Shown: positions 1-64,000 of the stretch, piece by piece
Layout of the letters: every line of letters starts with the position of its first letter
Position numbering within the stretch: position 1 is the first letter of the stretch
Source: Bilabrum cf. latius
Lineage: Eukaryota
Direction of reading: 5' to 3'
Assembly: GCA_965178125.1 (NCBI GenBank)
Contig: OZ237772.1
Coordinates: 310,001-374,000, forward strand
Length of the DNA stretch: 64,000 bases
Made by a program: the position numbers and the translations under genes
The notes under the pieces: model-generated
The model's input: the letters and a program-made list of their open reading frames with translations, nothing else
Databases searched by the model: none
Told to the model about the DNA's origin: nothing

Positions 1-509
1 TGCGCACTAGCACGCGTATGCTGCACCTAACTCTGAGGTGAAACATCAGGGTTGACTGCAGCAGCGATGCTAGTTTTCCTTGCTGCTTCACCGCTGGTCT
101 ATGTCTCCATCCTTGCACGCACTGCTGCCAACGCAGCAGGCCACATGCCACAGAACAACACCAACAAGTGTCCAGACGGGTCAAAAACCCATCCAGATGG
201 ATTATTCAAACGCTATATGTGCTTGATCCAGCGCACAGTTGGGGCTAATACCAAAAAGCTGCCGATCGAGGCCGTAATGTCGTCGCTGGTTATGTTGCCG
301 CAAGCAGGCAGCGACGCTAGTATCCATGGCAACGGGCCAAAGAGTCCGGTAAACCTGCCGATTAGTAATGCCGCGCTCCAACCGACGTTTGATTCGAACG
401 AGGCTTGAGAGAATACTCGAAGCACAGACAGCGAAAGTGCAACCGCCGGGAAGATCAACCCAAACTGCCCTTTATACGCCAGCATTGTACGCCACGCCGC
501 GCTCAACAA
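1..509 (-). CDS. FIT/Scs3-family (fat storage-inducing transmembrane) -like protein, 3' partial; 5' end uncertain (possible first exon near 562-585)
   Basis: ORF 213..509 continues through TAG (213-215) into ...NNPSGWVFDPSGHLLVLFCGMW..., which resembles the FIT-family D[IP]SGH motif. Hydrophobic segments are present and the frame runs off the left edge. Confidence 0.5.
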
Positions 510-663
510 CTAAACAGGATATTTTACTGTGTACTCATAGTAAAGGTCCCGGTCAACAAACACTTAGCAGTGTGATAGATGACATTTGATTGCTGTCGTC
601 ACAGCTGCCACTAGCACGCCGCGACTTTGTTGCAGCCTGGCGCAAACTAGTGAGCAAGCAAGC

Positions 664-2407
664 ATGGCTGCACGGATGCGACCGGACTATGACGATGATT
701 TCTTCGGGTCGATGAGTGATGACGATGAAACAAGTGGGAAAGGCGATCTTTGGGGCGCAGATCGCGACAGGCAGGCGGCCACCGCTTCTGCAACCAAGGC
801 AGCGTACAGAGAAGCAGCCGGTAATGCGAAAGAAAATGGAACCCAAGACGGATTTAATCAAGGATTCTCATCGGGTATGCGTATGGGCTTTGCTCGCGGT
901 TTCGTACACCAAGCAGCGGTGTGAGAACAAGACGTGGCATTCGTGCAATCGAAAGAAGCATGCCTAGCGAGTTTGAAGTTTGAACAACGTTTCCTGATGT
1001 TCCAACTTGCGCAGATCTATGGCGCTTGCGTTGCGAGAAAGGCGACACTTGCATCCGTTGGCCATCGGGAGGGCGACCGAGCAGCTGCGGGCGCTCATGC
1101 TCGCCACTGCAACGAAGCACCGGTTGGGCACAGAAAGATACCCAGCAGCGGAACACGCCGTGCAATCTCTCATGAAACGATCAGCCCGACCCCCAATGAA
1201 CCTCATTGCGGAGGAAAGGAGGAAAACTGACGCGAAGAGGGAGGCAGCCGCGCTGGCGGGGGAGCAGGACTTCAGCCGGTGCACCGAGGTCGAGGCGGCC
1301 CGACTGGTTCATGAAGGTTCGCTGAAGCGTCTCCGCCAGGTCGCCGAGATGCACATGGAAGCAGTGGAGGAGATGGAGCGACCCGCTGAATCGGTGGCGG
1401 GTGGCGACGGCGCGGAGGCTGTCACCGGGAGTGGCGCACATGCGGCTGCTGGCGATACTGACTCGGCTGGTGCTGCTGCTGCAGATGGCTAGGCAGTGGG
1501 GGGCGCCAGTGGTGGTGCCGATAGTAGTGTGACGAGTGGAGCGGGGGAGGGTCTGGCAGCTCGGAGGGCGGCGAGACGACGGAAAGGGAGGGGTGGCGGG
1601 GCGGTTGCAACCGACGGTTCCGCTGGCGGCGCCGCCGGGCAGGCTACCCTGTCTCTGGATGGGGGTGCGGCGGCCGAGCCGTCAGACCCGGCACAAAGCA
1701 ACCCGCGTGGAAGTGCCAGTGGCAGTGCAGCAGCAGGTACTGCTGATTCTGATTCTACCGGCAAAGATGGGGATACATCGGTTAGTGCAGATGCAGCAAG
1801 TGCAGCTGAAACGGAATTGGCAGTGCCAGCCTCCAGGGTGGAAGCACTGGTCCAGCGGGTCGGTGCGCGGCGCCGCAACGCTGGACCTGCGGAACCAAGC
1901 GACCCACTCCTCCCTGCCCGGCTCGCCGGACTCCTCGCTTCAATACTGCAGCGGCTAGCGGGCGAATTGGTGGAAGACGGGGGCAAAGAGGATGTGTAGA
2001 AGGAGGTGGGTCTAGGGGAGGCCCGTGGTGGGGCAGGGGCTGGAAGTGGGGCAGGGGTCGGGGAGGGGGCAGGGGCTGATTCTAGCACCGACGTGCGGAG
2101 CGGGCGGCTTGCGCTGGCATCCGTACTTGTGCGAGCAGTTGGCTCGCTCGACATGCAGGGTGCACTGCGCGATAGTGCGAGCGGGGCGGGGGCTGGCGGT
2201 CGAGTGGCAGGGGCTGCTGGTGATGCCGCGTAGTCCAGCGGAGAAGCTGATGCAGAAGAAGAACATGAGTAGGCCAGTGAAGGGAATGCCCCAGTGGACC
2301 GTGCAGTCCCTGTGTTCGGGCTCGGGGACGTGCGGGCGTGGGGGGTGGGGGGTCGCATCGTGGGCGAACAGGGCGCGGGGGACAAAAAAACGCGTGAGGG
2401 GTGGTAA
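664..2407 (+). CDS. Yae1_N (GxxxG repeat) domain protein with long low-complexity tail; join(664..920,1015..2407)
   Basis: QDGFNQGFSSGMRMGFARG is a Yae1/Lto1-type GX3 repeat. The GTGAGA...GCAG intron 921..1014 joins the frames exactly. ORFs 1007-1492, 1496-1999 and 2006-2233 are one frame separated only by TAG, ending at TAA 2405-2407. Confidence 0.6.
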
Positions 2408-2538
2408 ATTTCGCGCTTAACTTCAACCGGCACCATGCGAATAATGTCGAATTGCGGGGCTGCAGCATCCCAGACATGGGTAGATATAAGGTTGGTATCG
2501 AACAACCACTTGTCTATTCACTGCACGAAAGATAAAGC

Positions 2539-2736
2539 TCAGTTCGTCTCCGCATCACCGCCGGCCTCGTCGGCCTTCCCTGCCTCAGGATCCGAGTAGA
2601 ACATTGGCAACATGCTATGCCTAGTAGCTGGAGGCACAGCGGGCCAAGCAGCCCACACAGCAAAGACCAGCGCGGGCACGGCCCAGCGACCAGCTGCAAT
2701 GTTTGTAAGAAATGCAGCATTAGAGAGCAAAAACAT
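2539..2736 (-). CDS. Small single-pass membrane protein, possibly cytochrome bc1 subunit QCR10-like
   Basis: 65 aa, MFLLSNAAFLTNIAAGRWAVPALVFAVWAAWP..., with one TM helix and a TGA stop. The resemblance to QCR10 is from memory only. Confidence 0.4.
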   Translation of the reverse strand: MFLLSNAAFLTNIAAGRWAVPALVFAVWAAWPAVPPATRHSMLPMFYSDPEAGKADEAGGDAETN

Positions 2737-3100
2737 GATTTGCAGTTGCACTACGCATGTTTAATCTTGCAGCATGCACAGCACAATTCAAATCGAACAA
2801 CCTATCAATCCATAGTTGTTGATGGGTGCGCGATGCAGACGCACCAACTGGACTGCCCAAGCCTCAAGTAAATGTCAACTCACCACGTCCGGCCCAATGT
2901 CCGGCAAATCGGATAGAGTTAAGCGCCATTCTATCTCCGAAGTCTACCTTGAATCAGAGTTTTGTCCGGACCAGCACCTCTCGTACTTTTTGTTCGATAT
3001 TTCGGATGTACACCGTACTTAACACAAATGTGACGAGTCCGACATCCACGGGCCTTCCGTGCACGTGTGTGGGCTCAGTAGGCTCCACTAGATCCTTACC

Positions 3101-6100
3101 ATGCAATTTTATGGACTATTACAGATATTAATAGCATGCTTGCTGTCATCTATCGCGTGGGCCAGCTCTGAACCCGTGGAATAGCCGTAGGAGGCGTCGC
3201 AGTTCGTGTTTATTGGATCGAACGGCAACTTGGCACACCGATACGTCTGGCCCGCTCTGTTTCGCATTTGGTCCGTGCAAGGTCCGGAGTATTTCTAGGT
3301 AGTAGCAGTTGTACGGCGTCAAAGGGACGTGGAATCTCTCAAGGAGAAAATATCTTAGAATCACCAGTGCACCGATGACGACAGCGATGCTGGTGATTTC
3401 ATCGCAACAGGGCTACCTGCCGGGTGCAGCAGGCGAGCAGCCCAGTTTGCCTCGGCTGTACGTGTTGTGGTTGCGAGAGACCCCGATGCAGACTATTTCG
3501 ATGTCGCCAACGCGCTCGGGCCACAGGTGGGGGATCTCGAATCGACAGCAAACCACGGCACTCCATCCCCTTTGCCTGTCGGAAACCGGATTTTCTACGT
3601 TGCAACACCACCCTCTGCCTTTGCAAGCGTGGCAGCCGGCCTGCACAAGCACTGTGTGGGACCCGGAGCCGTTCCCGCCTCGATCGCGCGCTCCAGCAAG
3701 CTCGTGCTAGAGAAGCCCATTGGGAGGGATCGGAGCAGCGCAGAGGCCCTTCTGGGAGGGCTCAGGGAACAGTGGGGCGAGGGGAACGTCCTCCTCATGG
3801 ACCACTTCCTCGGGAAGCGAGGCGCACAGATGATACCCGCTGCGAGAGCAGCAGCGGGGGAGGGACTGAGGTCATTTGCCTGGGACTGGATCAACCTCAA
3901 GGCGGTGGACGTTCTGGTGACCGAAACAGATCCGTTGAGCCCAGAGCGGGCGGACACGTACGCTGAGCTCGGCGTCGTACGGGACGTGATGCAGTCGCAC
4001 GCTACCCAGCTGGCGTCCCTGGTTCTCGGTCCGCTCTCGACCGGCTCAGCCGACAAGAGCCGCATTGACCACCCCACCGGTCGCAAGAGCGACTCCAAGG
4101 CGCACCCCACTGACAGTGCAGCAGGCTACCTCAAGCAGTACAAGAAGCCCGCCGGGGTGGTAAGTAGCGTGCGGATTGGAGATGTCGGATCCGCCAGCGT
4201 CCCTTCCGACGCGAGGACGCGCGTCGCTCTCGGGTTCGAACCCGCGCGCGGTGCCGGCAGGCACAAGCGCTCTCTTGTGCTTGGCCGGCACTACGATGCT
4301 GACGAGTGCGACACGCAGGGGGTGTCCTCGTCCTCCTCGGCTGGATCGCGGGCACTGAACGGCACGACGTGCGCCATCAAGGGCGGGGGCAACGGCGATG
4401 ATTCTGGCTCCGAATCCAGCAGGTCACGCACCCCTACGGCCGCCCGCGCGAGCATGATGCTGCACGTGGGTCTGCAGGCGCTCTCCGGCAGCGAAGGTTC
4501 CTCGCAGGGTTCGCTGGTCGTCCCGCCACTCCCCTCCCCGGAGCGTCTGGTGCAGGACCCCATGCTCGTGGGTGTACCCATGGCAGTTGTGGCCGGCAAG
4601 GGCCTGGGAAAGCGGGTGGCAGCCGTCCGCCTGCACACCCAGCACGGCGGCAGGGTCACCTTTGTTGTCCAGGGAACAATGCCGGTGGTGGCACCGGTGC
4701 CCGAGGGGGTGCTCCTGCGGGCGGCCGAATCGGCGCTGAGGGCCGCAGCGGGCCTGGCGAACTCTGACGAACCTTCCCTGGACCAGGTGCTGGAGTCGTG
4801 CTCGCAGGACGCTTTCAGCGGCCTGCCCGCGTGGAGGCCAGAGGGGGTGTACGCGAGCGAGGGAACAAGCGACGGCGATGGCACGGGTGCCGCAGGGGCA
4901 GCGGCGTATCGCGGCACGCTGACGAACGCAGGGCGCGTGCGGTTCGCCTTCGAGGCGTGGGCACTGGAGGTTGCAACCGGTACGCCGGGTCCAGGGAACA
5001 ACGTGACGTACCCCACGGCGGAGGAGGACGTGGCCCGTGCTGCCGCGGAGGCCGTGCGGCACGCAGCCATGAGTGCCCAGCTCGGCGTGGAGCTGGTGGA
5101 GGTACACGGCCCCGCCTTCATCGTGGAGCGGCCAGTCGAGCGGAAGCTGCAGATCCCCAGGCCAGCAGGCGTGCCCTCGGGGATGCGACTGGCGATCGGG
5201 TGGGACGAACCGAACCCGTAGGTGCTCGTCGCAGTGATGGACCCCTCCTCGATCCCAGGGAACAGTCCAGGGAACAGCCCAGGGAACAAGGGGGCGCAGC
5301 TCGAGGGCGCCATCGCCAGGCTAGAGGCAAGCGGCAGCTCCGTGGCCGCATACGCGCGCGTCCTACACGCCGCCCTCACCCCCGACACGGCCGATGACGC
5401 GCAGCTCTTCGCCTCACCACTCGAGGTGCTGGCTGCATGGCGGGCTTGGGACCCAGTGGTGCAGCGAGCGGAGGGGACCGGGCCTTTCGCCAGGGCAGCG
5501 CGGCTGGAGGCCGCTCGCCTTGCACGGCTGTCTTCTGCTGCCGCTGCCGCTGCCGCTGCTGTTCCTCAGGGAACAACCAACGCCACGGATGTGTTCCCTG
5601 GAAGTTCCGGCTCCGAGTCCTCCGTGGTGGACGAGGCCCTGATCGAGGAGCAGCGCGAGGAGGCCGATAGGCTTGCCATGGCGAGGGAGGTGATCGAGGG
5701 GCTGACCCCGCAGCAGAAGAAGAGCTTCGGGGCTGTGGCGGAGGAGGCCGAGGCCGACATGGGAGACTCCCGTGTGACGAGTGGGATCTCGCTCCCGAGC
5801 GCGCACAGCGACGTGGATGCCACGAAGGTGCTTCCTCCGGTACGGCTGTACAGGCCCGGCGAGACCGACTGGTTGGGTCTGGACGGCCCCGCGATGTGGG
5901 TGCGGTGTGACGATAACCAGTGTTCCCTGGATTCGATGGCCGTGGGTGACGCCGCCAAGGCGGGCATGCTGCCCCCCATGGCTCGGGAGGCTGCACTGCA
6001 GCGCCAGGAGCTGCTGAGGCAGGGCAAGCGGCCCCTCAAGGCCTCCTCGGGGCCCTCCACCGTGGACCGGCTGTATGACCTGATGGAGGAGGAGGCCAAG

Positions 6101-6277
6101 GAGATGTGCGTGGGGGTGGATGGAGTTGCACGGCATTGCGGCGCGTGGATGCAGGGAGCCATGGAAGACGCGGCCAGGAAGATGAAGATGAAGAACAACA
6201 AGTCGGAGTTGGAGAAGGAGAAAGTGGGAGGGTCCGGAGGGGGGAGGAGGCAGCGGCCGAGGAGCCAGGCAAGCTGA
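3101..6277 (+). CDS. H6PD: Glucose-6-phosphate dehydrogenase family, ER-luminal H6PD type with signal peptide (~1058 aa)
   Basis: With TAG=sense there is one frame from ATG 3101. It contains signal peptide MQFYGLLQILIACLLSSIAWA, Rossmann motif FVFIGSNGNLAHRYVWPALF, RIFYVATPP, LEKPIGRD, DHFLGK, GVVRDVMQSH and C-terminal AYARVL...EVLAAWRAWDP. In-frame TAGs are at 3182, 3188, 3296, 3356 and 5219; the stop is TGA. Confidence 0.85.
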
Positions 6278-6712
6278 TAGTGGTAGTGGTGGTGGTGATG
6301 GTGGTGGTGGTGATGGTGATGCGAATGATGTGCAGTGGGTACGTCCCTCTGCTGCGGCTGGAGCGACCATGTGGACCACTCCCCTTCCCGCCCCCTCGTA
6401 TTCAGCCAGTGATTTCCCAGCGCTGTGCGGTCGCCAGAAGTTGCTGCTACTGCTGCTGCTGTCCGATTCGGAGCGAATGGTGCGTCAGGATCGGATCGGA
6501 TCAGGTGCCCGCTGCTCGTGTTTGCTATCTGCACTTTCCTGCGGGAAATGCAATATCAACGTTATTGGAAGGCCACCGGCATGCATACGTATTTGAGCAA
6601 AGCGGGTTGACGCACAGGCCAAAACGTCGACAACATCCGTGGTGACGCATGTCAAATCCGGAGCCACGCACCGTCCGCCATCACTTGTCCCTCCCCATCC
6701 ACTCTAATCAAC

Positions 6713-9511
<2,799 letters not shown>

Positions 9512-9851
9512 ACTACTCTCATAGGTGTGTTGTTTATCGCCCGCACCAGACCAATCGCGAATCGCAATCTATTCTTCAGCGGAACTCATACGCGCGGCGC
9601 CAAAAGTGAAACTCTAGGTGACGGTTTACAATCGTGAGCGACCCAGCGGCGTACCCACTCATTACCCACTTCAATCGAAGCTAGCGCAATCTTCGATACG
9701 AACACATTTCTTAACACTAAGGAGCTGCCTCGAATTTCCACCAGATTGACACGAACCTGGCATTGCGTCGATTGAATCCACCCATCGACATCGACCGCTG
9801 GATTCTTCAAGCAATAGTTGACTAGTGACTGCCAATCACAGTAGCTTTGAC

Positions 9852-11693
9852 ATGTACGGAAGACAAAGACATAGGTCTGGAAGGCGAACCGAGGGGGCCT
9901 CCCAGGGCAGGGGGCAGGCGCCACCTCCGAATTCCAGCGGCACTGCCGCTGCCGTAGCATCAAACCTGCAGCAGCAGGTGCACTTGCTCGAGCTGGAAAT
10001 CCACGCTAGAAGGAAGGAAGCAGCGGAGCAGGAACGCAATCGCAAGGCGGAAGAGGCCATTCTGCACGCGGGGAGAGACACGCAGCCGCCGCCGCTGCCG
10101 CCCCAGTCCTCCCGATTCGCAGCTCGCTCCGCGCTGGGCCGTCACGCAGCGGCCCAGCACGCATCAGGCAGGAAATCAGTGCAGATGCAGTATGAATCGA
10201 GCAGGCCAGGAACCACCCACCGATCTGCCCCGACCACTTCCTCCATTCGAGGCGGTGTCCGCAGCAGCAAGCCGGCAGAAGAAGGGAGCGAACGCCTAGA
10301 GACCGAGCACGGAGCAGGTGCCCGGGGGCAGGCGAGCGCCCGAGCAAGCGGACCAGTCCCCACCGACTACGACCACGCCGGCAGCGGTGCAGCTGCCGCG
10401 GGTGGCTTCGACGGCGGCATGGGTGTGACGAGTGGCCCCGAGGAGGGCCTTGACGACGACGAGCTGCTCCTCGCATTCCGCCGCCGGCTCCGCAGGCAGC
10501 AGGACGCTGCGAGGCGGGCAGAGGCGGAGTCGCAGCGCCGTGAGGCATTCCTCCGGAGGCAATCGGAGGTGCAGGGGGCCGTGGCGGCTCAGCTGCGACA
10601 GGAGCTCAGGCGGCAGGCAGACCTGCACGAGGAGCAGAGGAGGTCCTGGGCGGCTGCAAGGGAGGACGCTGAGCTCCGGGCCAGGCGGGCGGCGGCCGCG
10701 GCATCTCGCGCCACGGACGGCCGCAAGAGGAGCGAGGACCGTGCCAAGGAGGAGGAGCAGGCGCTCCGATCGGATGTTGAGGCATTGCAGGCCCGACTCA
10801 GGGAACAAGTCGCGGCCAGGGCGGCGGCGGACGATGCTGCGGAACAGGCCTCCGGCGCCGCGCAAGAGGCCTCGAGGGCGAGTGCGGCCGCAGAGAGCCG
10901 AGCGGATGACGAGCGGCGCCGCGCATTGGACGCGCGTGCGGAACTAGACCGCGCGCAGCAGGCCGCGCGGGGATACCAGGAGGAGGCAGCCAAGGCCGAG
11001 GGGCGAGCACAGGCTGCAGAGGCCGCGCAGGCAGCGGGGGAGAGAACAATCGCGGAACTTTCCGCGAAATTGCGAGAGGCGGGCGAGCGTGAGTCTAGGC
11101 TTCGCTCTGAGCTATCGGCGGTGCGGGAGCAGCTGCGTGAGGGCGAGGAGCGTTGCGACCAAGCGGGTAGGGAGGTGGTCGCGGCGAGGGAGGAGAGAGA
11201 CGATGCAGTCGGCCGCGCGGCTGATTCCGCAGAGGCTCGGCGGAGCGCGGAGGCTGCTGCAGCGCACTACCAGAGGCAGGAGCAGGAGGCGAGGCACAGG
11301 GCAGCGAACGCGGAGGCTGCTGCGGCGGCCGCTCGCCGGGACGCTGCAGCCGCACGTGCCGCCGCCGAAGATGATGCTAGTCGGCGGGCGGCCGCTGAAG
11401 GGGCAGCGGCGGAGGCGGCGGCAGCCGCAGAGGCGTCGGGAGCGGCGCTCGCAGCGGGGCGGGAGCGGGAGGCCAGGTTGCTGGAGCAGCTGCAGGAGAA
11501 GCAGTCGCAGCTGGGGGCTGTTCTTGGGCGGGGGAGCAACGGCGGGGGTTTTGGTGGAGTGACGAGTGATGGGGTGCCATTGGAAGGGGGTGGCATGGAT
11601 GCGTCCGGGCTGGAGGAAGACGAAGAAGAAGGGCACTCGCAGTAGCATGGGCGAGGCGCGGGCGGGTACCGGGACGAGGGTGGGGAGTACTGA
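9852..11693 (+). CDS. Long coiled-coil protein (Ala/Glu/Arg-rich), function unknown
   Basis: Heptad-like helical composition. ATG at 9852, reads through TAG 11643 to TGA 11691-11693. Confidence 0.7.
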
Positions 11694-11846
11694 GTTGGTG
11701 ACACGCAAATCATGAAGAATCATGCGGATAAGGGTCGCACCGCATCATCGTAGCCGCGCCTGGCACCTTGCACTCGTCATCGCACCAAATCTTGCAGTTG
11801 GCTGCCGGAGATCGAGCTTTCCACTTGTTCAAAAGGTCGTGATAGA

Positions 11847-13777
11847 ATGCGCGCACCAGTGGTAGCATTGATATTATTTGGTCTTACGCTATCCTATGTG
11901 CCAGTCTCATTTAGTGCGATCGTCCGACCTGTGCAACACGATGATGAGAGTGCTGCACAGCAGGGATCCTCGATGCCTCGGGATGAACAGGGCCAAGACA
12001 TTAATGTTTCAGATAAACCACAATTGGTGGCCTCTACAAAGGATACGATTCCATCCTTGAGTAGTCACACCTCAGCTAATGATGACGCAGATGGCGAAGC
12101 ATCTCACACGCAGCCGGAGCCGCAAGAGCATGCCATCCGGGGCAAGCACGAAGCAGGTGGATAGCAGGCTGCTACAGATAGTGTCTAGGTCATGCAAGGC
12201 AATCAAATAGATAGTGGCGCCAATGCCTCTGTCGTGATGAATACGGTTGCATCAGGCGAGCCATCGAGCGGGCAAGAGGTGCCAAGAGCAGGGACGCCCG
12301 CAGTGATGGCCCAATCAGAGCAGGATGCATCCGTGCTCGCACCACTGCCGCCGTGCAGATATGCATCCGCTGCACCAGTCCTTTGGACCGATCTAGGAAT
12401 TGCTTCCGGCGGTGCTGTTCCGCTGTGGGGCGGCGATGGCGACTGCGGGACAGTGCCACAAGACGGAGTAGCAGAGCCACTTGACGCAGACACCGATAGT
12501 CACCAATCCTCCAGTGGCAATGCGCACGCCGAGGCGAATGCTGAGGCAGAGGACCGTACCATCACCACCACCACTGCCACCGCCACCGCCGCCGCCACCG
12601 CCGCCGCCACCGCGACCGCATTCTACAGGTCGGTCCAGACGTGGCTAGATGGAGTCAAGGCGGGACGGAGGGGACCTCCCATTGGTAGCGTGCACTTTGG
12701 ATCCGAACATGACGCGCCTGCCACGGGCCAGATAGACGTGCCCGGCATGCCCCCGGGAGGCTTCGCGGTGTTCCCTGCCAGCTCCCCCTCGTGGCAGGGT
12801 GACCAGCGGGGGGCTGCGCCAGCGAGCGTTGACGCCGGCGCCGCGCCATTGCCGCCGTCGGTTCCGCTGTTGTGGTCGCTCAGGGAACAGATGGCGTTGT
12901 ACCGGAGAGTGTTGGTCGTCAGGGTGAGCTGCCTTGGAGATGCACCCACCGCGCTTCTTGAGGAGGCATTGGCTCCCGATCGGAGCAAGGGCATGCTGGT
13001 GCTGCTGCCCCCCAAGGCGGCATGGAGCGAGGAGACTCGAGGGGGTTGGCGCCGCGCACTGCGGAACTTCGAGGTGTACATGCTGCGTCGCGCCGTTCCC
13101 GTGCCGGTGTTCTTTGCTCTCGAAGAGCCGTCTGGGCAGGCCGCGCGACTGCATCGCGAGGCGTACGACGGTTGGGAGTGCCGTCGCACGGATGGACAAG
13201 GCACTGATGGTAGCGTCTCGTGTGACGAGTGGAGCGCATGCCCGGCGACCCCCCCTGCAGACCTAACGGTGGCTGCTTCAAGCGCGGACCGGGCCGGGCA
13301 TGTCAACGGCGGCGACGATGCGCACTCATCACACGGCAGGGATCCATGGTACCTCCGGTGGCTGCCCGCCAACGACAGAAAGGCCGTCCGTCGCATGCTG
13401 GCCAACATCGGGGACGAGGCGGGGAGCGCGATGTCGCTGCGGATCCAGGGAACATGGAGCACGGGGGGCGTGGCGGGGTCGGCGATGGAGGCATCGGCGG
13501 CGGCGGGTGGGCAGGGCACAGCGGAGGGTGGGGCGCCTGCGGTGGGACCCGGGCAGGTGCACGGCACTGCAGACGACGATGGGCCCAGCGATGGATCCGG
13601 AGTAGATGCCGGGAGCGGAACGTAGGAAGCCGGCGCCGCGCAATCGACCCCGCGCCGGGGCAGGAAGCAGGCAGCCACACCCCCCCTGGCAGCCGTGGCA
13701 GTAGAGGCTAGGGTAGGCGCGGACATGTCCAGGAAAGGCGCGCTGGCGAGGAGGCTGACCCTCCTGGCACAGCAGGT

Positions 13778-13816
<39 letters not shown>

Positions 13817-16043
13817 TCAGCAGCAGCAGCAGCAGCAGGGCAGCGGAGGCACCAAGCAGCGCGCGCTTCCCCGCGCCCGCCCGGGGATCATCGTCCTGGG
13901 AGCGCAGGCCGACTGTGTGACGAGTGCGGCGGGTGTGGGCTCCTGCAGCAGCGCGGCCTCGGGGATCGCCACGTGGGCGGAGGGTCTCCGGGCCCTGGGT
14001 GTTCCGCTATTGCGCGGCGCCGGGGAGGATTCCGGTTCGTAGGACCGCAGTGAGAACACCCAGCGTGCCCCTCGGTCTCTTCTAGCGGTTGCAACCACCG
14101 GCGGCGCCGCTGGTTCCGCAGGGATGGGGGCGTGGGCCGGGCAGCTGTCCCCCAAGCTCTCTCGAAAGATCGAGATGGCGGTGATGCTCGGCGGCGTGGG
14201 GGTGGGCGGCGCTGGTCCGATGCTCGGCGAGGACATCTCTTCTGGATTGGACCTCGAGGGGGAGGGGTATGGCGGGGATGCAGCGCACGGTAGTGCAGCG
14301 GGCGCCAGCCAATGGTTTGGGGGCGTGATGCACGTGCACACTGCGCTGCCGTGCGATGCACCCTGGCTGCCGGAGGGTGTGGCGCGGGCGTGCGAGCTCT
14401 TGGATTTCCTGGCGCTCGCCGCCGGACTGCCCCTCAAGATGCACCGCACTGCGGTGCCTGTGGGCGGCATGGACAGCGAGGCAGGGCCCGGCACGGACGC
14501 CAGCTTCCGCCACCCGCACGTTGGCTTCGCTCTCCGGCGTGTGCCTGCCTTTACACTGGGATTCGAACCTGGGACTGCGTCCTTGGGAATCATCCGTAAT
14601 GTGACGAGTGCCTCAGCCGCCCTCGACTCGGGGTCAGGTGGGCTGGCCATGGGCTCAGGCGTCGAACCTGGCCAGGCTGGCATGCTGCATTGGAGACATC
14701 GGGTCCATCCACGTGGACTTGGACGCGATGCAGAGGATGCAGGAGATAGAAGCATTCCCGGCAGCTCGAACTCGATTGAAGATGACTCCTCTGCGGAACT
14801 GAGGCGCGGCGCCGTGGCAGCCGGGGACCAAGACGAGGCTTGGGGCATCCTCAAGGCGGAGCAGGCCAACCGGATGCACTATTCTCAGGCATAGCAGGTG
14901 CGCGGCGCCACGGATGTTCCGCTGGGGAACAGCGGCTAGTACCTGAGAGAGGCGCGGCAGATGCGAGTGGCCACACGCAAGTCACGGCCGCTGGCCCCCC
15001 TAATCGGCGCCGCGCAAATGGTTCCGCACCCCACCAGCCTCCTAGATTCCTGGGCCCTCCCCGCCCCCTAGCCACCGGCCCCTTTCGGACAACGTGCAGT
15101 CGACGGCTGCGAGCCGCCTCCGGAGGGTCGGGTGCACGACCCGGCGGCCCGGACCTTTGCCCTCGCCCGTTTCTCCCTAGCACTGACCCAGGCACTGCTT
15201 TGGGACGACGGAGAGCCGCTGCCCTGGGAACGTGCATTGCACTGTGGTGCGGCTAGGGGTGATCGTACTGGTGGCAGTGCGCTGCAGTCGTGGCTCTGGA
15301 GCACCGAGAGAGGTGGCAATAGTGCCGGTGTTCAGGGTCGCGGTGACTTGAACCTGCCCTTGGGGCACCCCTGGGGGTATGTCCCCGGGGTGGGGCTGAT
15401 GGCGGGCAGGTGGACGCCGGAGGTAAATACGACAGGCTTTGATGCTAGCGGCAATGGATCGTCGGCCGCAGGCGCGGTGAGGGGTGGTCAAAGTGGCAGC
15501 GTTGCCTGGATGCCACGAGCCTCAGATGGCGCAGTTGCCAACATGGACGCAAGCAGGACGCTCAACCTGACGAACCTCGCGGGCTGGCACCGAACGTTCC
15601 GCAGGTTCCCCAGGGATCCGGCGCTGCTGTCCGGGGAGCACCATCCGCTCATCCGATCCCTGTTCCGGGTTGCGACGAACTGCAGCGACGACGCGCGGGT
15701 GCGTCGGGTGGCCGTCGGGTCGGGCGTCTCTGCCCTGCACCCGGCTTTCCGAAATGCGTTCAAGTGGGACACCTTCACCTCCCCCGGGCTGCTGCCTACT
15801 CGAGGCGCCACCCGGGAGGAAGCGGCAGGCGTGCTAGGGAGGGCGGTTGCAACCGTTGAGGAGAGCCGAAGCATGGCCGCGGAGCTGGGCCTGGCAGTGG
15901 GGGCGGCGGCATGGGTGGGGGCTGTAGCTCTGCTGCTGACGGCTCTCGTCGTGCCCACGGGAGCGAGAGAGGCGGGTGCGGCCTGGGTGGATGAAGCTGT
16001 CACTGCTTTGCTAGCCCCGCCGAGGGCAAGCAAGTCTATTTGA
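11847..16043 (+). CDS. NCLN: Nicalin (M28-like fold, ER membrane), ~1398 aa with low-complexity insertions
   Basis: Signal peptide, then GMLVLLPP, FEVYMLRRAVPVPVFFALE, IIVLGAQAD, HVGFALRRVPAFTL (cf. nicalin HERFAIRRLPAFTL) and a C-terminal TM. Five ORF-track pieces are one frame joined by 7 TAGs (12162, 12186, 13623, 14040, 14892, 14937, 15069); the stop is TGA. Confidence 0.8.
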
Positions 16044-16330
16044 GTCTAAACCTTTGGGCAATCCAAGAGGAATGTTCATGTCGTGGTTTAGCAAGACGTT
16101 TCGCAATTCAACTACAATCCCGAATTGGTACGTTACCTAAACTTAGATCTATCCAAAATGGATTATTTAAGGTTATAAGCAAAACATGCATCCGTATGGA
16201 TTAAATAAACTCAGTTGGATTTTGTCCCAAAATCCATCCCTAAGCGGCCGGTTAGCTAACTTGACCACGATGAGGGAGCAAACGGATCCTTCCGTGCTAC
16301 CCTCACGTATCCCTCCACCGATCTGATGGA

Positions 16331-18409
16331 TCAGGCCTCATGAATGGCCAAATGAGCTACGTTCGTTCCCCGTTGTCTCGTGTGGTCGCCCTCCCTTCCG
16401 CCATCGCCATCTGTAGACACCTCCAACAGCTCAATGTCGGTTGCTGCTCCTACTCGAGCGGCAGCCGCTGAGGGTGCACCCCTAGCTGCAGCACCGCTGG
16501 CTCCTCCGGTTTGGTCTCCGGCTGTTGCTGTCCCCAAGATTGGGTTGATCTGCATGGACCCACCATCCCCGCCCAAGGGAACCCCGCCTCGCCTTGACGC
16601 AGACAAGATCACACGCGAGCCGATGCCGCCGCGGAAGCACCCAGCGTAGTTCATCGCGAAGCCAGCACCCACCATAGCCAGAGCCGTGATGCTCACAGAT
16701 AGCGCGATCACAGATGCCTGATTCAGCCCATTCCCGGCACCGTCAGAGCTCGGGTTGCCACCGGGGCTGCCTGGTGACGGGCTCGGATCTGCCTTTCCAC
16801 CCTCGTCATCGTCTGCTGTGCCCACGTTGCCGGGGCTGGCAACCGGGGATTGCTCTGGTTCGGGTTCGTTGGAAGGAAGTGGCGGATCCCCGATGGCAAC
16901 ACCTAGGTATCTAGTAGAGGCCACGGCGATCACTTTGGTTCGAATGTCCGGCTGTACAGAATCATCGCTACACATCTGTCTCGCTGGTGTGCTGTCCCCA
17001 AAAATGGCCATGCCTTTGTCGCGCAACGCTGCCCAGAAGCACCACTCTCCTATAGGTCCCATTGCAACCGTATTCTGCCACATGCGAAGCCAGCTCCCGC
17101 CAGAAAGTGACATTGTCTGCGTGAACACTTCACCTTTATCGGTCAGAGCTGCAACGCCGCCCGAGCCCACGACCTGATTCACGCGGGCAGGAACAATCAC
17201 TGGGTTGCCAATGTAGCTCCCGGGGAAGAGTATAAGCGCGCGCCCGTCAGCTTTGAACGCTGCAAACTTCTCGTTGGTGGATTCCACGCGAACGATCCCT
17301 GACCGCAGGAATGTGTCGTACTTGCCTGCAAGCAACTGTACAACGGTAGGTTGGTTGTCGTACAAAAAAATGACCCGACCGGTGCTGGTAACGACGACCA
17401 CGCAAGTCGATTGCTCCGGAGCAAACGGCGCGATCTGCCTCACGCCGGATGCCAGCTCTGGTCCGTACCTGCTGGCCTCTTGCTGGATGGGGCCCCACGC
17501 GATAACTTGCCCCGTGCTTGTGCGGGCCGCGCCCTGCCTCGGGATGATGTCCACTACGTCAGTAAGAGGAGGAGGGCTCGAGAGGTAGCCCCACACGACG
17601 GCAGTGCCGTCTTGCTTGATGACAGCACCGCTGTTGATCGAGAGCTCGACAACTTTGGCAACGCCGCTCGTCAGCTGGCTGAAAGGAGCCGACACCTGGC
17701 TGCCGCTCGCAACGATGACAAGCTGACCGTTGCTCTTCATGGCGTATACCTATCCGGATGGCGACACTCCAATGCTGTTGACGCCGTTCTGCAGCTCGTC
17801 TTGTACTTGTGTTGAATTGATGCTGGATCCCCACGACACGAACCTGCCGTCCGATCGGAGTGCGGCAAAGCCGTTCTGTTCAAATTTCCCGACATTGTTA
17901 GATCTTACATCCACCACACCACTCTATAATAAGTCCCATACGTAGCGGGTATCAGTAGCAGAACTCGCTTCGAAGCGATCGTTGGAAGACTGCGAGCCCC
18001 AAGTTACCACTTGTCCATTATCCTTGATTGCTACGAAGCTGTTCAAGCCAGCCACGAGTCCCACTGTCCCAGACTGAAGGAATTTGGATGCTCCAGTCCA
18101 GGAGGCGTGGAACGCCGCAACAGTACCAAGGCCAAGGTCTGAAGCTGGCGGCTCGAGTATTCCCGACACAACGCTACCATTCTCTAGCCTGGCCGCATAT
18201 GCAACTCCTACTACTTGAACTGCACACACTGTAGACGGGCTCAGATCTCGAGGAACGAGCAGGTGCGATCTAGTCCAAATCGCAGATAGCGACTGCGCCT
18301 CGCCGGTTTGGGACGACCACGCTTCTTGCGGGGCCGGAGACGAAAAAGGCCATGTAGGGCAGGTCGCAGCTGCAACAGCAATCAAACTCGCTGAAAGCAA
18401 AGCATGCAT
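16331..18409 (-). CDS. Type I membrane protein with RCC1/BLIP-II-like beta-propeller repeats
   Basis: Signal peptide MHALLSASLIAVAAA, repeats such as FVAIKDNGQVVTWG / FAALRSDGRFVSWG / AVIKQDGTAVVWG, a Pro/Ser stalk and TM VIALSVSITALAMVGAGFAM. TAG at 17924 and 17750 is read through; the stop is TGA. Confidence 0.75.
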
Positions 18410-18593
18410 TATTAACTGTTATCTTTCTCGGTTCGTAGTGACTAAATAGACGAAAGAAAGCAAGTTGCAAATGTGCACGCAACTTGTTCGGCGGCGTGCC
18501 CCAACCCATCCAATTAGATCTAGTCTAGCCAAGTATCGGCACACGCCCGACCAGCCATAGCGTCACACACATGCACCATCACCATCGCTTTTA

Positions 18594-21500
18594 TCACCTG
18601 CACATCCTCAGAATCCCCACGGCGCACAGCACCGCTAGAGCCGCAAGCCCGGGCACACACCCCGCCGCCGCGCGGTCCTGCAGCAGAAGCACCTGGGGCA
18701 GCTCCACGTAATCGCCCACACCGTAGATAGCATCGAGGGAACAACCGTCCCAGGGGCACAAACCCAGGGAGCACAGCAAGCCCCACACAATCGCTAGCAG
18801 GACCAGGACACCCTCCAGCCAGAAAAACACAGCACCCTCCTTGGAGCCGAGCACCACCCGATCATCCAGCCCAGGATCCGTGCCTCGGGTGAGACCAGCG
18901 GTGTGACGAGTGGAATGGTTCAGGCTGCCCTCACCTGATAGTTTCCTTCTTGCCCATTGAGGTACCATCCCTTTGCTGCTGCTGCTGCTGCTGTTGCTGT
19001 TGCTGCTGTTGCTGCCGGGCAGACAGTCGTTGGCGTGCAGCTCCACCCCGCTCCCCCTGTGCAGGTGCAGTCCATCTTGCCTGTGCGCGCCCTGCAGCCC
19101 CTCCCCCTCCCCCTCCTCGTCCCCAGCGCTGCTGCCGTCGCTGTCGCTTCTTGAGCCGAACGACGGCATGCTCAGGTCGGGCGGACCCACGCGACGAACG
19201 TTCCTTTCGCGGCGGCTGCTCCTATGCCCACTTTGAACGCCATTGCTGCCCGCTTCTTTACCGTGTTCCCTGGAATGGACCCCCACCTGCCCCCGGAGCG
19301 GGTCCTCATACCGCGCCAGAAGACCTACCCTCAGGTCCTGCCCGCTGTCATGCATACCAGCCCCCTCCGCCCCAGGGAACAAATCCGCACACCTGACCAG
19401 CAGCACGTCCTGCAGCTCCCACTGAAACCCCGCCAGAATGGCACCCAGCGCCCTCACGCTCCCGGACTGGTACCTCGTTGCTCGCCTCCGCGCAGATTCG
19501 AGGGCCCTCTATGGCGCAGACCATCCTAGACATCCTCCTGTCCTGCCGTGCTCTAGTGCTGCTCCCGCGGCGAGGATGTCTTCATTGCCAGCAGCACCAC
19601 CCCCCAACGCGTCAGAGGGAGCGTGCGTCCCCGCGATGTCCCCGTGCACCCGTGTCTCCTTCTTCCTGCCGCCAGCACCAGCCGAATCCTTGTGGTCCCC
19701 GTGCACCCCACGGTGCCACTGCACCAAAAGCCCAGCCCCCGCAGCACCGGACAGGGATCCCGACTTGGACCCGGAATCAGATCCGTGGATGGAGTCCATG
19801 GACTGGTTCAGATTCAGGCCGGCGCGACTACCCGCCGACTCGCCCGTCTCCAGCTCGATCCCCGATGCGTCGTGCACGCGAGACCACCCTCCTGTGCCGC
19901 CGCTGCTGCTGCTGCGGCTCACAGGACCGTCCCTGCCACCTGTGCCAAATCCACCCCCACCCTCGAAGGATGCCCCGCTGCCGCTGCGGGTTGCATTGGA
20001 TCCGGCATCGGAATCGGAGCGGTAGAGCTGGGAAGATGCCCCGCCCTAACTCTGCGTCCGGTGGTCGGAGACCGAGTCCTAGCCGCTGGAGGCACGGCTC
20101 AGGGTGGTCCGCTCGTTGGAATGTGAGGAAGTCGATGCTGAAGCGGTGGAGGACGGAGGCGGAACGAGGCCGTTGGAGCTGCTGCGGCTGCCGCTCGTAC
20201 TCCTGCGGGAATGACCGATGCGGCCGCACCTGTCTAGATCTAGTGCGCGCCTGCCGCTGGTTGCATGCCGCCTCTAGCCCGCGGCTGCAGATGGCGACCC
20301 GCGCTGGCTGACGTCAGCGATCGGATCACTGCCGACGAGCAGCGCCGCCACGTCGGCGTCCATGGTTTCCTCCAAATCCCGCTGCGTTCTCGTCAGCTCT
20401 CCGGGCTCATCTGCAGCGCAATGCATTTGGTTCCCGGCCCCTCCCTGCCCCGGCGCATCAACGGGGTATGTGCGGGCGGATCCGGAGCTAGAACCTGCGG
20501 TGCTGCTGTCACCATCCTCACTGTTTCCATCGTCCAGCTGTTCTCTGTCGGTACTGCCCATCCTCTCCTCGCCAGCGGCCGTGCTGTCCTCACTGTTGGG
20601 TGGCCCCGCGGCGCCTAGCCCCTCCGACTCAGTGACTGGCAAGTCGCCCACCGTGCTGGATTCCGTCTCGCTCGTGAATTCGCTCTGCCCGAGACCCGAC
20701 GGATCACTCTTCCCCCGATAGCCTTTGCCGTCCTTGCGGCGGCGACGGGTCCCGATCCCCGCCCCTGCACCGCGCTTGTGCTCGTGCTCAGTGTGAACCC
20801 CCTCGCTCTCAATGGCCGGCATGTGGCGGAGCCTGCCCACCCGAGAAGCGTGCGACAGGTACGGCGAGCTGCGTATGACGCGCCGCTGGATGACGTCACT
20901 GGATCCTCTGGGTCGGGTGGATCCGGAATCGACTGTTGCTCCACCACTGCTCCCGTTGCCGCTGCTGTGAATCCGCACGATCCCGATGGACCTGCGCATC
21001 GAGTCGCGCGCCGACGTGGAGGCACGGGACCCGGGTGACGCGTGCACTCGGCTCCTGCCAGCACTGGCGGTTGTGGCTGCAGTTGCGAAAGGCGCGCTGG
21101 TCTAGCCACTTGCTTGCTGGGTCGCCTGCGGCTGCACCGATGCGTGACCACTGCACCCGTTCAGGCCACCATCCGGATGAGCCGCAGGCAGAGCGAAGTC
21201 AGAGAGGCTGCCGGCTCCTGCGTGCTGACTCTGACCCTCGTTCAACGGAGAGACGAGCCGGCCCGGCGATGCACTTGTCACGTTGACTTCGCTCGCTGCA
21301 CCCTCTAGGTCGGAATGCATTGCATGTCTGGTCTCTTGACCAGGTCCTGCCCCGCTGCCGCTGCCGCTTCGTTCCCGGTGGTGACTCTAGGGGCGCGCGC
21401 CGTGCAGCCGCCCCATGTCGGTTCCATCTGCCGAGCCTGTGACGGCAAGCTGCAGACTCTGGGACGGGATACGACGGAACCTGTCGCGCTGTTGCTAGCT

Positions 21501-24500
21501 CTCTGCAAGCTAGCTCAAGATATCGCTATCACCGTTGATGCTGCTGCTTCCAGCTGTGCAATCCTGTCTGTGGCCCGGCATGTTCCCTCCTCCTGCTTCT
21601 CCTTCTCCTTCTCCACCTCCTTCTCCTCCTTCTCCTCTCTCTGCAGTTGCGCCTTCACCGGTCGCTTGCACACCCTGCGACAGGGCACTCCCGGTCGCAA
21701 CCTGCTGCTCGCCCTCACCCTAGGAGTTGGTGAGCGTGCCAGTGATGGATGTAGCAGGCAGAAACCCGACGCCCAGCATACCCTGCTTCACCGCCTCGTC
21801 CGAGCTGACCCGCGTGACGAGTGACGCAGCATACCCATTGGGCTAGCTCCGGGACACGTACAGACCCAGCCGCACGAGCGCTGTGACGATGAAGAGGAAC
21901 AGAAGGCTGCTTCCCGGCACATCCAGCCTCGCCTTCATCATGGCCATGCCACTCAGGAGCAGCACGAGCTGGCCGCAGGCGAGCGAGGCATGCACCATCA
22001 CCATGATACGTGCTGGAGTCAGGCAGGCTACCTCGCAACCTGCCCGGACAGCCACCACGATTGATGTCAGCAGCACAACTACACTTGCAAGCAAAGCGGA
22101 TAGCACGTTGAGCCCATTCCAGTAGGCCTTTGCGGAACCGCCACAGCCGCTAATGCTCTCAAACGCGGGAAGGCAAGGCAGGTACACATCAATGCGCACA
22201 CTTTCCGGATCGACCGCAAGCAGCCACACGCCTGCACGAGCCATGCCCATCTGCGGCCTTGTGACGAGTGCGTGTTGCAACCGCTGGGCCTGCGTGCCTG
22301 CCATGAATACCCTCTGGCTGCACGGCGTCGTGAAGTCGGGCGGGGCCGGAGTTGACTCGCACGCGGCCTGCTGTTGGGGGATGTACAAGTCAACGGACAT
22401 GCGCACCGTCAGCTGGGTGCACCACCCGAACGGTGCTAGAGCGCCGCTGCAATTAGGTCGCTGAACCGGTGCACTCCACTGCGGGTCAGACGTGTGAATC
22501 GTCCAGTCGGGCGCGGCGTGCGGAACCATGCCCAGCAGGTCCTTCATGTCCACTTCGATGTCATCTTCGATCCACTCAACCTGGGACCGGGAGGGGCTCG
22601 GGTAGTCTAGTCCTGGGGGCATCCCGGGACGAATCGGCAGAGCAGCGGGCCAGGCATTGCGATCGAAAACTATGTCAAAGCGAACGCGTGCAGTAGACAA
22701 AGGCAACCGCTGCGCCCATCGAGACGATCGAGACCACGACCGGTGCCACACATTGTCGTCGTCAGGCATGCATACCATATGCGGACTAGGCAAAGCCATA
22801 GAGCTGCCATCTAGCGCAGTGCCATAGTCATACACTGGGCGACCAATGCCATCCACCACCGGGTGCACAGACCCCAGAGCAGGCACCTGCGCCAGCCGAT
22901 CGTTCCCGTACAGCCTCTCGTCCTGCACCAGACCAGGATATCCAAGCCAGTACGAGTACCAGTGACGCGCCTGGCTCGCCACCAGAGCCCACCCATCTCG
23001 TGATGCACCCGCTGCCCCTGCCCCAATGCCAGCTGCAGCCAGCCCCGCATCCCGCTCGAGACCCACATCCACCGCGATGTGGCTGGGATCGTCGCACATA
23101 GCCAGGCAGTAGGGGCGCTCCTGGAAGTACCCTTGCGGGGCAGTGCGGGCGCATGCCCACCGTCCTCTGCTGATGGGAGGCAGGGTGGCATTAGGAGATG
23201 GGGGCAGCATACGGTGCGGGACGGGCCCTCGGTATACGGCGTATGGGCCAACCAGGGAGCCGATCGGCATTGCTGCTGCGGCTGCCTACTCCTGCCCCTA
23301 GGGTTCTAGGGCATTATTTCTCTAAGGCATGGTATCGCCGTGTCGTAGGCGACCCATTGACTGTACACCACCGCGCAATGCACTCTCCGAGCTGTTCCAT
23401 CGTCCCCGTACCGCAGGCTGATAGTCCCCGTTGTAAATGTACGACTCCTTGACCGAGCCTAGCACGAACCCGGCCCCGTTCTAAACGAGGGGCATGTCAA
23501 CCGGCACCAAATCCGTGGAGTAATTTCTTCTGTCCAGGTCGTATCCGAGCGCGCAGCCTACCATGCCAGTAGGAAACAGCTGCATAATACGGTCATGCAC
23601 ATGCCGGCCCACAGCGCGCCTGTACTTGATGCTGCCTGGATCAGTCACGTTGCCCACGTCTGGCCTGCATGACCTGGATGCGATGCACGATGTGTCATCC
23701 AAGAACACTTCCTGCGCTGTGGTGGCAAACTGTCCCGGAACATCTAATTCTCCGCACTTGAGGGCGCCATAGGAGCGTGCCCACGATGCTGTCTAGTTCC
23801 CGTTCCGGCTGCCCGGCACGCCCTTCACCCTGGTGGAAGGAACGTTCGTCACCAGGACCACCACGTGCGCCCGGTTGACCCTCCACGCGTAGTCGATCGC
23901 GTCCCCCTGCAGCAGAGCATTCTTCTTGACCGGCAGCACGGCAACGGTGCCGGGGGGCCAAACGGTCGTGACGGTCTAGCTCCACACGGCTGTCCTGGCG
24001 GCAGCCACAAGGGTCCCTCGCTAGTCCCCCATCTAGGTACGCATCTAGCACGTAGACACCGTGTGGGACCACCCAGTGGTGGGGTCGCGACCCCTGGGGG
24101 AGGTGCTCAGGGGGACATACCCGGAGGCATCCGCGGGGTCCATTGGGTCGGTGGGGGGGCACAGGGTCCTGTCCTCATTTGATTCCGAGTCAAACATATC
24201 CGGCTCTAGGTCCGTTGGGAAGCCCGCGCTGTGTGGGTGCTGCCTGCTCCAATTCCGAAATGTGGTGGGCCAGTGCACCGTCTGCCGGCACGTGTCGTTG
24301 AGGGGGATGGGCTCGTCCATGGGGGTGCAGTCCGGCCTATAGATGCGACGGGGGCAGTCAACCATGCCCATGTGCATGCAAAACTGCTACGGCTGATTGG
24401 TCGCAAGGTGATCGAGCACCATCTGCTACCCGTAGTGCCTATCTTCGAAGCCTGGCGCAATCACGTGAGTTCGGGAGAGCGTGGTGCCTCTGGGCACGCG

Positions 24501-25213
24501 CTCTGGTGCCCCTTGTCGGCTGTACACCTGCATGGTGTTCCCTAAAATGCTTGAACCTGCATACGGTGGCTGCATCACGAGTGTCCAGGCTTCCACGGTG
24601 TAGGGCTCGGCGGAGCGCACGGGCGGAGCGAGCGAGGGCCAGCCCGGTCGCTGGCGGATACCGAATGGAGGTAACTGTCGGCTCGCAGTTCCTGCCAGGA
24701 ACGGATAGCTAGCAGTGGCTGCTTGTATATTATGATTAAATTTAGCTGCTTCTTGTGCAGACACCTGGGGTCCAGCCAACCATGTGCTGGGCCCCGGAAG
24801 GAGCGGCCAACCGTTCGTGGGATCTCCTGGAAAAGGAGCCTACACAAGGTTACAATCTTTGGCACTGCCAAGGGTCACCGATAGTTCAGCGAATTGACTC
24901 TGCAATATTCGGTGCTGGCGGGCTGAATCGTTGCCACCCACGCCAAGCTGGGCCGGATGCGGGAGCAAAAACCATGAAGCTGCGGTGTATTCGCGACGAC
25001 AAGTCAGTACAATGCATTTGCTCCATGGAGCGGGCAGCATCGAAGGATATATGATATTATCTCACCATTGCACACGGTATTGTGCCGAGTACCAGCGGCG
25101 CTGCCACCCAGCAGCACCGCAGATTGTGGTCTCGACAACAGCATTTCGGAAAACGTGTCAGCAGCCGACAGACCACCCGACGCAACAAATAGCAGAATTA
25201 ACCTGGTACACAT
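18594..25213 (-). CDS. Unrecognised large multi-pass membrane protein family, copy 1 (~2177 aa); join complement(25066..25213,18594..24979)
   Basis: Signal peptide MCTRLILLFVASGGLSA, phase-1 intron 24980..25065, then one frame with ~20 TAGs to TGA 18594. It shares blocks (CTPMDEPIPLNDTCRQTV, WACARTAPQGYFQERPYCLAMCDDP) with copies 2-4. Confidence 0.8.
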
Positions 25214-25874
25214 GATTTAACTTCACAGTGGTGGCATCATGTCAACTGGACGATATATGTACCTCTTGTCTGCCAATCACCAGGTGCGTACTTGCGACCA
25301 AATTGTGCCGATTCAGCTCGCAATCATCACATCATGCCGTTTCATGCGGCTGCTTTAGTTCTACCACCTGAGTAGAAGTAGAATCTAGAGATTAATATTT
25401 TCGGGTTGCATACTTCATTTCTTACACGATTGTGAATTGCATTTTTAAAAACATAATTTCTTTCCCTATGTGCAGACCTCAAGGAGGTGAAGGGACGGAG
25501 GTCGCTGCCCGTGGCAGGCCTCCAGGATGCGGACTAGATTAGCACGACAGGAAATGATCCGGTCGGTCGGTACGGCCTTTACCTCCATGGCCCAATTGAG
25601 ACACGATTGGGGAAGCGGTTGCATCGGACTGGTGGCGTCTGGCACTCAAAGGTCATCATGAAATCTCCTGCGCAGCAGATGGTGCCCATGGCTCGGCTTA
25701 ACTATGAAACTCTATATGCCGAGCCCATGGAGCTGTCGTCTTGCCAGTGTTGGAGACCGGCAAAGGGGGCAGCATGCGGTGTGGGACGAGCCCTCCAATC
25801 GGAACACAAGCGGATCAAGTGCACACCAGTTGGCTTTACAATGGATATGGTCCTATTTCCATTATTATTTGAAG

Positions 25875-28800
25875 TCAAGCATCGCTGCAGGGTATCCACA
25901 TCGTCAAAATCCAAGCCAACCTTGCGGCAGCAGATAGGCAAACAGGAACGATCGCCAGGCCTGTCACAAGCACCCTTTCCCACAGTAATAGTTGGGCTGG
26001 CATATTTGCCAGCGCATGATGGAATCTATTAGGTCCTTGTTGTTCCATCCGTTCTCCTGCGCATGTCTCCCATCCGCACGCACCAAAAGTGCACGCAGCC
26101 ACCCAGGCCATAATCCCAAGCCTAGCAGCGGCATCGATCGCGTCAAGCAGCGCTACTAGGGGGTGCAGTTGGATCTGCAAGGCAGCGAGGTGGGCAGTCG
26201 AGGTAGAACTAGGCTTTTCGCGTCCAGCGCATGCCTCGGTAAGGCCAATATCGGCAGTGCCCCACGACTCGCTCAAAGGCACAAATCGATTCGGCTCCGG
26301 GGTCCCACTAGCTGGCATACCGCCACCAATCGGGATGTCAGATTCAGACTCGGAGCTTGCAACGGCTCCATGGCTATCCACGCTGCTGCTCAGTGTGGGC
26401 GGAGGCTGCAACAGCAACGGCTCTGTTGCTCGGACCTGCAGAGATGTAAACTCACCGAGATCTACTGCGGCGGGCCGGGAGTGGTGCCCGCGGGCCCGCC
26501 TGGCCATGGCTCGTAACAGTGAGCTGCCGGCGCCCGCGTTCAAGCCGTACACGATCGCAGCGATTGCTTGCACGTGCCTGGCGAGGCCGTCGATCCCTTC
26601 GTTCGCATGCAGCATCTGGGGGTACGGAGGAGCATCGGCATTGCCAGTCGTATTCCGTGCAGAGCCGCCCGAGTCGACTTGTTGCAGGTTTCCAACCAGA
26701 GACATGGTCGTTGGAACTTTGCCGGATAATTCATCGTCTTGAAGGAAGTGCTCCACAGACGATTGCAGTGCAGTGGCAGGCTGATTCCGCTACTGGCGCT
26801 GGCGCTGGTCCGGACCCGGCCCCACCAATGCCTTGGCGCTCGGCTGCCGTGCGGTATTCGCGGTAGATGTCGTGCGCGATCCATGTTTTGCGACGGCTGT
26901 ATCATCCGAGCCACGAGACTGCAACCTAGCCGACGCTCGTTCTAATCCTTGTCGGCCTGTGTCAGGCTCTGTGGTCTCTAGCTCCGAGGGACCTGCCGTG
27001 TGTACTACCGACATCACGCTGATCCTGCCCTTGCGCAGGTGTCTGCCTACGTACCTTGTCCGGGCCTGCAGGTCAAGATGGGTGCCTGATACATGGCCTC
27101 GATCTCGAGTGGTGATCGCGCCGGGTCCGGTTGGTCGCACGCTTGCCGCCCCCCGTGTGTCTGGGTATATATGCGCTTGTCCAGCCTCCTCGTCCTCCAA
27201 CTCGTACTGAATCTCTTCCTCATTCCATGACTGCTCTTCCCACACGTTGAACTCTTCATCGTCGCTATTATACCGAGGCATAGCATTGTTCTGCTGCGGC
27301 GTGGCTCCCTCGCGATCGCGCACCTGCGCGCTGCCTACGTGCCTGGCAGTAGAGTCGACTCCAAACGTATCCCACACCACCTGATGGCCGTTCTACCCGC
27401 CGACCTACGCTGCCCACTCGCCATCCCGCGTGTCATGATCCGGTTCAGACCCCCTCGAAATGCCATTAGACGATAAGCGCTTGACCTGGTGCGCTCCTTG
27501 CGCACCACCATCACCGCTCCCTTCCGTAAACACGCCGCTGCGTACCGAGTCCTCGTCCAGCCTCCCCGCATGTGTCCAGGTTGTTGCATCTCCTTCATGC
27601 AGAGGCACGATGGGATACATCGCGGTGTCGAATCGCTCCCTTGCACAGCATTCCAAGGGGCGACAGCATGCACAGCACTCCTCTGCATCCTGGCGGCGCA
27701 CACCAGGCGTGCAACAATGGGAGCTTCCCCCACACACAGCGAGTGAGACGCGACAAGAGGCCAGTAGAAACAACACGCCACCCCCAACCATGCCAGGGAG
27801 CGCAAGACCCACCATGTGCATGGAATACAGCGCGGCAATCCACATCAGTGTGCCGGTGACGCCCCATGTATCGCAGCAATGCCTGCGATCTCTCGCATCA
27901 CAGCCATTCGAATTAGAGCACCAGAGCAATAGGGTATATACTGCCACGACAAACACCAGCAATCCCACGAATGCAAGGGGCCAGATCAGCATGGTCGAAG
28001 CAGTCACAATGCAACCAGCGTCATCGCTCCAGCCACTCGTCAGCATGCACGGCAGCTCGATCGTGCCCCGCACAGAGTCTGCATCCACGGCCATGAGCCA
28101 CTTCCCAGCGAGCCTGTCATGCGGGTCAGAACTGAGTGCCTGCACTAGCCGTTGAGCGAGGGAACCCGGAGTCAGCACACGCTGCGTGCTTGAGAAGCTG
28201 TTTGCTAACGTGCCATCTTGCTGTGCTTTGTAGGATCCCAGCGCGGCAAAATCAACTGTGATTGGAATTCGGACCATCAGCTGGGTGCACCAGCCTTCTC
28301 GAAGCTGATAGTTGCCGTCGCAATGCGGTAAATTCACCGGTGGTAGAGCTTGCACCGCACCGGCTCGCACTGCATGGATGGCCTGCATCCCTGCCACTGC
28401 AAGAGACACTCCCAGCAGGTCTGCAACGTCATCTGCGATGTCCCCCTCCAGCCACCGCAGCTGCTTTCGTGACGGAGTGGGGTACAGCAGGCCTGGCGCT
28501 TCTGACCGACCCGACTCCATGGCAACAGGCCACGCATTTCGATCAAAGAGCAGGTCCAACGATACTCGAGCTCGACTGACCGGCAATCGCTGCGCCCATC
28601 GGGACGATCGAGACCACGACCGGTGCCACACATCGTCGTCGTCAGGCATGCATGCCATATGCGGACTCGGCAATCCTATTGAGCTGCCGCCTGGCGCAGT
28701 GAGATTTCGATACACAGGACTAGACAATCCATCCACCACCGGATGCACAGACCCCAGAGCAGGCACCTGCGCCAGCCGATCGTTCCCGTACAGCCTCTCG

Positions 28801-31087
28801 TCCTGCACCAGACCAGGATACCCAAGCCAGTACGAGTACCAGTGACGCGCCTGGCTCGCCACCAGAGCCCAACCATCTCGTAATGCACCCTCCGTCCCTG
28901 CCCCGACACCAGCCGCAGCCAGCCCCGCATCCCGCTCGAGACCCACATCCACCGCGATGTGGCTGGGATCGTCACACATAGCCAGGCAGTAGGGGCGCTC
29001 CTGGAAGTACCCTTGCGGGGCAGTGCGGGCACATGCCCACCGTCCTCTGCTGATGGGAGGCAGGGTGGCATTTGGAGATGGGGGTAGCGTGCGGTGCGGG
29101 ACGGGACCTCGGTACACGGCGTATGGACCAAACAGGGCACCGTATTTTGGCTGCATTGTAGCATTAGGGGCCGCATCTACCTAATTTGAAGCGCCCCGCA
29201 ATAATTCAGCATGCAACCGCACTCTTTGCGCAGTGCTGACTCGCATACTGGATTCATTCTGCCATCTACCCGTTATCGCAGGCGAGTACGTCGTGCCTGT
29301 TTCCGACTTCAGGAATGAACCTAAAAACGGGAATGAGCTTATTCCAAAGGCAAACCCGGCCCCATTCTGCGCGATCGGCATGTCTACCGGAAGCAGATCC
29401 GAAGTATACTCGTCACGGTTCAGGTTGTAGGTGAATGCGCACCCTACCATGCCCGTGGGAAACAGCTGAGCGATGTCCGATGCCACGTACTCGTCCACGG
29501 CCTGCCTGTACTGCGGGCTGCTGGCGTTGGTGGAGGATCTCACATCTGGCCTGCACGACCTGGAAGCGATGCAGGAGGAGTCATCAAGGAACACGAGCTC
29601 CATATCTGAGGTCTGCATGAGTCCCCTGCAAATGGGGGACGAGTACGAGGTGGCCGCACCGGTGGCGTTGGAAGATTGAGCGAAGCCAGGCAGTGTGGTG
29701 CTCGGCACATTTCCCACAACCGCCACCACGTGCCCCCTGTTCGTCCTCCAAGCATAGTCGATGTAGTCACCATCAGGTACGGCGTTGCGACCCACAGGCA
29801 GCACGGCCACGGTGCCGGGGGGCCACACGGTGGTGACAGTCTGCGTCCAGACCAGCGTCGTGGAAAGCGCCTTTAGATCGCCCCTCTGCGACCCGTCATT
29901 AGAACGCTCTGAGCACATTTCGCTCATGTAGGGAACTGGCTCCCCGCGCATGTAGTAGTATCGATCTGGGTCCGACGCGTTCATCGCAATCAGCGGGGGG
30001 CAGCTGGCCTGGGAGGAGGCTGAGACTGATGCATTAGCTCCAGATCCTTCGAATATGTGATATTCACGCAATTGTGCATCGACTTGCTGGCGTGGTGTGG
30101 CCGTGGCGGCGCTTCCGAATGTCTTGGGCCACAGCACCGTCTGCCGGCACGTGTCGTTGAGGGGGATGGGCTCGTCCATGGGGGTGCAGGCCGGGTCAAA
30201 CGTGCGTCGGGGGCAGGTGATGGTGGTGAGACCAGCACAAATGCTCGGTAGAATGCCCGTGCCAGCCCTGTAGTTCACGTTCGGATTCCCGAACCGCTTG
30301 TTCTGGTACCCGGACGTGGACACGTCGTTTTGTACAACGGTGTCACCATGCTTGCGCCCATTTCCGGTTCGGCTCCAAAGCTGATGCGTGTTCCGCAGCA
30401 CTTGCTACTATTCCTGCTGCGGTTTCAGCACCATGACCCACGATTCCACCGTGTACGGCTCGGCGGCTCGCACGGGTGGGGCTACCGCCGGCCAGGGTAC
30501 CCTCGGCACTGACTAAAAAGGAGGCAGCTGCGGCGTCACCAAGGCGGCTAGGTTCTACACGCTATACGGTGATCGGTTGATTAATTCATCGATTCCACTA
30601 TTACCTCCAGTAATGCCGCCCTGGCGCAGGAATGCCTGGCCAATTCGAGGCCCGACTGGGAGACCGCTTTGCGGGGCAACTGTGACAGGCCAGCCCGTGC
30701 TCGGAATACCTAGCCAAGGTTTATGCACTAATGTAGACGTATGACTCATCCTGGAAACAAACCTGGAGTCGTTGGGATGCAATGTCCGAGACTTACGTTG
30801 GCCATCGCATGTTCCCAAATTGCATATCGACGGTAGCTCGAACCACGAGGCTGCAGCATGGGAGTAGCACACATGTCAGTATCGGACAAATTGGAAAGTT
30901 GGTCATAGGGCTGGATATACTGCTATTGCTTACAGTTCTGAATGGATGCATTGACTGGTATTGCCGACACAGCAGTTCCAATGACTAGCTTTGACTACGG
31001 ACGCTGTCGTTCCATTGCAATGTGCAGGTTGCCCATGCATTGGTAAGCAAGCAAGAAATGAAATGCAATCAGTTGTATTGTCTTCAT
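25875..31087 (-). CDS. Unrecognised large multi-pass membrane protein family, copy 2 (~1709 aa); join complement(30934..31087,25875..30850)
   Basis: Signal peptide MKTIQLIAFHFLLAYQCMG and GTAAGC..TGCAG intron 30851..30933. ORFs 30555-30872, 29181-30401, 27405-29156, 26790-27380 and 25875-26756 are the same frame linked by TAG; the stop is TGA. Confidence 0.8.
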
Positions 31088-31211
31088 GCCAGGCAGCATC
31101 GCAAAAATGACGAAACGGAAAATATTCGGGGTTTCGTCTTCATCTTCAAAACAGCTCATGAAATTTGCGTTGGTTCGTGACCTGCAGCATTTGGTGTGCA
31201 TGGCACGATAG

Positions 31212-34035
31212 TCAATGGCCCTCCTCCCCCGCCAGCAGCCCCGCCAAGAGGCCCCAGTCTCCCGTCTTCACCGCTCCCCTGCACTTTTGCACAAACACTC
31301 CCCTGCCCGGGCCCATCCTCAGAGACGCGGCCTTCTGGATGCACTCGTTGATCCACTTCAACCGACCCATCAGACGCCCGTGCGCCATGGCACGCCTGGC
31401 GTGCTCCCCTAGAAGCTCCGCCGACACCTCCTGCAGCCGAGCATAGGATCGCCTCAGACCCCCCACGTTCTCCGTTAACCGAGCGTCTTCCGCGCGGGCC
31501 ACCAGGGCCTTGATCGCATTGGATCGGTCCGCCGCTTCTGCACTCAGCCGGAGCCTCATTCCCTGCTGTTCCTTGATCTCTGCCCCGGCCTCTAGGACTT
31601 TGGCGTGCTGCTGCGGCAGGGAGACAACCAGATTGCCCGACTCGGAGCCGTCACTCATCACACGCACGCCCAGCCAGTCGTACATGTCCTGCACCACGCA
31701 CGTGGCGAGCGGCAGTGCGCTGCATCCAATCCGCACCACGCAGCCCGCGGCGCCGCCGTTTCCCTGCCCCCGGCTCCCTCCTCCCCTGGGCCGCGCCAGC
31801 ACCGTGAGAACAGGGAGGTCCTCGCCCCCCACTCCCCCCCCCCTCGCCCCCCTTGCCACCCCCGGGCCCCACCACGGGGGCAAGCCTCCTGAAGGCCATG
31901 GAGAGTGTGCCTCCACCGAGGGAGGAGGCAGTTTGCATGGCACGGCGGGGCAGCAGGAACCGCTGCTGGGCCCAGAGCCCCACTCTGGACACCTCCTCGC
32001 TCTCCAGCTCAAACTGCACGTAACCGCTGGGCGCCAGCACCCGGTCCAGAATGGCGGCCCCGCCGCTGCCGACCCCGCTCGAGGGACCGAAGGATGACCC
32101 CATGCCGGGGCCGGGGGAATTCCCCTGGGCGTCCCCCCCCGGGGGCGCGAGCACCTCAGTCGTCCCCAGGAAACTCCACATCGCGAAGCGAGGCAGCCGC
32201 AGCTGCTTCCGAAACACATGGCACTGCGTGGCGGACCGAAGCCTCCCGCACAGCGCCTGTATGCTCAGCACCACGGGCTCGTCTCTCTCCAACCGGAGGG
32301 GGAACCGGAGCGCGCCGGTTGCAACCGTGGGCGCAAACATCATGCTCTCCTGGCCCCCCGGCAGCGCCGCGGAATCCAAGGCCATGACGAGTGCGCTTCG
32401 GACGTGCGCTGCGTGCGACACCCGCATGGACACTAGCACAGCACCCGCCTCCTCATCCTGCAGCGTCTCCGCCTGCAGCGCAGTCGCGACATGGAGGCTG
32501 TTACCGTCCTGCTTGCCCTCCCTTAGGCTCTTCTCTCTCCTCTCCAGCGCACGGAGCTCCGCTTCAAGCGCACCCTTTCTTTCCTGCAGATCCTAGACCG
32601 CCTGCACGTCGGCCGATGTGGCCACCAGACCCGCCGCCTCCGCCGCTGCCCCTCCCGCGGTTGCAACCTCGGCCTCCACCGGCCTGAGACCTTGCACGGT
32701 CCCGTCCGCCCGCACCACCAGCAGCGAGTCCTCCTGCGCCCGGCGGTAGTCGCACCGCAGCAAAGCGCTGACCGAGGAGGAAGACGAAGACGTGCCCGCA
32801 CCCGCGCTGGCTCGCGCCCCCATGGCCCCTGCCTGCGTCGGATCGTCCCTGTACACGAGCTGCCCCGAATCCGCCCTGCGCGCCTCTAGCCTGCCACCCT
32901 CCCACCCGCTGACCACCTCCACCTCGCCGTCCGCGTCCAGGTCGAAGGCGCCCACGGCCATGGGCGCCATCTTGGCCTTGACGCGCCATTTCCGGTTTAG
33001 GCCCCGGTACACCCCCACGGTGCCGTTCCTCAGCGCGTAGCCCATGCGCTCGCCCTGGCCCTGTGAGATGGCGGCTTCGCTCGACGCGGCGCTCAGCTTC
33101 CTTCCGCGGGCCATGGGCGTGCGGCTCGCTGCGGAACCGGCCGCGGCGCCGGTGGGCGGCAGTGCCATGAACGGGTGGTCCAGCCGGCACAGGTCGGTTG
33201 CAACCGCCGTCTCGATCACCTCCGCCTGCACGTCCTCCCCCTGGAAAAACCGGAACTCCAGGTCGGCACTGGCTGCCACGAGCGACCGCCTCCCCGTCGC
33301 GGAGCCCCCGACGGCTCCCGCGCCGCCGCCGCCCCCGGTTCCGACCGTCTCGAGCGCGGTGACCTCGTCCCCCGTCACCGTCCACAGGGCCTCCTCTCCG
33401 GCACCGTCGAAGGCCTGCAGGGAACAATTCCCGCCCGCCACGGCCAAGCTGCTGGCCGTACGGGCCTGCTGCCGGGCCCCCGCGCCGCTTTCTGCGGAAC
33501 CGTGCGCGGCGTCGCCCTCTGATTCCGCCGAGTCCGCAGCAGCGGCGGCCGCCGGCCCCGCGCTAACCCCCCCCAGTGCGCTCGCGTGCGCGGAACTGCC
33601 CTCAGCCGCGTTCAAATTTGCGACCAGCAGCGCACTAACTCCCTCCGACACCTCTTTCGAGAAAGCGTCGGCGTTCCTGTGGGGGTCGTATGCAAGCAGC
33701 GAGGATCCGCTGCCCACGAGCAAGAGGTCTCTGGGACCGGTCTCTGCCGCTGAGGCGTCGCCGCGAAGATGACCGGCTGCCACTGCCGTGACCTTGCGGT
33801 TTACGTTTAGCTGTCGGGTGTGGCGGGCGCGCCCGCGATCTAGGCCAGCACTTGCGCCGCCAAGCATGGCGCCGCCGCCGTCTGCGTCTGATTCGAAGGG
33901 AAGATGCAGCACAACCTTGCCCCCCGGCGCGCCAGCCGCCATCCCAGGGTTGTTTCCATCAAAGTACCCGGCGCATGCCTGTCCTTGCTGGACCGTGGAG
34001 CCAAAGTCAGCACGAAACGCAGGAATCAGCGGCAT
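31212..34035 (-). CDS. BBS2: Bardet-Biedl syndrome 2 protein (BBSome subunit); apparent 1-nt frameshift at a G10 run near 31834-31843
   Basis: The N-terminus MPLIPAF..GYFDGNNPGMAAGAPGGKVVLH, RDLLLVGS, GGNCSLQAFD..LWTVTGD, YALRNGTVGVY, FDLDADG and C-terminal IKALVARAEDARL..INECIQKAASLRMG match BBS2. TAG 32593 is read through. Confidence 0.9.
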
Positions 34036-34423
34036 GGCAAATCAGAGGGCCAACGCCTGCGATTTAGCAATGATAAATCCCCAGCAACCACATAGGTTGT
34101 TGCAAGTACGTGCATGACCAAGCGCGGTGACTTTAATTCAGTGCAGGGTGGTGTGTTGCACTTGTCTACACATCAGAAGCGATATCCAACACCATGCCAA
34201 ACCGCTTGCCACCACTGACACCCCGTATGTCTATGCAAAGGCAATATGCGTATTCTCACTTCTCTGCTAGGTCCACTAGTCCCACTATAGTTGCAAGTCT
34301 TGTTTCAAGCACGTTGATGAGAGGCGCCGCGCACGGCGGCCCGGGTATTGTGCGGAACTTAGTGGTCGCAGCACATGGATCTGCAACACCAGCGGACTGG
34401 CAGAGAAGCTAGTGCCCTGTACA

Positions 34424-36683
34424 ATGTCATCAGCTCGTACCGTGTTTGGTCGAAAGGTAAGACTTGACGCGACGTGCGTACTTTGCTGTACTGGCCCGAA
34501 CTCCCCTCGTTGCAGTGTTGTATGCACCGATGCTAGTGACTGTGTTGAAACTTGTCGCGCAGTTTGCGGAGGCTGTCGGGTATAGTACAGCATCTTCAGA
34601 CCCGGAAGTACAAGCGTGCAACAAGCGGGTCGAATCACTGATCCAGGAACTATATGCTCTGCGGCAGCGACTGGAGGCATATCGAGACAACGTGCTCAAG
34701 CCACCTTCCTCGTACGAAGTCGACTTGGCCGGATATCTCGGAGAAATTTCGAGAGAAATAGGAAACAGAGCGTCGGATGGCTCGGGCGTCCATGCAATCG
34801 AAGCGTACACAGCGTTCCACGACACGACCGAGGCGAAGGCAGCACAAGTGCAGGACCAGATGAAGCAAGCCTTCGACAAGGTGCTGTTCACCTACCTGGG
34901 GAAATGGGAGGAGCGCGTGCTCAAGTGCAGGGAGCTGCATTCCGCGTGCGAAGAATCCCGCGTGCAGCGAGATCACTACCGGGATAAGCTAGCCCAGCTG
35001 CAGCAGCAGGCGAGAGATGCCCAGTCGGGGGGAGCCACCGTGTCTGCTTCCGACAAGGAGCGGCTGGAGCGAAACAGGAAGAAGTTCGGCGACGCGCAGC
35101 GAACCTTCGAAGAGCGCAAGCAGGTGTTTGTGAACGCCGCCGACACAGAGCACGCGATGCGAGGAGCCCACACGGACACTGTGCTCCTGCGCCTCATGCA
35201 GATGCAGCAGACCCGGCTTGACCGGCTCAGGGGGATTTGCGACCAGTACTCCATGCACACGGGGAAGTTACTCGCAGAATTCAAGGCGCGCGGTGAGGGT
35301 GGATTCGGAGCCAAGCAGCTGAAGGGGGTCGGTGACAGGGTGTTTGTCGGGGCCGGGGAACAAGAACAGCACCAAGGAGGGGGAGAACGAGGAGGGGAAG
35401 GGCAGCCATCGGCCCCGCCGCCTACCGCCTCATCATCGGGTGCCGCCAATGGGGGGGACCATTTTGATGACCCGTTCGGGGATGGCTCCGGTGCAGGTGC
35501 ATCGCACGGCAGTGCGGGGTCGCCCGGACGATCACGCGGCAAGAAGGGCTCCAAGGGCAGGGGGAAAGGGAAAGGCAAGGGCAAGAGAGGGAAGTCAAAA
35601 GCGGCGCCAGCGACTGACGAATGGGATGACCCGTTCGGAGATGATGCCGAGGGCGGTGGGGCAGCTTCGTCCCAGGATGCAGCGCACGGTGGCGCACGTG
35701 GAGCAGGTGGGCTGTCGGTTGCTTCGCTGGCTGCTGCGGCCTCTGCTGCATCTGACGCCAAGCAGGCTGCCGCCACCAAGTCGACTGCTGCAGGCGGAGG
35801 CGATCCATTCGATCCGTTTGCAGAGGAAGGCGATTCCGGGAGCGCGGGATCGATTCCCGTTGGCGTGTCCCCTCCGAGCTTGCCTGCTGCTGCACCAGCT
35901 TCTGGAGGCAGAGCCAGCCGAAGGAGAAGGGGACAACACGGTGCTGGTGCTGGTGCTGGTGCTGGTGCTGGTGCTGGTGCTGGTGCTGGTGCTGGTGCTG
36001 GTGCTGGTGCTGGTGCTGGGGGGAATAGCTGGGCCGCATTCGGGGATGAGGACGATGACGGTGGCGCCGCGCAAATCAAGTAGGTTCCGCACGCGAGCGA
36101 TCCGTTTGGCGACTTCGGGGCGGACGAACCATCCGCCCCCGGTTCCAACGGTGTGACGAGTGCGGCAGATCCATCGGACCCGTTCGGCGGGCTCTCGGCG
36201 GCTCCCGCCCCCACTCCAGCTGCTGCAGGTCTACCCCAGCGGGGTGGTTCCGCTACCGGCGCCGCGCAACCTGCATAGAATCCGTTCGACGACATGGACA
36301 TGGGGTTCGATGGTCCCAGCGAAGGTTCCCCCGCCCCTGGTGCGGTGGACAGCGATCCTGGTATGATGGGTGGGTTCCACTGGCAGTCCGTGGCTGGTGC
36401 TGGTGCTGGCGCTGGCGCTGCGAGTGCAGCCCCCCCCCCCCCCCTTGGTGGGGTCATGCCCGGTGGCAGCGCAGGGGTCATCTCTGCACCTGCACCTGGC
36501 CCGAGTAGTGCAGCATAGCACCAGCAGGATGACTAGGACGACGACGATGTCTTTGCTGCGGCTGCATTCGGCGTGGCGGCGGCAGCTGCGGTTGGCGGCA
36601 AGAAAAAATAGACACCTGCAGCACCCGCTCCGGCTCCAGCGTAGCCGCAGGATGATGACTTTGACCCGTTCGGAGGGTTCTGA
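34424..36683 (+). CDS. BAR-domain protein with DPF/NPF-rich tail (endocytic adaptor-like); join(34424..34456,34563..36683)
   Basis: GTAAGA..GCAG intron 34457..34562 and a helical BAR-like region (RDHYRDKL..LERNRKKF). DPF/NPF motifs occur on both sides of 6 TAGs and the protein ends FDPFGGF-TGA. Confidence 0.7.
35940..36017 (+). repeat. (GGTGCT)13 coding microsatellite = poly(Gly-Ala)
   Basis: Perfect hexamer repeat in frame. Confidence 0.9.
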
Positions 36684-36889
36684 GGCTCACATCGCTGCTG
36701 AACTAGAAGCAATGTGTGTGTGTGGTGAATTGTTGGGCCCAAAGCAAGGTGCACGGCACTGCTCCATCATGCCAATCAACATCGATTCCAGCACTGTGTC
36801 AATCAATGTCGGCAGATGCCCACATACTTCTGCACTGACGTTTTGTTCACTGGGTATCGCATGAGCCTGTGTTAAGTTGCTGGAAGACC

Positions 36890-39550
36890 ATGGGACTCTT
36901 GTTCTCGAGTGCTTCAACTGCTGCAGCAAGCAAACCAGTACCATAGGAAAGCACCGAAACCGCCTGCCATCATGATGATGCCTTAATAAATATTCAATCA
37001 TGCTCGACTGAAGACATTCAGTTAGTGTTTGAAAGGTTCGGATTTCGAAATAGAGCTCGTGCTCGTGCTGCTGCCCTAGTTGCGGCACGCCCTATCCACC
37101 ACGTGTCTGATTTGCCCTTGCTGCCAGGTTTTACTGACCGGTCCATTGCTGCCTTGGCCAAAGGAGTAGATCCGCGATCGCTGCCGGGTCTGCCACTGGC
37201 GCTGAGCGCAGCTGAGCGCAGTGCAGTGTGGCCAGCGAGTGTCTGCTCATTGATCGCCAAAGAGGAGCGAATCGGGCTCACAGGTAGCAGAACACCGATC
37301 TTTCGAAGCGATAAATATCAAGCGGCTGCTGGTAGCGCAGCATCTGCGGCACCCGACCTCCAATTACCTCAAATGCTCACTGGTGGAAGTACGTCGCCAG
37401 CTGCTCTACTGCGAGTGATCACGTGGAACATGGGGTCACTGGGATCCCCAGCCCGCTATGAGCGGCGCAGCGTTGGAGCTCTTGCGACCATCCGAAGGAT
37501 GCTCACCCACTTGTGCTCGCCCACAGGGGGCGCCTTCCGGGGATCGATCGCAGGAGCTGGATCAGACGAAACACCAGCGGGCGCAGTAGGGCGCACAGAT
37601 GCTAGCGTAGATGCCGTGCATTGGACAGTGCCGCCGGTCGGCTTTTTCACCAGTGGACGCAGCCAGCGCGCCGGCAAGCAAGTGCCTCGAGGTCAGCTAG
37701 TTGAAGTGTCCGCCGGCAGCGTGCTGGTGGGGCAGGAGCTTCACAGCCTCGGGCTATGGAGGCGGCTCGTGGGCGATGCATTCGGTTGCATTGGAGGCTG
37801 CAGGAGCCCCGGCAGCTCTATGGGATGTGGAGCTGGCGCTTCACCTGCCGCAGGGGCCACGACACCTCAGTCTGCCAGCGGTGATGAGGCAGCAGGAAAA
37901 GGCCTGGCCACACCGCAGCATCCGGACTCGGAGTTCGAATGGGCTGCGGTTCGGCAGGACGGAGTGGTTGCAACCTCAATGGACGGCGTGGTTGCAACCG
38001 GCCTCAGTCCCTGGATCCCCATGGGCGCCTTGGGGCTGGATGTCATCGAAGAGGAGGAGAGGCAATTCGCCATGGAAGCTGGGATGGATCCGCCGTGGCC
38101 TCATGCCATGCCTGCAAGGGGAGTTGCAAGCGGTGGTGACAGTTCAATGTCAAAGAGGGACTCGGCCCCTGGATCAGCTTGCACTGATGGTCCAAGCTAG
38201 AAAATCGTATCCGGAGCTTCGTCAGCGCCTACTTCTTCGTCATCGTCATCATCGTCGGTGTCAGCACGCGGCGCTGCCGCCTTGCCCTCCAACCCTGCCC
38301 CGCCCTAGAGCCGCATCGAAGCGAGAGGCCCCGAGTGGACGGTGTTCCTGTGGAAGAACAGCAGTGTGACGAGTGAAGGACGGTCTCGCGTACGGGTTGA
38401 GCTCATGCGACGTATGAGCGAAGCATAGAGCAGCAGTGTGACGAGTGGGAAGGGCTCCGTAGCAGCCGCTTCCTCGGGGCAATATTCGGTAGGATCATTT
38501 GCCCATTGTGTATCCAACTGTAAGCATAGAGACTCAACACCTTCCGGTCACGAGGTGGCAACATCCGGCGATTTCAACGCCCTTCTGGTTGGCCAGGTGG
38601 TCTCGCTATCGGAGCAGGTCACCGGTGGATCGGCTGCTTCTGAGTGTGACGAGTGCGGAATGGTGCGACCGCCGGCCGTGTGCGCCCTGCGAGTGACGGT
38701 CCTGCGCCAGCCCTTTGCGCGCGATTCTGGCACACGCGGCACTGCTGAAGCCAAGCCGTGCAAGGGCAGCGAAGGAGTAGAGGCGGGCAAGTGCGATGGA
38801 AGCCAGGCGAAGGGAGCAGGCGACGGTGATTCATATCCGCTCGTCACACATAGGTAGGTGGGCACATCGTGCTCTAGACCGCTCGTCTTGTTGGGCGCGC
38901 ACTGCGTTTTCGGAGCCGCTAGATCGGAGCTGGACTCGAGGTGTGAGGCATCGTGGGTGCAGGCCGCCGCAGAACGCCTGCATCTAGAGCTCAAGCAAGA
39001 CCAGTCTAGCAGTCGTAGGGGGTTAAGCGTCGAAGGATACGGCCTCAAACTGCCTGAATCGGCCGCATTTGAGGAATCGCGCTCTGAAGGCACGGCAATG
39101 AGCGCGGGTGCAAGCAGCAGAAGACCATCCTGCACTGCCCGGGCCCGGGCCTGGGCCGAGCAGCTGCACCCGATGGTGGTGCTAGCTGGTGACTTCAATC
39201 TCGCTGCTGGGCCGCATGATCACGGCTGGGACACGCTCCGCAGCATCGGGTGGGATTGCGCGGCGCCAGCAGGCCGTTCCCCGCCTGCTGCAGCCACAGT
39301 CGTAGGCAAGCGAGGCAGCAGCATGGACTCGATTTGGGTGCGCTCCGAGTGGTCCACGCCCGTATAGGGCAACCAGCAAGCCCGAGATATTGCAGCTAGA
39401 AGCGTGATCATCAGCAGTGCCAGCGGGCAGGTGATTCGGTTCGACTTGCCCGAGGAGAGGGAGGCCGGTGCCAGGGGCAGGGCTCGAATGGAGGAACTCA
39501 AGCAGGTGAGCGACCACTTCCCGGTGTGCGCGGATATTCGATTTCCGTAA
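36890..39550 (+). CDS. Endonuclease/exonuclease/phosphatase (EEP) superfamily protein, possibly N-myristoylated
   Basis: MGLLFS start. Motifs LRVITWN, GQE, VVLAGDFN, MDSIWV and VSDHFPV occur in order in one frame across 6 TAGs. The catalytic SDH motif lies after TAG 39365; the stop is TAA 39548-39550. Confidence 0.8.
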
Positions 39551-39731
39551 GATGTGAGAGTTGAGGCACTACCAAAAGCAAGGACGATTTGAGCAGTGTC
39601 CGCGACGAAGGTTCGGACCAAGATCGGGAATCGCGGCAAAGATCCACACCGCGATTGAGCGAACGAGGCCATGTCGAGTTCTCACACCAAAGATACACAC
39701 AGGAGAATACAAGCCAACCAGCCACCAAGCC

Positions 39732-40265
39732 ATGATCGCCACAATCGCAACACTTCTCTCCGGAGCCATTCTCGCCCATGCAGCCATCCCCGGGGCTCTC
39801 CGGGGCATCGGATCGGCGGGCGCACCTTCAGGCGCGGCTGTCGCTGACATGAGTTCTTCCCCACAGGCCAGCGAGCCCCGTGGCAACGACACTGCTCCAT
39901 CCACGGAGGTATGCTCTTCGTCTGGCTCATACCCATACCAGTTCCCAAAGCCCTGCAGCGTGGTGCTTGGCCACGGAAACTCGGCCAACGTGTACATCCA
40001 CATCGACGGCGGGGGCAACGGCCGGATCGGCTGGTTCGTGAACTCCACGCAGGACAGCAGCGCCCCGCTGGACTACATCGTGTACAAGGACGGCAGCGTT
40101 CACACCCAGGGCGGGCTGCATTCCGGCTACCTGGTGCAGGAGCACGACCTGGACGTCGGCCCAGTCGGGAATGGCAACCAGTGGAGCATCAACGTGCACC
40201 AGGCCGATCTCTTCGGGCATGCGCGGGCAGAGCTGGGGTTCTGCCAGGGGCTCAGCTGCCTGTGA
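39732..40265 (+). CDS. Small secreted beta-rich protein, unknown function
   Basis: Signal peptide MIATIATLLSGAILAHA, strong C/G-ending codon bias, four Cys and a TGA stop. Confidence 0.7.
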   Translation: MIATIATLLSGAILAHAAIPGALRGIGSAGAPSGAAVADMSSSPQASEPRGNDTAPSTEVCSSSGSYPYQFPKPCSVVLGHGNSANVYIHIDGGGNGRIGWFVNSTQDSSAPLDYIVYKDGSVHTQGGLHSGYLVQEHDLDVGPVGNGNQWSINVHQADLFGHARAELGFCQGLSCL

Positions 40266-40925
40266 GTTAATCCGGAAGGATCACCGGCGGTCTGTGGCCG
40301 CGCCATGGAACCGCCTGAGGACTGAGCACGGGGCTGATTCGGAGCTTTCCATTGCTGGTGTCGCCCGTCGTTTCCTACAGATGCTTGCTTAGTTGGATGC
40401 AGTGCTTAGTTGCTATGATATACAAAAGTTGCTTTAGTTGAGGGAGACTGGATCAGGCTCTTCCACGACATTGGCTACGTAGCCTACGTATGGGGTATCG
40501 GATTCATGTCGTTGCGCCCATCTTCAGTCCATGGCATGGGCCCCTTACATTATAGCTATAGAATTCAGACAACTTTGACTTTCAATTGGTGATGGCAGCC
40601 CTACTTATCCACCCCTTGCGCCACTGGTGGCACCCACCCCCTAGATGACCCCTCCCATTCAGCCCCCTCGCGGGGTTCTGTCATCGATCCGATCCATAGA
40701 TGAAAAAAAATATTGGTCGGCGACGACCCGCAGGTGGCTCCCACACTTTTTTCCAAGCTAAGCATGTCGGTATCGCCATCCAATGCTCATGCCAGCGCAC
40801 CTCGATGTAAGGAAAGATTGAATTGAGCTAAAACCTATGCCGGTTCCTCTTCCCGGTAGTGATGCAAGTAGCACTGCTTCATGCCGCCTTGACTGCATGT
40901 GTCTAGGGGGTGGCTGATACGAATC

Positions 40926-41912
40926 ATGCCCGAGTAGTCCAATCTTTCAGTACACACTGCAGCCGAGCGAAAGCTTGAAATTCGGATCGATGACAGTACG
41001 TCCAAGGAGGCACTGCAAGCCATCCAGGAGCTCGATTCCGACAAGGATGGAACCGTGTCTCTCGGTGAACTCGTGGCAGCCACACAGAAAATGGCAAACC
41101 TCCAAGCCAACAACGCCAGCTTGCAAAGCTCCGTGTACATGCTGAGCGTTATGGTTCTATTGTCCCTGGTGGCAGTGTTCGGTACGTCATACTTGGCCAT
41201 CATGGCGGCAAAGGACCAGTTCGTGACCGACGGCAAGCTGGTGAGCGGCAGCGGCGATACTATCGCAACGAGCGAGAACATTCAGCGCAACAACGCAGGC
41301 CAAGACTACCGGTCGCTTCTTGGCCTGCAGTACAACGATCTGCTGCAGCTCAAGCAGCTCAGTATTCGCACAGCCCACGGCATGACCGACATGCGAATCG
41401 CAGGCTTCGACCGTCTAGAGGCCGCCGCTGACGCAGGCGTGAGGGACGAGATCACCTTCTACGGCCATTCCGGTCACATGCTGCACATCACACCAGACTC
41501 TGTCGACTTCATTGTGCCTGTTGTGGCGGAAGGTACCGTTCAGTCCGTCCGCCTCAGCGAAGGTGCGGAACAGGGCCGTCGAGCGGAAGCATCCGTGGTG
41601 ATCCCAAGGACTCCTCTCCTGCGCATGTCTCCGGCCGAGATTGACACACATGCAAAGATGGGGTCCTTCGACGGGCTCTCGGAGGCGACGCACTACGTCC
41701 TGCCGCTCCCTGTTCCGGGCCAGAGCCACGCAGATGCGCAGGAGCGGCATCGCCGCCTGGCTGCACGCCGCGAGGACCACGGGCGCCGCCTGTTCATCGT
41801 ATTCCCACTGCCAACGCCAGACGTCTCGCCGGAGATCTTCTTCATCACGGCTCCCATCCCGGACCAAACCATGATCGGACCCACCAACTACGAGTCGTAC
41901 GTGCCTTTTTGA
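40926..41912 (+). CDS. EF-hand plus single TM protein, unknown function
   Basis: ATG CCC GAG TAG.. reads into the EF loop DSDKDGTVSLGEL, then TM MLSVMVLLSLVAVFGTSYLAI; the stop is TGA. Confidence 0.7.
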
Positions 41913-42360
41913 GATGTCCTGCAGGTGCCATCTCGGATGTGCGTGGCGAATGTGTTGGATGCTGAGGCTTGTTGTGTAGACAGCGTTGGGACTCGGGGCT
42001 GTGGTAACGCGATTCGATCGCACCGCTCTCCTTCTCGGCAGCGCAGCCCCGGTCACAATCGGATGACACAGGGAAGGGCGCGTGGGGCGGCACGGCCGGG
42101 CAATGCATGTGTGTTTATTTGTGCCAGCATATGGAATTAGCTTGAGCAAGTCGTACTTTACAAGCGTAACTAATCCATGGATGCATCACGCAAGCAGGAC
42201 CCGCAGAAGACCAGGCACGCTGCAGCTCTGCAGCATGAGGTTCCGTTTGTTCGATTGCAGTGCGCGGCGCCCAATTTACGCATTGATCTATAACAGCATT
42301 GGTGCATTACCACAGCTTCCTCAAAGCATGGCTGGGGTAGGGATGGGTGGTTAGGCTGCT

Positions 42361-44353
42361 ATGCAAGGTGATCCTGGAAGGCATCTTGGTGCGGGGCCCT
42401 CAGGTGCGCCTGCCGGGCCCATCACTGCGGATGATCGAAGAGCGGCATTCCTAGGCGGCGCGAAAAAGCGAAGGCCGGTAGTACAAGTGAATGATATCAC
42501 GGAAGATTTTTTGCGATTCACACTGGATGGATGCGATGTTGGTGTCGCAAATGGGCTTAGGAGAGCCATTATTGCAGAGGTGAGTTCGTTGTCCAAAAGC
42601 ATAGTACGCTGCCTTAGTCCTGCAAACGCATTGCATGGCGCTCATTATAGATTTGCCTCACTCACCTACCAGGTCCCAACTCTTGCGATCGACACGGTTG
42701 AGGTCGAAGAGAATACCACTGTGCTGCATGATGAGTACATTGCTCATCGTCTCGGTGAGTTATCACAGCAATGCGAGCTTCAAGCATTGTCTGAATTGTA
42801 TATTCCCTAATACTCTCAATTGAGTCGCATTGATCTGCCTGCAGGTTTGATTCCTCTGCGGGTGGCCCTCGGAGCTGACTAGTTTGTAGAAGATATCTTC
42901 GGTTTACCAGTGAGACCAAACGTCATGAACGTCCTTTGCTTGCGTTTAAGTATGATGTATTCTCTTCGTTGCGTACCGATCGGCTATTTTGTGCACAGGG
43001 CACGGACGACGCGAGAGAAGTGAACCTCGTGCTGGACGTGAAGAACGGCGCAGAGCCCCTCCGCCTCGTGACCTCCCACGACTTGAAAATCGTCCCCATC
43101 GACACCTCCAGGGACACACTCGTCACAGTGGCCCACACATGCTCCGAGGACGAGGCACAGGGCCTCTACCGCTTCTCTGGGGCAGAGGACGACGACGCCA
43201 TGGAGCAGGAGGCCAAAGAGGCACACGACCGGGGGGCCCCCGAGGAGGACGTAGAGGCGCTCAAGCCAAGACGAGTGCCCGGGGATGCGCCGGGGGGTAT
43301 CCTGTTGGCCAAGCTGGGAGAGTATTAGCACTTGAAACTCAGGTGCCAGGCCACCGTAGGGACGAGCATGATGCACGCGAGGTACATGCCCGTGTCCACT
43401 GTGAGCATGCACCCGTACTTCAGTGTCGCGCTCAACACGGATGAAATCGACGCTTTGACGGAGGAACAGAAACAGGCATTCGTGGCAGAGGCGCAGGCAG
43501 GTGAGAGAACAAGAGGCACTTGCGGAGGTATCGATAGCATGACATCGGGGGCGACTGGGGTGCTGGCCTGATTTTGGGTCGCACTTTACTTGCCTTGCTC
43601 CCCCCCCCGTTCAAGCCCCCCCCCCCCGTCCAAGCTGCCACTTCCTCCGTACTCATCGTAGCTCTTACCAGCACCCTCATTTTCGTTAATAAATGTTGTT
43701 TCCCTACTTCCACCACCGCAGGCATCTTCAAGTACAACGAGACGGAGGGCACGATCGAGTGCGTGGACCCTCAGGGGATCAACTGCCCCGCTGACCTTGA
43801 GCGGGTGGCAGCTCTGCACAGCAAGTCGGACGAGCCTTTGATCGCCATCCACTCGCACCCGACTCGGTTCATTTTCGACGTGGAGTCGACGGGCGTGATG
43901 CCTCCCACAAAGATTGTGCAGTCCGCTCTCAGGCAGCTGCAGATCAAGTTCGGCAGGCTCGCGCGAAGCATCGGGCGAATCAGGGAGGGCGAGAAGGACG
44001 GCACTATCAAGCCCACGGCAGCGGCTGCATTTCAAGGAGGGGCAGGGGCGGGGTTGCTGGCGGACGAGGGCACTGGCCAGGTGGCTGCAGCCGATGGCAC
44101 GGCGGCGGGTGGGGTGGCAGCCAACGCGGGTGTCAGCGTTCCGGCGATCGGGGCGGGCGGGCCGGAGGAGGAGGAGGCGGAGGCCGAGGCAGCCAGGGGG
44201 GGGTAGTACCCGGGCATGGAGATGGGGATGGGGATGGGGATGGATATGGGGGGGATGGGCGGCGGGGTGGGGGCAGGTGGAGGCTACACGCTAGGGGCTG
44301 GGGGGGCTGTCCCCGGTCAGGGGGGCGGCGTGGGGGCATACCAGGGGTTTTGA
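42361..44353 (+). CDS. RPB3: RNA polymerase II subunit RPB3; join(42361..42579,42673..42754,42845..42909,42999..43500,43722..44353)
   Basis: ANGLRRAIIAE|VPTLAIDTVEVEENTTVLHDEYIAHRL|GLIPL, ILLAKLGEY*HLKLRC..HARYMP and FIFDVESTGVMPP. Four GTGAG..AG introns preserve the frame. There are three TAGs and the stop is TGA 44351-44353. Confidence 0.9.
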
Positions 44354-44523
44354 ATCAAAACTATTGATGCTCTGTTCGATGCAGGGGGCGACTTACGCAC
44401 AAATATGTCTTTCTTGTATGAACTATTCAACCGAATCAGACGCGATGGAGTGCGTGCCTGCGTACCGGCCGGCAGCGTAAGGTTACGTAACCTAGACCTT
44501 GTCCAGGTATGCACGTCTCGGTT

Positions 44524-44610
44524 GTGCACTGCAGCACCGTGCACACATCGGCAGTGCACTGCAGCACCGTGCACACATTGGTGGTGCACTGCAGCACAGT
44601 GCGCACATCA
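44524..44610. repeat. Three ~30-bp tandem repeats (GTGCACTGCAGCACCGTGCACACATCGGCA-like) with internal GTGCAC palindromes
   Basis: Units start at 44524, 44554 and 44584, between convergent gene ends. Confidence 0.8.
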
Positions 44611-45510
44611 TTGCCTACTGCCAGGCGCCGTGCTGTTCTGCACTGCACTGCCGAACTGCCTCCCCTGTCTGAACCTCCCCGCCGCCGCAGCGTCGCCTGC
44701 CTGCACCATGGGGGCACTCCCATGGGAAGGCACCATCGGTCTGCCGCCGCTCCAGAGGGCATGGCCGAGGAGACCACCCCCACCCCCACCAGTGGTACCG
44801 GTTGAACCCCCGGGTCGCCCCTTGGGAAAGTCGTGCAGGGGATGCCTGGCGGGATCTAGTGTGGGGAAATCGTCACCGGCGCCGTTGCCTGCTGCACCCG
44901 AGGAGGTGCTCGTGCTCGCCCCCTCCCCTGGCACTGCTGCTCCTGACCGCGGCAACCGACGCTCCGTCGCCGGGCCAAAGCTCCCGCCAAAGAATTGCGC
45001 GAGCACCTGCTCCATCCGACTTGCTCCCGCGTCTTCTGCTCCAAGCGCAGGCAGCTCTGGAGGGGAGGTTGATTCTTGCGCGTCTCCCTTCCGAAGGATG
45101 ACTGTCCCAAGCTACTTCTGCGAGCTTGCAACACAAGGAAATTAAATTCGCGTAAGTAATCCTAGCATGAAGCAGGTAGATAGGGAGACGGATGTCAACA
45201 TTAAGTACAACTGGCGTGGCCCCGTGGCAACGATATTCTGATCAGACAGTCACTCTCACAGGTGGTCTTCCGCTGCACTACTCGAGGACGTGCACAGATT
45301 TCATAGAAGTAGATTTTCCGTTGACCCAAGAATACTCCGAGCTTTGCATGGTTGAATGCCCACAGCCTTCCTGAACCTGGCTCTTCAGCTTGCTAACTTC
45401 TTCCAAAAACTTGTCATCGCTTCCGACAATGATCTATGCCTAACGCGAACTCGATCTACTATCTTTCATCCTATTTGCTGTGCACACCGATAATGCAGCA
45501 AATAGCAATT
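44608..45510 (-). CDS. Hypothetical protein, exon structure and start unresolved
   Basis: Frames ..LLFAALSVCTANRMKDSRSSSR*A*IIVGSDDKFLEEVSKLK.. and ..K*LGTVILRKG..MEQVLAQFFGG.. are open apart from TAG. The stop is TGA 44608. No recognisable domain. Confidence 0.35.
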
Positions 45511-46001
45511 TGTAGTAACAGAGCAGAAAATTTGTGTCGATTAACCGGATTCTGTAGTTTTTGTAACGTGTCGATACATTCGAAATGTTGGTGTCTACAT
45601 CTTGTACCCAATATATCCCACGGTTTCGTGAGTATCTGTGCAATTTGTGGCTACAATGTATGTTATATGCATGTTATGTGCATGTTTAGACTGTTAACAT
45701 CCGTGATTATCAAAGAAATAGCTTGTGGATTGGACTCAAAAGTGAAAACAGTAGATTTGCGTTTAAATGAACATGCCATGCAGCGCCCGTGCAATTCTTG
45801 CTGATAGGTGCACCCCAGTGACGATTAAATTGTATGCTTAAACGGAATGTTGAAGATTGCTTCGATCTAACCCTCTAGTTGTGTTGTTAGTGCAGCCCCA
45901 CTTGTATTTGAATTTCTTGGCCTATTTGCAAGCTTGTCCGATTCGCTCTGTCGGCATTCGGAGACAGAACCGCAACATGCAGGTATTCGTATGCTATCCC
46001 C

Positions 46002-49000
46002 ATGCTTTTCGCAGCTAGGGCTATGAAACCGTCTGAACAGCGTGTGTCTGGGCCAGCCGCACCAGCGGCACTAGGCTCGTAGGTTGCCAGCGCGCGTTCA
46101 GCCACGGCTCCGTCTGCGCATAAACCAGCGAGCGCTGGTAGCACACAGTATTCTGCACAGCACGGGCTTTCTGCGTCAAGCGCTGGGTCGTCAGGAGAAT
46201 AGTCGTCGTCGTCGACGTCGTCATCTTCCCAGCATGCTTCTGCGCCGGCTTCTCCCCAACTGGGCCCCGACGCCGGCTGGAGCGCCGGAATGACGAGCGT
46301 GCTCAAGGCCAGCGAGGAGGGCGACATGGAAACCCTCACGGCCCGCTGGCGCAGCTCGTACGCAGGCAGGTTTCAGGCCGTACCCCCCACGGTGGATGCG
46401 CACCCTTTGCTCATCGCCGTGCACTTCCTGTAGCCAGCCGCAGTTGAGGTAAGAAGGTCTACTCAATGTAACTTGTATCACGAATCTGGGCGTTGCTTGT
46501 GCATTTGACTAACGTGCTGCTGCTGCAAGCACCCTGGCACCACTGACCCAACCACTAACCCCTCGACTGGGCATCCTGCCTCACTCGTCACATCACACTC
46601 ATCACACTCATCGCACATCGCAGTTCCTCCTTGACCGGGGCATGTCAGCGGACCAGCCGGGCACTGCCGCGTCCTACCCCGGAGACGGCATGATGGCCTC
46701 GGAGCTTAGGGGGATTACGCCCATGGAACTCAGCGAGAAACTGCTGTTTGTGCACGGGCGGAGGGGAAGGAAGGGCAAGGCAGTGCAGGCGATCAGGGGA
46801 CACCTGCGGGCCGCAGCAGAGAAGGCGAGATTGGCGGCATACAGGGAACAGCTGGAGGCGGCCTAGAAGGCTGGCGCCGAGGAAGGGGGTGACAGGAGAG
46901 GAGGGGGTTCCGCTGCCGGTGTCTGCGCTGGGGAGCAAGGGGAGGGCGGTAGCGGAGGGTCGCAGGAACAGGGGCAGGGCGCCGGCGGCGGGTTGCCACA
47001 ATCGTCACCCGTTGTTGGCCGCAGTTCCGCTCGCGGCGCCGCGCAGGAACAGGGCACTCCCGGCCACGAAGGTCCTGCTGCCGGATCCGCGCTTCTGACG
47101 CCCGCCACGCTGCAATACGATACACCCCGGGGCGGCAGCGGCGGAATGGGAGGTGGAACGGGGGATCAGCAGCAGCAGCCTCTCACCGTGTTGCGATCAC
47201 GATCTGCAGACAGCACGGCCTCATCGTCGTCATCGTCGTCTGCTATGGGGAGTGGGGGAGCAACTGGCAACAGGAGCAAGCGGCCCCCACGGCGAGCTGC
47301 CGCGGTAGCCGCACGATAGGTGGTTGCAACCGCTACGCAGGCAGACGGGGATGACAAGCAGCAGCAGCAGCAGCAGCAGCGGCAGCAAAAGCCGTTGATG
47401 AATCAAGGGGACTTGCAGGGAGTCGAAAAATATGCGGCGGGCCACCAGTCTTCTAGGCATCGCAGCAACGATGACGGGGTGGCGCAGCGTCTCTTCGCCG
47501 AAGGTGCAGCGCACGATAGTGCAGCGGGAGCTGCCCGCACCGTTGGTCGCAAACGACCCAGGGCAACCAGTCCCCGGGTACCATCAGGCGAGCAGATCTA
47601 GGCCCAGGCATAGACGCAGTGTGACGAGGATGCGGGCGGCTCGGGATCAATTGCGCCTGCTGCAGCAGCACCGGCGGCCCGACCTCCAAACCGGAAAAAG
47701 CGCAGGCAGACGGCCGGTGGTCCAGCTTAGACCGCGGTATCACCAGCGGCAGCTGCCGCCACCAAGCAGCACCAGCAGCACCAACAGCAGCAGAAGCAGC
47801 TCAAGCCTTAGGGAACAAACAGCAGGGTACCCTCGTGGGTTCCGAAGCAGGTCGCCTCTAGGCCCAGCCACAGGCAGCCCCAAGCCCCCATGGAGCCATC
47901 GCACTCGTCACACCAGCATCACCCTCAGGAGTCGGCCCGTCCGCAGATGCTCCTGCGCACCCGCACGTAGGCGGCTCGCACCCGGCCGCCAGAGGCTGCA
48001 GGTGACCAGCCCCTTTGTTGCGTGCTGTTTGCGCTGTCGAACCACCCCGATGCGGTTGCGACCGATGCCGTGCTGCAGTGGTGGCAGACCCACCGACCCG
48101 CTTGGGCAGCTGCCGCTGGTCCTGCCGCGGTGCTTCCCTTGGTGATCCGGGGTGAAGGGGGGGCGGCGGAACCGGCCGGTCTGGGGGATGGGTCTGCACC
48201 TGCACCTGCACCAGCACCAGCATCGTCGTCGTCCTTGCAATCTACATCTTCATCTTCATCTTCTTCTATGGCCTCCTGTCAATCGGGACCAAGCTAGGAG
48301 GCGCTGTCCGATGCGCTCAGGACAGCCGTGCGGGGGGCTCTGCTGGACATAGAGTCGACGGGGCCGGCGATGGTCCGGCACGGTGGAAGCAGGGATCGAG
48401 GAGGAGGCCACAGCCGGGGCGCCATTGCAAGGCACTCGGAATCACAATCAGGCTGGGTGGGCGGCCTCAACTCAGAAGACCCTGTGGCCATCGCGGAGGC
48501 CGTGCAGCGGAAGATCCGGAGCCTAAATGAGAGCTCTCCTACAGCCAGTGGCATCGGCGCGGCTCAATCCGGTGCTGGTGCTGGTACTGGTGCCGGTGCC
48601 GGTCACGTCGCACCCAGCGCACTCTTGCAGGAATTGAACCTGGGAGCGATCGGCAGTAAACAGGCAGGGAGCGAGACAGCGCCCCCCTCGGCTTCGATAT
48701 CCGAGCTGGAGGCTGCTTGCCCCACCAGCCTCAGGCCATCGGGTGTGACGAATGCGGGGTCACGGTCTCTGGGGCTCGGGTGGTTCGAAGCGCGGCGCCG
48801 CTTGGTTGCGGAACCTGTCTCGGACTGCGTAGCCCGAGTGCGCAGGATCGTGCACGGCGCTGCTGGGACAGGAGCCATGGGTGGTGTTGCTGATCCGATC
48901 ATTGATCCGATCGCGCAGGTGGTCGCCAATCAGATCCTAGCCTAGCAGAGGAAGCGGCGGGGCAAGGGCACCTCGTCAGCGGCGCCGCGCACTTACGATG

Positions 49001-50436
49001 GTCCATAGGACGCCGACATAGCGGCCACGTACGCAGTTGCTGCGGCAGCCGCTGACAAAGCAGAGAATACCGTGTCTACTGCAGGTGGCCCATCGGGCCT
49101 AGCCTGGGAACAGCGCGTTCGCATCGGGGCTGGCATGTATCCGTTGAGAGCGGCGCTGCTCCGGTGGATCTGCGACGTGCCGGTTGCAACCGGTGCATCG
49201 CCAGCCCCCGTGGCAATGTGCCTCCTGCTCCTGCAGTCGCCCATGGCCGTGCAGCGGCTGCGTGTAGCGAGTGCGCTGGGCCAGGGACTGGTGGTGACCC
49301 CGCTGGGAAGGTCGGCAACGAACCTTCACCGCAGGGTTCGGCAGCTGGGCGAGCCAGAGAATGCAGCCGCCTCTTCGTCGCGCCCTGCGCCCGAAGCGGA
49401 CGCAGGACCTGGGTCTTCGCTGTTCCGGTTTAGCAGGTCGGATCGGATGGCCCTGCGGCACGCGGCCGCCTCGGCCCCCACACCACTCGCTACCCTGTCG
49501 GTCCTGGAGCGGGCGGCTGCTGCTGAGGTTGCAACCGGGGGGGGTGTGCTGTCAGTTGGACTGCCCGAGAGCCTTGCGCGGCGGCTCGACCGGGCCGCCA
49601 GGGGGGCCGTTGGTTCCGCTGTGGCGGCGCCGCGCATCGGCCACCTGCCCGACCTGCAGGCCCTCCTGCGGGAAGGGGCCCAGAGGGTGGCCGGCAGGAG
49701 GAACCCGCTCCGGGGGCTCAGCCGACTGGCAGTGGCCATGGGCGGGGTCAGGGAGGGTGCACCGCACGGTGGTGCAGCTGGTGATGCCCCCATGGTTGGG
49801 GAAGCTCCATCGCAGGGGCATGGACAGGGGCATGGACAGGGGCATGGACGGGGGGAGCAAGCGGGGCCCACGGTGTGGGACGGTTCCCTGCCGCAGCCCG
49901 CGCATGTGGCGGGCCCCGCCTCACTCGTCATCGTGTCTGTGCCTTCTTCGATCCCAGTGGATCCCGCGGTTGCAACCACTGACGACCTGAGACAGGTGGC
50001 GCGGCTGGTGCGGGCCGTGGGCGGCTGCGTGCCCCTGGCCAAACAAGCAAGGGTGCTGGTGGTCGCAAGAGCCGCCGAGAGCCTGGGCGCCGCGGCGGTG
50101 CGGAACATAGGGCCCGGAGGTGCGGAGGCATCACTGGAAGCGTGGGAGGTGCAATCTGCGACCAAGTGGGAGGAGAGGCTGCGGGAGTTGGTCGCAAACG
50201 AGAAGCCGGTGAGGCTGCTGTGTCCCTCTCCTGGCTGCCCCCCCATGGCTCGCATGTCGCTTTCACCGCTGGTGCTGGCGGATGGTACGAGCCCATCCGG
50301 TGAGATAGAGCTTGGTTCGAAATCCACGTTCGGGGTATAGCCGCTGGTGCTCGCCACGAGCGGCCAGGTGTGGCAGGAGCAATTCGTGCTGGCCTGCGTG
50401 CAGCTCTCGGGTAGGGAGGGAGAAATGACCGGATGA
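46002..50436 (+). CDS. Large low-complexity protein with N-terminal ankyrin-like repeats; join(46002..46448,46624..50436)
   Basis: VLKASEEGDMETL..HPLLIAVHFL*PAAVE|FLLDRGMSAD spans the GTAAGA..CAG intron 46449..46623. There are ~14 in-frame TAGs and no TAA/TGA until TGA 50434-50436. The start could be 46002 or 46023. Confidence 0.65.
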
Positions 50437-50907
50437 CTGGAAGGTGGCGTTGCCGGATGGACTGCTTGAAGAGGATTGCGAGGGACTCGGTATTGCGTGG
50501 ACTGAAGTGATGTATTGTGAATGGACACGCAGTTGCAGGTGTTCACAATGGTACCTGCCATGGTGGTATACCCGCATGTTGCGGAACGTCTGGAGTTAGC
50601 AGGTCTGGGGTTACAATCAGTAAGACCGGAACTGTAGAAACTGGGATTGATTTGCGTGAAGGCCGACTCATCTTCCCGAGGGTACGCCGAAGATACTGAT
50701 CTCGGCAGTGCTCAAGAAGACACGTACTACAATGTAGTGTAGTTCTGAGTCAGCTTGCAAAAGTTTTTGATTCGATGTAACGTACAAATCAATGTCAGTT
50801 TCGGGGAAACCACCTGCAATGCGCGGTGCCCAGGAATGGTCGTGGCCGATATGCAGTCGTGGCATACAATTCAAGATTAAAAACAGCATAGCGACTTCAG
50901 AATCACC

Positions 50908-52086
50908 ATGCATGCATCATCTGTATCTAGAAGCACTTTTAGCCGGTTCAGTGCTATGATGGGGGGCATGTTCAGACCAAGAAAGCCCCACGTCGCCGTG
51001 TTGCGGCTCCAAGGGACCATTCGTGCTGGGGCCCGGGGCCAGCAAGGAATTTCTGCAGACCAGACACTCAATATGCTTCACCGTGCCTTTAAGGTTGGCG
51101 GGGGTGGAAGGCGAACGCCTGCCGGCGCGGGAAAGCTGAAGGCTGTGGCTATCGAGATTAACTCTGGCGGCGGCTCTGCTGTGCAGAGCGCAATCATTCA
51201 GCGAGCGATGAAGCGGCTGAGCACGCATCACGACGTACCTATCTATGTTTTTGTGGAAGATGTAGCTGCATCTGGAGGCTATCTGATCGCATGCGGTGCC
51301 GAGGAGATCATTGTCGATCCTAGTTCTGTAGTAGGCAACGTGGGGGTGATTCGTCCCAGCGTCGGCATCCACAAGCTGCTCGACAAGTGGGGCATCGAGA
51401 ATCAAACTCGCACGATGGGAGCACGCAAGGAGATTGGCGCTATCACTCGCCCGGAGACGCCGCAGGAGCAGCAGCGCCTGGACAGCATGCTCCGTCAATT
51501 GCACGTCGAATTCAAGGACATCGTCAAAGAAGCTAGGGGCAAGAAAATCGAAGACTCGCCTCTGCTCCGAGCATTCAGGGCTATTGGCGATGGCAATGAC
51601 AGCCGAGATTCCGTAGATGCGGCAGCTCTTGAGGCCGTTCTCGCCGAACCGAGCAAGGCGGGTCTGTCTGCAGAGGAGGCCGCCGGGCTCCGCTGGGCGA
51701 CCGAAATGACGCACTCGCCCATCGAGGTGGACCACGTGCTTGAGGGTGACGTGTTCGTGGGGCGGCAGGCGGTTAGTTCCGGCTTTGCGGACGGCGTGGG
51801 GCACTTGCGACCAGTAATGCTGGAGAAGCTAGGAGTGGCCAAGGAGGAAGACGCGAGGTTCGTGAAGGTTCCTGCGTGGGGCGGGTGGTTGGGGGGCGGC
51901 TGGGCCGGGGTGGAGGGGGGCGTCTCGTCACAGCTGGGTGGCGGCGGCTGCGTGCTGGGCAGTGTGACGAGTGCGATTGCCGGGATTGGAGAGAGCGTCG
52001 GCAGAGGGGCGGTGGATGCAGCGCTGGCCGCAGCGGAGGAGGAAGAGGCTGCACGGGCGGGCTATGGGGGTAGGCACAGGCTGTGA
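50908..52086 (+). CDS. sppA: Peptidase S49 (SppA-like signal peptide peptidase), probable organellar targeting peptide
   Basis: VAVLRLQGTI, AVAIEINSGGGSAVQS, EDVAASGGYLIACGAEEI, SVVGNVGVI and GDVFVGRQA..GFADG. The N-terminus is Ser/Arg-rich and the stop is TGA. Confidence 0.9.
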   Translation: MHASSVSRSTFSRFSAMMGGMFRPRKPHVAVLRLQGTIRAGARGQQGISADQTLNMLHRAFKVGGGGRRTPAGAGKLKAVAIEINSGGGSAVQSAIIQRAMKRLSTHHDVPIYVFVEDVAASGGYLIACGAEEIIVDPSSVVGNVGVIRPSVGIHKLLDKWGIENQTRTMGARKEIGAITRPETPQEQQRLDSMLRQLHVEFKDIVKEARGKKIEDSPLLRAFRAIGDGNDSRDSVDAAALEAVLAEPSKAGLSAEEAAGLRWATEMTHSPIEVDHVLEGDVFVGRQAVSSGFADGVGHLRPVMLEKLGVAKEEDARFVKVPAWGGWLGGGWAGVEGGVSSQLGGGGCVLGSVTSAIAGIGESVGRGAVDAALAAAEEEEAARAGYGGRHRL

Positions 52087-52433
52087 GAGGTGGGCAGCCT
52101 GAGAGGCTGAAAATAGACTCGGGAGGTGGATGTTTTGGGTGTCCTTGCATCCACTTAGGAATAGGGGCTGCTTGTGTGGATGGGCCGTATGCTATTGGTT
52201 GCACAGAGTCACTTGAGTATGATAAATCATCATGTACTTGTGAGAACTCTTATTTTGTTCTGCTCTTACCCGGCTCTGGTTAAAGCTATGGGGATCGGCT
52301 GCCGCTTCAGGCTCACTGCCAGTGGCAGGCTGACTGCATCTCCTTCTCTTAATCCACCGATGCAACCCGATGATGAAATAAAGAATCACCAACGAATCCA
52401 CCCGAGCCACATGGATGCTGTCAGTGCCACACG

Positions 52434-55400
52434 ATGAGAAGTTTTGGGATTTACATGCTGCTATTTTCATGTGCAGCCCTTTGTGATTGCACGATGGATC
52501 GGTCTATCCTAGCAAGCCATCCGAACAGTCACCTACTAATTGGGAGCGAGCTGGCAGATGCACCGGGATATGTTGCAGCGAATGGTAAGGCAGCCATTGA
52601 GGCAGAACTATAAGCTTTGGCATGATGCCAAAACGCTGCATTCAGTTCCAGGTCAGGCTTCCAAGTTCACACCGCAGGATCATGGTACGAGGTTCCTGCA
52701 CCCTCTGCGCTATGCCCGGGGTGCCAGGAGCAGAAATCGCGGCAAATGCGGATTCGCGTTGCGTAGTAGGCAAAATTTCTGGTGCGCAATCCGGACGTTT
52801 CACCGCTCGTTGATCTGCCGTGGGCTGACGCACGTCGAAGCAGAGCGTTCGGCACGCCGAGCCGATGGCTCACCGGGCCACGCATCGGCACACACGAGGA
52901 CCAGTCCAGTGATGGATGCAAGCGTATAGAGTCCATATCGAGCTCCGAGTTTCGCCCCGCCTCTGCCTCGTTTCAGATGGGCCCAATCAAACCAGAGGTA
53001 CGCACATACCAATCTGCTTGGCCTGCCATTGCACCGCCCGTGGCGTCTGCAGAACCGTACACGGTAGAGCACTGGGGCCTGATCATGCAACCGCGAGCAG
53101 AGGGTGTTGGATTCTTTAGCAACCAGATGAAGGCCTGGTCCCGCACGGACAATGGCGTGGCAGCGGGCAAGCGGACCACGTTTTCCGCGGTTGGTACTCC
53201 TGGGTACTTGTGGCCAGTACACAGCTCTCAGATGTCCGTGATTTACCGGTCTGGATCGGTGCAAGAAAGGATTTGTGTCAAGATGTCGACGCTCACCTGC
53301 CCCCGCCGCACGTTTGACCCGGACTGCACCCCCATGGACGAGCCCATCCCCCTCAACGACACGTGCAGGCAGACGGTGCTGTGGCCCAAGACATTCGGCC
53401 GTGGTAGTGACACTATGCAGAGCCTTCCAAATAGAAGTACAAATGGGTCATGTCCTCCCATGTATACCTACACGTGGGACCCCCAAGACAGCCGCCAGCT
53501 ACACCACGGGAGCGCGGCATCTGACCCCCTCGGGTATCCGCAGGGAATCATGACTTGCTCGGCGAGGACAGGAACTAGCGGAGGCGGTATACGACCGGGG
53601 ATTTCTGCTCGTGCGCGATCAGCGGTCTGGAGCTAGATCGTTACCACCGTTTGGCCCCCCGGCACCGTTGCCGTGCTGCCTGTCGGCCCGAATGCAACCG
53701 CTTCAGGTGATGCAGCTAACTACCCCTGGAGGGTTAACAGAGGACACGTGGTCACTGTGGTCAGCAATATCCCCGCAGCAAGCATTTTCAACTCTATTTC
53801 TGACGCGGGGGCAAGCCCAGGCGCGCCCCTAGGAGTGTCGCCGACTGCAGCTAGTTTACATCATTTGACAAGATCCTATGCACCAATGCAGTGCGGGAGG
53901 GCATATACCAGCGTAAGGCGAGCCATTGATGCCCAGCTCGTGTTCCTAGATGACGCCTCCTGCATTGCCTCCAGGTCATGCAGGCCAGACGTGGGATCCT
54001 CCACCAACGCCAGCAGCCCACAGTACAGGCAGGCCGTGGACGAGTACGTGGCATCGGACATCGCTCAGCTGTTTCCCGCGGGCATGGTGGGGTGTGCATT
54101 GTCATACGATCTGAACCGAGAAGATTACAACTCTGACTTGGTGCCAGTGGACATGCCGATCGCACAGAATGGGGCCGGGTTTGTACTTGGCAGCACCGTG
54201 CCTGCCTACTTGATCGAATCAACCTACCATCCTGCAACCCACGGTCGGTGGCAAAATAATTCCCTCGTAGATATACGATCCTGGCGCAGTGCTTCAATCG
54301 CAACGGGGGCATCAACTGATGCGGCTAGTAACGCTTCTATTCGCGATAGTGTCGCCACTCGCGGTGTGGCAAGCATGAGTGTTGGGAGTGGCGTGCCGGA
54401 GTCCGCAACCCCAATCATGAGCACTGGGCTGATCCACGGCCCATACGCCGTGTATCGAGGACCCGTCCCGCACCGTATGCTGCCCCCTTCGCCCAATGTA
54501 TCCTTGCCTCCAGTCAACGGAGGACGGTGGGCATGCGCCCGCACTGCCCCGCAAGGGTACTTCCAGGAGCGCCCCTACTGCCTGGCTATGTGCGATGATC
54601 CCAGCCACATCGCGGTGGATGTGGGTCTCGAGCGGGATGCGGGGCTGGCTGCGGCTGGCATTGGGGCAGGGGCGGTGGGTGCATCACGAGATGGGTGGGC
54701 TCTGGTGGCGAGCCAGGCGCGTCACTGGTACTCGTACTGGCTTGGGTATCCTGGTCTGATGCAGGACGAGAGGCTGTACGGGAACGATCGGCTGGCGCAG
54801 GTGCCTGCTCTTGGGTCTGTGCATCCGGTGGTGAATGGATTGTCTAGCCCTGTGTATCGAAATCTCACTGCGCCAGACGGCAGCTCAATAGGATTGCCGA
54901 GTCCGCAGATGGCATGCATGCCTGACGACGACGATGTGTGGCACCGGTCGTGGTCTCGATCGTCTCGATGGGCACAGCGCTTACCTGTAGGCAGGGGCTA
55001 CGTTGAATTCAACCTGAGCTTCGATGCGGCTGCGTGGCCGGCCGCTGTGCCTCTCCACGATGGCGCACAGGCTCCAGGTCTGAACTGGCCAATTCCGTCG
55101 ACTGTGTAGTTGCAATGGCTCGAAGCAGACGTAGCGATGGATCTAAGCGATTGTGCTAGGAACACCGATGGGTGGGCCGTTCATGTTTCCGCGGTGCACG
55201 TCAAGCCAGCGATGCCGGCTCCCGCAAACTCATCGAGATGCGAGCCAGGACCCAGGAGCAAGGGCTGGTGCCAGATATTGCCGATGACACTCGTTGTGGT
55301 CGCCTCGCCTGTCGTGTTTCCAAACGACACGCAGCATGGCGCGAGCGCGCCATCCTGGGCCAGTCATGAACCTGTCCACCAGACTATGTCTAATTCCGCT

Positions 55401-57575
55401 CCCATGCAACGGATCCTGACCGCAGGCAGCGTGCTGCAGCGAGTGGTGAGGAGGATCAGGGGAGGACCAGATGCTGGGCTGGCCGGCGTGTGGATGCTGG
55501 CCGCAGAACCTGAATCAGTGCATATTACCGTGCAGTTGCCCTGCATTCCGCTCGCCCGTGACCTGGCAGGCTCTGCGTGTGGGTCGGTAGATGGGGCTAT
55601 TTTTCTTCATTTTTTCGATGTTGGTTTGAACCGCGCTGTGGTAGTCTGCTGTACCGTCGCGGTCGCATTGCTGCTGTTTCTATGGTTTCGGTCTGCATGG
55701 CTCGATCATCCAATAAGTGTTGGGTTAATCCGGTTTGTGTTGGGGGCGCTATCGCAAGTGACAGCCTGGATCGCTGGGCTGGGCCTCTTGTAGGTTGAGC
55801 TGTTCGTGCCTGCCGCTGTGCTGCTGGCTTGGCTGACATTCGGGCTCCTTGCTAGGCTAGTAGGAGTACTCGTTAGGGGCGCGGCGGAGCGTGGTGCTTT
55901 GGATGCTAATACAGGACGACTTTCAACCGGGTGCAAGCGTGTAGCTTACGACAGTCCGATGCGGCCCGGCTTAAGGTCACCACAAGCAGGCGTGAATGAG
56001 TCTGATGGTGGTGACTCCGCTCGGCAAGCCTTCAATGGAGTCGAAGCATGCCGTCATTCCAATAATTCAGATTCGAGTATAAGACCAGCTACCACTGCAC
56101 TGCATGCGACCAAGTATTCTTCTGACCTTGGTGGTATCGTAATAGAAGCAGGAGAGGAGCTTGAGGTGGGACACAGCGAAAACGATGATGGTGATGATGA
56201 CACGGGTGAGCTAGCGCGGCGGGGTGACAGCAATGGCATGATGCATGGATCGGTTGCCACCTCAAGAGTAGCTGGTCGGGGGCGCGCCATCCATGGTCCT
56301 TCCGCGGACAGGTCGCAGCTACTACACATGGGAGCCTCGGCACGATCCACACCGGCATAGAGACACATGCGCGAAACGGGGGCAATGGCACGGCAGGTCT
56401 ACGGCGGTGTCCCGGTGCAGCTTGTGCTATCTGACATTCCCAGTGAAACCGAAGACGAGGAAGAGGAAGAGGACGTCAGTGAGGACACTGCAGGGAGTTG
56501 CGACCAGCATGCATTAGAGCAGGCTCAGCATCCAAGTCAACTTGTTGGCGCGACCTCGGATGATTATGCAAATGACTAGGTCTGCCCTCCTAGCAGTAGC
56601 AATCAAGATGTTTCTCTCGGGGCCAGTTTTACGTCTCTCCCGTGCCCCTCCTCTTCCGTCTCCCGCATGGTCGAGCTACGGGACCAAGGCAGCAGGGCCC
56701 CAAGTGGAGACTAGTACGTCCTCGCCAGGAACGTGAGGCCAGAGGGCCACAATGCGCCCGCACAATGGCATGCCCGCACACGGCCTGTTGCAACTGAGGT
56801 GGACGGCCCCGTGCTTCTGCCAGTGGTCGACGATTGTGAAATAGGTTACGGTGGCTACTACCCCCAGCTCTCACCGGTTTGCTAGCACATGGCCGTTGCT
56901 GCCTCGGTGCTATACTGGGGGGCAGGGCAGGACATAGAGACGGCGATGGAAGAGTTGTCAAGGGAGCGACTAGCTGCAGTAGCTGCAGTAGGAATCGGTC
57001 GTTCTGGAGCATCCATGCCTTAGCTTGTCCCGTTCCTACCGTCTGCGGGAGGGCTAGGGAATGGTATGGATGAATCACAGGCCCTGCAGTGGAACGGTCT
57101 CGCTGTGCCAGGCCAGCCGATTCATGCAAGCACGAAACCGGCGGTCGAAGGGAATTCACGGTAGGTATAGGCACCGGTGCCAAAGCCCCATAGGTCCTCT
57201 GGTTCCTCTGGGTGGAACGTGCGCGCAAGAAGACCCAACTCAGGACAAGGGCAGCTGTCTAGCTCCGATTCAGAACGCGTGCGCATGCCATTGGAACAAG
57301 GTCCCGCCATCTACACCTGCCGATGCCCCAGTACCAACATGTGCGCGGCGGATGTGCTTGCGATGCTCGCGATCGTCATGTGGGCCGTTCTTTGTTCCCT
57401 GGGCCAGTGCCCCGTGGGTGCCTGCATGCGTGACCCGGGCGGCGACCTCGCCGCAATGCCACAGGTGCTGCTGTTGTGGGATCGTGCGGCGGTGGTCGGG
57501 GTGGCGATAGCGTCTTGGGGGCTGGGCCATGTGGCTCGCGCCGTCGTTTGTACTGGATGTACCGAGCCTTCCTAA
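52434..57575 (+). CDS. Unrecognised large multi-pass membrane protein family, copy 3 (~1682 aa); join(52434..52584,52678..57575)
   Basis: Signal peptide MRSFGIYMLLFSCAALC, GTAAGG..GCAG intron 52585..52677, one frame with ~12 TAGs and a TAA stop. Confidence 0.8.
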
Positions 57576-57750
57576 CTAGCGTTTAGTTAAACGCACATTG
57601 GGTATAGCGTAAGGGCTGCAAACTGTCCAGTTGCAACTTGCTCAATCCTTTTGTGACGTGCGCTTCCGGTATGCCGGAGTCTAGCGCCGACACGTCGCGG
57701 CAGGGAGTTCGACCGAGGTTTGGTTGCAATTTGGAAGTAGCAACACCACT

Positions 57751-60700
57751 ATGTATGCTAGTGTCATTATATTATGCATCATTTGTTTTGCTGAGGTAGT
57801 CCTAGTCAGCTCGCACAAGCCGGTAACATTAGGGATGGCTCGATCAATGCCGCAAACTACCAAGTTTTGGTCTGACGCGCCCGGAGAAGCTACAAATGGC
57901 AGGAATCGCTGTAACTGTGAGAAGCGGTTAAACAAATGGTCGTGTATGTAAGTATTCATGCTCAGCAGTTCATCTGTGCTCTGTCACTGATGGCTTTCCT
58001 TGCAGCAACCTGGCTGCTTCAAGATGACCTGTCGGCGCTTGGGATCGCTCCCAATCACGCGAACCGAACCCGTAGGATATTGCAATACAATGATACGAAA
58101 TTAATGAAGTAGAGGTCAAGCTGTTTGCTGGTGGATCACCCATGGCGTGGTATACCAGACTCTCGGGTCCTGCAAGGCTGGCTGCCATTGTATTGGACGG
58201 CCAGTCCAAGACGATCGCCCAATCGCACAGAAGTTGCATCCCATAAACTTTCCTTTGCTGCAATGCCAACCGTGTCTGCGGCGTCATCGCCCTAGCGACC
58301 TATCGTATCTGCAAGATAGATCACGCAATGGCCGAGCATCGCTCCGCCGGTACGCGCGGCTGAGCCGTACACAATAGAGCACTGGGAGCTGTCAACCATG
58401 CCACGGGTGCAAGGATTATCATTACTTACCAACCAGATGCGACTGTGGTCTAGGAGCAACACAGGCACTCCTCCTGGCAGACCTGCCACTCTAGAGGAGG
58501 TTGGAGCTGCTGGTGTCACCGGCTATGTGCAGGCCTCCTCTCAATTGATGATATTGAGGAGGGGGGGCGCAACAATGAACGGGATATGTGCCTCGGTCTC
58601 GATCGTGGACTGCCCCCGCCGCACGTTTGACCTGGACTGCACCCCCATGGACGAGCCCATCCCCCTCAACGACACGTGCAGGCAGACGGTGCTGTGGCCC
58701 AAGACGTTCGGACGTGGTAGCAGTAGTACGCAGAGCCTTCCAAATAGAAGTACAAATGGGTCATGTCCCGCCCCAATCGTGCCTTTTGAAGGCAACATGG
58801 ACGGGTACACTGCATTGCCGCCTGGAAGCAGGGGGGACCCCCGAGGCTGGGTGCATTCCACTGCAACGTGTTCCCCCAGGACCATGGATGGGAGCACGCG
58901 CAACGGCCTCTCTGCAGTCGCAAGAACGGTCGTGTGGACGCAGTCAGTCACGACAATCTGGCCCCCTGGCACCGTTGCCGTGCTGCCCGTGGGCCCGAAT
59001 GCAACCGCTTCAGGGGATGTAGCTGACTACCCGTGGAGGGTAAATAGAGGACACGTTGTGATGACAGTCACGAATGTTCCATCCACTGCAATGTCTCCGA
59101 ACGAGACGATCTCATCGCAATACGGACCACCAAGCTAGTAGAATGGTAGGAGCTCCAGTCACTGGAGGCACAACGGAACTGCCAGCACGCCTGTGCTTGA
59201 TGATGTTGGCAAGCATAACGTGGATGTTGGCAAGCATAACGTGGATGTTGGCAAGCATAACGTGGATGTTGGCAAGCATAACGTGGATGTTGGCAAGCAT
59301 AACGTGGATGTTGGCAAGCATAACGTGGATGTTGGCAAGCATAACGTGGACCAGCGGACGGTATCGTATGCTGCCATGGCTTGCGGGCTGCCTATTTATT
59401 TCGTGCCAGCTGCACCAGATGCCCAGCTCGTGTTCCTTGATGACGCCTCCTGCATCGCCTCCAGGTCATGCAGGCCAGACGTGGGATCCTCCACCAATGC
59501 CAGCAGCCCACAGTACAGGAAGGCCGTGGATGACTACGTGACATCGGACATCGCTCAGCTGTTCCCAACGAGCATGGTAGGGTGCGCGTTATCATACGAT
59601 CTCGATCGGGATGATTACAACTCTGACTTGCTTCCGGTAGACATGCCGATCGCACAGAACGGGGCCGGTTTTTCCTTTGGCTCCGTGATGCACAGCTACT
59701 TGCCAAGCGATGGGTACCCATACACACCCGCAACTAAAGGCAGATGGATGCTTAATGCCACTTCAGGAACTACAATGGGCTTGCCTGGTCTCAAGAATGA
59801 GCCTGTAGTTCGAATTAGCAACCATAGGTCAACGAAGTCAATGGGGTCCTCGCAGACATATGTGCAACCATTGTTGCCTAAAGCCATGATCCACGGCCCA
59901 TATGCCGTGTACCGAGGACCCGTCCCGCACCGCATGCTGCCCCCATCGCCCAATGCCACCCTGCCTCCCATCAGCAGAGGACGGTGGGCATGCGCCCGCA
60001 CTGCCCCGCAAGGGTACTTCCAGGAGCGCCCCTACTGTCTGGCTATGTGCGACGACCCCAGCCACATCGCGGTGGATGTGGGCCTCGAGCGGGATGCGGG
60101 GCTGGCTGTGGCTGGTGTCGGGGCAGGGATGAAGGGTGCATCTCGAGATGGGTGGGCTCTGGTGGCGAGCCAGGCGCGTCACTGGTACTCGTACTGGCTT
60201 GGGTATCCTGGTCTGATGCAGGACGAGAGGCTGTACGGGAACGATCGGCTGGCGCAGGTGCCTGCTCTTGGGTCTGTGCATCCGGTGGTGAATGGATTGT
60301 CTAGCCCTGTGTATCGAAATCTCACTGCGCCGGACGGCAGCTCGATTGGATTGCCTAGTCCGCAGATGGCATGCATGCCTGACGACGACGATGTGTGGCA
60401 CCGGTCGTGGTCTCGATCGTCTCGATGGGCACAGCGCTTACCTGTGAGCAGGGGCTACGTTGAATTCAACCTGAGCTTTGATGCGGCTGCGTGGCCAGCT
60501 GCCGTGCCGCTAAGCACCCGGGGGGCAGCACCAGGTCTCAACTGGCCTGTCCCAACAGAGGCCCAGCTGGAGTGGCTAGAGGATGACATAGAAATGGATG
60601 TGGCTGACATGGTGACGGCAGAGGGTCGGGCGCCTGGCGCTTCTTGCGCTGCTAAGATTATCTAGGTCAAGACGGGAGCATCTATTCCCGCCACTGCGGG

Positions 60701-63425
60701 TTGCTCACCAGTGGACAAAGAAGAGGGTTTTTGTTAGTCGCTGCCCACAAGTGTATCCGTCCGACTGTCGTGTGACCCCCCTCCCTCGGTAGCTCAGACG
60801 CTCATGTTGCCACGTACGAGGCAGAGGGCCCTGACCGCAGGCAGCGTGCTGCAGCGAGTGGCGAGGAGGATCAGCGGAGGACCAGATGCCGGGCTGGCCG
60901 GAGTGTGGATGCTGGCCGCAGATCCTGAGTCCGTCCGGGTGTGCATCGAGCTGCCAAGGCTTGCAACGATACAGCGTGGGAACGGCGGCTTGTCAAGTGC
61001 ATTGCAGTGTGGTGCAGACCTTACGAGCTCTTAGCTCGTTGGTGCGTCTTTTCGATTGATCTCAGCGGTTGCCGTGTGTGCCATTCTGGCTATCCTGTTC
61101 GTCGGAATGATGGTCCTTTTATGCTGGTGCGATGATGGTGGTCGCAACTATCTGTCCGTTAGCCAGCCTGCGGTACTGTTGTGCATTCAATTAGTTTGGT
61201 GGTGTGCTGTGATTGCATTGGGCGAAGCTGGGCTGTATCGGCCTGCGGTAGCACTTGGAATCATGCTTGGTTTGACTGCAGTGGGCCGAGCAACCGCCGT
61301 GGTGTGCTTCGTGTATCCATTCTGTCCCTCGTGCAGCCAAAGCCAATGGCGAACGAGACAGCACTCAGCAGAAGATAGTAGTGTTGAGCTGTATCATATC
61401 AAGGAGGAGGACGACGAAGACTCAAGCGTGTTTGGCACCACGGATTTCAACTAGGACTGGCAATCACGGATGCGTGAGGCCAATCGATTGGGTGACGAGG
61501 CAGCACATGGCACGCTTCGCAAAAAAGCACTGGTACCTGTACCGCGAAGTGTCGTTGGCATCCCTTCTCCTCCAAGTGTTGCAGCACGCTATGACAAGCA
61601 AGCTGGCACTATGAACAGAATAGCCTTAGACTAGCAGCGGCCCTGCCTCTAGAGCTCGGGCCACAGCGACAATGGCACGATGAACAGAATAGCCTTAGAC
61701 TAGCAGCGGCCCTGCCTCTAGAGCTCGGGCCACAGCGACAACTGCCTCGACCTGCAACCGGGAAGACACGATAGCAATGATATATAGGAAGAGCATCAGC
61801 GACCCAGAGTCCTCAGTATGGACGAAGTCGGTTCATTGCGGCGCGGGCAGCTGGGTGCGCATGCAGTGCAGCCTCCCCCCTTACGGTCCATCGGTGGGAT
61901 GCGAGGACACGCTCTTATGGGTACTCGGCACCTGTCGAAGATGCTAACCATCCACAGTGATGAGACCTCCACCACTGATATAAGAACGGAATCAGGTGCT
62001 GGTACTGGGACCGACACAATCCCTGCACGGCCCATTGAGCAAGCGCGGCGTCACTCGAGACCAACAGATGCCCACAGAGAGCACGAGGCGAGCATGGAAA
62101 ACCATCCCGTAGTGATCGGATCCAGTGCTGACACGTCCAGCTAGTTCGAAACAGATGCAGCAGATGGGCGCATGGATTGGCCGCACGGTCCACGTCAGAC
62201 GATGCAGCCCAGTGCAGCTCACGAATCGTATCCATCGACCCGCTAGGAATCGCACCTGCATCTGGGACTGTAGTCGTCGTCACAGTCCAACTCCCGGGTG
62301 TCCCTGCCAACAAGGGGTGCTTCTGCTGGAGGCCCGCACTCAGTGCAAGGGGGCGACCTAGGGGCAAGCAGGGAATATCGGTCTAGGGGAGCCTCTTCTC
62401 CTACGGGGGTGCATGAGCTGACCGCGGAATCCAGTGTGGATTCAAACGCGGTCAATGAGCTTGCTTTGCGAGCGGACAACGATGCCCAGCCGAGGCCCGA
62501 GAGGCAATCAATTGCGGCCTTGTACGACCAGAGTTCAGCTCAGTACGGGGATGAAGATGCGAAGGGACGAACATGCACTCTCTTTGAAGCCCCTCATCTA
62601 GCTTGCCTTTCGTGCCAGTGTTGCGTGAGAGATGCACGGGATGCGTCTTGCACTCGAGATGCACCATACCTCTGCAGGCTGCTTCCGTGCCGCAATGCAG
62701 TGCAGCAGTCCTGGAGACTCCCTTGGCTCCCTCAAGTGGCACCATCCGCCCCTTACCCCCGCGCTGTCCACGGACTAGGGGCGGTGCTTGCTGTGCTGCA
62801 GTGGGATGCACTCGAGGGAACGATGTATGCGTATACCGCGTGGTAGCATGATGCCATGGGAGCGATGGATACTGCCCGGCATCACGAGTTGAGAAGTGCG
62901 CTGCTGGCAGCAGAAGTTGGCAACCGCAAGACTACGCTGGTGGGATCAGAGTTTGGCAACCGCAAGACCGCCTCTTTACCTTCTTCCGCTGCTCCATCGA
63001 GGAGCCCATCGGTCCTGTCTATAGAACCTACGGATCCACGTGGCATACACTTGGCATCCCGGTACCAGATCAACCGGCCCACGACGGCATGGGCCGACAC
63101 GAAGAAAAGCATGGATGTGTCACCCAACGCACCCAGCGCCGTGGACCAATCGAGCACAAAGGAGGGTCAAGGCAGTCGGTCTGCTGGGCCAGGGAACAGG
63201 GTAGGTCTGCTGTTCCGTCTGTTCGACGCAACGGCTGTGCTCGCGATCGTCACGTGGGCCGTTCTTTGTTCCCTGGGCCAGTGCCCCGTGGGTGCCTGCA
63301 TGCGTGACCCCGGCAGCGACCTCGCCCAGCTGCCCCCAGTGCTGCTGTTGTGGGATCGCGCGGCGGTGGCGGGGGTGGCGGTGGTGGCAAGTCTAGTTGG
63401 GAGTGTGGCTGTCCTGTACAGCTAA
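57751..63425 (+). CDS. Unrecognised large multi-pass membrane protein family, copy 4 (~1861 aa); join(57751..57916,58006..63425)
   Basis: Signal peptide MYASVIILCIICFAEVVLVSS, GTGAGA..GCAG intron 57917..58005, one frame with ~18 TAGs and a TAA stop. Confidence 0.8.
59202..59348 (+). repeat. 21-bp coding minisatellite x7 (DVGKHNV)
   Basis: GATGTTGGCAAGCATAACGTG is repeated 7 times in copy 4 only. Confidence 0.95.
61611..61741 (+). repeat. 69-bp-period tandem duplication (in frame, 23 codons)
   Basis: ATGAACAGAATAGCCTTAGACTAGCAGCGG...CACAGCGACAA at 61611 and 61680. Confidence 0.9.
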
Positions 63426-63634
63426 ATTGGGAATAAAGGTGGCTGTATTGCTAAGGAAAGGGACGAGTTTGGCATCGGCTGGCTTTGGGTCTACTTGTTA
63501 TGACAAGAGGAACAAGCATGATTGCCAGCCTGGCTGCCAAGAGTGCCCGCAGAGGATGGCACTCGTCACGAACTGTAACCAACCCGTCGGTGGATCAAAA
63601 CAAAGCCTATCTGGAATGGTCTGAGCTTTCTTGC

Positions 63635-64000
63635 ATGTTCTTTCTATCAACGATATTTGTTGTTATTATTGTCCATGCTTCTGGCGAAATAGGAGGTATT
63701 TTCAACAGCATACTGCACAATGCTCCACAGACTGCAGGCCTAGTTGCGAGCAACAGCACGTAGAATCATTTTCGCTGCAACGGTGAGCAACGTCATGCCT
63801 TCCGGCTTGTAGCAATAATTCAATTGTACGTATCTGCTCGCGTTGCGGATAAACTGTTCTTGTATCGCAGCAACTTGGCTAGCAAGTCCAGCAAGTGCAA
63901 GTCTTGGCGCAGGGCCTGGATATTTGCGTGCGCATCGAATCTTGGATTCGTCATTATAGAGACTTCGTAAAATAGCTGGTCAGTAGTCAGCGACGAATCA
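63635..64000 (+). CDS. Same membrane protein family, copy 5 (5' part; runs off window); join(63635..63782,63871..>64000)
   Basis: Signal peptide MFFLSTIFVVIIVHA, then ..RCN G|GTGAGC..GCAG|CA ACT TGG, the same phase-1 intron as the other copies. ATWLASPASASLGAG..HRIL resembles copy 1 ASWFLLPHPAQLGVG..HRIL. Confidence 0.7.

Follow-up and report, generated by a model that had tools for sequence, protein, structure and literature searches.

UAG read as glutamine in the nuclear genes of a flagellate that is probably related to Cafeteria

Few kinds of nuclear genetic code are as rare as those that treat UAG and UAA differently, and a case of this kind bears on how the release factor eRF1 can drop one of the two codons only. 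A code in which UAG specifies glutamine and UAA remains a stop has been described in Iotanema spirale, Hartmannula sinica, Trochilia petrani and Protocruzia tuzeti (PMC11687900, PMC10553269, PMC9161772). An earlier note on the DNA considered here had called such a code very rare and cited Iotanema; this is correct, but the code is more widespread than that implies, since it also occurs in the other three species, which are ciliates (PMC11687900). In Iotanema, a T32G change in the GTS motif of eRF1 is the proposed cause of the loss of UAG recognition (PMC5304391).

No nuclear stop reassignment in stramenopiles was found in the literature searched, a scope outside which most subscription journals fall. 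The portions available of a 2024 stramenopile review (PMC11412368) and of the Cafileria paper (PMC6723347) mention no such nuclear code, and those of a Cafeteria study mention a non-standard code for the mitochondrion only (PMC6972860). PMC4159000 deals with stops created by polyadenylation in Blastocystis, which is a different phenomenon. Within this literature the description of the code as possibly undescribed holds, but an earlier mention could be contained in the supplement of PMC9733931, a paper that describes Bilabrum sp. as contaminating algal transcriptomes. The case described below is probably the first of UAG as glutamine in Stramenopiles.

The window is a single stretch of 64,000 nucleotides (64 kb). 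Its GC content is 61%, its genes are dense and its introns few. In-frame codons were tallied in 19 hand-made segments comprising 17,576 codons, which hold 113 TAG, 577 CAG and 174 CAA; TAG is 13% of the glutamine codons. Sixteen of the 19 segments carry at least one in-frame TAG. The segment models begin at the first ATG, and a few 5' TAGs possibly lie upstream of the real start. The genes of the window are the following.

3101..6277, plus strand: G6PD/H6PD-like gene with G6PD/H6PD matches in the PDB; 5 TAG; ends in TGA
6713..9511, plus strand: VLRF1-domain gene (Pfam bVLRF1, E 6.6e-26), the domain being followed by 4 TAG; ends in TGA
11694..16043, plus strand: long open reading frame (ORF); 8 TAG; ends in TGA
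16331..18409, minus strand: RCC1-like repeat protein; 2 TAG
18594..25061, minus strand: paralogue A; 22 TAG, with CAG opposite 23978 and 23483 in other copies; ends in TGA
25875..30875, minus strand: paralogue B; 8 TAG; ends in TGA
31212..34035, minus strand: BBS2, the taxonomic marker; ends in TGA
34424..36683, plus strand: spliced gene (joint 34454 to 34561) encoding a coiled-coil, then DPF-type repeats; 6 TAG, the last of them 13 codons upstream of the terminal TGA
36890..39550, plus strand: EEP-like gene; 6 TAG; TAA just after the SDH motif
39558-40265, plus strand: ORF with 0 TAG among 8 glutamine codons
42328..44353, plus strand: RPB3 in five exons; TAG at 42352, 42880, 43326 and 44204; ends in TGA
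44400..45520, minus strand: spliced gene (joint 45117-45260); TAG flanks the intron on either side in its longest frame, which is not backed by homology
46513..50436, plus strand: long ORF; 11 TAG; ends in TGA
50881-52086, plus strand: S49 peptidase with 0 TAG among 13 glutamine codons
52626..57575, plus strand: paralogue C; 12 TAG, of which 53634 and 55107 face CAG; TAA after the shared C-terminal block
57921..63425, plus strand: paralogue D; 18 TAG; TAA after the shared C-terminal block

All ten sites cited in the earlier note are TAG (CTA on the plus strand for minus-strand genes), and their peptide contexts are as quoted. The gene labels fared less evenly. G6PD/H6PD, BBS2 and S49 pass their Pfam cut-offs; RPB3 falls under its own, yet matches solved RPB3 chains. 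In the G6PD/H6PD-like protein, Pfam G6PD_N covers residues 62-266 (E 9.7e-24), and the TAGs 3296 and 3356, which had been placed after a Rossmann fold, both lie inside this NAD-binding match. The SDH motif does follow TAG 39365, but the EEP label rests on a weak Pfam match (E 0.019), and the name nicalin, given to the ORF at 11694..16043, finds no support from Pfam or PDB. The S49 gene and the ORF at 39558-40265 lack TAG, which is compatible with chance at 13% TAG usage.

Other genes can be described briefly. The VLRF1-domain gene contains a long QA dipeptide repeat, and we take it to be Vms1/ANKZF1-like. To our knowledge VLRF1-domain genes are general in eukaryotes, and no connection of this one to the genetic code is seen. 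An open frame at 1-563 (minus strand) runs off the window with 4 TAG; it has no Pfam match, and a motif in it presumably resembles those of FIT/Scs3 family proteins.

The number of ORFs of at least 500 codons is 7 under the standard code, 18 when TAG is opened, 7 when TAA is opened and 24 when TGA is opened. Because opening TGA lengthens ORFs too, ORF length alone is not diagnostic, and the meaning of TAG has to be read from alignments.

The residue assigned to TAG was decoded from alignments of the four paralogues, of four database relatives, and of BBS2 with its relatives, with sites counted as well aligned at a local identity of at least 0.5. Informative columns for TAG are few. Glutamine is the majority residue at 7 of the 9 well-aligned TAG sites, or in 6 of 8 distinct columns, as two of the seven share one column; the two remaining sites face Gly and Arg. 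At the same threshold, glutamine is the majority at 70% of CAG/CAA sites and at 1.2% of the sites of non-glutamine codons, so that TAG columns are enriched for glutamine, as the earlier note had predicted. At looser thresholds the majority is glutamine at 10 of 18 and 11 of 30 TAG sites, against 67% and 55% for CAG/CAA. A likelihood decoder gives Q as best for TAG (-10.5), followed by K (-23.2); on known codons it was correct in 2855 of 2900 draws. Q remains best at all three thresholds, ahead of the next residue by 9-13 log units. A decoder based on neighbour context, which called TAG as I or H, was dropped, as it got only 12-23 of 59 known control codons right.

Individual columns quoted earlier give the same picture with one exception. 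In the paralogue columns 23976, 23481, 53634 and 55107, TAG faces CAG in other copies. The codon at 60735 is a real TAG, but glutamine is weakly supported there, with Q in 1 of 3 paralogues and T in 2 of 3. The repeat position occupied by TAG 17924-17926 reads Q, TAG, Q, T and A in the five RCC1-like repeats, as had been proposed for an internal repeat. Q stands opposite TAG 43326 of RPB3 in all 3 of the PDB alignments displayed, out of 17 matches.

The paralogues themselves are proteins of 1,600-2,150 aa that share a C-terminal block, contain hydrophobic segments and have a Cys/Trp-rich core that is conserved. The copy scanned has no Pfam match, and four database relatives were found. Paralogue D contains, at about 59220-59340 (plus strand), roughly seven copies of a seven-residue unit. 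Read depth at 28-30 kb suggests further copies in the genome.

Direct exchange of TAG and CAG can be observed in BBS2. Searches with this gene returned fragments from relatives that are 72-96% identical. Among nine database fragments of relatives (five of BBS2, four of the paralogue family), six stop exactly at a column where the window has glutamine or TAG, as is expected if a gene caller using the standard code had cut the relatives at TAG. DNA was obtained for one relative, L001, and stop codons were read directly for it alone. L001 was found by a metagenome scan using P0005; a metagenome scan using P0001 gave no match.

L001 BBS2 is one frame of 772 codons with 3 TAG, 0 TAA and 0 TGA, and is 75% identical to BBS2 of the window. 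The 689 aligned codons comprise 518 identical residues, with 286 synonymous and 171 non-synonymous differences; 381 third positions differ. Two CAG codons of the window (33813 and 32352) are TAG in L001, and TAG 32595 of the window corresponds to CAG in L001 and to Q in P0001. The third TAG of L001 is opposite Arg, within a variable linker. Column 481 of BBS2 varies across eukaryotes, with Q in 11 of 92 rows, a point against the glutamine reading. TAG thus swaps with CAG like a synonymous codon, and does so in a gene kept under purifying selection. Because L001 has the same code and the swaps go both ways, the code is a trait of the clade and not a sign of decay.

BBS2 of the window shows a frame shift in a G-rich run near 31820-31870 (minus strand), where L001 and P0010 stay in one frame and run X1 is ungapped against the window. 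A homopolymer error common to the window and X1, a very short intron or a genuine frameshift could each account for it.

The four paralogues end soon after one shared C-terminal block at TGA, TGA, TAA and TAA. TGA closes 14 of the 18 ORFs and TAA the other 4. The conserved N- and C-terminal blocks of the four paralogues enclose 6,643 codons with 52 TAG, 0 TAA and 0 TGA. The two zeros are partly built in, because the frames were picked as TAG-open ORFs; the point of the comparison is that both conserved blocks sit in one frame in each copy. From the CAA/CAG ratio (67/189), about 18 in-frame TAA would be expected between the blocks, and 0 are seen. Since the stretches between the blocks are free of TAA, and paralogues C and D and the EEP-like gene all end in it, UAA is not reassigned here; UAA and UGA both remain terminators. 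A ciliate-type code, in which both UAA and UAG are glutamine, was rejected on the same 0 TAA versus 52 TAG, and because opening TAA adds no long ORFs.

Transcript evidence is available for part of the window. The stretch was found in seven runs from three studies, and four of the eight runs listed, X1, X5, X6 and X7, were compared over 25500-45400. X1 is possibly the source sample, and therefore not independent of the window. That X5-X7 are RNA was a guess, with X5 "probably DNA" in part; spliced contigs were later found in all three. Joining the RPB3 exons (intron joints 42577-42671, 42753-42844, 42909-42999 and 43496-43718) gives one 510-codon frame with 4 TAG. All four introns are of the GT-AG type; X5, X6 and X7, which come from two studies, lack them, and X1 keeps them. 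Among the differences listed, the X5, X6 and X7 contigs have none over 42999-43496, a segment that includes TAG 43326. That this TAG is unchanged in spliced contigs from three runs and two studies argues against editing and against assembly error. The earlier note had expected TAG to be kept unedited in mRNA, which is what these contigs, and contigs only, indicate at one firm site; low-level editing would escape notice, because assembled contigs lose rare variants.

Three further regions were matched without differences among those listed. The TAGs flanking the 45117-45260 intron lie in parts matched by X5, X6 and X7. One X5 contig, 36802-39685, covers the EEP-like gene with its 6 TAG, but contains no intron that would mark it as RNA. 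X5 also matches paralogue B over 25890-28623. RPB3 exon 4, used as a query against longer proteins, found no homologue.

The stretch 31200-36700 recurs in runs labelled as three different organisms, which suggests a recurrent culture companion or contaminant as its origin. For this reason the contaminant Bilabrum sp. of PMC9733931 is a candidate for the organism's identity. Loose contig ends in X5 and X7 at 31742, 32634 and 33333 derive from a different BBS2-like sequence, and a second related flagellate may be present in these samples.

Decoding of columns, reciprocal CAG/TAG swaps, UAG in spliced contigs and TAA at homologous ends together bear out the central claim of the earlier note, that UAG is glutamine and UAA still a stop. 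UAG means glutamine in the nuclear genes of this organism with very high confidence, and it is with almost the same confidence a third glutamine synonym beside CAG and CAA in a code where UAA and UGA terminate. The alternative that leaves most room is a dual use of UAG, as glutamine inside genes and as a stop close to the 3' end of the mRNA, or as an ambiguous codon with partial termination. Several ORF tails are unalignable and could hide such ends: TAG 11643 lies 16 codons ahead of a TGA, and TAG 44204 of RPB3 lies 49 codons ahead. TAG is, however, not depleted toward the 3' ends of the 18 ORFs, where it makes up 2/17, 3/23, 7/37 and 11/74 of glutamine-type codons in the last 20, 30, 50 and 100 codons; the homologous ends that can be checked are TGA or TAA, and 22 TAG within one ORF leave scant room for leaky termination. 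Dual use is unlikely. Editing of UAG to CAG (or UGG) before translation under a standard code is very improbable: a U-to-C change would yield glutamine columns as well, and the comparison rests on assembled contigs rather than raw reads, but no other letter appears over the spliced RPB3 segment with TAG 43326, and TAG columns face Q, not W.

Decay under a standard code, through pseudogenes or C-to-T hypermutation of CAG, would account for part of the pattern, as CAG and TAG are one transition apart and nonsense mutations would also hit glutamine columns; the frame shift in BBS2 points the same way. Hypermutation should have a CAA-to-TAA or CGA-to-TGA counterpart, but none occurs among 165 CAA and 166 CGA in-frame codons. 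Pseudogenes are hard to reconcile with an RPB3 that is spliced with 4 TAG, or with L001, whose single frame is still open after 381 third-position changes and has TAG at different glutamine sites. The chance of decay is slight, and equally slight is that of UAG being sense for another residue (Lys, Glu, Leu or Tyr). The latter draws on mixed residues at loosely aligned sites, against which stand the lead of Q at every threshold and the direct CAG/TAG exchanges. Sequencing or assembly error is the least probable of all. X1 may offer no independent confirmation, but long pieces are matched in X5, X6 and X7 from two other studies with 0 differences among those listed, and an unrelated contig (L001) has the same code, which largely refutes it.

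The organism can be placed by BBS2. Its closest named BBS2 is that of Cafeteria roenbergensis, at 34% identity, and in 5 of 6 trees the window sequence and its close relatives group with Cafeteria and one further sequence. Support for the grouping is 93 with FastTree (92 of 154 rows), 98/93 under LG+C20 (33 rows) and 94/98 under LG+F+G4 (41 rows). On the same 41 rows, it is 93/0.999 after removal of the 30% most composition-biased columns and 89/0.983 after removal of 50%; under SR4 recoding the grouping is lost to a weak alternative (78/60). The GARP-rich bias is strong in both the window and Cafeteria sequences (3.16 versus a median of 1.27), and their branches are long. Rfam gives 0 matches within the window, rRNA included. 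The organism is thus likely to be a bicosoecid stramenopile near Cafeteria, on moderate evidence from one gene. The earlier guess of an independent flagellate lineage is supported by this grouping, which lies away from fornicates and ciliates.

A route to this code can be proposed from known cases. A duplicated tRNA-Gln(CUG) would have mutated to the anticodon CUA, which is one change from CUG and would pair with UAG and not with UAA, and eRF1 would have lost recognition of UAG while keeping UAA and UGA. CAG-to-TAG transitions would then be silent, and could have spread to about 13% of glutamine codons. The reassignment would predate the split from the L001 species, and postdate the split from Cafeteria if the BBS2 tree is right. 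This combination of a tRNA(CUA) and a changed eRF1 is probable. The eRF1 gene is outside the window; ARAGORN found no tRNA in these 64 kb, and a relaxed run gave 95 noise calls, 0 of them with anticodon CUA.

Taken as a whole, the reading of an unreported, independent nuclear UAG-to-Gln change in a bicosoecid clade beside Cafeteria is slightly favoured. It would be the first nuclear reassignment of a stop to sense in stramenopiles, found in no fewer than two well-diverged species and set in a GC-rich genome with UGA as its main stop. If true, separating UAG from UAA requires neither ciliate biology nor AT pressure, and a GC-rich stramenopile case would mean that the code arose separately in a further supergroup. 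Its study could draw on an assembled genome, on transcribed runs and on another species with the same code, as well as on a sequenced sister with the standard code, Cafeteria, whose eRF1 and tRNA sets could be compared. Since relatives' proteins are cut into fragments at glutamine columns, the lineage is mis-annotated in protein collections. Speculatively, the code could hinder infection by giant viruses and virophages such as those of Cafeteria.

The closest counterpart is Iotanema spirale, where UAG is likewise glutamine and UAA is kept as a stop; it belongs to another supergroup (Fornicata) and has UAA as its dominant stop, whereas 14 of 18 ORFs of the window end in UGA (PMC5304391, PMC9161772). 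Hartmannula, Trochilia and Protocruzia also read UAG as glutamine and use UAA and UGA as stops, with UAG at 18.5-31.8% of glutamine codons, compared with 13% in the window (PMC11687900). In the two phyllopharyngeans among them, UAA closes about 87-92% of genes, in contrast to the UGA-dominated window (PMC11687900). The window is unlike ciliates in its 61% GC and in a BBS2 that falls beside Cafeteria. The ciliate-type code shares UAG as glutamine but has UAA as glutamine too (PMC10553269), where the window still uses UAA as a stop. Genetic code 15, found for instance in crAss-like phages, has the same codon table (PMC9523058), but these phages use bacterial release factors, whereas the window belongs to a spliced eukaryotic nuclear genome. 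Finally, Cafeteria roenbergensis/burkhardae resembles the window in its GC-rich, intron-poor genes (PMC6972860), and differs in that its BBS2 is recorded as a full protein of 816-828 aa, unlike the TAG-interrupted BBS2 of the window.

Follow-up and report, generated by a model that had tools for sequence, protein, structure and literature searches.

The Chi sequence of E. coli and the KOPS are short words that lie on coding DNA; Chi is scarce in foreign and mobile DNA and its orientation follows replication genome-wide. RecBCD, the reader of Chi, is to our knowledge absent from eukaryotes. The meiotic pairing centres of C. elegans carry motifs of 12 bases that are read by the zinc-finger proteins ZIM/HIM-8 and act on the chromosome. 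Exact short words that overlie coding DNA and are hundreds of times commoner than expected by chance are known to us from prokaryotes only (uptake sequences, Chi, HIP1). There, such words opened the way to uptake receptors, to the control of recombination and to systems of methylation. DNA uptake sequences comprise, in the parts of the papers used here, the 12-mer DUS of Neisseriaceae and the USS of Pasteurellaceae (PMC2817400, PMC3630211, PMC1939737). HIP1 (GCGATCGC) of cyanobacteria is presented in the consulted sections as an octamer palindrome with two orphan methyltransferases, conserved beyond the prediction from codon usage (PMC4390886, PMC13756078).

The window analysed here, a continuous stretch of 64 kb, comes from a GC-rich flagellated eukaryote. 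A eukaryotic host had been proposed by the sequence-only reading, and BBS2, Vms1 and a spliced GT..AG intron found in the window bear this out. Membership among the DUS/USS is thereby rejected, as it needs a naturally competent bacterium whose receptor favours the word. In a composition-based map the genes form long same-strand blocks; BBS2 and the gene at 34461 are divergent and separated by a gap of 420 bases.

The 11-mer TGTGACGAGTG (word A) is present in 18 exact copies, all with the coordinates and strands listed by the sequence-only reading (14 on the plus and 4 on the minus strand; Table 1). The mean of 100 dinucleotide-preserving shuffles was 0.05 copies and their maximum 1, none reaching 18; the order-3 Markov expectation for the 10-mers is 0.09–0.17. 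Word A is not a palindrome. A G precedes it in 14 of the 18 copies (position −1; p = 6e-5), which gives the usual full form of 12 bases, GTGTGACGAGTG, and the flanks have nothing else in common among copies. The boundary of the word is sharp: the 18 exact copies compare with 10 one-mismatch copies, which represent 6 of the 33 possible variants. The five one-mismatch copies reported earlier (3029, 11558, 21813, 38838, 63560) are all real, but that list was incomplete and lacked those at 8311, 13323, 31652, 48744 and 46596, the last adjoining the exact copy at 46582. The commonest near-miss is the CpG-to-TpG variant TGTGATGAGTG (3 of 10). Neither the strand bias (14 of 18 on the plus strand, p = 0.03) nor the even spacing (p = 0.06) is convincing within a 64-kb window. 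The pattern of word A is thus confirmed as real: within these 64 kb it is hundreds-fold over-represented on both strands, coding DNA included.

Table 1. Positions of word A, of the other enriched words and of the motif-poor zones in the window.
Feature	Position	Strand	Context
Word A, exact	1528..1538	+	probably sense V-T-S, + ORF 1493-1996; frame from composition only
Word A, exact	5773..5783	+	probably sense V-T-S, + ORF 5222-6274
Word A, exact	7546..7556	-	antisense in Vms1 gene, VLRF1 domain; + strand reads I-T-R-H-T
Word A, exact	8401..8411	+	just 3' of Vms1 stop codon (8278)
Word A, exact	10424..10434	+	sense V-T-S, coiled-coil gene 9822-11642; 8 residues ahead of conserved block LDDDELLLAFRRRLRRQQ
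Word A, exact	13221..13231	+	probably sense C-D-E, + ORF 12189-13622
Word A, exact	13916..13926	+	without convincing coding frame
Word A, exact	14600..14610	+	probably sense V-T-S, + ORF 14043-14891
Word A, exact	18902..18912	+	probably antisense T-R-H, - ORF 18597-19508
Word A, exact	22260..22270	+	probably antisense L-V-T, - ORF 21846-23285; GTTGCAACC word 3 bases downstream
Word A, exact	36152..36162	+	~70 bases past stop codon of + ORF 34461-36080; C-D pair on each side
Word A, exact	38365..38375	+	probably non-coding, beyond ORF ending at 38200
Word A, exact	38437..38447	+	72 bases after copy 38365; AGCAG precedes both
Word A, exact	38645..38655	+	
Word A, exact	43117..43127	-	probably antisense, + coding segment 42924-43325; composition only
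Word A, exact	46582..46592	-	pyrimidine-rich 3' part of putative + strand intron ~46449-46622
Word A, exact	47902..47912	-	
Word A, exact	51963..51973	+	sense V-T-S, C-terminal part of ORF 50881-52083 (peptidase S49 domain)
Word A, one mismatch	3029..63570		3029+, 8311+, 11558+, 13323-, 21813+, 31652-, 38838-, 46596-, 48744+, 63560-
Word B, perfect palindrome (C)GGTTGCAACC(G)	1603..49977		10-mer, n = 13: 1603, 4969, 14087, 15845, 32317, 32659, 33196, 37966, 37990, 47322, 49182, 49527, 49968
Word C, TGCGCGGCGCCG	1865..49635		GCGCGGCGCC, n = 21: 1865, 7841, 9592, 10854, 10915, 12837, 13048, 13632, 14012, 14804, 14900, 15006, 34323, 36063, 36258, 39258, 42262, 47035, 48790, 48981, 49626
Word D, (G)GTTCCGC(A)	1148..50587		7-mer, n = 36
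Word E, (C)CAGGGAACA	3763..63275		9-mer, n = 21
Word F, T(T)GGTCGCA(A)	8055..61146		8-mer, n = 18
Motif-poor zone 1	22600..31200	-	copies of multi-copy unit, start-to-start 5.86-5.88 kb
Motif-poor zone 2	52700..64000	+	zone 1's unit, inverted; start-to-start 5.3-5.5 kb between copies, 5.87 kb in one pair

The enrichment survives the randomisation preserving amino acids and codon usage that the sequence-only reading had set as its own refutation test. Of the 18 copies, 16 lie inside the 72 long stop-to-stop ORFs that a mechanical tiling yields (54,426 nt, 85% of the window); 300 synonymous-codon shuffles within each ORF left 0.49 copies on average and never more than 4. An origin in a repeated peptide motif, in codon usage or in an assembly or sequencing artefact would account for the five sense sites that encode V-T-S followed by G or A. 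A peptide or codon effect is opposed by the shuffle, by the occurrence of word A in at least four frames and on both strands, and by its spelling: in five probable ORFs all four V-T-S are written GTGACGAGT, though the share of AGT among Ser codons is 10%. V-A-T is similarly spelled GTTGCAACC in two of three cases in these ORFs, where GTT accounts for 12% of the codons for Val and GCA for 21% of those for Ala. An artefact is opposed by sequencing run contigs from three studies, which carry the same sequence at every site covered. Contigs of run X1, which may be the sample from which the window was assembled, are identical, with 0 other letters, at the six exact copies located in 8900–28800 (10424, 13221, 13916, 14600, 18902, 22260); those of run X5 (second study) are identical at 10424 and 22260 and those of run X6 (third study) at 22260. 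Codon shuffle and run contigs together refute this origin, to which we attach practically no weight.

The signal resides at the DNA level, as had been claimed, since it is independent of frame, of strand relative to transcription and of coding status. Probable coding sequence holds at least 10 of the 18 sites. Six of the ten assignable sites are sense and four antisense; most of these frames were assigned from composition, with a coding map trained on some of the ORFs that it then classifies (+ ORF 5222-6274 belonged to its training set). In homology-validated genes word A is found both antisense (Vms1) and sense (the coiled-coil gene). Among the frames named by the sequence-only reading, TRH in antisense is upheld by homology in Vms1 and VTS in sense by the coiled-coil orthologue, CDE and LVT are backed by composition only, and HSS found no support. 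Word A is also present outside coding sequence, between genes and in a probable intron. The latter had been reported as an intron outright; GTAAGA, CTAAC and CAG signals are indeed present around 46582, and on these signals it is a putative intron.

A signal acting in transcripts, where a small guide RNA or an RNA-binding protein would recognise it, would agree with the six sense sites among the ten and with exact matching over 11–12 positions, which is typical of base pairing. It sits badly with the opposite orientations in Vms1 and the coiled-coil gene, with the four antisense sites, with the palindromic nature of word B (see below) and with the window having neither an Rfam match at gathering score nor a tRNA. 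We regard an RNA-level signal as very improbable.

The Vms1 site allows the origin of a copy to be approached. An alignment with yeast Vms1 and nine homologues has no gap across I-T-R-H-T, whose His is invariant. Word A therefore appears to have arisen by base substitution in existing sequence rather than by insertion, Vms1 being the one site at which this was testable. Footprints or terminal remnants of mobile elements, or in-frame insertions of 12 bases, might have been suspected from the length of words A, B and C (12 bases each, or four codons) and from the palindrome of word B, which looks like two joined ends of terminal inverted repeats. Such an origin is contradicted by the ungapped Vms1 site with its invariant His and by unrelated flanks around the copies, with neither target duplications, nor partner ends, nor a long repeat carrying the word; it is equally improbable. 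At the position of 10424, a distant orthologue of the coiled-coil protein (P0014) has a different, longer linker without V-T-S. This absence, seen at the peptide level, indicates that individual sites turn over. Coding copies of the words occupy tolerant amino-acid positions and use disfavoured codons.

Word A is not alone. The window holds at least five families of enriched words, A to E, where B is CGGTTGCAACCG, C is TGCGCGGCGCCG, D is GGTTCCGCA and E is CCAGGGAACA; A, B and C are the longest, with 12 bases each. In the literature searched, none of these three turned up as a known motif. Two copies of word B (32659 and 33196) are found in the BBS2 coding sequence, where they encode V-A-T as GTT GCA ACC, and the word C copy at 7841 lies within the Vms1 coding sequence. 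Three copies of word E (5256, 5268, 5280) follow each other at 12 bases and encode (PGNS)n. Words C and D are associated: 17 C-D pairs have centres less than 25 bases apart, with neither the side nor the orientation of D relative to C being fixed, and the gap between the two words is 3–19 bases among the 21 listed C sites. Between 12.8 and 15.0 kb there are six copies of word C that each have a D within 25 bases. A further word, F, is found 16 times in ORFs compared with a synonymous-shuffle mean of 3.9, and 6 of its 18 copies are in repeat zones; because its enrichment is weaker and the repeats show no depletion of it, F is perhaps not part of the same set.

The words are unevenly distributed. 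Two motif-poor zones, 31% of the window, are made of copies of a multi-copy repeat unit of 5.4–5.9 kb (Table 1). Zone 1 shows raised depth and variant letters in the run contigs, and has no Pfam match. Sites located in these zones number 1 of 21 for A, 2 of 17 for B, 0 of 21 for C, 1 of 36 for D and 3 of 21 for E (pooled binomial p = 4e-11); as the zones are about four copies of one unit, with perhaps 6–8 kb of independent sequence, the depletion is weaker evidence than this p value suggests. The sequence-only reading had missed that word A is one of at least five families that all avoid the multi-copy repeat. In the window, no long repeat family carries word A. The GC content is 0.58 in the repeat zones and 0.62 elsewhere, the words being densest in the more GC-rich unique DNA. 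The CpG observed/expected ratio is 0.89 in motif-rich and 0.85 in motif-poor DNA, and these nearly equal values give no hint of methylation.

The C-D association resembles a composite transcription-factor element in its flexible spacing (3–19 bases) and free orientation, and word A has a TGACG core. Ordinary transcription-factor sites might thus be considered, forming cis-regulatory modules in a compact genome whose promoters and enhancers overlap neighbouring gene bodies. The C-D pair at 9579-9601 has a promoter-like position about 250 bases ahead of the start of the coiled-coil gene, and its word C (9592) runs on into GGCGCCAAAA, which we take to resemble an E2F site; the pair at 34323-34370 is located in the 420 bases that separate BBS2 from the divergent gene at 34461. 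Unlike composite elements, however, the words lie in coding sequence throughout gene bodies, several per gene, with every position invariant. There is no depletion in coding sequence (for word A, at least 10 of 18 sites are probable coding and 16 of 18 fall in long ORFs), and a degenerate consensus would be expected, yet word A is invariant at 11 positions and its 18 exact copies outnumber the 10 with one mismatch. The arrangement of genes in long same-strand blocks also weakens the case for gene-by-gene promoters. We consider this explanation unlikely.

It is possible, though doubtful, that the words are by-products without function. Biased repair, like the very-short-patch repair tied to methyltransferases, or gene conversion would then drive near-matches to the exact word wherever protein selection allows. 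Substitutions at tolerant positions and disfavoured codons, sharp word boundaries with few near-misses and turnover of sites between species would all follow; the words are richest in GC-rich unique DNA, where conversion is expected, and word B resembles HIP1 in being perfectly palindromic. A single repair specificity would hardly generate C-D pairs with free order, orientation and spacing, and each of the five unrelated words would require a specificity of its own. Word A, moreover, is not palindromic, and a patch-repair drive should erase the CpG-to-TpG near-miss, yet this variant makes up 3 of the 10 one-mismatch copies (small numbers).

The explanation that we favour, with a probability of roughly 0.4, is that the words are recognition sites of sequence-specific DNA readers that mark unique chromosomal DNA, both binding and function being inferred. 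Word A would be one of a small vocabulary of exact words of 9–12 bases, with B, C (paired with D) and E as partners, each kept roughly every 2–3 kb throughout single-copy DNA. The reader of each word would be a protein with a long footprint, most simply an array of several zinc fingers, acting on the chromosome and not on single promoters. The sequence-only reading had suggested that word A could be bound by a chromatin, replication, recombination or methylation factor. Marks on resident unique DNA might serve some process that spans the genome, for example the control of recombination or repair, a defence against silencing or the organisation of chromosomes. The words would stay frequent because that process is under selection or because the reader itself biases conversion. 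The C-D pairing is arranged as two binding sites would be, and this suggests a reader, not a quirk of mutation. Proteins seldom require an exact match at all 11 positions of a DNA site, and a guide made of nucleic acid would explain such exactness just as well. The claim is limited to what a basis of 64 kb can carry. In a more speculative version, which we hold as rather doubtful, the words would form a system for distinguishing self from mobile DNA or for recognising homologues. Single-copy DNA would there be labelled by exact 12-base words, each with a dedicated reader and spread through genes by conversion drive, a multi-word equivalent, in a eukaryote, of Chi or uptake sequences.

The likeness to Chi and to uptake sequences proposed by the sequence-only reading holds for density, sharpness and overlay on genes. 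As far as the consulted parts of the DUS/USS literature describe them, those sequences share with the words reported here an exact sequence of 9–12 bases every few kb, on both strands, inside genes in several frames, at tolerant positions and within unrelated flanks. The differences are that each bacterial genome has a single word, accounted for by a competence receptor together with biased uptake, while the present host is a eukaryote in which at least five words coexist. Like Chi, word A is short, non-palindromic, and placed over coding DNA about once per few kb, perhaps with a local bias in orientation; its 11–12 bases contrast with the 8 of Chi. Word B is, like HIP1 in the sections of its literature drawn on, a perfect palindrome iterated in and outside genes; the non-palindromic word A and the eukaryotic host set the window apart from that prokaryotic system. 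The pairing centres of C. elegans offer a eukaryotic precedent for several words of about 12 bases, each with its own zinc-finger reader, but they are non-coding arrays near one chromosome end, unlike the present words, which are dispersed singly and found in coding sequence. A eukaryotic pattern that combines several word families with exclusion from repeats points to a genome-wide reader or drive, which would constrain both codon choice and protein sequence.

The 11-mer TGTGACGAGTG (word A) occurs 18 times in the window, with 14 copies on the plus strand and four on the minus strand, all of which had been located correctly by the sequence-only reading. Only 0.05 copies on average, and never more than one, are found in 100 dinucleotide-preserving shuffles, and the 10-mers of the word are seen 19-21 times while an order-3 Markov model expects 0.09-0.17. 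A G precedes 14 of the 18 copies (p = 6e-5 versus base composition), giving the 12-mer GTGTGACGAGTG; beyond this G no conserved flank was found around the 18 copies. The five one-mismatch copies previously reported are all real, and five more were missing from that list (8311, 13323, 31652, 46596 and 48744). Near-misses are few: 10 one-mismatch copies are distributed over 33 possible variants versus 18 exact copies. Three of the 10 are the CpG-to-TpG variant. The plus-strand bias (14/18; p = 0.03) does not follow gene direction. Mean spacing in unique DNA is 2.46 kb and is not significantly more even than random (CV 0.66 vs 0.92; p = 0.06). Contigs of four sequencing runs were compared with the window over the stretch 8900-28800. 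Those of run X1, which may be the source sample of the window assembly, cover all six exact copies found there with zero differing letters, while runs from other studies cover copies 10424 and 22260 (X5) and copy 22260 (X6). These matching contigs show that the word A sequence is not an assembly artefact.

Enrichment of word A persists under a randomisation that preserves amino acids and codon usage, the refuting test proposed by the sequence-only reading. Synonymous codons were permuted over 300 rounds inside each of 72 mechanical stop-to-stop ORFs (54,426 nt), which are not validated gene models; 16 copies are observed in these ORFs for a shuffle mean of 0.49 and a maximum of 4. The tripeptide V-T-S is spelled GTGACGAGT in four out of four cases found in five probable ORFs, AGT being used for only 10% of serines and the chance of such a spelling being ~0.02 per tripeptide. 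An origin of the words in peptide or codon effects, or in an artefact, can be given practically no credence, as it is refuted by the codon-preserving shuffle and by the contigs of several runs.

Copies of word A were classed (see table) from composition and a codon log-odds map that was trained partly on the same ORFs. A self-trained codon model drifted, gave a negative score to the Vms1 ORF, which is verified by homology, and was dropped; so was a G/C periodicity track, whose noise was too high. The claim of a DNA-level signal holds in that frames and orientations are mixed and both coding and non-coding DNA carries the word; the intron assigned to copy 46582 is only probable. This division between sense, antisense, intron and non-coding positions places the signal in DNA rather than in the peptide or transcript. 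Copy 7546 lies antisense within the VLRF1 domain of Vms1, where it is read as I-T-R-H-T immediately before the invariant YTTRRKQGG block. The site aligns without gaps with yeast Vms1 and with 9 homologues, and the His of I-T-R-H-T is invariant in the alignment. This ungapped site contradicts the proposal that the words are footprints of mobile elements, which is accordingly very improbable. Copy 10424 belongs to a coiled-coil gene, where it is read in sense as V-T-S; the frame of this gene is confirmed by the orthologues P0013 and P0014 (predicted proteins of relatives), with the conserved block LDDDELLLAFRRRLRRQQ found 8 residues further on. In P0014, the distant orthologue, the linker at this position is different, longer, and has no V-T-S, hence the word A site at 10424 is not ancient. 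A signal acting at the RNA level is hardly to be expected either: it is contradicted by the presence of word A in both orientations in validated genes. Word A is an exact DNA-level word that has arisen by substitution and is tolerated in exons in both directions.

Words and other features of the window, with copies in ORFs given as observed (mean of the codon-preserving shuffle)
Feature	Position (strand)	Sequence, note or basis	Copies	Copies in ORFs	Sites in repeat zones
Word A, all sites					1/21
Word A, probably sense (6)	1528, 5773, 10424, 13221, 14600, 51963	composition and codon log-odds map
Word A, probably antisense (4)	7546, 18902, 22260, 43117	composition and codon log-odds map
Word A, probable intron (1)	46582
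Word A, non-coding or ambiguous (7)	8401, 13916, 36152, 38365, 38437, 38645, 47902
Word B		CGGTTGCAACCG, perfect palindrome	13 (10-mer)	11 (0.12)	2/17
Word C		TGCGCGGCGCCG	21 (10-mer)	15 (1.1)	0/21
Word D		GGTTCCGCA	36 (7-mer)	30 (10.2)	1/36
Word E		CCAGGGAACA	21 (9-mer)	18 (1.5)	3/21
Word F		TTGGTCGCAA, weaker	18 (8-mer)	16 (3.9)	6/18, no depletion
BBS2	31.2-34.0 kb (-)	Pfam
Vms1/VLRF1 release-factor gene	6.6-8.3 kb	Pfam
Peptidase S49 domain ORF		Pfam
ORF with Rpb3/Rpb11-type dimerisation domain		Pfam
Perfect repeat	8723-8890	(GCACAG)28
Perfect repeat	35940-36019	(GGTGCT)13, encoding the (GA)n run of ORF 34461-36080
Perfect minisatellite	59202-59350	21-base unit x7, inside the repeated unit

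Word A has companion words and is scarce in one repeat family. A k-mer census of the window identified further dispersed words, each with unique flanks (words B-F; see table). Word B is found twice in the homology-validated BBS2 gene as V-A-T, using the uncommon codons GTT and GCA, and words C and D occupy a 10-residue stretch of the homology-validated Vms1 coding sequence. Three copies of word E at 5256, 5268 and 5280, exactly 12 bases apart, encode PGNS-PGNS-PGN, the dispersed word coinciding here with a short tandem peptide repeat. Near the end of ORF 37025-38200, two copies of word B are 24 bases apart (GGTTGCAACC ... GGTTGCAACC; 37966-38000), and three copies of word A cluster 400-700 bases downstream of them.

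Words C and D are coupled, forming 17 pairs with centres less than 25 bases apart between 1865 and 49635. Among the listed C sites, D may lie on either flank and be read in either direction, separated from C by 3-19 bases. Some of these pairs fall within coding sequence. No preferred distance was found for other word pairs, and word A has no fixed spacing to any word. From its sequence arrangement the C-D pair looks like a composite binding element, and its flexible grammar favours binding sites over a mutational quirk. Spread of the words by repair or conversion drive, devoid of function, is an unlikely though serious alternative. It is more doubtful that they are ordinary promoter modules within a compact genome, an explanation weakened by their intragenic spread and by the exactness of word A.

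The repeat zones (22.6-31.2 kb and 52.7-64 kb; 31% of the window) are composed of tandem copies of a 5.3-5.9 kb unit that are 73-97% identical over matched blocks and have opposite orientation in the two zones. Units are spaced by 5.86-5.88 kb in the first zone and mostly by 5.3-5.5 kb in the second. Read depth raised 2-7 fold and variant letters at 22.8-26.2 kb, the portion of the unit compared, show that the unit is multi-copy in the genome. None of its long ORFs matches Pfam, and the unit is a multi-copy gene family or a mobile element of no recognised kind. Words A-E are depleted in the zones with a pooled binomial p = 4e-11, a value behind which stands only about one unit of independent sequence because the repeat copies are paralogues. 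The observed/expected CpG ratio is alike in repeat zones (0.85) and motif-rich DNA (0.89).

The window is eukaryotic nuclear DNA with ~60% GC. Pfam searches with 40 ORF queries recognised only G6PD fragments, VLRF1, parts of BBS2, a Rpb3/Rpb11 dimerisation piece and peptidase S49. The 584-residue ORF 3467-5221 (+) matches G6PD only over residues 38-186, in portions of both the N and the C domain, which leaves two alternatives, a divergent G6PD-like protein or a read-through of exons. No Rfam family or tRNA was found in the window. The sole intron seen directly, 24980-25065 (-), is spliceosomal and corresponds to 86 bases skipped in an X5 contig; it is AT-richer and has GT..AG ends (GTGAGA ... 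TACTGAC ... CAG), with TACTGAC being branch-like. Probable coding segments are organised in same-strand blocks (600-16000, +; 16300-34040, -; 34460-64000, mostly +) that recall organisms with directional gene clusters. The coding strand changes convergently near 16.2 kb and divergently near 34.2 kb, and the sign of the GC skew flips at about these points. The closest named relative of BBS2 is that of Cafeteria (38% identity) while Vms1 matches GC-rich fungi and a red alga (31-40% identity). Relatives are represented solely by predicted proteins: P0001 (95%), P0004 (81%) and P0013 (97%), which come from a sister taxon, and P0014 (~50-63%). Of 318 pattern-matching stretches obtained by scanning metagenomes with BBS2 protein, none encodes a relative, and one protein search with the coiled-coil ORF had no match. 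For both P0013 and P0004, related to the window at 6.7-10.2 kb, the longest contig on record, from the sister taxon, measures 9,624 nt. This suggests that they share one contig, in which case gene order between Vms1 and the coiled-coil gene would be conserved.

No description of any of the words as a motif was found in the main texts searched. As judged from titles and the start of abstracts, TGTGACGAGTG occurs in 18 papers, all on unrelated subjects, and these matches are taken as primers or incidental sequence; the 12-mers and their complements occur in 34 papers, and the 25 listed among them are again unrelated. No main text contains more than one of four strings taken from the cores of words A, B, C and E, and a phrase search on iterated motifs in eukaryotic coding regions returned nothing relevant. 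The pattern of words in the window works like that of Chi. It also resembles bacterial uptake sequences (PMC2817400, PMC3630211, PMC1939737) and HIP1 (PMC4390886, PMC13756078). Word A belongs to none of these three families, since its host is eukaryotic, the word is non-palindromic, and no uptake or RecBCD machinery is applicable. A eukaryotic precedent is provided by the pairing-centre motifs of C. elegans, 12-base words read by zinc-finger proteins, although those are clustered and non-coding.

The observation that started this work is confirmed and extends to several words; its interpretation, a dispersed binding site analogous to Chi or uptake sequences, is borne out in part. All counts derive from a single 64 kb sample. 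Candidate sequence-specific readers may recognise the words, and a single class of reader is suggested by the length of 12 bases that they share. We tentatively propose, with a probability of about 0.4, that the words are chromosome-level recognition marks of resident unique DNA, which would persist through selection or through a conversion bias that their readers cause.

Follow-up and report, generated by a model that had tools for sequence, protein, structure and literature searches.

Reassignment of UAA and UAG together to glutamine, as in NCBI table 6, occurs in Tetrahymena, hexamitids, ulvophytes and oxymonads. The nuclear code that we propose for Bilabrum cf. latius has the glutamine meaning of UAG in common with table 6, whereas UAA is a stop. 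Such decoupling of UAA and UAG is an already known code and not a first (PMC5304391, PMC11687900). The fornicate Iotanema spirale, a gut flagellate, has an identical code table, with UAG at conserved glutamine positions, never terminal, and an altered eRF1 N domain (PMC5304391). The table is also identical in the ciliates Hartmannula sinica and Trochilia petrani (PMC11687900), and Protocruzia tuzeti is cited there for the same code. According to PMC11687900, neither glutamine in protein nor UAG-blindness of eRF1 was shown for the published members of this code. UAA and UAG are likewise decoupled in the rhizarian exLh and TARA phyllopharyngeans (UAG as leucine), in Scotinosphaera (UAG as serine) and in the ciliate PL0344, where UAA is lysine and UAG is glutamate (PMC10553269). 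This last group involves other amino acids and, as far as described, its known suppressors descend from a tRNA of the amino acid carried.

We suggest, at a probability of roughly 0.92, that the nuclear code of B. cf. latius reads UAG as glutamine and keeps UAA and UGA as its only terminators. The core of this explanation can be read straight from sequence: TAG stands in conserved glutamine columns, TAA or TGA stands at homologous C-termini, and TAG is unedited in RNA contigs. In an 854 kb genome sample, 130 of 139 frames of at least 400 codons contain TAG, compared to 78-84% of genes in Hartmannula and Trochilia (PMC11687900). UAG makes up ~12% of glutamine codons, a lower share than the 18-32% in the two ciliates (PMC11687900). 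Gene ends are UGA in ~80% and UAA in ~20% of cases (112 TGA and 27 TAA among the 139 frames). UGA is thus the main stop, in contrast to UAA in Iotanema (104 UAA, 15 UGA; PMC5304391) and in the AT-rich Hartmannula and Trochilia, where UAA ends 87-92% of genes (PMC11687900). A code with UAG as glutamine and UGA instead of UAA as the main stop was not found in the literature searched. Reading through TAA, TGA or both yielded frames no more gene-length than reading through TAG alone.

In the window (the whole 64 kb stretch of DNA that was analysed), reading through TAG gives 16 non-overlapping, ATG-started frames of at least 250 codons (16,791 codons), 15 of which contain TAG (109 TAG, 170 CAA, 551 CAG). 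Twelve frames end in TGA and four in TAA, and two spliced genes end in TGA, in agreement with the earlier note, which had seen only TGA and TAA as gene ends. The ten stops it had named are all placed correctly (TGA at 6277, 9511, 16043, 36683, 44353 and 52086; TAA at 2407, 39550, 57575 and 63425). The genes of the window are the following.

1019..2407, + strand, unnamed protein gene; 4 in-frame TAG; end TAA
3101..6277, + strand, G6PD-domain gene; 5 TAG, some within the Pfam G6PD_N match; end TGA
6713..9511, + strand, VLRF1-domain gene, presumably Vms1/ANKZF1-like; 4 TAG; end TGA
9852..11693, + strand, coiled-coil-like protein gene; 1 TAG; end TGA
11712..16043, + strand, unnamed gene of 1443 codons; 8 TAG; end TGA
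16331..18409, - strand, RCC1-repeat-like gene; 2 TAG; end TGA
18594..25040, - strand, paralogue A, one of four related genes; 22 TAG, aligned with Gln in the other copies; end TGA
25875..30749, - strand, paralogue B; 8 TAG; end TGA
31212..34035, - strand, BBS2 gene; one TAG or more; reading frame changes ahead of the C-terminal region, through an intron or an indel; probable end TGA 31214-31212
34530..36683, + strand, unnamed gene; 6 TAG; end TGA
36890..39550, + strand, EEP-like gene; 6 TAG (36944, 38198, 38306, 38426, 38855, 39365); end TAA
40926..41912, + strand, EF-hand-like gene; 1 TAG; end TGA
42328..44353, + strand, RPB3-like gene for an RNA polymerase subunit; RNA joints show four GT-AG introns; 4 TAG; end TGA
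44608..45469, - strand, spliced, transcribed gene of 239 codons with RNA joints; 4 TAG, no TAA; end TGA
46642..50436, + strand, unnamed gene of 1264 codons; 11 TAG; end TGA
50908..52086, + strand, Peptidase S49 gene; no TAG; end TGA
52746..57575, + strand, paralogue C; 12 TAG; end TAA, at the C-terminal position of the TGA in A and B
57936..63425, + strand, paralogue D; 18 TAG; end TAA at the same C-terminus as the other paralogues

Both TAG at conserved positions of the paralogue family fall on glutamine (2/2), and in the RPB3-like gene TAA is confined to introns. The TGA at 31653-31651, previously taken as the end of BBS2, is probably not the true gene end. For the gene at 36890-39550, the proposed TAA end is supported by an RNA contig whose end lies 135 bases past it, while the putative, motif-based EEP label found no match in Pfam, NCBIfam or PDB searches.

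The earlier claim that TAA never occurs in frame inside coding sequences is circular for frames delimited by TAA, and it was therefore retested on genes with homology-fixed ends. The dynein heavy chains (86,213 codons from 17 of the 18 loci) contain 345 TAG, no TAA and no TGA in frame, and at the conserved C-terminus they end in TGA (15) or TAA (2), never in TAG. Among 156 long frames used for tests of tails and 3' density, stretches behind the last TAG are as coding as those behind CAA (coding score below zero in 13/49 vs 16/56 tails). Runs past TAA are non-coding in 21/23 cases, like runs past TGA (85/93). The last 30 codons hold 26 TAG against 25.1 expected, neither enriched nor depleted; the last 10 codons hold 5 against 8.4 (P=0.15), numbers too small to exclude a weak 3' depletion. 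Frequent TAG termination, which the earlier note had named as a refutation of its claim, left no sign in the 156 long genes. UAG does not appear to serve as a terminator, and up to a few percent of UAG ends would be compatible with these tests.

UAG might be ambiguous, being glutamine inside genes and a stop near mRNA 3' ends, or a leaky stop at which the tRNA outcompetes eRF1. The slight, non-significant deficit in the last 10 codons would fit such ambiguity, as would an eRF1 that keeps T32, E55, Y125 and the NIKS core, and the count of just one tRNA(CUA) gene. Against it, TAG ends none of the 17 dyneins, none of the four window paralogues and not eRF1, and non-coding tails past the last TAG are not in excess. 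At a termination rate above ~1% per codon, translation of genes that hold as many as 53 TAG would probably not reach the end. In the context-dependent codes of Condylostoma, karyorelicts and Blastocrithidia, genes terminate at the dual codon, which becomes scarce ahead of the true end, whereas neither is seen here. We consider ambiguity improbable.

Glutamine would be the residue inserted at UAG, as judged from the columns in which the codon stands. In dynein columns conserved to at least 70%, TAG falls on glutamine in 16/21 cases, similar to CAA (24/29) and CAG (233/287), and at 90% conservation in 6/7. The columns at 50% conservation count against this, with TAG on glutamine in only 21/41 and CAA in 36/57. 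The summed log-likelihood of the TAG residue in dyneins is +96.5 for Q, followed by E at -50.3, with Y near the bottom at -286. A sense meaning for another residue (tyrosine through a tyrosine-type suppressor, glutamate, leucine, pyrrolysine), or an admixture of tyrosine, might be suggested by the tRNA-Tyr-like acceptor and anticodon stems of tRNA(CUA), which keeps C1-G72, and by its ARAGORN label 'Pyl', which derives from the anticodon alone. Besides the likelihoods, however, conserved dynein columns have TAG at 0 of 455 tyrosine, 1 of 528 glutamate and 0 of 446 lysine codons, and the tRNA is without A73 and G34, two of the four eukaryotic tyrosine determinants (PMC9976931). Another residue is thus highly improbable.

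An ordinary code with UAA also (if rarely) glutamine could be masked by high GC, since the high GC3 of host genes would keep TAA rare, and one in-frame TAA was seen within 95 kinesin matches and one within 74 integrase matches. Yet the kinesin TAA turns out to be intronic, and that in the integrase matches affects just one copy, a damaged one, at a site that does not hold glutamine. Usage of TAA at the rate of TAG would predict ~56 in the dyneins and ~115 in the genes of the AT-rich virophages; none was seen, including at the conserved glutamines that the earlier note had named as the decisive place. TAA and TGA are also interchangeable at homologous C-termini, and two ciliate-like eRF1 loci show that the same read-out can detect TAA in frame. 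This alternative is effectively refuted. A further six TGA occur inside kinesin matches.

Three runs (X1-X3) were taken as RNA from their spliced joints rather than from the record, and uncovered parts count as no evidence. GT-AG introns are spliced in these runs and not in the DNA run. The listed RNA pieces cover 11 of the 32 TAG codons of the compared stretch, all unchanged, and the six TAG of the EEP-like gene are all present unchanged in a single RNA contig (36802-39685). An artefact of pseudogenes, assembly errors or RNA editing, for which nothing speaks beyond the one frame change in BBS2, is refuted by the letter-for-letter agreement of DNA and RNA at TAG sites, the preference of TAG for glutamine columns and its presence in an independent environmental relative.

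The single eRF1 gene (G000:C35, locus L001; exon model from GT-AG ends and homology, not reads) has two in-frame UAG, both in the N domain, and its TAA end lies directly behind the conserved C-terminal DFI. In the Q44 column, TAG stands opposite Q in 82/85 homologues. Full-length eRF1 would be made only if UAG is read through, so the code would be locked in. Of 90 conserved N-domain columns, 21 are changed, compared to 9 in Cafeteria and a median of 1 (maximum 23) among 85 homologues; departures in the M and C domains are about as many as in Cafeteria. The N domain thus appears selectively altered. Inspection of domain 1, as proposed earlier, revealed unusual substitutions around GTS, TASNIKS and YxCxxxF. 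In human numbering the changes are G29A, N30D, I35V, S60V, L69Q, E107Q, F117P, N129S and K130H; T32, S33, E55, S70, Y125, C127 and F131 are kept. Iotanema in contrast carries T32G (PMC5304391), a position unaltered here, where the changes fall on other sites. Because N129S, L69Q and T99E are also found in homologue P0007, and N30A had no effect in yeast eRF1 (PMC4381064), no single substitution is established as causal. The grip of eRF1 on a third-position G may be mostly lost through changes around the three motifs, and eRF1 would be predicted to reject UAG. The kept residues would fit UGA as the main stop.

The likely reader of UAG is a single-copy tRNA(CUA) gene with a clean cloverleaf (G000:C23:907607-907679, minus strand; 69.8 bits), whose neighbours are TAG-bearing host genes. 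In Iotanema the reader is known only as a prediction, a mutated tRNA-Gln(CUG) (PMC5304391), and no suppressor tRNA was detected in the Hartmannula and Trochilia assemblies (PMC11687900). Here the acceptor and anticodon stems match tRNA-Tyr at 20/24 positions and tRNA-Gln(CUG) at 12/24, with at most 16 in unrelated pairs. Whole-molecule identity is about equal for Tyr, Glu and Gln tRNAs (48-50 matches), and only the stem-by-stem comparison separates them. The acceptor stem is unlike that of both resident Gln tRNAs and keeps C1-G72, a eukaryotic tyrosine determinant (PMC9976931), while the molecule has U35, the discriminator G73 and a D stem of glutamine type. The tRNA-Gln(CUA) predicted earlier thus exists as a CUA gene; 'Gln' would describe its charge and not its ancestry, given two stems more like tRNA-Tyr. 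A tRNA gene for this code, here one with tRNA-Tyr-like stems, was not found in the literature searched. No tRNA(UUA) was found in 48 Rfam matches or two pattern searches (8 and 14 hits), an incomplete inventory (63 of 780 candidates scored) in which no host Trp, Leu, His or Asp tRNA was recovered and which an unusually built UUA tRNA could escape. Ten Gln-type pattern hits, including one with a TTA triplet on contig C14, are not tRNAs. For a host tRNA-Trp(CCA), the main rival parent, a pattern search gave six hits, none of them a tRNA (five fetched, one letter-identical).

The single tRNA(CUA) would read UAG and would be charged by glutaminyl-tRNA synthetase (one of two PF03950 matches) through U35, G73 and the Gln-type D stem. 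UAA would stay free, as its last A is no pairing partner for C34. Descent from tRNA-Tyr might have begun with a G34C amber suppressor, followed by gain of discriminator G73 and a Gln-type D stem, and the codon might have passed from stop, possibly through tyrosine, to glutamine. Engineered E. coli amber suppressors are known for glutamine mischarging, of which this descent would be a natural version.

A single-gene dynein tree places the organism as sister to Cafeteria and P0121 (SH-aLRT 99; stramenopile clade 100), and the eRF1 tree agrees with weaker support. On these trees the host is a Cafeteria-related bicosoecid stramenopile, and the window reads as nuclear DNA. Cafeteria is the nearest named relative (eRF1 69%, dynein 65%). 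A cox1 search brought up relatives at 94% and 89%, neither of which narrowed down the genus. Cafeteria proteins are annotated at full length, and the standard code is assumed. Iotanema belongs to another supergroup, which points to an independent origin. The environmental relative L104 (92% identity) has TAG at the orthologous eRF1 glutamine and ends in TGA where this genome has TAA. Grouping this organism and L146, a neighbouring lineage, in one clade is rejected (p-AU 0.0006). As a TAG-free single gene in L140 or P0007 is no proof of a standard code, the recoding may be ancestral to a wider group. On the mitochondrial contig (C111, 38.4 kb), frames are open only with TGA read through and a tRNA(UCA) is present; mitochondrial UGA as tryptophan is common to bicosoecids and this organism, with code 4 and tRNA(UCA) described for Cafileria and Cafeteria (PMC6723347). 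Another 18S gene, on the small contig C95, matches the main arrays at 83%; it was disregarded because it probably stems from a different organism.

An AT-rich insert (G000:C12:301000-337000) encodes major and minor capsid proteins, an rve integrase and a helicase (Pfam PF21915/PF22031, PF21507, PF00665, PF19263), a gene content that identifies it as a likely endogenous mavirus-like virophage of the EMALE type. Seven Pfam-named frames (2,799 codons) hold 47 TAG and no TAA. AT-rich endogenous virophages with in-frame TAG and no TAA were not found in the literature searched. Many AT-rich integrated virophages are also described in Cafeteria burkhardae/roenbergensis and Halocafeteria seosinensis, whose genomes (34-36 Mb and 70% GC; 39 Mb and 47%) differ from the 48.6 Mb and ~60% GC found here (PMC8547959, 10.64898/2026.07.28.741278); the words 'genetic code' occur in neither source. 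Dependence on a giant virus is a trait of the virophage family (PMC8547959). Scans of viral contigs with virophage proteins gave no close free relative, with one contig carrying a helicase at 29%.

Taken jointly, the UAG reader would be a descendant of tRNA-Tyr(GUA), not a mutated tRNA-Gln, that switched identity to glutamine; the recoding would have been repeated in L146, and the virophages and their giant-virus helper would be bound to the code. We put this forward tentatively, at slightly less than even odds. Virophages in the host code would point to a giant virus coping with UAG as glutamine, and isolated giant viruses all come from standard-code hosts (PMC13524828). If the joint reading is true, flagellates on the Cafeteria side would be candidate hosts for giant viruses with TAG as glutamine.

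No stramenopile case of UAG as glutamine with UAA and UGA stops was found in the literature searched, and this is apparently the first. Each further independent origin provides a test of why UAA and UAG usually change jointly. In this GC-rich genome UGA is the main stop, so the idea that UAA is held fixed by ending almost every gene cannot explain the decoupling here. The near-complete assembly, the RNA data and a tRNA(CUA) gene absent from earlier cases make the genome a resource for this code. Its eRF1 is a natural candidate for a factor blind to UAG only, a property sought for amber-based expansion of eukaryotic codes. Annotation under the standard code would break more than 90% of long genes in this lineage, which would keep it hidden in metagenomes.

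We put the probability that this organism reads UAG as a glutamine codon and retains UGA and UAA as terminators at about 0.92. The earlier note had read this code from the window, where all ten stop coordinates that it named are correct and where, as it proposed, genes end in TGA or TAA (12 and 4, respectively, of 16 frames of at least 250 codons). In-frame TAG occurs in 15 of these 16 frames. The claim extends genome-wide beyond the window to the dynein heavy chains and to an 854-kb sample. Seventeen of 18 dynein loci were fetched, of which four overrun the fetched block at the 5' side and one has an intron. Their 86,213 codons include 345 TAG, 524 CAA, 3,213 CAG and no TGA. The predicted lack of in-frame TAA holds as well, with none found against about 56 expected were TAA used like TAG. 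All 17 chains end a few residues past the C-terminal motif, 15 in TGA, two in TAA and none in TAG. In an alignment with 129 reference dyneins, TAG coincides with glutamine in 21/41, 16/21 and 6/7 columns at 50, 70 and 90% conservation, and CAA in 36/57 columns at 50% and 24/29 at 70%. Summed across 137 TAG columns, the log-likelihood favours glutamine (+96.5) over glutamate (-50.3) and tyrosine (-286), and the conserved tyrosine columns contain no TAG among 455 codons.

The 854-kb sample is non-random, combining 400 kb around the dyneins, the window and 390 kb elsewhere. TAG is present in 130 of its 139 frames of 400 or more codons, which end in TGA (112) or TAA (27). TAG acts there as a minor synonymous codon, making up 11.7% of glutamine codons and declining from 17% in low-GC3 to 6% in high-GC3 genes in parallel to CAA. 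A hand count over 95 kinesin matches gave about 60 TAG, eight TGA (six of these unchecked) and one TAA; 74 integrase matches contain one TAA. The kinesin TAA is intronic and was rejected as a sense codon; the one among the integrases occurs in a single damaged copy at a non-glutamine position and was rejected as a glutamine codon.

Within the window, three sequencing runs judged to be RNA (X1-X3) show splicing of GT-AG introns, four in the RPB3-like gene (42328-44353, +) and one in the gene at 44608-45469 (-), and the DNA run X7 lacks these joints. A single X1 contig covers 36802-39685 with zero differing letters, including all six TAG of the gene at 36890-39550 (+). The contig stops 135 bases past TAA 39550, which upholds the TAA end assigned to this gene; the label 'EEP' is a motif match without support from profiles. 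At least 11 of the 32 in-frame TAG of modelled genes in a 20-kb stretch lie inside the RNA pieces listed, all unaltered. The TGA given as the end of BBS2 (31212-34035, -) is probably not the true end. The BBS2 frame changes in a G-rich stretch near 31850, at either an intron or an assembly indel. Four paralogues of 1600-2150 codons (18594-30749 and 52746-63425) share a conserved Cys-rich core and membrane-like segments. They constitute an unnamed family, with no Pfam match for the four and no NCBIfam match for the one member searched. All four end at a shared C-terminal motif. The stop there is TGA in two copies and TAA in the other two, and TAG codons of the family stand opposite glutamine in both columns where the remaining three copies agree. 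The gene at 3101-6277 fuses a G6PD-like N-terminal part to about 700 residues without a known family, and its protein begins signal-peptide-like.

UAG might still end a few percent of genes. Among 156 frames of 300 or more codons (virophage block excluded), TAG was seen 5, 26 and 57 times in the last 10, 30 and 60 codons, against 8.4, 25.1 and 49.3 expected. Tails of 10-80 codons past the last TAG score on a coding model like those after CAA (13/49 and 16/56 below zero), unlike runs past TAA (21/23) or TGA (85/93). Frequent or context-dependent termination at UAG is not supported.

Integrated virophages provide an AT-rich control for TAA use.

Virophage-related features
G000:C12:301000-337000 (L212-L215): integrated virophage with major and minor capsid, rve integrase and helicase
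G000:C5:282086, C7:1154419, C3:1133102, C9:698618, C25:323122: examples of tRNA-Met(CAU) genes

The C12 element has a GC3 of 0.29. Its 13 long frames hold 96 TAG and no TAA, and its seven Pfam-named frames hold 47 TAG and no TAA against about 115 TAA expected. A genome-wide capsid search gave 36 matches. Sixteen full copies (89-100% identity) carry 12-14 TAG each and no internal TAA, and five distant copies carry no TAG, the four examined all ending in TAA. In-frame TAG codons number 14 per capsid gene in the commonest virophage type (eight copies, identical capsid protein) and 4-6 in a second, and are absent from a third, distant type. A GC-rich insert at about 322500-330000 splits the C12 element and is like the Ngaro retrotransposons of Cafeteria, by resemblance alone. 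Near-identical tRNA-Met(CAU) genes lie in AT-rich DNA at six loci (L025, L035, L039, L046, L047, L048), and in five cases an rve integrase match is about 2.5-3 kb away; L039 additionally carries a tRNA-Pro of the same build. These genes are possibly cargo of a virophage- or polinton-like element.

The earlier note also expected changes in the release factor. The assembly has one eRF1 gene, and two further matches read as pelota.

Release factor gene
L001:1068-2941 (G000:C35): eRF1, four exons from GT-AG ends and homology, 438 residues

The first of its TAG codons is opposite glutamine in 82 of 85 homologues, the second is at human L69 (Leu in 81, Gln in 4), and the gene stops in TAA directly behind the conserved C-terminus. 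Both UAG codons lie in the stop-recognition domain itself, one of them closing exon 2, and a feedback loop through them is possible if some UAG recognition persists. Among 90 conserved N-domain columns, 21 deviate (9 in Cafeteria; median 1, maximum 23 over 85 homologues); the counts for the M and C domains are 9/97 and 12/66 (Cafeteria 7 and 11). In human numbering, anchored on PDB 1dt9 from residue 48 onward, the substitutions include G29A, N30D, I35V, E107Q, F117P and K130H, found in none of the 85 homologues, and S60V (1), N129S (2), L69Q (4) and T99E (4). G31, T32, S33, E55, R65, S70, V71, Y125, C127 and F131 are unchanged. PMC4381064 links N129 and L69 to a third-position G, connects S33/S70 with UGA and reports N30A to be without effect. 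A screen for better stop suppression enriched the yeast counterpart of N129S (PMC12440015). The substitutions would fit a factor that has lost UAG and kept UGA and UAA. They are candidate causes at most, because N129S and L69Q also occur in the homologue P0007, which may or may not share this code.

The predicted tRNA with anticodon CUA exists as a single copy at G000:C23:907607-907679 (69.8 bits, cloverleaf fold), surrounded by TAG-bearing host genes. No tRNA(UUA) was found, either among the 48 Rfam matches or by two pattern searches; scoring reached 63 of the 780 candidates and picked up none of the host tRNAs for Trp, Leu, His and Asp. The acceptor and anticodon stems of tRNA(CUA) match the resident tRNA-Tyr(GUA) at 20 of 24 positions, paired positions being non-independent, against 12 for Gln(CUG) and 6 for Gln(UUG). 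Among 289 tRNA pairs that differ in amino acid, none shares more than 16. This comparison is post hoc and lacks the resident tRNA-Trp, and identity over the whole molecule does not tell Tyr from Glu or Gln. C1-G72 is confined to tRNA(CUA) and tRNA-Tyr(GUA) among 29 distinct tRNAs. The D stem equals that of Gln(UUG) at 8/8 positions and that of Tyr at 3/8, and G73 is as in Gln(UUG), where Tyr has A73. In PMC9976931, eukaryotic Tyr determinants are A73, C1-G72, G34 and U35, and bacterial Gln determinants include G73 and U35, with none given for eukaryotic Gln. Several E. coli amber suppressors turn into glutamine inserters, one upon A73 to G73 (PMC9976931). With close to an even chance, tRNA(CUA) could be a tRNA-Tyr amber suppressor of switched identity, judging from its sequence.

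The window (G000:C38:310001-374000) belongs to an intron-poor assembly of 48.6 Mb in 111 contigs with about 60% GC. Cafeteria roenbergensis is the best named match for eRF1 (69%) and dynein heavy chain (65%). A quick-search, single-gene dynein tree of 36 rows places the organism inside stramenopiles (support 100), where its sister group is Cafeteria together with one environmental sequence (SH-aLRT 99). Both genome size and GC set it apart from C. burkhardae (34-36 Mb, 70%; PMC8547959) and Halocafeteria seosinensis (39 Mb, 47%; 10.64898/2026.07.28.741278). The mitochondrial contig G000:C111 (L049-L052; 38.4 kb, 24% GC) carries all genes on one strand, reads TGA through (UGA=Trp) and has a tRNA(UCA), as likewise reported for bicosoecid mitochondria (PMC6723347). 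Its long gene-like frames terminate in TAA. A co-cultured eukaryote is probably represented by the 17.9-kb contig G000:C95 (L053, L223), which bears telomere-like repeats and an additional 18S gene that shares only 83% identity with the main rDNA array (C12).

Four of 80 metagenome eRF1 loci have in-frame TAG in the matched part. L104 (92% identity) has TAG at an orthologous glutamine and ends in TGA where the organism has TAA. Two ciliate-like loci have in-frame TAA as well as TAG, so the read-out does detect TAA where used. The fourth, L146:1-1310 (source of P0019), carries a pair of TAG codons, each aligned with a Gln of its relative L140, and ends in TGA. Its N domain is heavily altered (N61Q, S70A, L126W), and it groups with L140 and P0007. 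A clade of L146 and the organism was rejected (p-AU 0.0006). This single transcript might represent a second UAG recoding on the Cafeteria side.

The code itself is already described in Iotanema spirale (PMC5304391) and in Hartmannula and Trochilia, with Protocruzia cited there (PMC11687900). UAA is the dominant stop in the first three as far as these sources state, in contrast to 112 TGA and 27 TAA here, and their tRNA was predicted or not found, whereas a tRNA(CUA) gene is located here. A literature search, with most subscription papers outside its reach, found no stramenopile or bicosoecid case, and UAG=Gln is probably not yet in print for stramenopiles, although those who produced the assembly may be aware of it. 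The search also gave no precedent for this lineage, this stop-codon balance, the tRNA gene or the recoded virophages. Hosts of isolated giant viruses all use the standard code, according to PMC13524828. A recoded flagellate rich in virophages would be a plausible host class for giant viruses with TAG=Gln.

What the first reader, a model, noticed from the sequence alone, without database searches (positions are those of the whole stretch)
1603..49977. Highly iterated palindrome GGTTGCAACC embedded in genes
Seen: 13 exact copies of a perfect 10-bp palindrome at 1603, 4969, 14087, 15845, 32317, 32659, 33196, 37966, 37990, 47322, 49182, 49527 and 49968. Uniform expectation is about 0.06. All are in CDS and are read as Val-Ala-Thr (GTT GCA ACC) on whichever strand codes, although these GC-rich regions otherwise favour G/C-ending codons. 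I saw no copies in the five-gene membrane family. Inference: this is a HIP1-like iterated palindrome or homodimer/methyltransferase site, possibly acting with the TGTGACGAGTG motif.
Basis: partly seen in the sequence, partly recalled or inferred. Interest (0 to 1): 0.7.

Follow-up and report, generated by a model that had tools for sequence, protein, structure and literature searches.

The report
Driven DNA motifs inside protist genes
A marine flagellate carries thousands of exact copies of a few 9-11-letter DNA words written into its protein-coding genes, densest on its smallest chromosomes, much like the self-promoting uptake sequences of some bacteria, which suggests a sequence-specific drive tied to recombination in a eukaryote.

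Summary
Confirmed: 13 exact GGTTGCAACC in the window (0.08 expected), all read as Val-Ala-Thr. The host is a eukaryote (Cafeteria-related flagellate, about 42 chromosomes) that reads TAG as sense, most likely Gln. The palindrome is genome-wide (1,190 vs 18 control) and one of a set: TGTGACGAGTG (3,180 vs 8), TGCGCGGCGCC (1,700 vs 41; paired with GCGGAAC in any orientation) and CAGGGAACA. Codon usage does not explain it (41 of 119 VAT vs 1.3 expected), and it adds VAT to the proteome. Where homologues could be aligned, copies differ by substitution, not insertion; near-matches are close to background. Copies per chromosome are independent of chromosome length (exponent 0.02; controls 0.95), and some copies sit in promoter-like modules. 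No fixed spacing to TGTGACGAGTG and no host methyltransferase for the site were found, so it is not HIP1 proper. Best reading: binding sites of host DNA-binding proteins, spread into genes by recombination-linked transmission bias. The binding protein and the drive are inferred, not shown. My searches found no report of such a system in a eukaryote.

The parts
1603..1612 (.). Motif A GGTTGCAACC, read GGAVATD in a + strand gene (998-2407, TAG read through)
4969..4978 (.). Motif A, LEVATGT in G6PD-like gene (3023-6277 +), which also holds 9 copies of motif C
14087..14096 (.). Motif A, LAVATTG in gene 11694-16043 +
15845..15854 (.). Motif A, RAVATVE in gene 11694-16043 +
32317..32326 (.). Motif A, PTVATGA in BBS2 (- strand), downstream of a read-through TAG
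32659..32668 (.). Motif A, EAEVATAG in BBS2; Cafeteria has EAEAAAAA at the aligned place
33196..33205 (.). Motif A inside the conserved BBS2 propeller: ETAVATDL vs Cafeteria ETAAVTGL and the PDB chain 6vbu_2 ETEIITSL, no gap
37966..37999 (.). Two copies of motif A 24 bp apart (DGVVATSMDGVVATGL) in gene 36839-39550 +; retained in RNA contigs
47322..47331 (.). Motif A, qVVATAT, directly after an in-frame TAG in gene 46513-50436 +
49182..49191 (.). Motif A, VPVATGA; retained in RNA contig
49527..49536 (.). Motif A, AEVATGG; retained in RNA contig
49968..49977 (.). Motif A, PAVATTD
1528..51973 (.). Motif B TGTGACGAGTG, 18 dispersed copies on both strands (mostly V-T-S, also T-R-H, H-S-S-H, L-V-T)
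5254..5288 (+). Motif C CAGGGAACA, triple copy (21 copies in the window)
9579..9601 (+). E (GCGGAAC) plus D core (GCGCGGCGCC) pair in intergenic DNA upstream of the gene frame starting at 9822
34323..34358 (.). D plus E pair in the divergent intergenic region between BBS2 and the next gene (207 and 287 bp from the ATGs)
42261..42271 (+). Motif D upstream of the RPB3-like gene
22260..22284 (.). Motif B next to a one-mismatch A in one member of the membrane-protein family; the three paralogues align without gap and lack it
31651..34041 (-). BBS2 reading frame continuous through TAG at 32593-32595 (evidence for TAG as sense codon)

Best explanation
GGTTGCAACC is one word of a small dictionary (A GGTTGCAACC, B TGTGACGAGTG, C CAGGGAACA, D TGCGCGGCGCC with partner E GCGGAAC, weaker F TTGCGACC) of recognition sites for sequence-specific DNA-binding proteins of this flagellate; A, being a perfect palindrome, fits a homodimer. 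A minority of copies sit in promoter-like modules. The majority arose by point substitution inside coding sequence and were fixed by a transmission bias during homologous recombination: where one homologue carries the perfect, protein-bound site and the other does not, the bound allele is cut or resected less, or copied more, so it is over-transmitted. Copies therefore accumulate where recombination per base is highest (small chromosomes; for B and C also the zone 50-350 kb from chromosome ends), and protein-level selection lets them persist mainly in tolerant frames (V-A-T) and less conserved genes. SHOWN: genome-wide excess, exactness, substitution at the aligned sites, effect on the proteome, D+E pairing, chromosome-size dependence, presence of meiotic genes. 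INFERRED: that proteins bind, which proteins, that the chromosome gradient is a recombination gradient, and the direction of conversion bias.
For: Genome counts vs reversed controls: A 1,190/18, B 3,180/8 (19), D 1,700/41 (91), C 13-mer 191/2 (88). One-mismatch variants of A are near Markov expectation (37 sites vs about 25) against 44 exact sites, as expected for active maintenance rather than decay. VAT 119 vs 71 expected, permutations 47-81; VTS 97 vs 50: motifs add residues, as bacterial uptake sequences do (PMC2817400, abstract). Gap-free alignments across motif sites in BBS2, the membrane family and two paralogue pairs. D has an E within 60 bp in 60 of 77 cases (59 within 30 bp), on either side, in either orientation, spacing 10-30 bp: two cooperating binding sites, not one inserted element. 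On motif-poor C1, 9 of 25 A copies are non-coding or low-GC and several form modules with D/E/F upstream of an ATG, vs 2 of 32 on C38 (p=0.007; 6/22 vs 1/31, p=0.016, after dropping retroelement copies and two doubtful calls). Copies per chromosome scale as length^0.02 (CI -0.42..0.44, 152 collapsed sites from two 13-mer subsamples) vs 0.95 (0.46..1.42, 110 control sites), contrast p=0.008; B subsample -0.76. In loci picked without regard to motifs, A+B+C+D per 100 kb CDS = 6.5, 16.8, 32.4, 54.5 for C1-10, 11-20, 21-30, 31-42 with flat GC4 (per-locus rho 0.43, n=58, p=0.0009); the difference holds in Pfam-positive genes (6.1 vs 22.3, p=0.03). C 13-mer on C1-22: 64 hits at 50-350 kb from ends (13.2 Mb) vs 28 interior (15.2 Mb), p=9e-6. 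GC4 within 40 codons of 215 motif sites 0.712 vs 0.688+-0.006 in 200 within-gene permutations, compatible with conversion tracts. Two Spo11/Top6A genes, Mnd1, Rad51 and a second close paralogue. In yeast, short chromosomes and end-adjacent regions break more (10.1101/201889, abstract) and bound factors can locally occlude Spo11 (PMC3534124, passages).
Against: No recombination map, polymorphism or binding data exist here; the four runs laid showed no variant at any motif. For A alone, ends vs interior on long chromosomes does not differ from controls (36:41 vs 37:31, p=0.41), and one control is itself somewhat end-biased. Among the 31 samples at a fixed 250-260 kb from the left end, the size trend is not significant per locus (rho 0.26, p=0.16), so size and position are partly confounded. 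Overall GC and GC4 do not rise on small chromosomes. Motifs are depleted in the first 500 bp after the first ATG (1.5 vs 7-9.5 per 10 kb), opposite to a promoter-centred break landscape. In the unguided loci B and C had 0 copies in the 300 bp upstream of genes, so the promoter origin is supported only for A, D, E, F, on small numbers (A 4 of 24 vs 6% of sequence, p=0.06). The second RecA-like gene scores alike against Rad51 and Dmc1. Sex has not been shown in this organism by any search.
Confidence: 0.45

Rival explanations
1. The motifs are selected cis-signals that recruit recombination, pairing or axis proteins (like yeast hotspot motifs or nematode pairing-centre motifs); their distribution is the cause of a per-chromosome-constant recombination landscape, not its by-product.
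For: Constant number per chromosome, U-shape for B and C, meiotic genes present. Simple factor-bound motifs create hotspots in fission and budding yeast (PMC3534124, passages).
Against: Break-promoting alleles are eroded by conversion (recalled), which should leave many one-mismatch relics; these are near background. Thousands of sites that change amino acids would each need their own benefit. No polarity to the chromosome arm (50:49 for C, 36:27 for B).
Confidence: 0.2
2. Intragenic sites selected for a vegetative chromatin role (nucleosome organisation, transcription roadblocks, origin licensing, SMC loading), with denser need on small chromosomes.
For: Exact sites, D+E cooperativity, depletion near gene starts, promoter-like modules.
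Against: Very patchy: long runs of ordinary conserved genes (Top1, Xrn1, FBPase, Vps35, GatB) on large chromosomes have almost none; no spacing periodicity in 570 pair distances; no obvious reason for an eight-fold size gradient.
Confidence: 0.15
3. HIP1-type system: a site-specific methyltransferase marks the motif and methyl-directed mismatch repair converts near-sites to perfect sites (model of PMC4390886, abstract).
For: A is a perfect palindrome; deviations cluster at the outer positions for B and D; such repair in heteroduplex DNA would also track recombination.
Against: No PF02086 (79) or PF01555 (107) match; the five strongest C5-MTases lie on AT-rich virus-like inserts; B, C, D are asymmetric 9-11-mers, unlike usual MTase sites (recalled); A has no CpG. 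Five weaker C5 matches were not examined and the MT-A70 search was uninformative.
Confidence: 0.1
4. Footprints or decayed remnants of a mobile element.
For: One repeat family with split direct repeats carries A in its terminal repeat (L178, L015, L162).
Against: Of 310 motif copies with 80-bp flanks, 14 had a homologous flank elsewhere in the held DNA, all paralogue-like pairs; homologous sites align without gaps; few degenerate copies; D-E geometry is free; RNA contigs keep the motifs, so they are not spliced out.
Confidence: 0.05

Closest known systems
DNA uptake sequences (DUS/USS) of Neisseria and Pasteurellaceae (PMC2817400, abstract read)
   Same: About 10-bp exact words, hundreds to thousands per genome, inside CDS; roughly double the frequency of the encoded tripeptides; frame bias; prefer poorly conserved genes; attributed to molecular drive through recombination (recalled).
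   Different: Eukaryote; at least five distinct words, one palindromic and one cooperative pair; density depends on chromosome size; no uptake receptor known; no terminator stem-loop pairs seen.
HIP1 GCGATCGC of cyanobacteria (PMC4390886 abstract; PMC5861425 and PMC13756078 search listing only)
   Same: Palindromic, strongly over-represented, in coding DNA regardless of codon preference.
   Different: Different sequence, 10 bp, no GATC/CGATCG core, no cognate host methyltransferase found, no periodicity, accompanied by asymmetric motifs.
Chi sites of E. coli (recalled, no call)
   Same: Recombination-linked word over-represented in coding frames, plausibly preserved because repair treats it asymmetrically.
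   Different: No orientation bias along chromosome arms; A is symmetric; no RecBCD-type system expected.
Factor-bound meiotic hotspot motifs of yeasts (M26/CRE, CCAAT, oligo-C, 4095, 4156; PMC3534124, passages read)
   Same: Several unrelated 7-10-bp motifs, bound by transcription factors, linked to recombination; occlusion of Spo11 at the bound site is described.
   Different: Those motifs are rare to moderately common (21-1,878 copies in S. cerevisiae in that paper's Table 2); none equals A-F.
Myb recognition element YAACNG (PMC6022509, one passage read)
   Same: The extended A site CGGTTGCAACCG is two YAACNG words head to head; the flanking C/G is present in 64% of half-sites.
   Different: The position free in YAACNG is invariant in A and the final G is optional; a lead only, binding not tested.

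Membership tests
HIP1 / alternate HIPs | Highly over-represented short palindrome in coding DNA | tested here: met
   1,190 vs 18 control; 41 of 45 sampled copies in coding frames
HIP1 / alternate HIPs | Sequence GCGATCGC or a GC-rich palindrome in a cyanobacterium | tested here: not met
   GGTTGCAACC in a eukaryote with spliceosomal introns and telomere repeats
HIP1 / alternate HIPs | Cognate orphan DNA methyltransferase in the genome | tested here: inconclusive
   None for PF02086 (79) or PF01555 (107); five strong C5 hits on virus-like inserts, one on a small contig, five weak hits unexamined; MT-A70 search without positive control
HIP1 / alternate HIPs | Methylation of the site | not testable with these tools
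   Needs raw long-read signal
HIP1 / alternate HIPs | Quasi-periodic spacing | tested here: not met
   No clear period from 8 to 259 bp in 570 pooled pair distances of motifs A-D; longer periods not tested
DUS/USS uptake sequences | Exact 9-10-mer inflating its tripeptides in the proteome, with frame bias | tested here: met
   VAT 119 vs 71, VTS 97 vs 50; 38 of 41 coding A copies in the VAT frame
DUS/USS uptake sequences | Preference for poorly conserved genes; absence from recently acquired DNA | tested here: met
   Pfam-negative 60.4 vs Pfam-positive 22.3 per 100 kb on small chromosomes; AT-rich virus-like inserts lack them except one retroelement copy (78)
DUS/USS uptake sequences | Naturally competent bacterium with a sequence-specific uptake receptor | tested here: not met
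   Host is a eukaryote; no receptor was searched for
Chi-like polar recombination signal | Orientation bias along the chromosome arm | tested here: not met
   C 50 inward vs 49 outward; B 36 vs 27, p=0.31
Mobile-element footprint or introner | Insertion relative to homologous empty sites, shared flanks, or removal by splicing | tested here: not met
   Gap-free alignments; mostly unique flanks; RNA contigs span copies at 33196, 37966, 37990, 49182, 49527 without joints
Transcription-factor binding site | Enrichment upstream of genes and occurrence in modules | tested here: inconclusive
   Modules of A/D/E/F upstream of ATGs; E 7 in 19.5 kb upstream vs 26 in 239 kb CDS on large chromosomes, but 1 in 14 kb on small ones; B and C none in the unguided loci
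Transcription-factor binding site | Protein binding | not testable with these tools
   Needs footprinting or DNA pull-down

The most novel reading that the evidence does not exclude
This lineage shows a eukaryotic counterpart of bacterial uptake-sequence drive with a different engine: the binding sites of several nuclear DNA-binding proteins act as selfish 'cold' alleles in meiotic gene conversion and have been written by point mutation into thousands of coding positions, changing the proteome and leaving a readable fossil map of recombination rate (the inverse of the hotspot paradox).
Probability: 0.35. Interest if true: 0.9.

Novelty: new variant of a known kind. Interest (0 to 1): 0.76.

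Why it matters
Driven short motifs that reshape proteins are known from a few bacterial groups (uptake sequences, HIP1). It makes a standing theoretical expectation testable: if break-promoting motifs erode, break-protecting motifs should spread. The organism has RNA and DNA runs on record, so footprinting, methylation calling and strain comparison are within reach. The same genome also shows an uncoupled UAG-sense, UAA/UGA-stop nuclear code in a stramenopile-like lineage, which my literature listings did not show.

Tried and rejected
Codon bias: rejected. General quasi-palindrome correction: rejected, other 10-bp palindromes in the window occur at most 3 times except GCGGCGCCGC, which overlaps motif D. 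Introns/introners: rejected. Fixed A-B composite: rejected. Periodicity and arm polarity: none. Allelic comparison: no second haplotype for BBS2 in the assembly; the four runs laid showed one host difference in 20 kb and none at motifs, so gain or loss could not be polarised; three of the four runs are only guessed to be RNA, though they show spliced RPB3 introns. Cross-species test: one Cafeteria-type metagenome contig around BBS2 (L081, 21.6 kb, 71% identity to P0002) has A 0, B 0, C 1, D 0, too little to say whether Cafeteria has its own motifs. Viral-contig scans for paired A or B returned 8 and 24 loci; the five B loci scanned with Pfam were phage-like or uninformative, and the A loci hold only local arrays without the other motifs. 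A tRNA(CUA) search by a short recalled pattern gave 21 matches at control level; 12 of 21 were scanned with ARAGORN and none was a tRNA. MT-A70 search uninformative. Five weak C5-MTase matches remain unexamined. Literature: motif strings, whole-word, 1 irrelevant paper; Cafeteria/bicosoecid with UAG or genetic code, stramenopile stop reassignment, HIP or uptake sequence with eukaryote or drive, coldspot/occlusion, bicosoecid chromosome-level or overrepresented motif, protist short motif with recombination: no listing describes this system; only open-licence full texts are covered and no supplements were read. A bioRxiv paper on endogenous viruses of a bicosoecid (10.64898/2026.07.28.741278, passages for five terms) mentions only viral promoter motifs and has no hit for 'genetic code' or 'stop codon'. 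No earlier scan findings.
Full report
1. Observation. The 13 copies of GGTTGCAACC (motif A) are at the stated places; shuffles give 0.08 on average. All read V-A-T on the coding strand. The motif is not local: 1,190 copies in the 48.6-Mb genome against 18 for the reversed word. The window is about eight times richer than the genome average and 23 times richer than the largest chromosome (203, 24.5 and 8.8 per Mb).

2. Host. The window is C38:310001-374000 of a genome of 111 contigs, about 42 of chromosome size (0.54-2.85 Mb); 5 of 7 large contigs checked begin with CCCTAA telomere repeats. It encodes BBS2, a G6PD-like protein, a VLRF1 protein, an RPB3-like subunit and an S49 peptidase. The best named homologue of BBS2 is from Cafeteria roenbergensis at 34% identity, so I take it for a bicosoecid-like stramenopile flagellate. 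Contigs of three runs splice four GT-AG introns of the RPB3-like gene. TAG is a sense codon: frames run through it in BBS2, G6PD and others, those contigs show no editing, and in paralogue alignments the commonest residue opposite TAG is Gln (22 of 49 non-TAG columns, alignments counted in both directions). All gene calls below use TAG=Q and a codon-score model of my own, so starts are approximate.

3. A dictionary, not one word. k-mer screens of the window and of a 714-kb sample with tandem repeats and AT-rich DNA masked give A, B TGTGACGAGTG, C CAGGGAACA, D TGCGCGGCGCC, E (A/T)GCGGAAC(C) and a weaker F TTGCGACC. Genome counts vs reversed controls: B 3,180/8, D 1,700/41, a 13-mer of C 191/2. 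A-E co-vary over 71 10-kb bins (rho 0.28-0.66). A and B have no short-range relation (0 pairs within 40 bp), whereas D has an E within 60 bp in 60 of 77 cases, 59 of them within 30 bp, on either side and in either orientation. That geometry is what two cooperating binding sites give and what a single inserted element cannot give.

4. Codon and protein test. In 212 coding frames, 41 of 119 VAT are GTT GCA ACC (1.27 expected), and VAT itself is in excess (119 vs 71; its permutations 47-81). Likewise 53 of 97 VTS are GTG ACG AGT (1.64 expected). The excess of VAT roughly equals the number of motif copies, so the motif adds residues. 38 of 41 coding copies of A use the VAT frame. One-mismatch neighbours of A are near background (37 sites vs about 25 expected, the excess mostly the F-related GGTCGCAACC) against 44 exact sites; B tolerates changes mainly at its edges and at its CpG.

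5. Origin by substitution. At 33196 the conserved BBS2 propeller reads ETAVATDL, against ETAAVTGL in Cafeteria and ETEIITSL in PDB chain 6vbu_2, without gaps. A B copy in one member of the window's membrane family aligns gap-free with three paralogues lacking it. Of 310 copies with 80-bp flanks, 14 had a homologous flank in the held DNA; in two of these the partner lacks the motif and differs by substitutions only. RNA-like contigs span five of the A copies without joints. One repeat family with split direct repeats does carry A in its terminal repeat; in the 93-site subsample three pairs 4,126 bp apart look like this element.

6. Chromosome pattern. With all places of two 13-mer extensions of A, the count per chromosome scales as length^0.02 (95% CI -0.42 to 0.44; 152 sites after merging neighbours within 7 kb; -0.03 for 169 unmerged), whereas two control 11-mers scale as 0.95 (0.46-1.42; 0.71 unmerged); the direct contrast gives p=0.008 merged and 0.03 unmerged. 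A 15-mer of B (100 of 103 places listed) gives -0.76 merged. In loci chosen without regard to motifs, A+B+C+D per 100 kb of CDS rise 6.5, 16.8, 32.4, 54.5 from the largest to the smallest chromosomes while GC4 is flat (per-locus rho 0.43, n=58). Large chromosomes are not short of old genes (Top1, Xrn1, FBPase, Vps35, GatB), and the difference holds in Pfam-positive genes (4 motifs in 65 kb vs 8 in 36 kb, p=0.03) and Pfam-negative ones (7.3 vs 60.4 per 100 kb). B and C are concentrated 50-350 kb from the ends (C: 64 vs 28, p=9e-6; B on C2: 29 of 37 within 50-450 kb of an end, 46% of the length). Against this: for A the end bias on long chromosomes does not exceed the controls, one control is itself end-biased, and at a fixed 250-260 kb from the left end the size trend is not significant per locus (rho 0.26, p=0.16, n=31). 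At 4-10 kb scale the pattern is patchy, with gaps over the multi-copy membrane family, tandem repeats and AT-rich virus-like inserts.

7. Promoter-like copies. On motif-poor C1 I examined all 25 A copies: 16 are coding; 9 are non-coding or in low-GC DNA near gene starts, some in modules such as F+A 105 bp upstream of an ATG (L157) and D+A plus an E-like word (L167). On the 264 kb of C38 only 2 of 32 are non-coding (p=0.007; p=0.016 after dropping retroelement copies and two doubtful calls). So a low, roughly constant non-coding component seems to coexist with a coding component that varies about twentyfold. The evidence is thin (4 of 24 within 300 bp of an ATG, p=0.06) and absent for B and C. 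Motifs are depleted in the first 500 bp after the first in-frame ATG, part of which may be non-coding.

8. Mechanism. Exactness, a symmetric A site, free D+E geometry and upstream modules point to recognition by proteins. Substitution origin, amino-acid change and preference for less conserved genes match molecular drive as in bacterial uptake sequences (PMC2817400, abstract). A per-chromosome-constant count is the pattern of meiotic recombination; in yeast short chromosomes and end-adjacent regions break more (10.1101/201889, abstract), and bound factors can occlude Spo11 at their site (PMC3534124, passages). The genome has two Spo11/Top6A genes, Mnd1, Rad51 and a second paralogue that scores alike against Rad51 and Dmc1. 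GC4 is slightly raised within 40 codons of motifs (0.712 vs 0.688, 0 of 200 permutations), which fits conversion tracts but also GC-rich low-complexity linkers (flanks are richer in A/G/S/T). I therefore favour recombination-linked over-transmission of protein-bound alleles (0.45) over selected recombination or pairing signals (0.2), vegetative chromatin sites (0.15), methyl-directed repair (0.1) and element footprints (0.05). No call shows binding, sex, recombination rate or transmission bias.

9. Comparison and novelty. It works like DUS/USS and resembles HIP1 in being an iterated palindrome, but it fails or leaves open their defining features: wrong kingdom, no uptake receptor known, no cognate methyltransferase found (five weak C5 matches unexamined), no periodicity or polarity. 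The extended site CGGTTGCAACCG resembles two head-to-head Myb elements (YAACNG, PMC6022509, one passage), a lead only. Searches for the motif strings and for the phenomenon (listings only, open-licence library, no supplements) found no description. PMC4390886 was read as abstract, PMC8547959 and 10.64898/2026.07.28.741278 as passages. Verdict: a real, strong, genome-wide feature; a new eukaryotic variant of driven iterated motifs; mechanism plausible but unproven; interest 0.76.

Noticed in passing
whole window; e.g. BBS2 32593-32595, G6PD-like 5219-5221: Nuclear genetic code with TAG as sense codon (most likely Gln; 12.6% of Gln codons under that reading) while TAA and TGA stop. Not seen for a stramenopile in my literature listings. 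tRNA(CUA) not found by a short pattern.
   Followed up: partly
L015-L017 (C38:250-280 kb), L050, L052, L092, L084-L088: AT-rich (31-40% GC) virus-like inserts, some near-identical across chromosomes; L084 encodes an integrase-like protein and a C5 DNA methyltransferase whose frames contain in-frame TAG, i.e. they use the host's code. They lack the motifs.
   Followed up: partly
L178:1834-6279, L015:8521-8720, L162: Repeat element with split direct repeats (154 bp and 146 bp pairs; Ngaro-like by layout, reverse transcriptase not checked) carrying motif A in its terminal repeat, nested in virus-like DNA.
   Followed up: partly
G000 C1:1.43-1.71 Mb: Interior cluster of A, B and D on the largest chromosome (e.g. 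14 of 47 D copies in about 10% of its length); C1 is about twice the size of the next chromosomes, possibly an old end-to-end fusion.
   Followed up: no
window 31212-31900: The BBS2 C-terminal hairpin domain lies in a different frame from the rest of the gene, near C-rich runs at about 31820-31863: assembly slip, small intron or frameshift.
   Followed up: no
window 18594-25061, 25875-30875, 52626-57575, 57921-63425: Four paralogous large membrane proteins (1,650-2,150 aa) without Pfam match, TAG-rich (8-22 each), motif-poor.
   Followed up: partly
window 3023-6277: G6PD-like protein with a hydrophobic N-terminus and a long divergent C-terminal part holding nine copies of motif C.
   Followed up: no
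L132-L155: In viral contigs GGTTGCAACC occurs as local arrays of 2-3 copies 10-33 bp apart, like repressor operators; unrelated to this genome but shows the word suits a dimeric binder.
   Followed up: no
L081 (Cafeteria-type contig): CAGGCAAT occurs 5 times in 21.6 kb (0.4 expected) and resembles motif C; picked after the fact among all 8-mers, so not significant alone.
   Followed up: no
gene starts in the 714-kb sample: GC and GC3 are lower in the first 500 bp after the first ATG (0.575/0.61) than in gene bodies (0.63/0.70).
   Followed up: no
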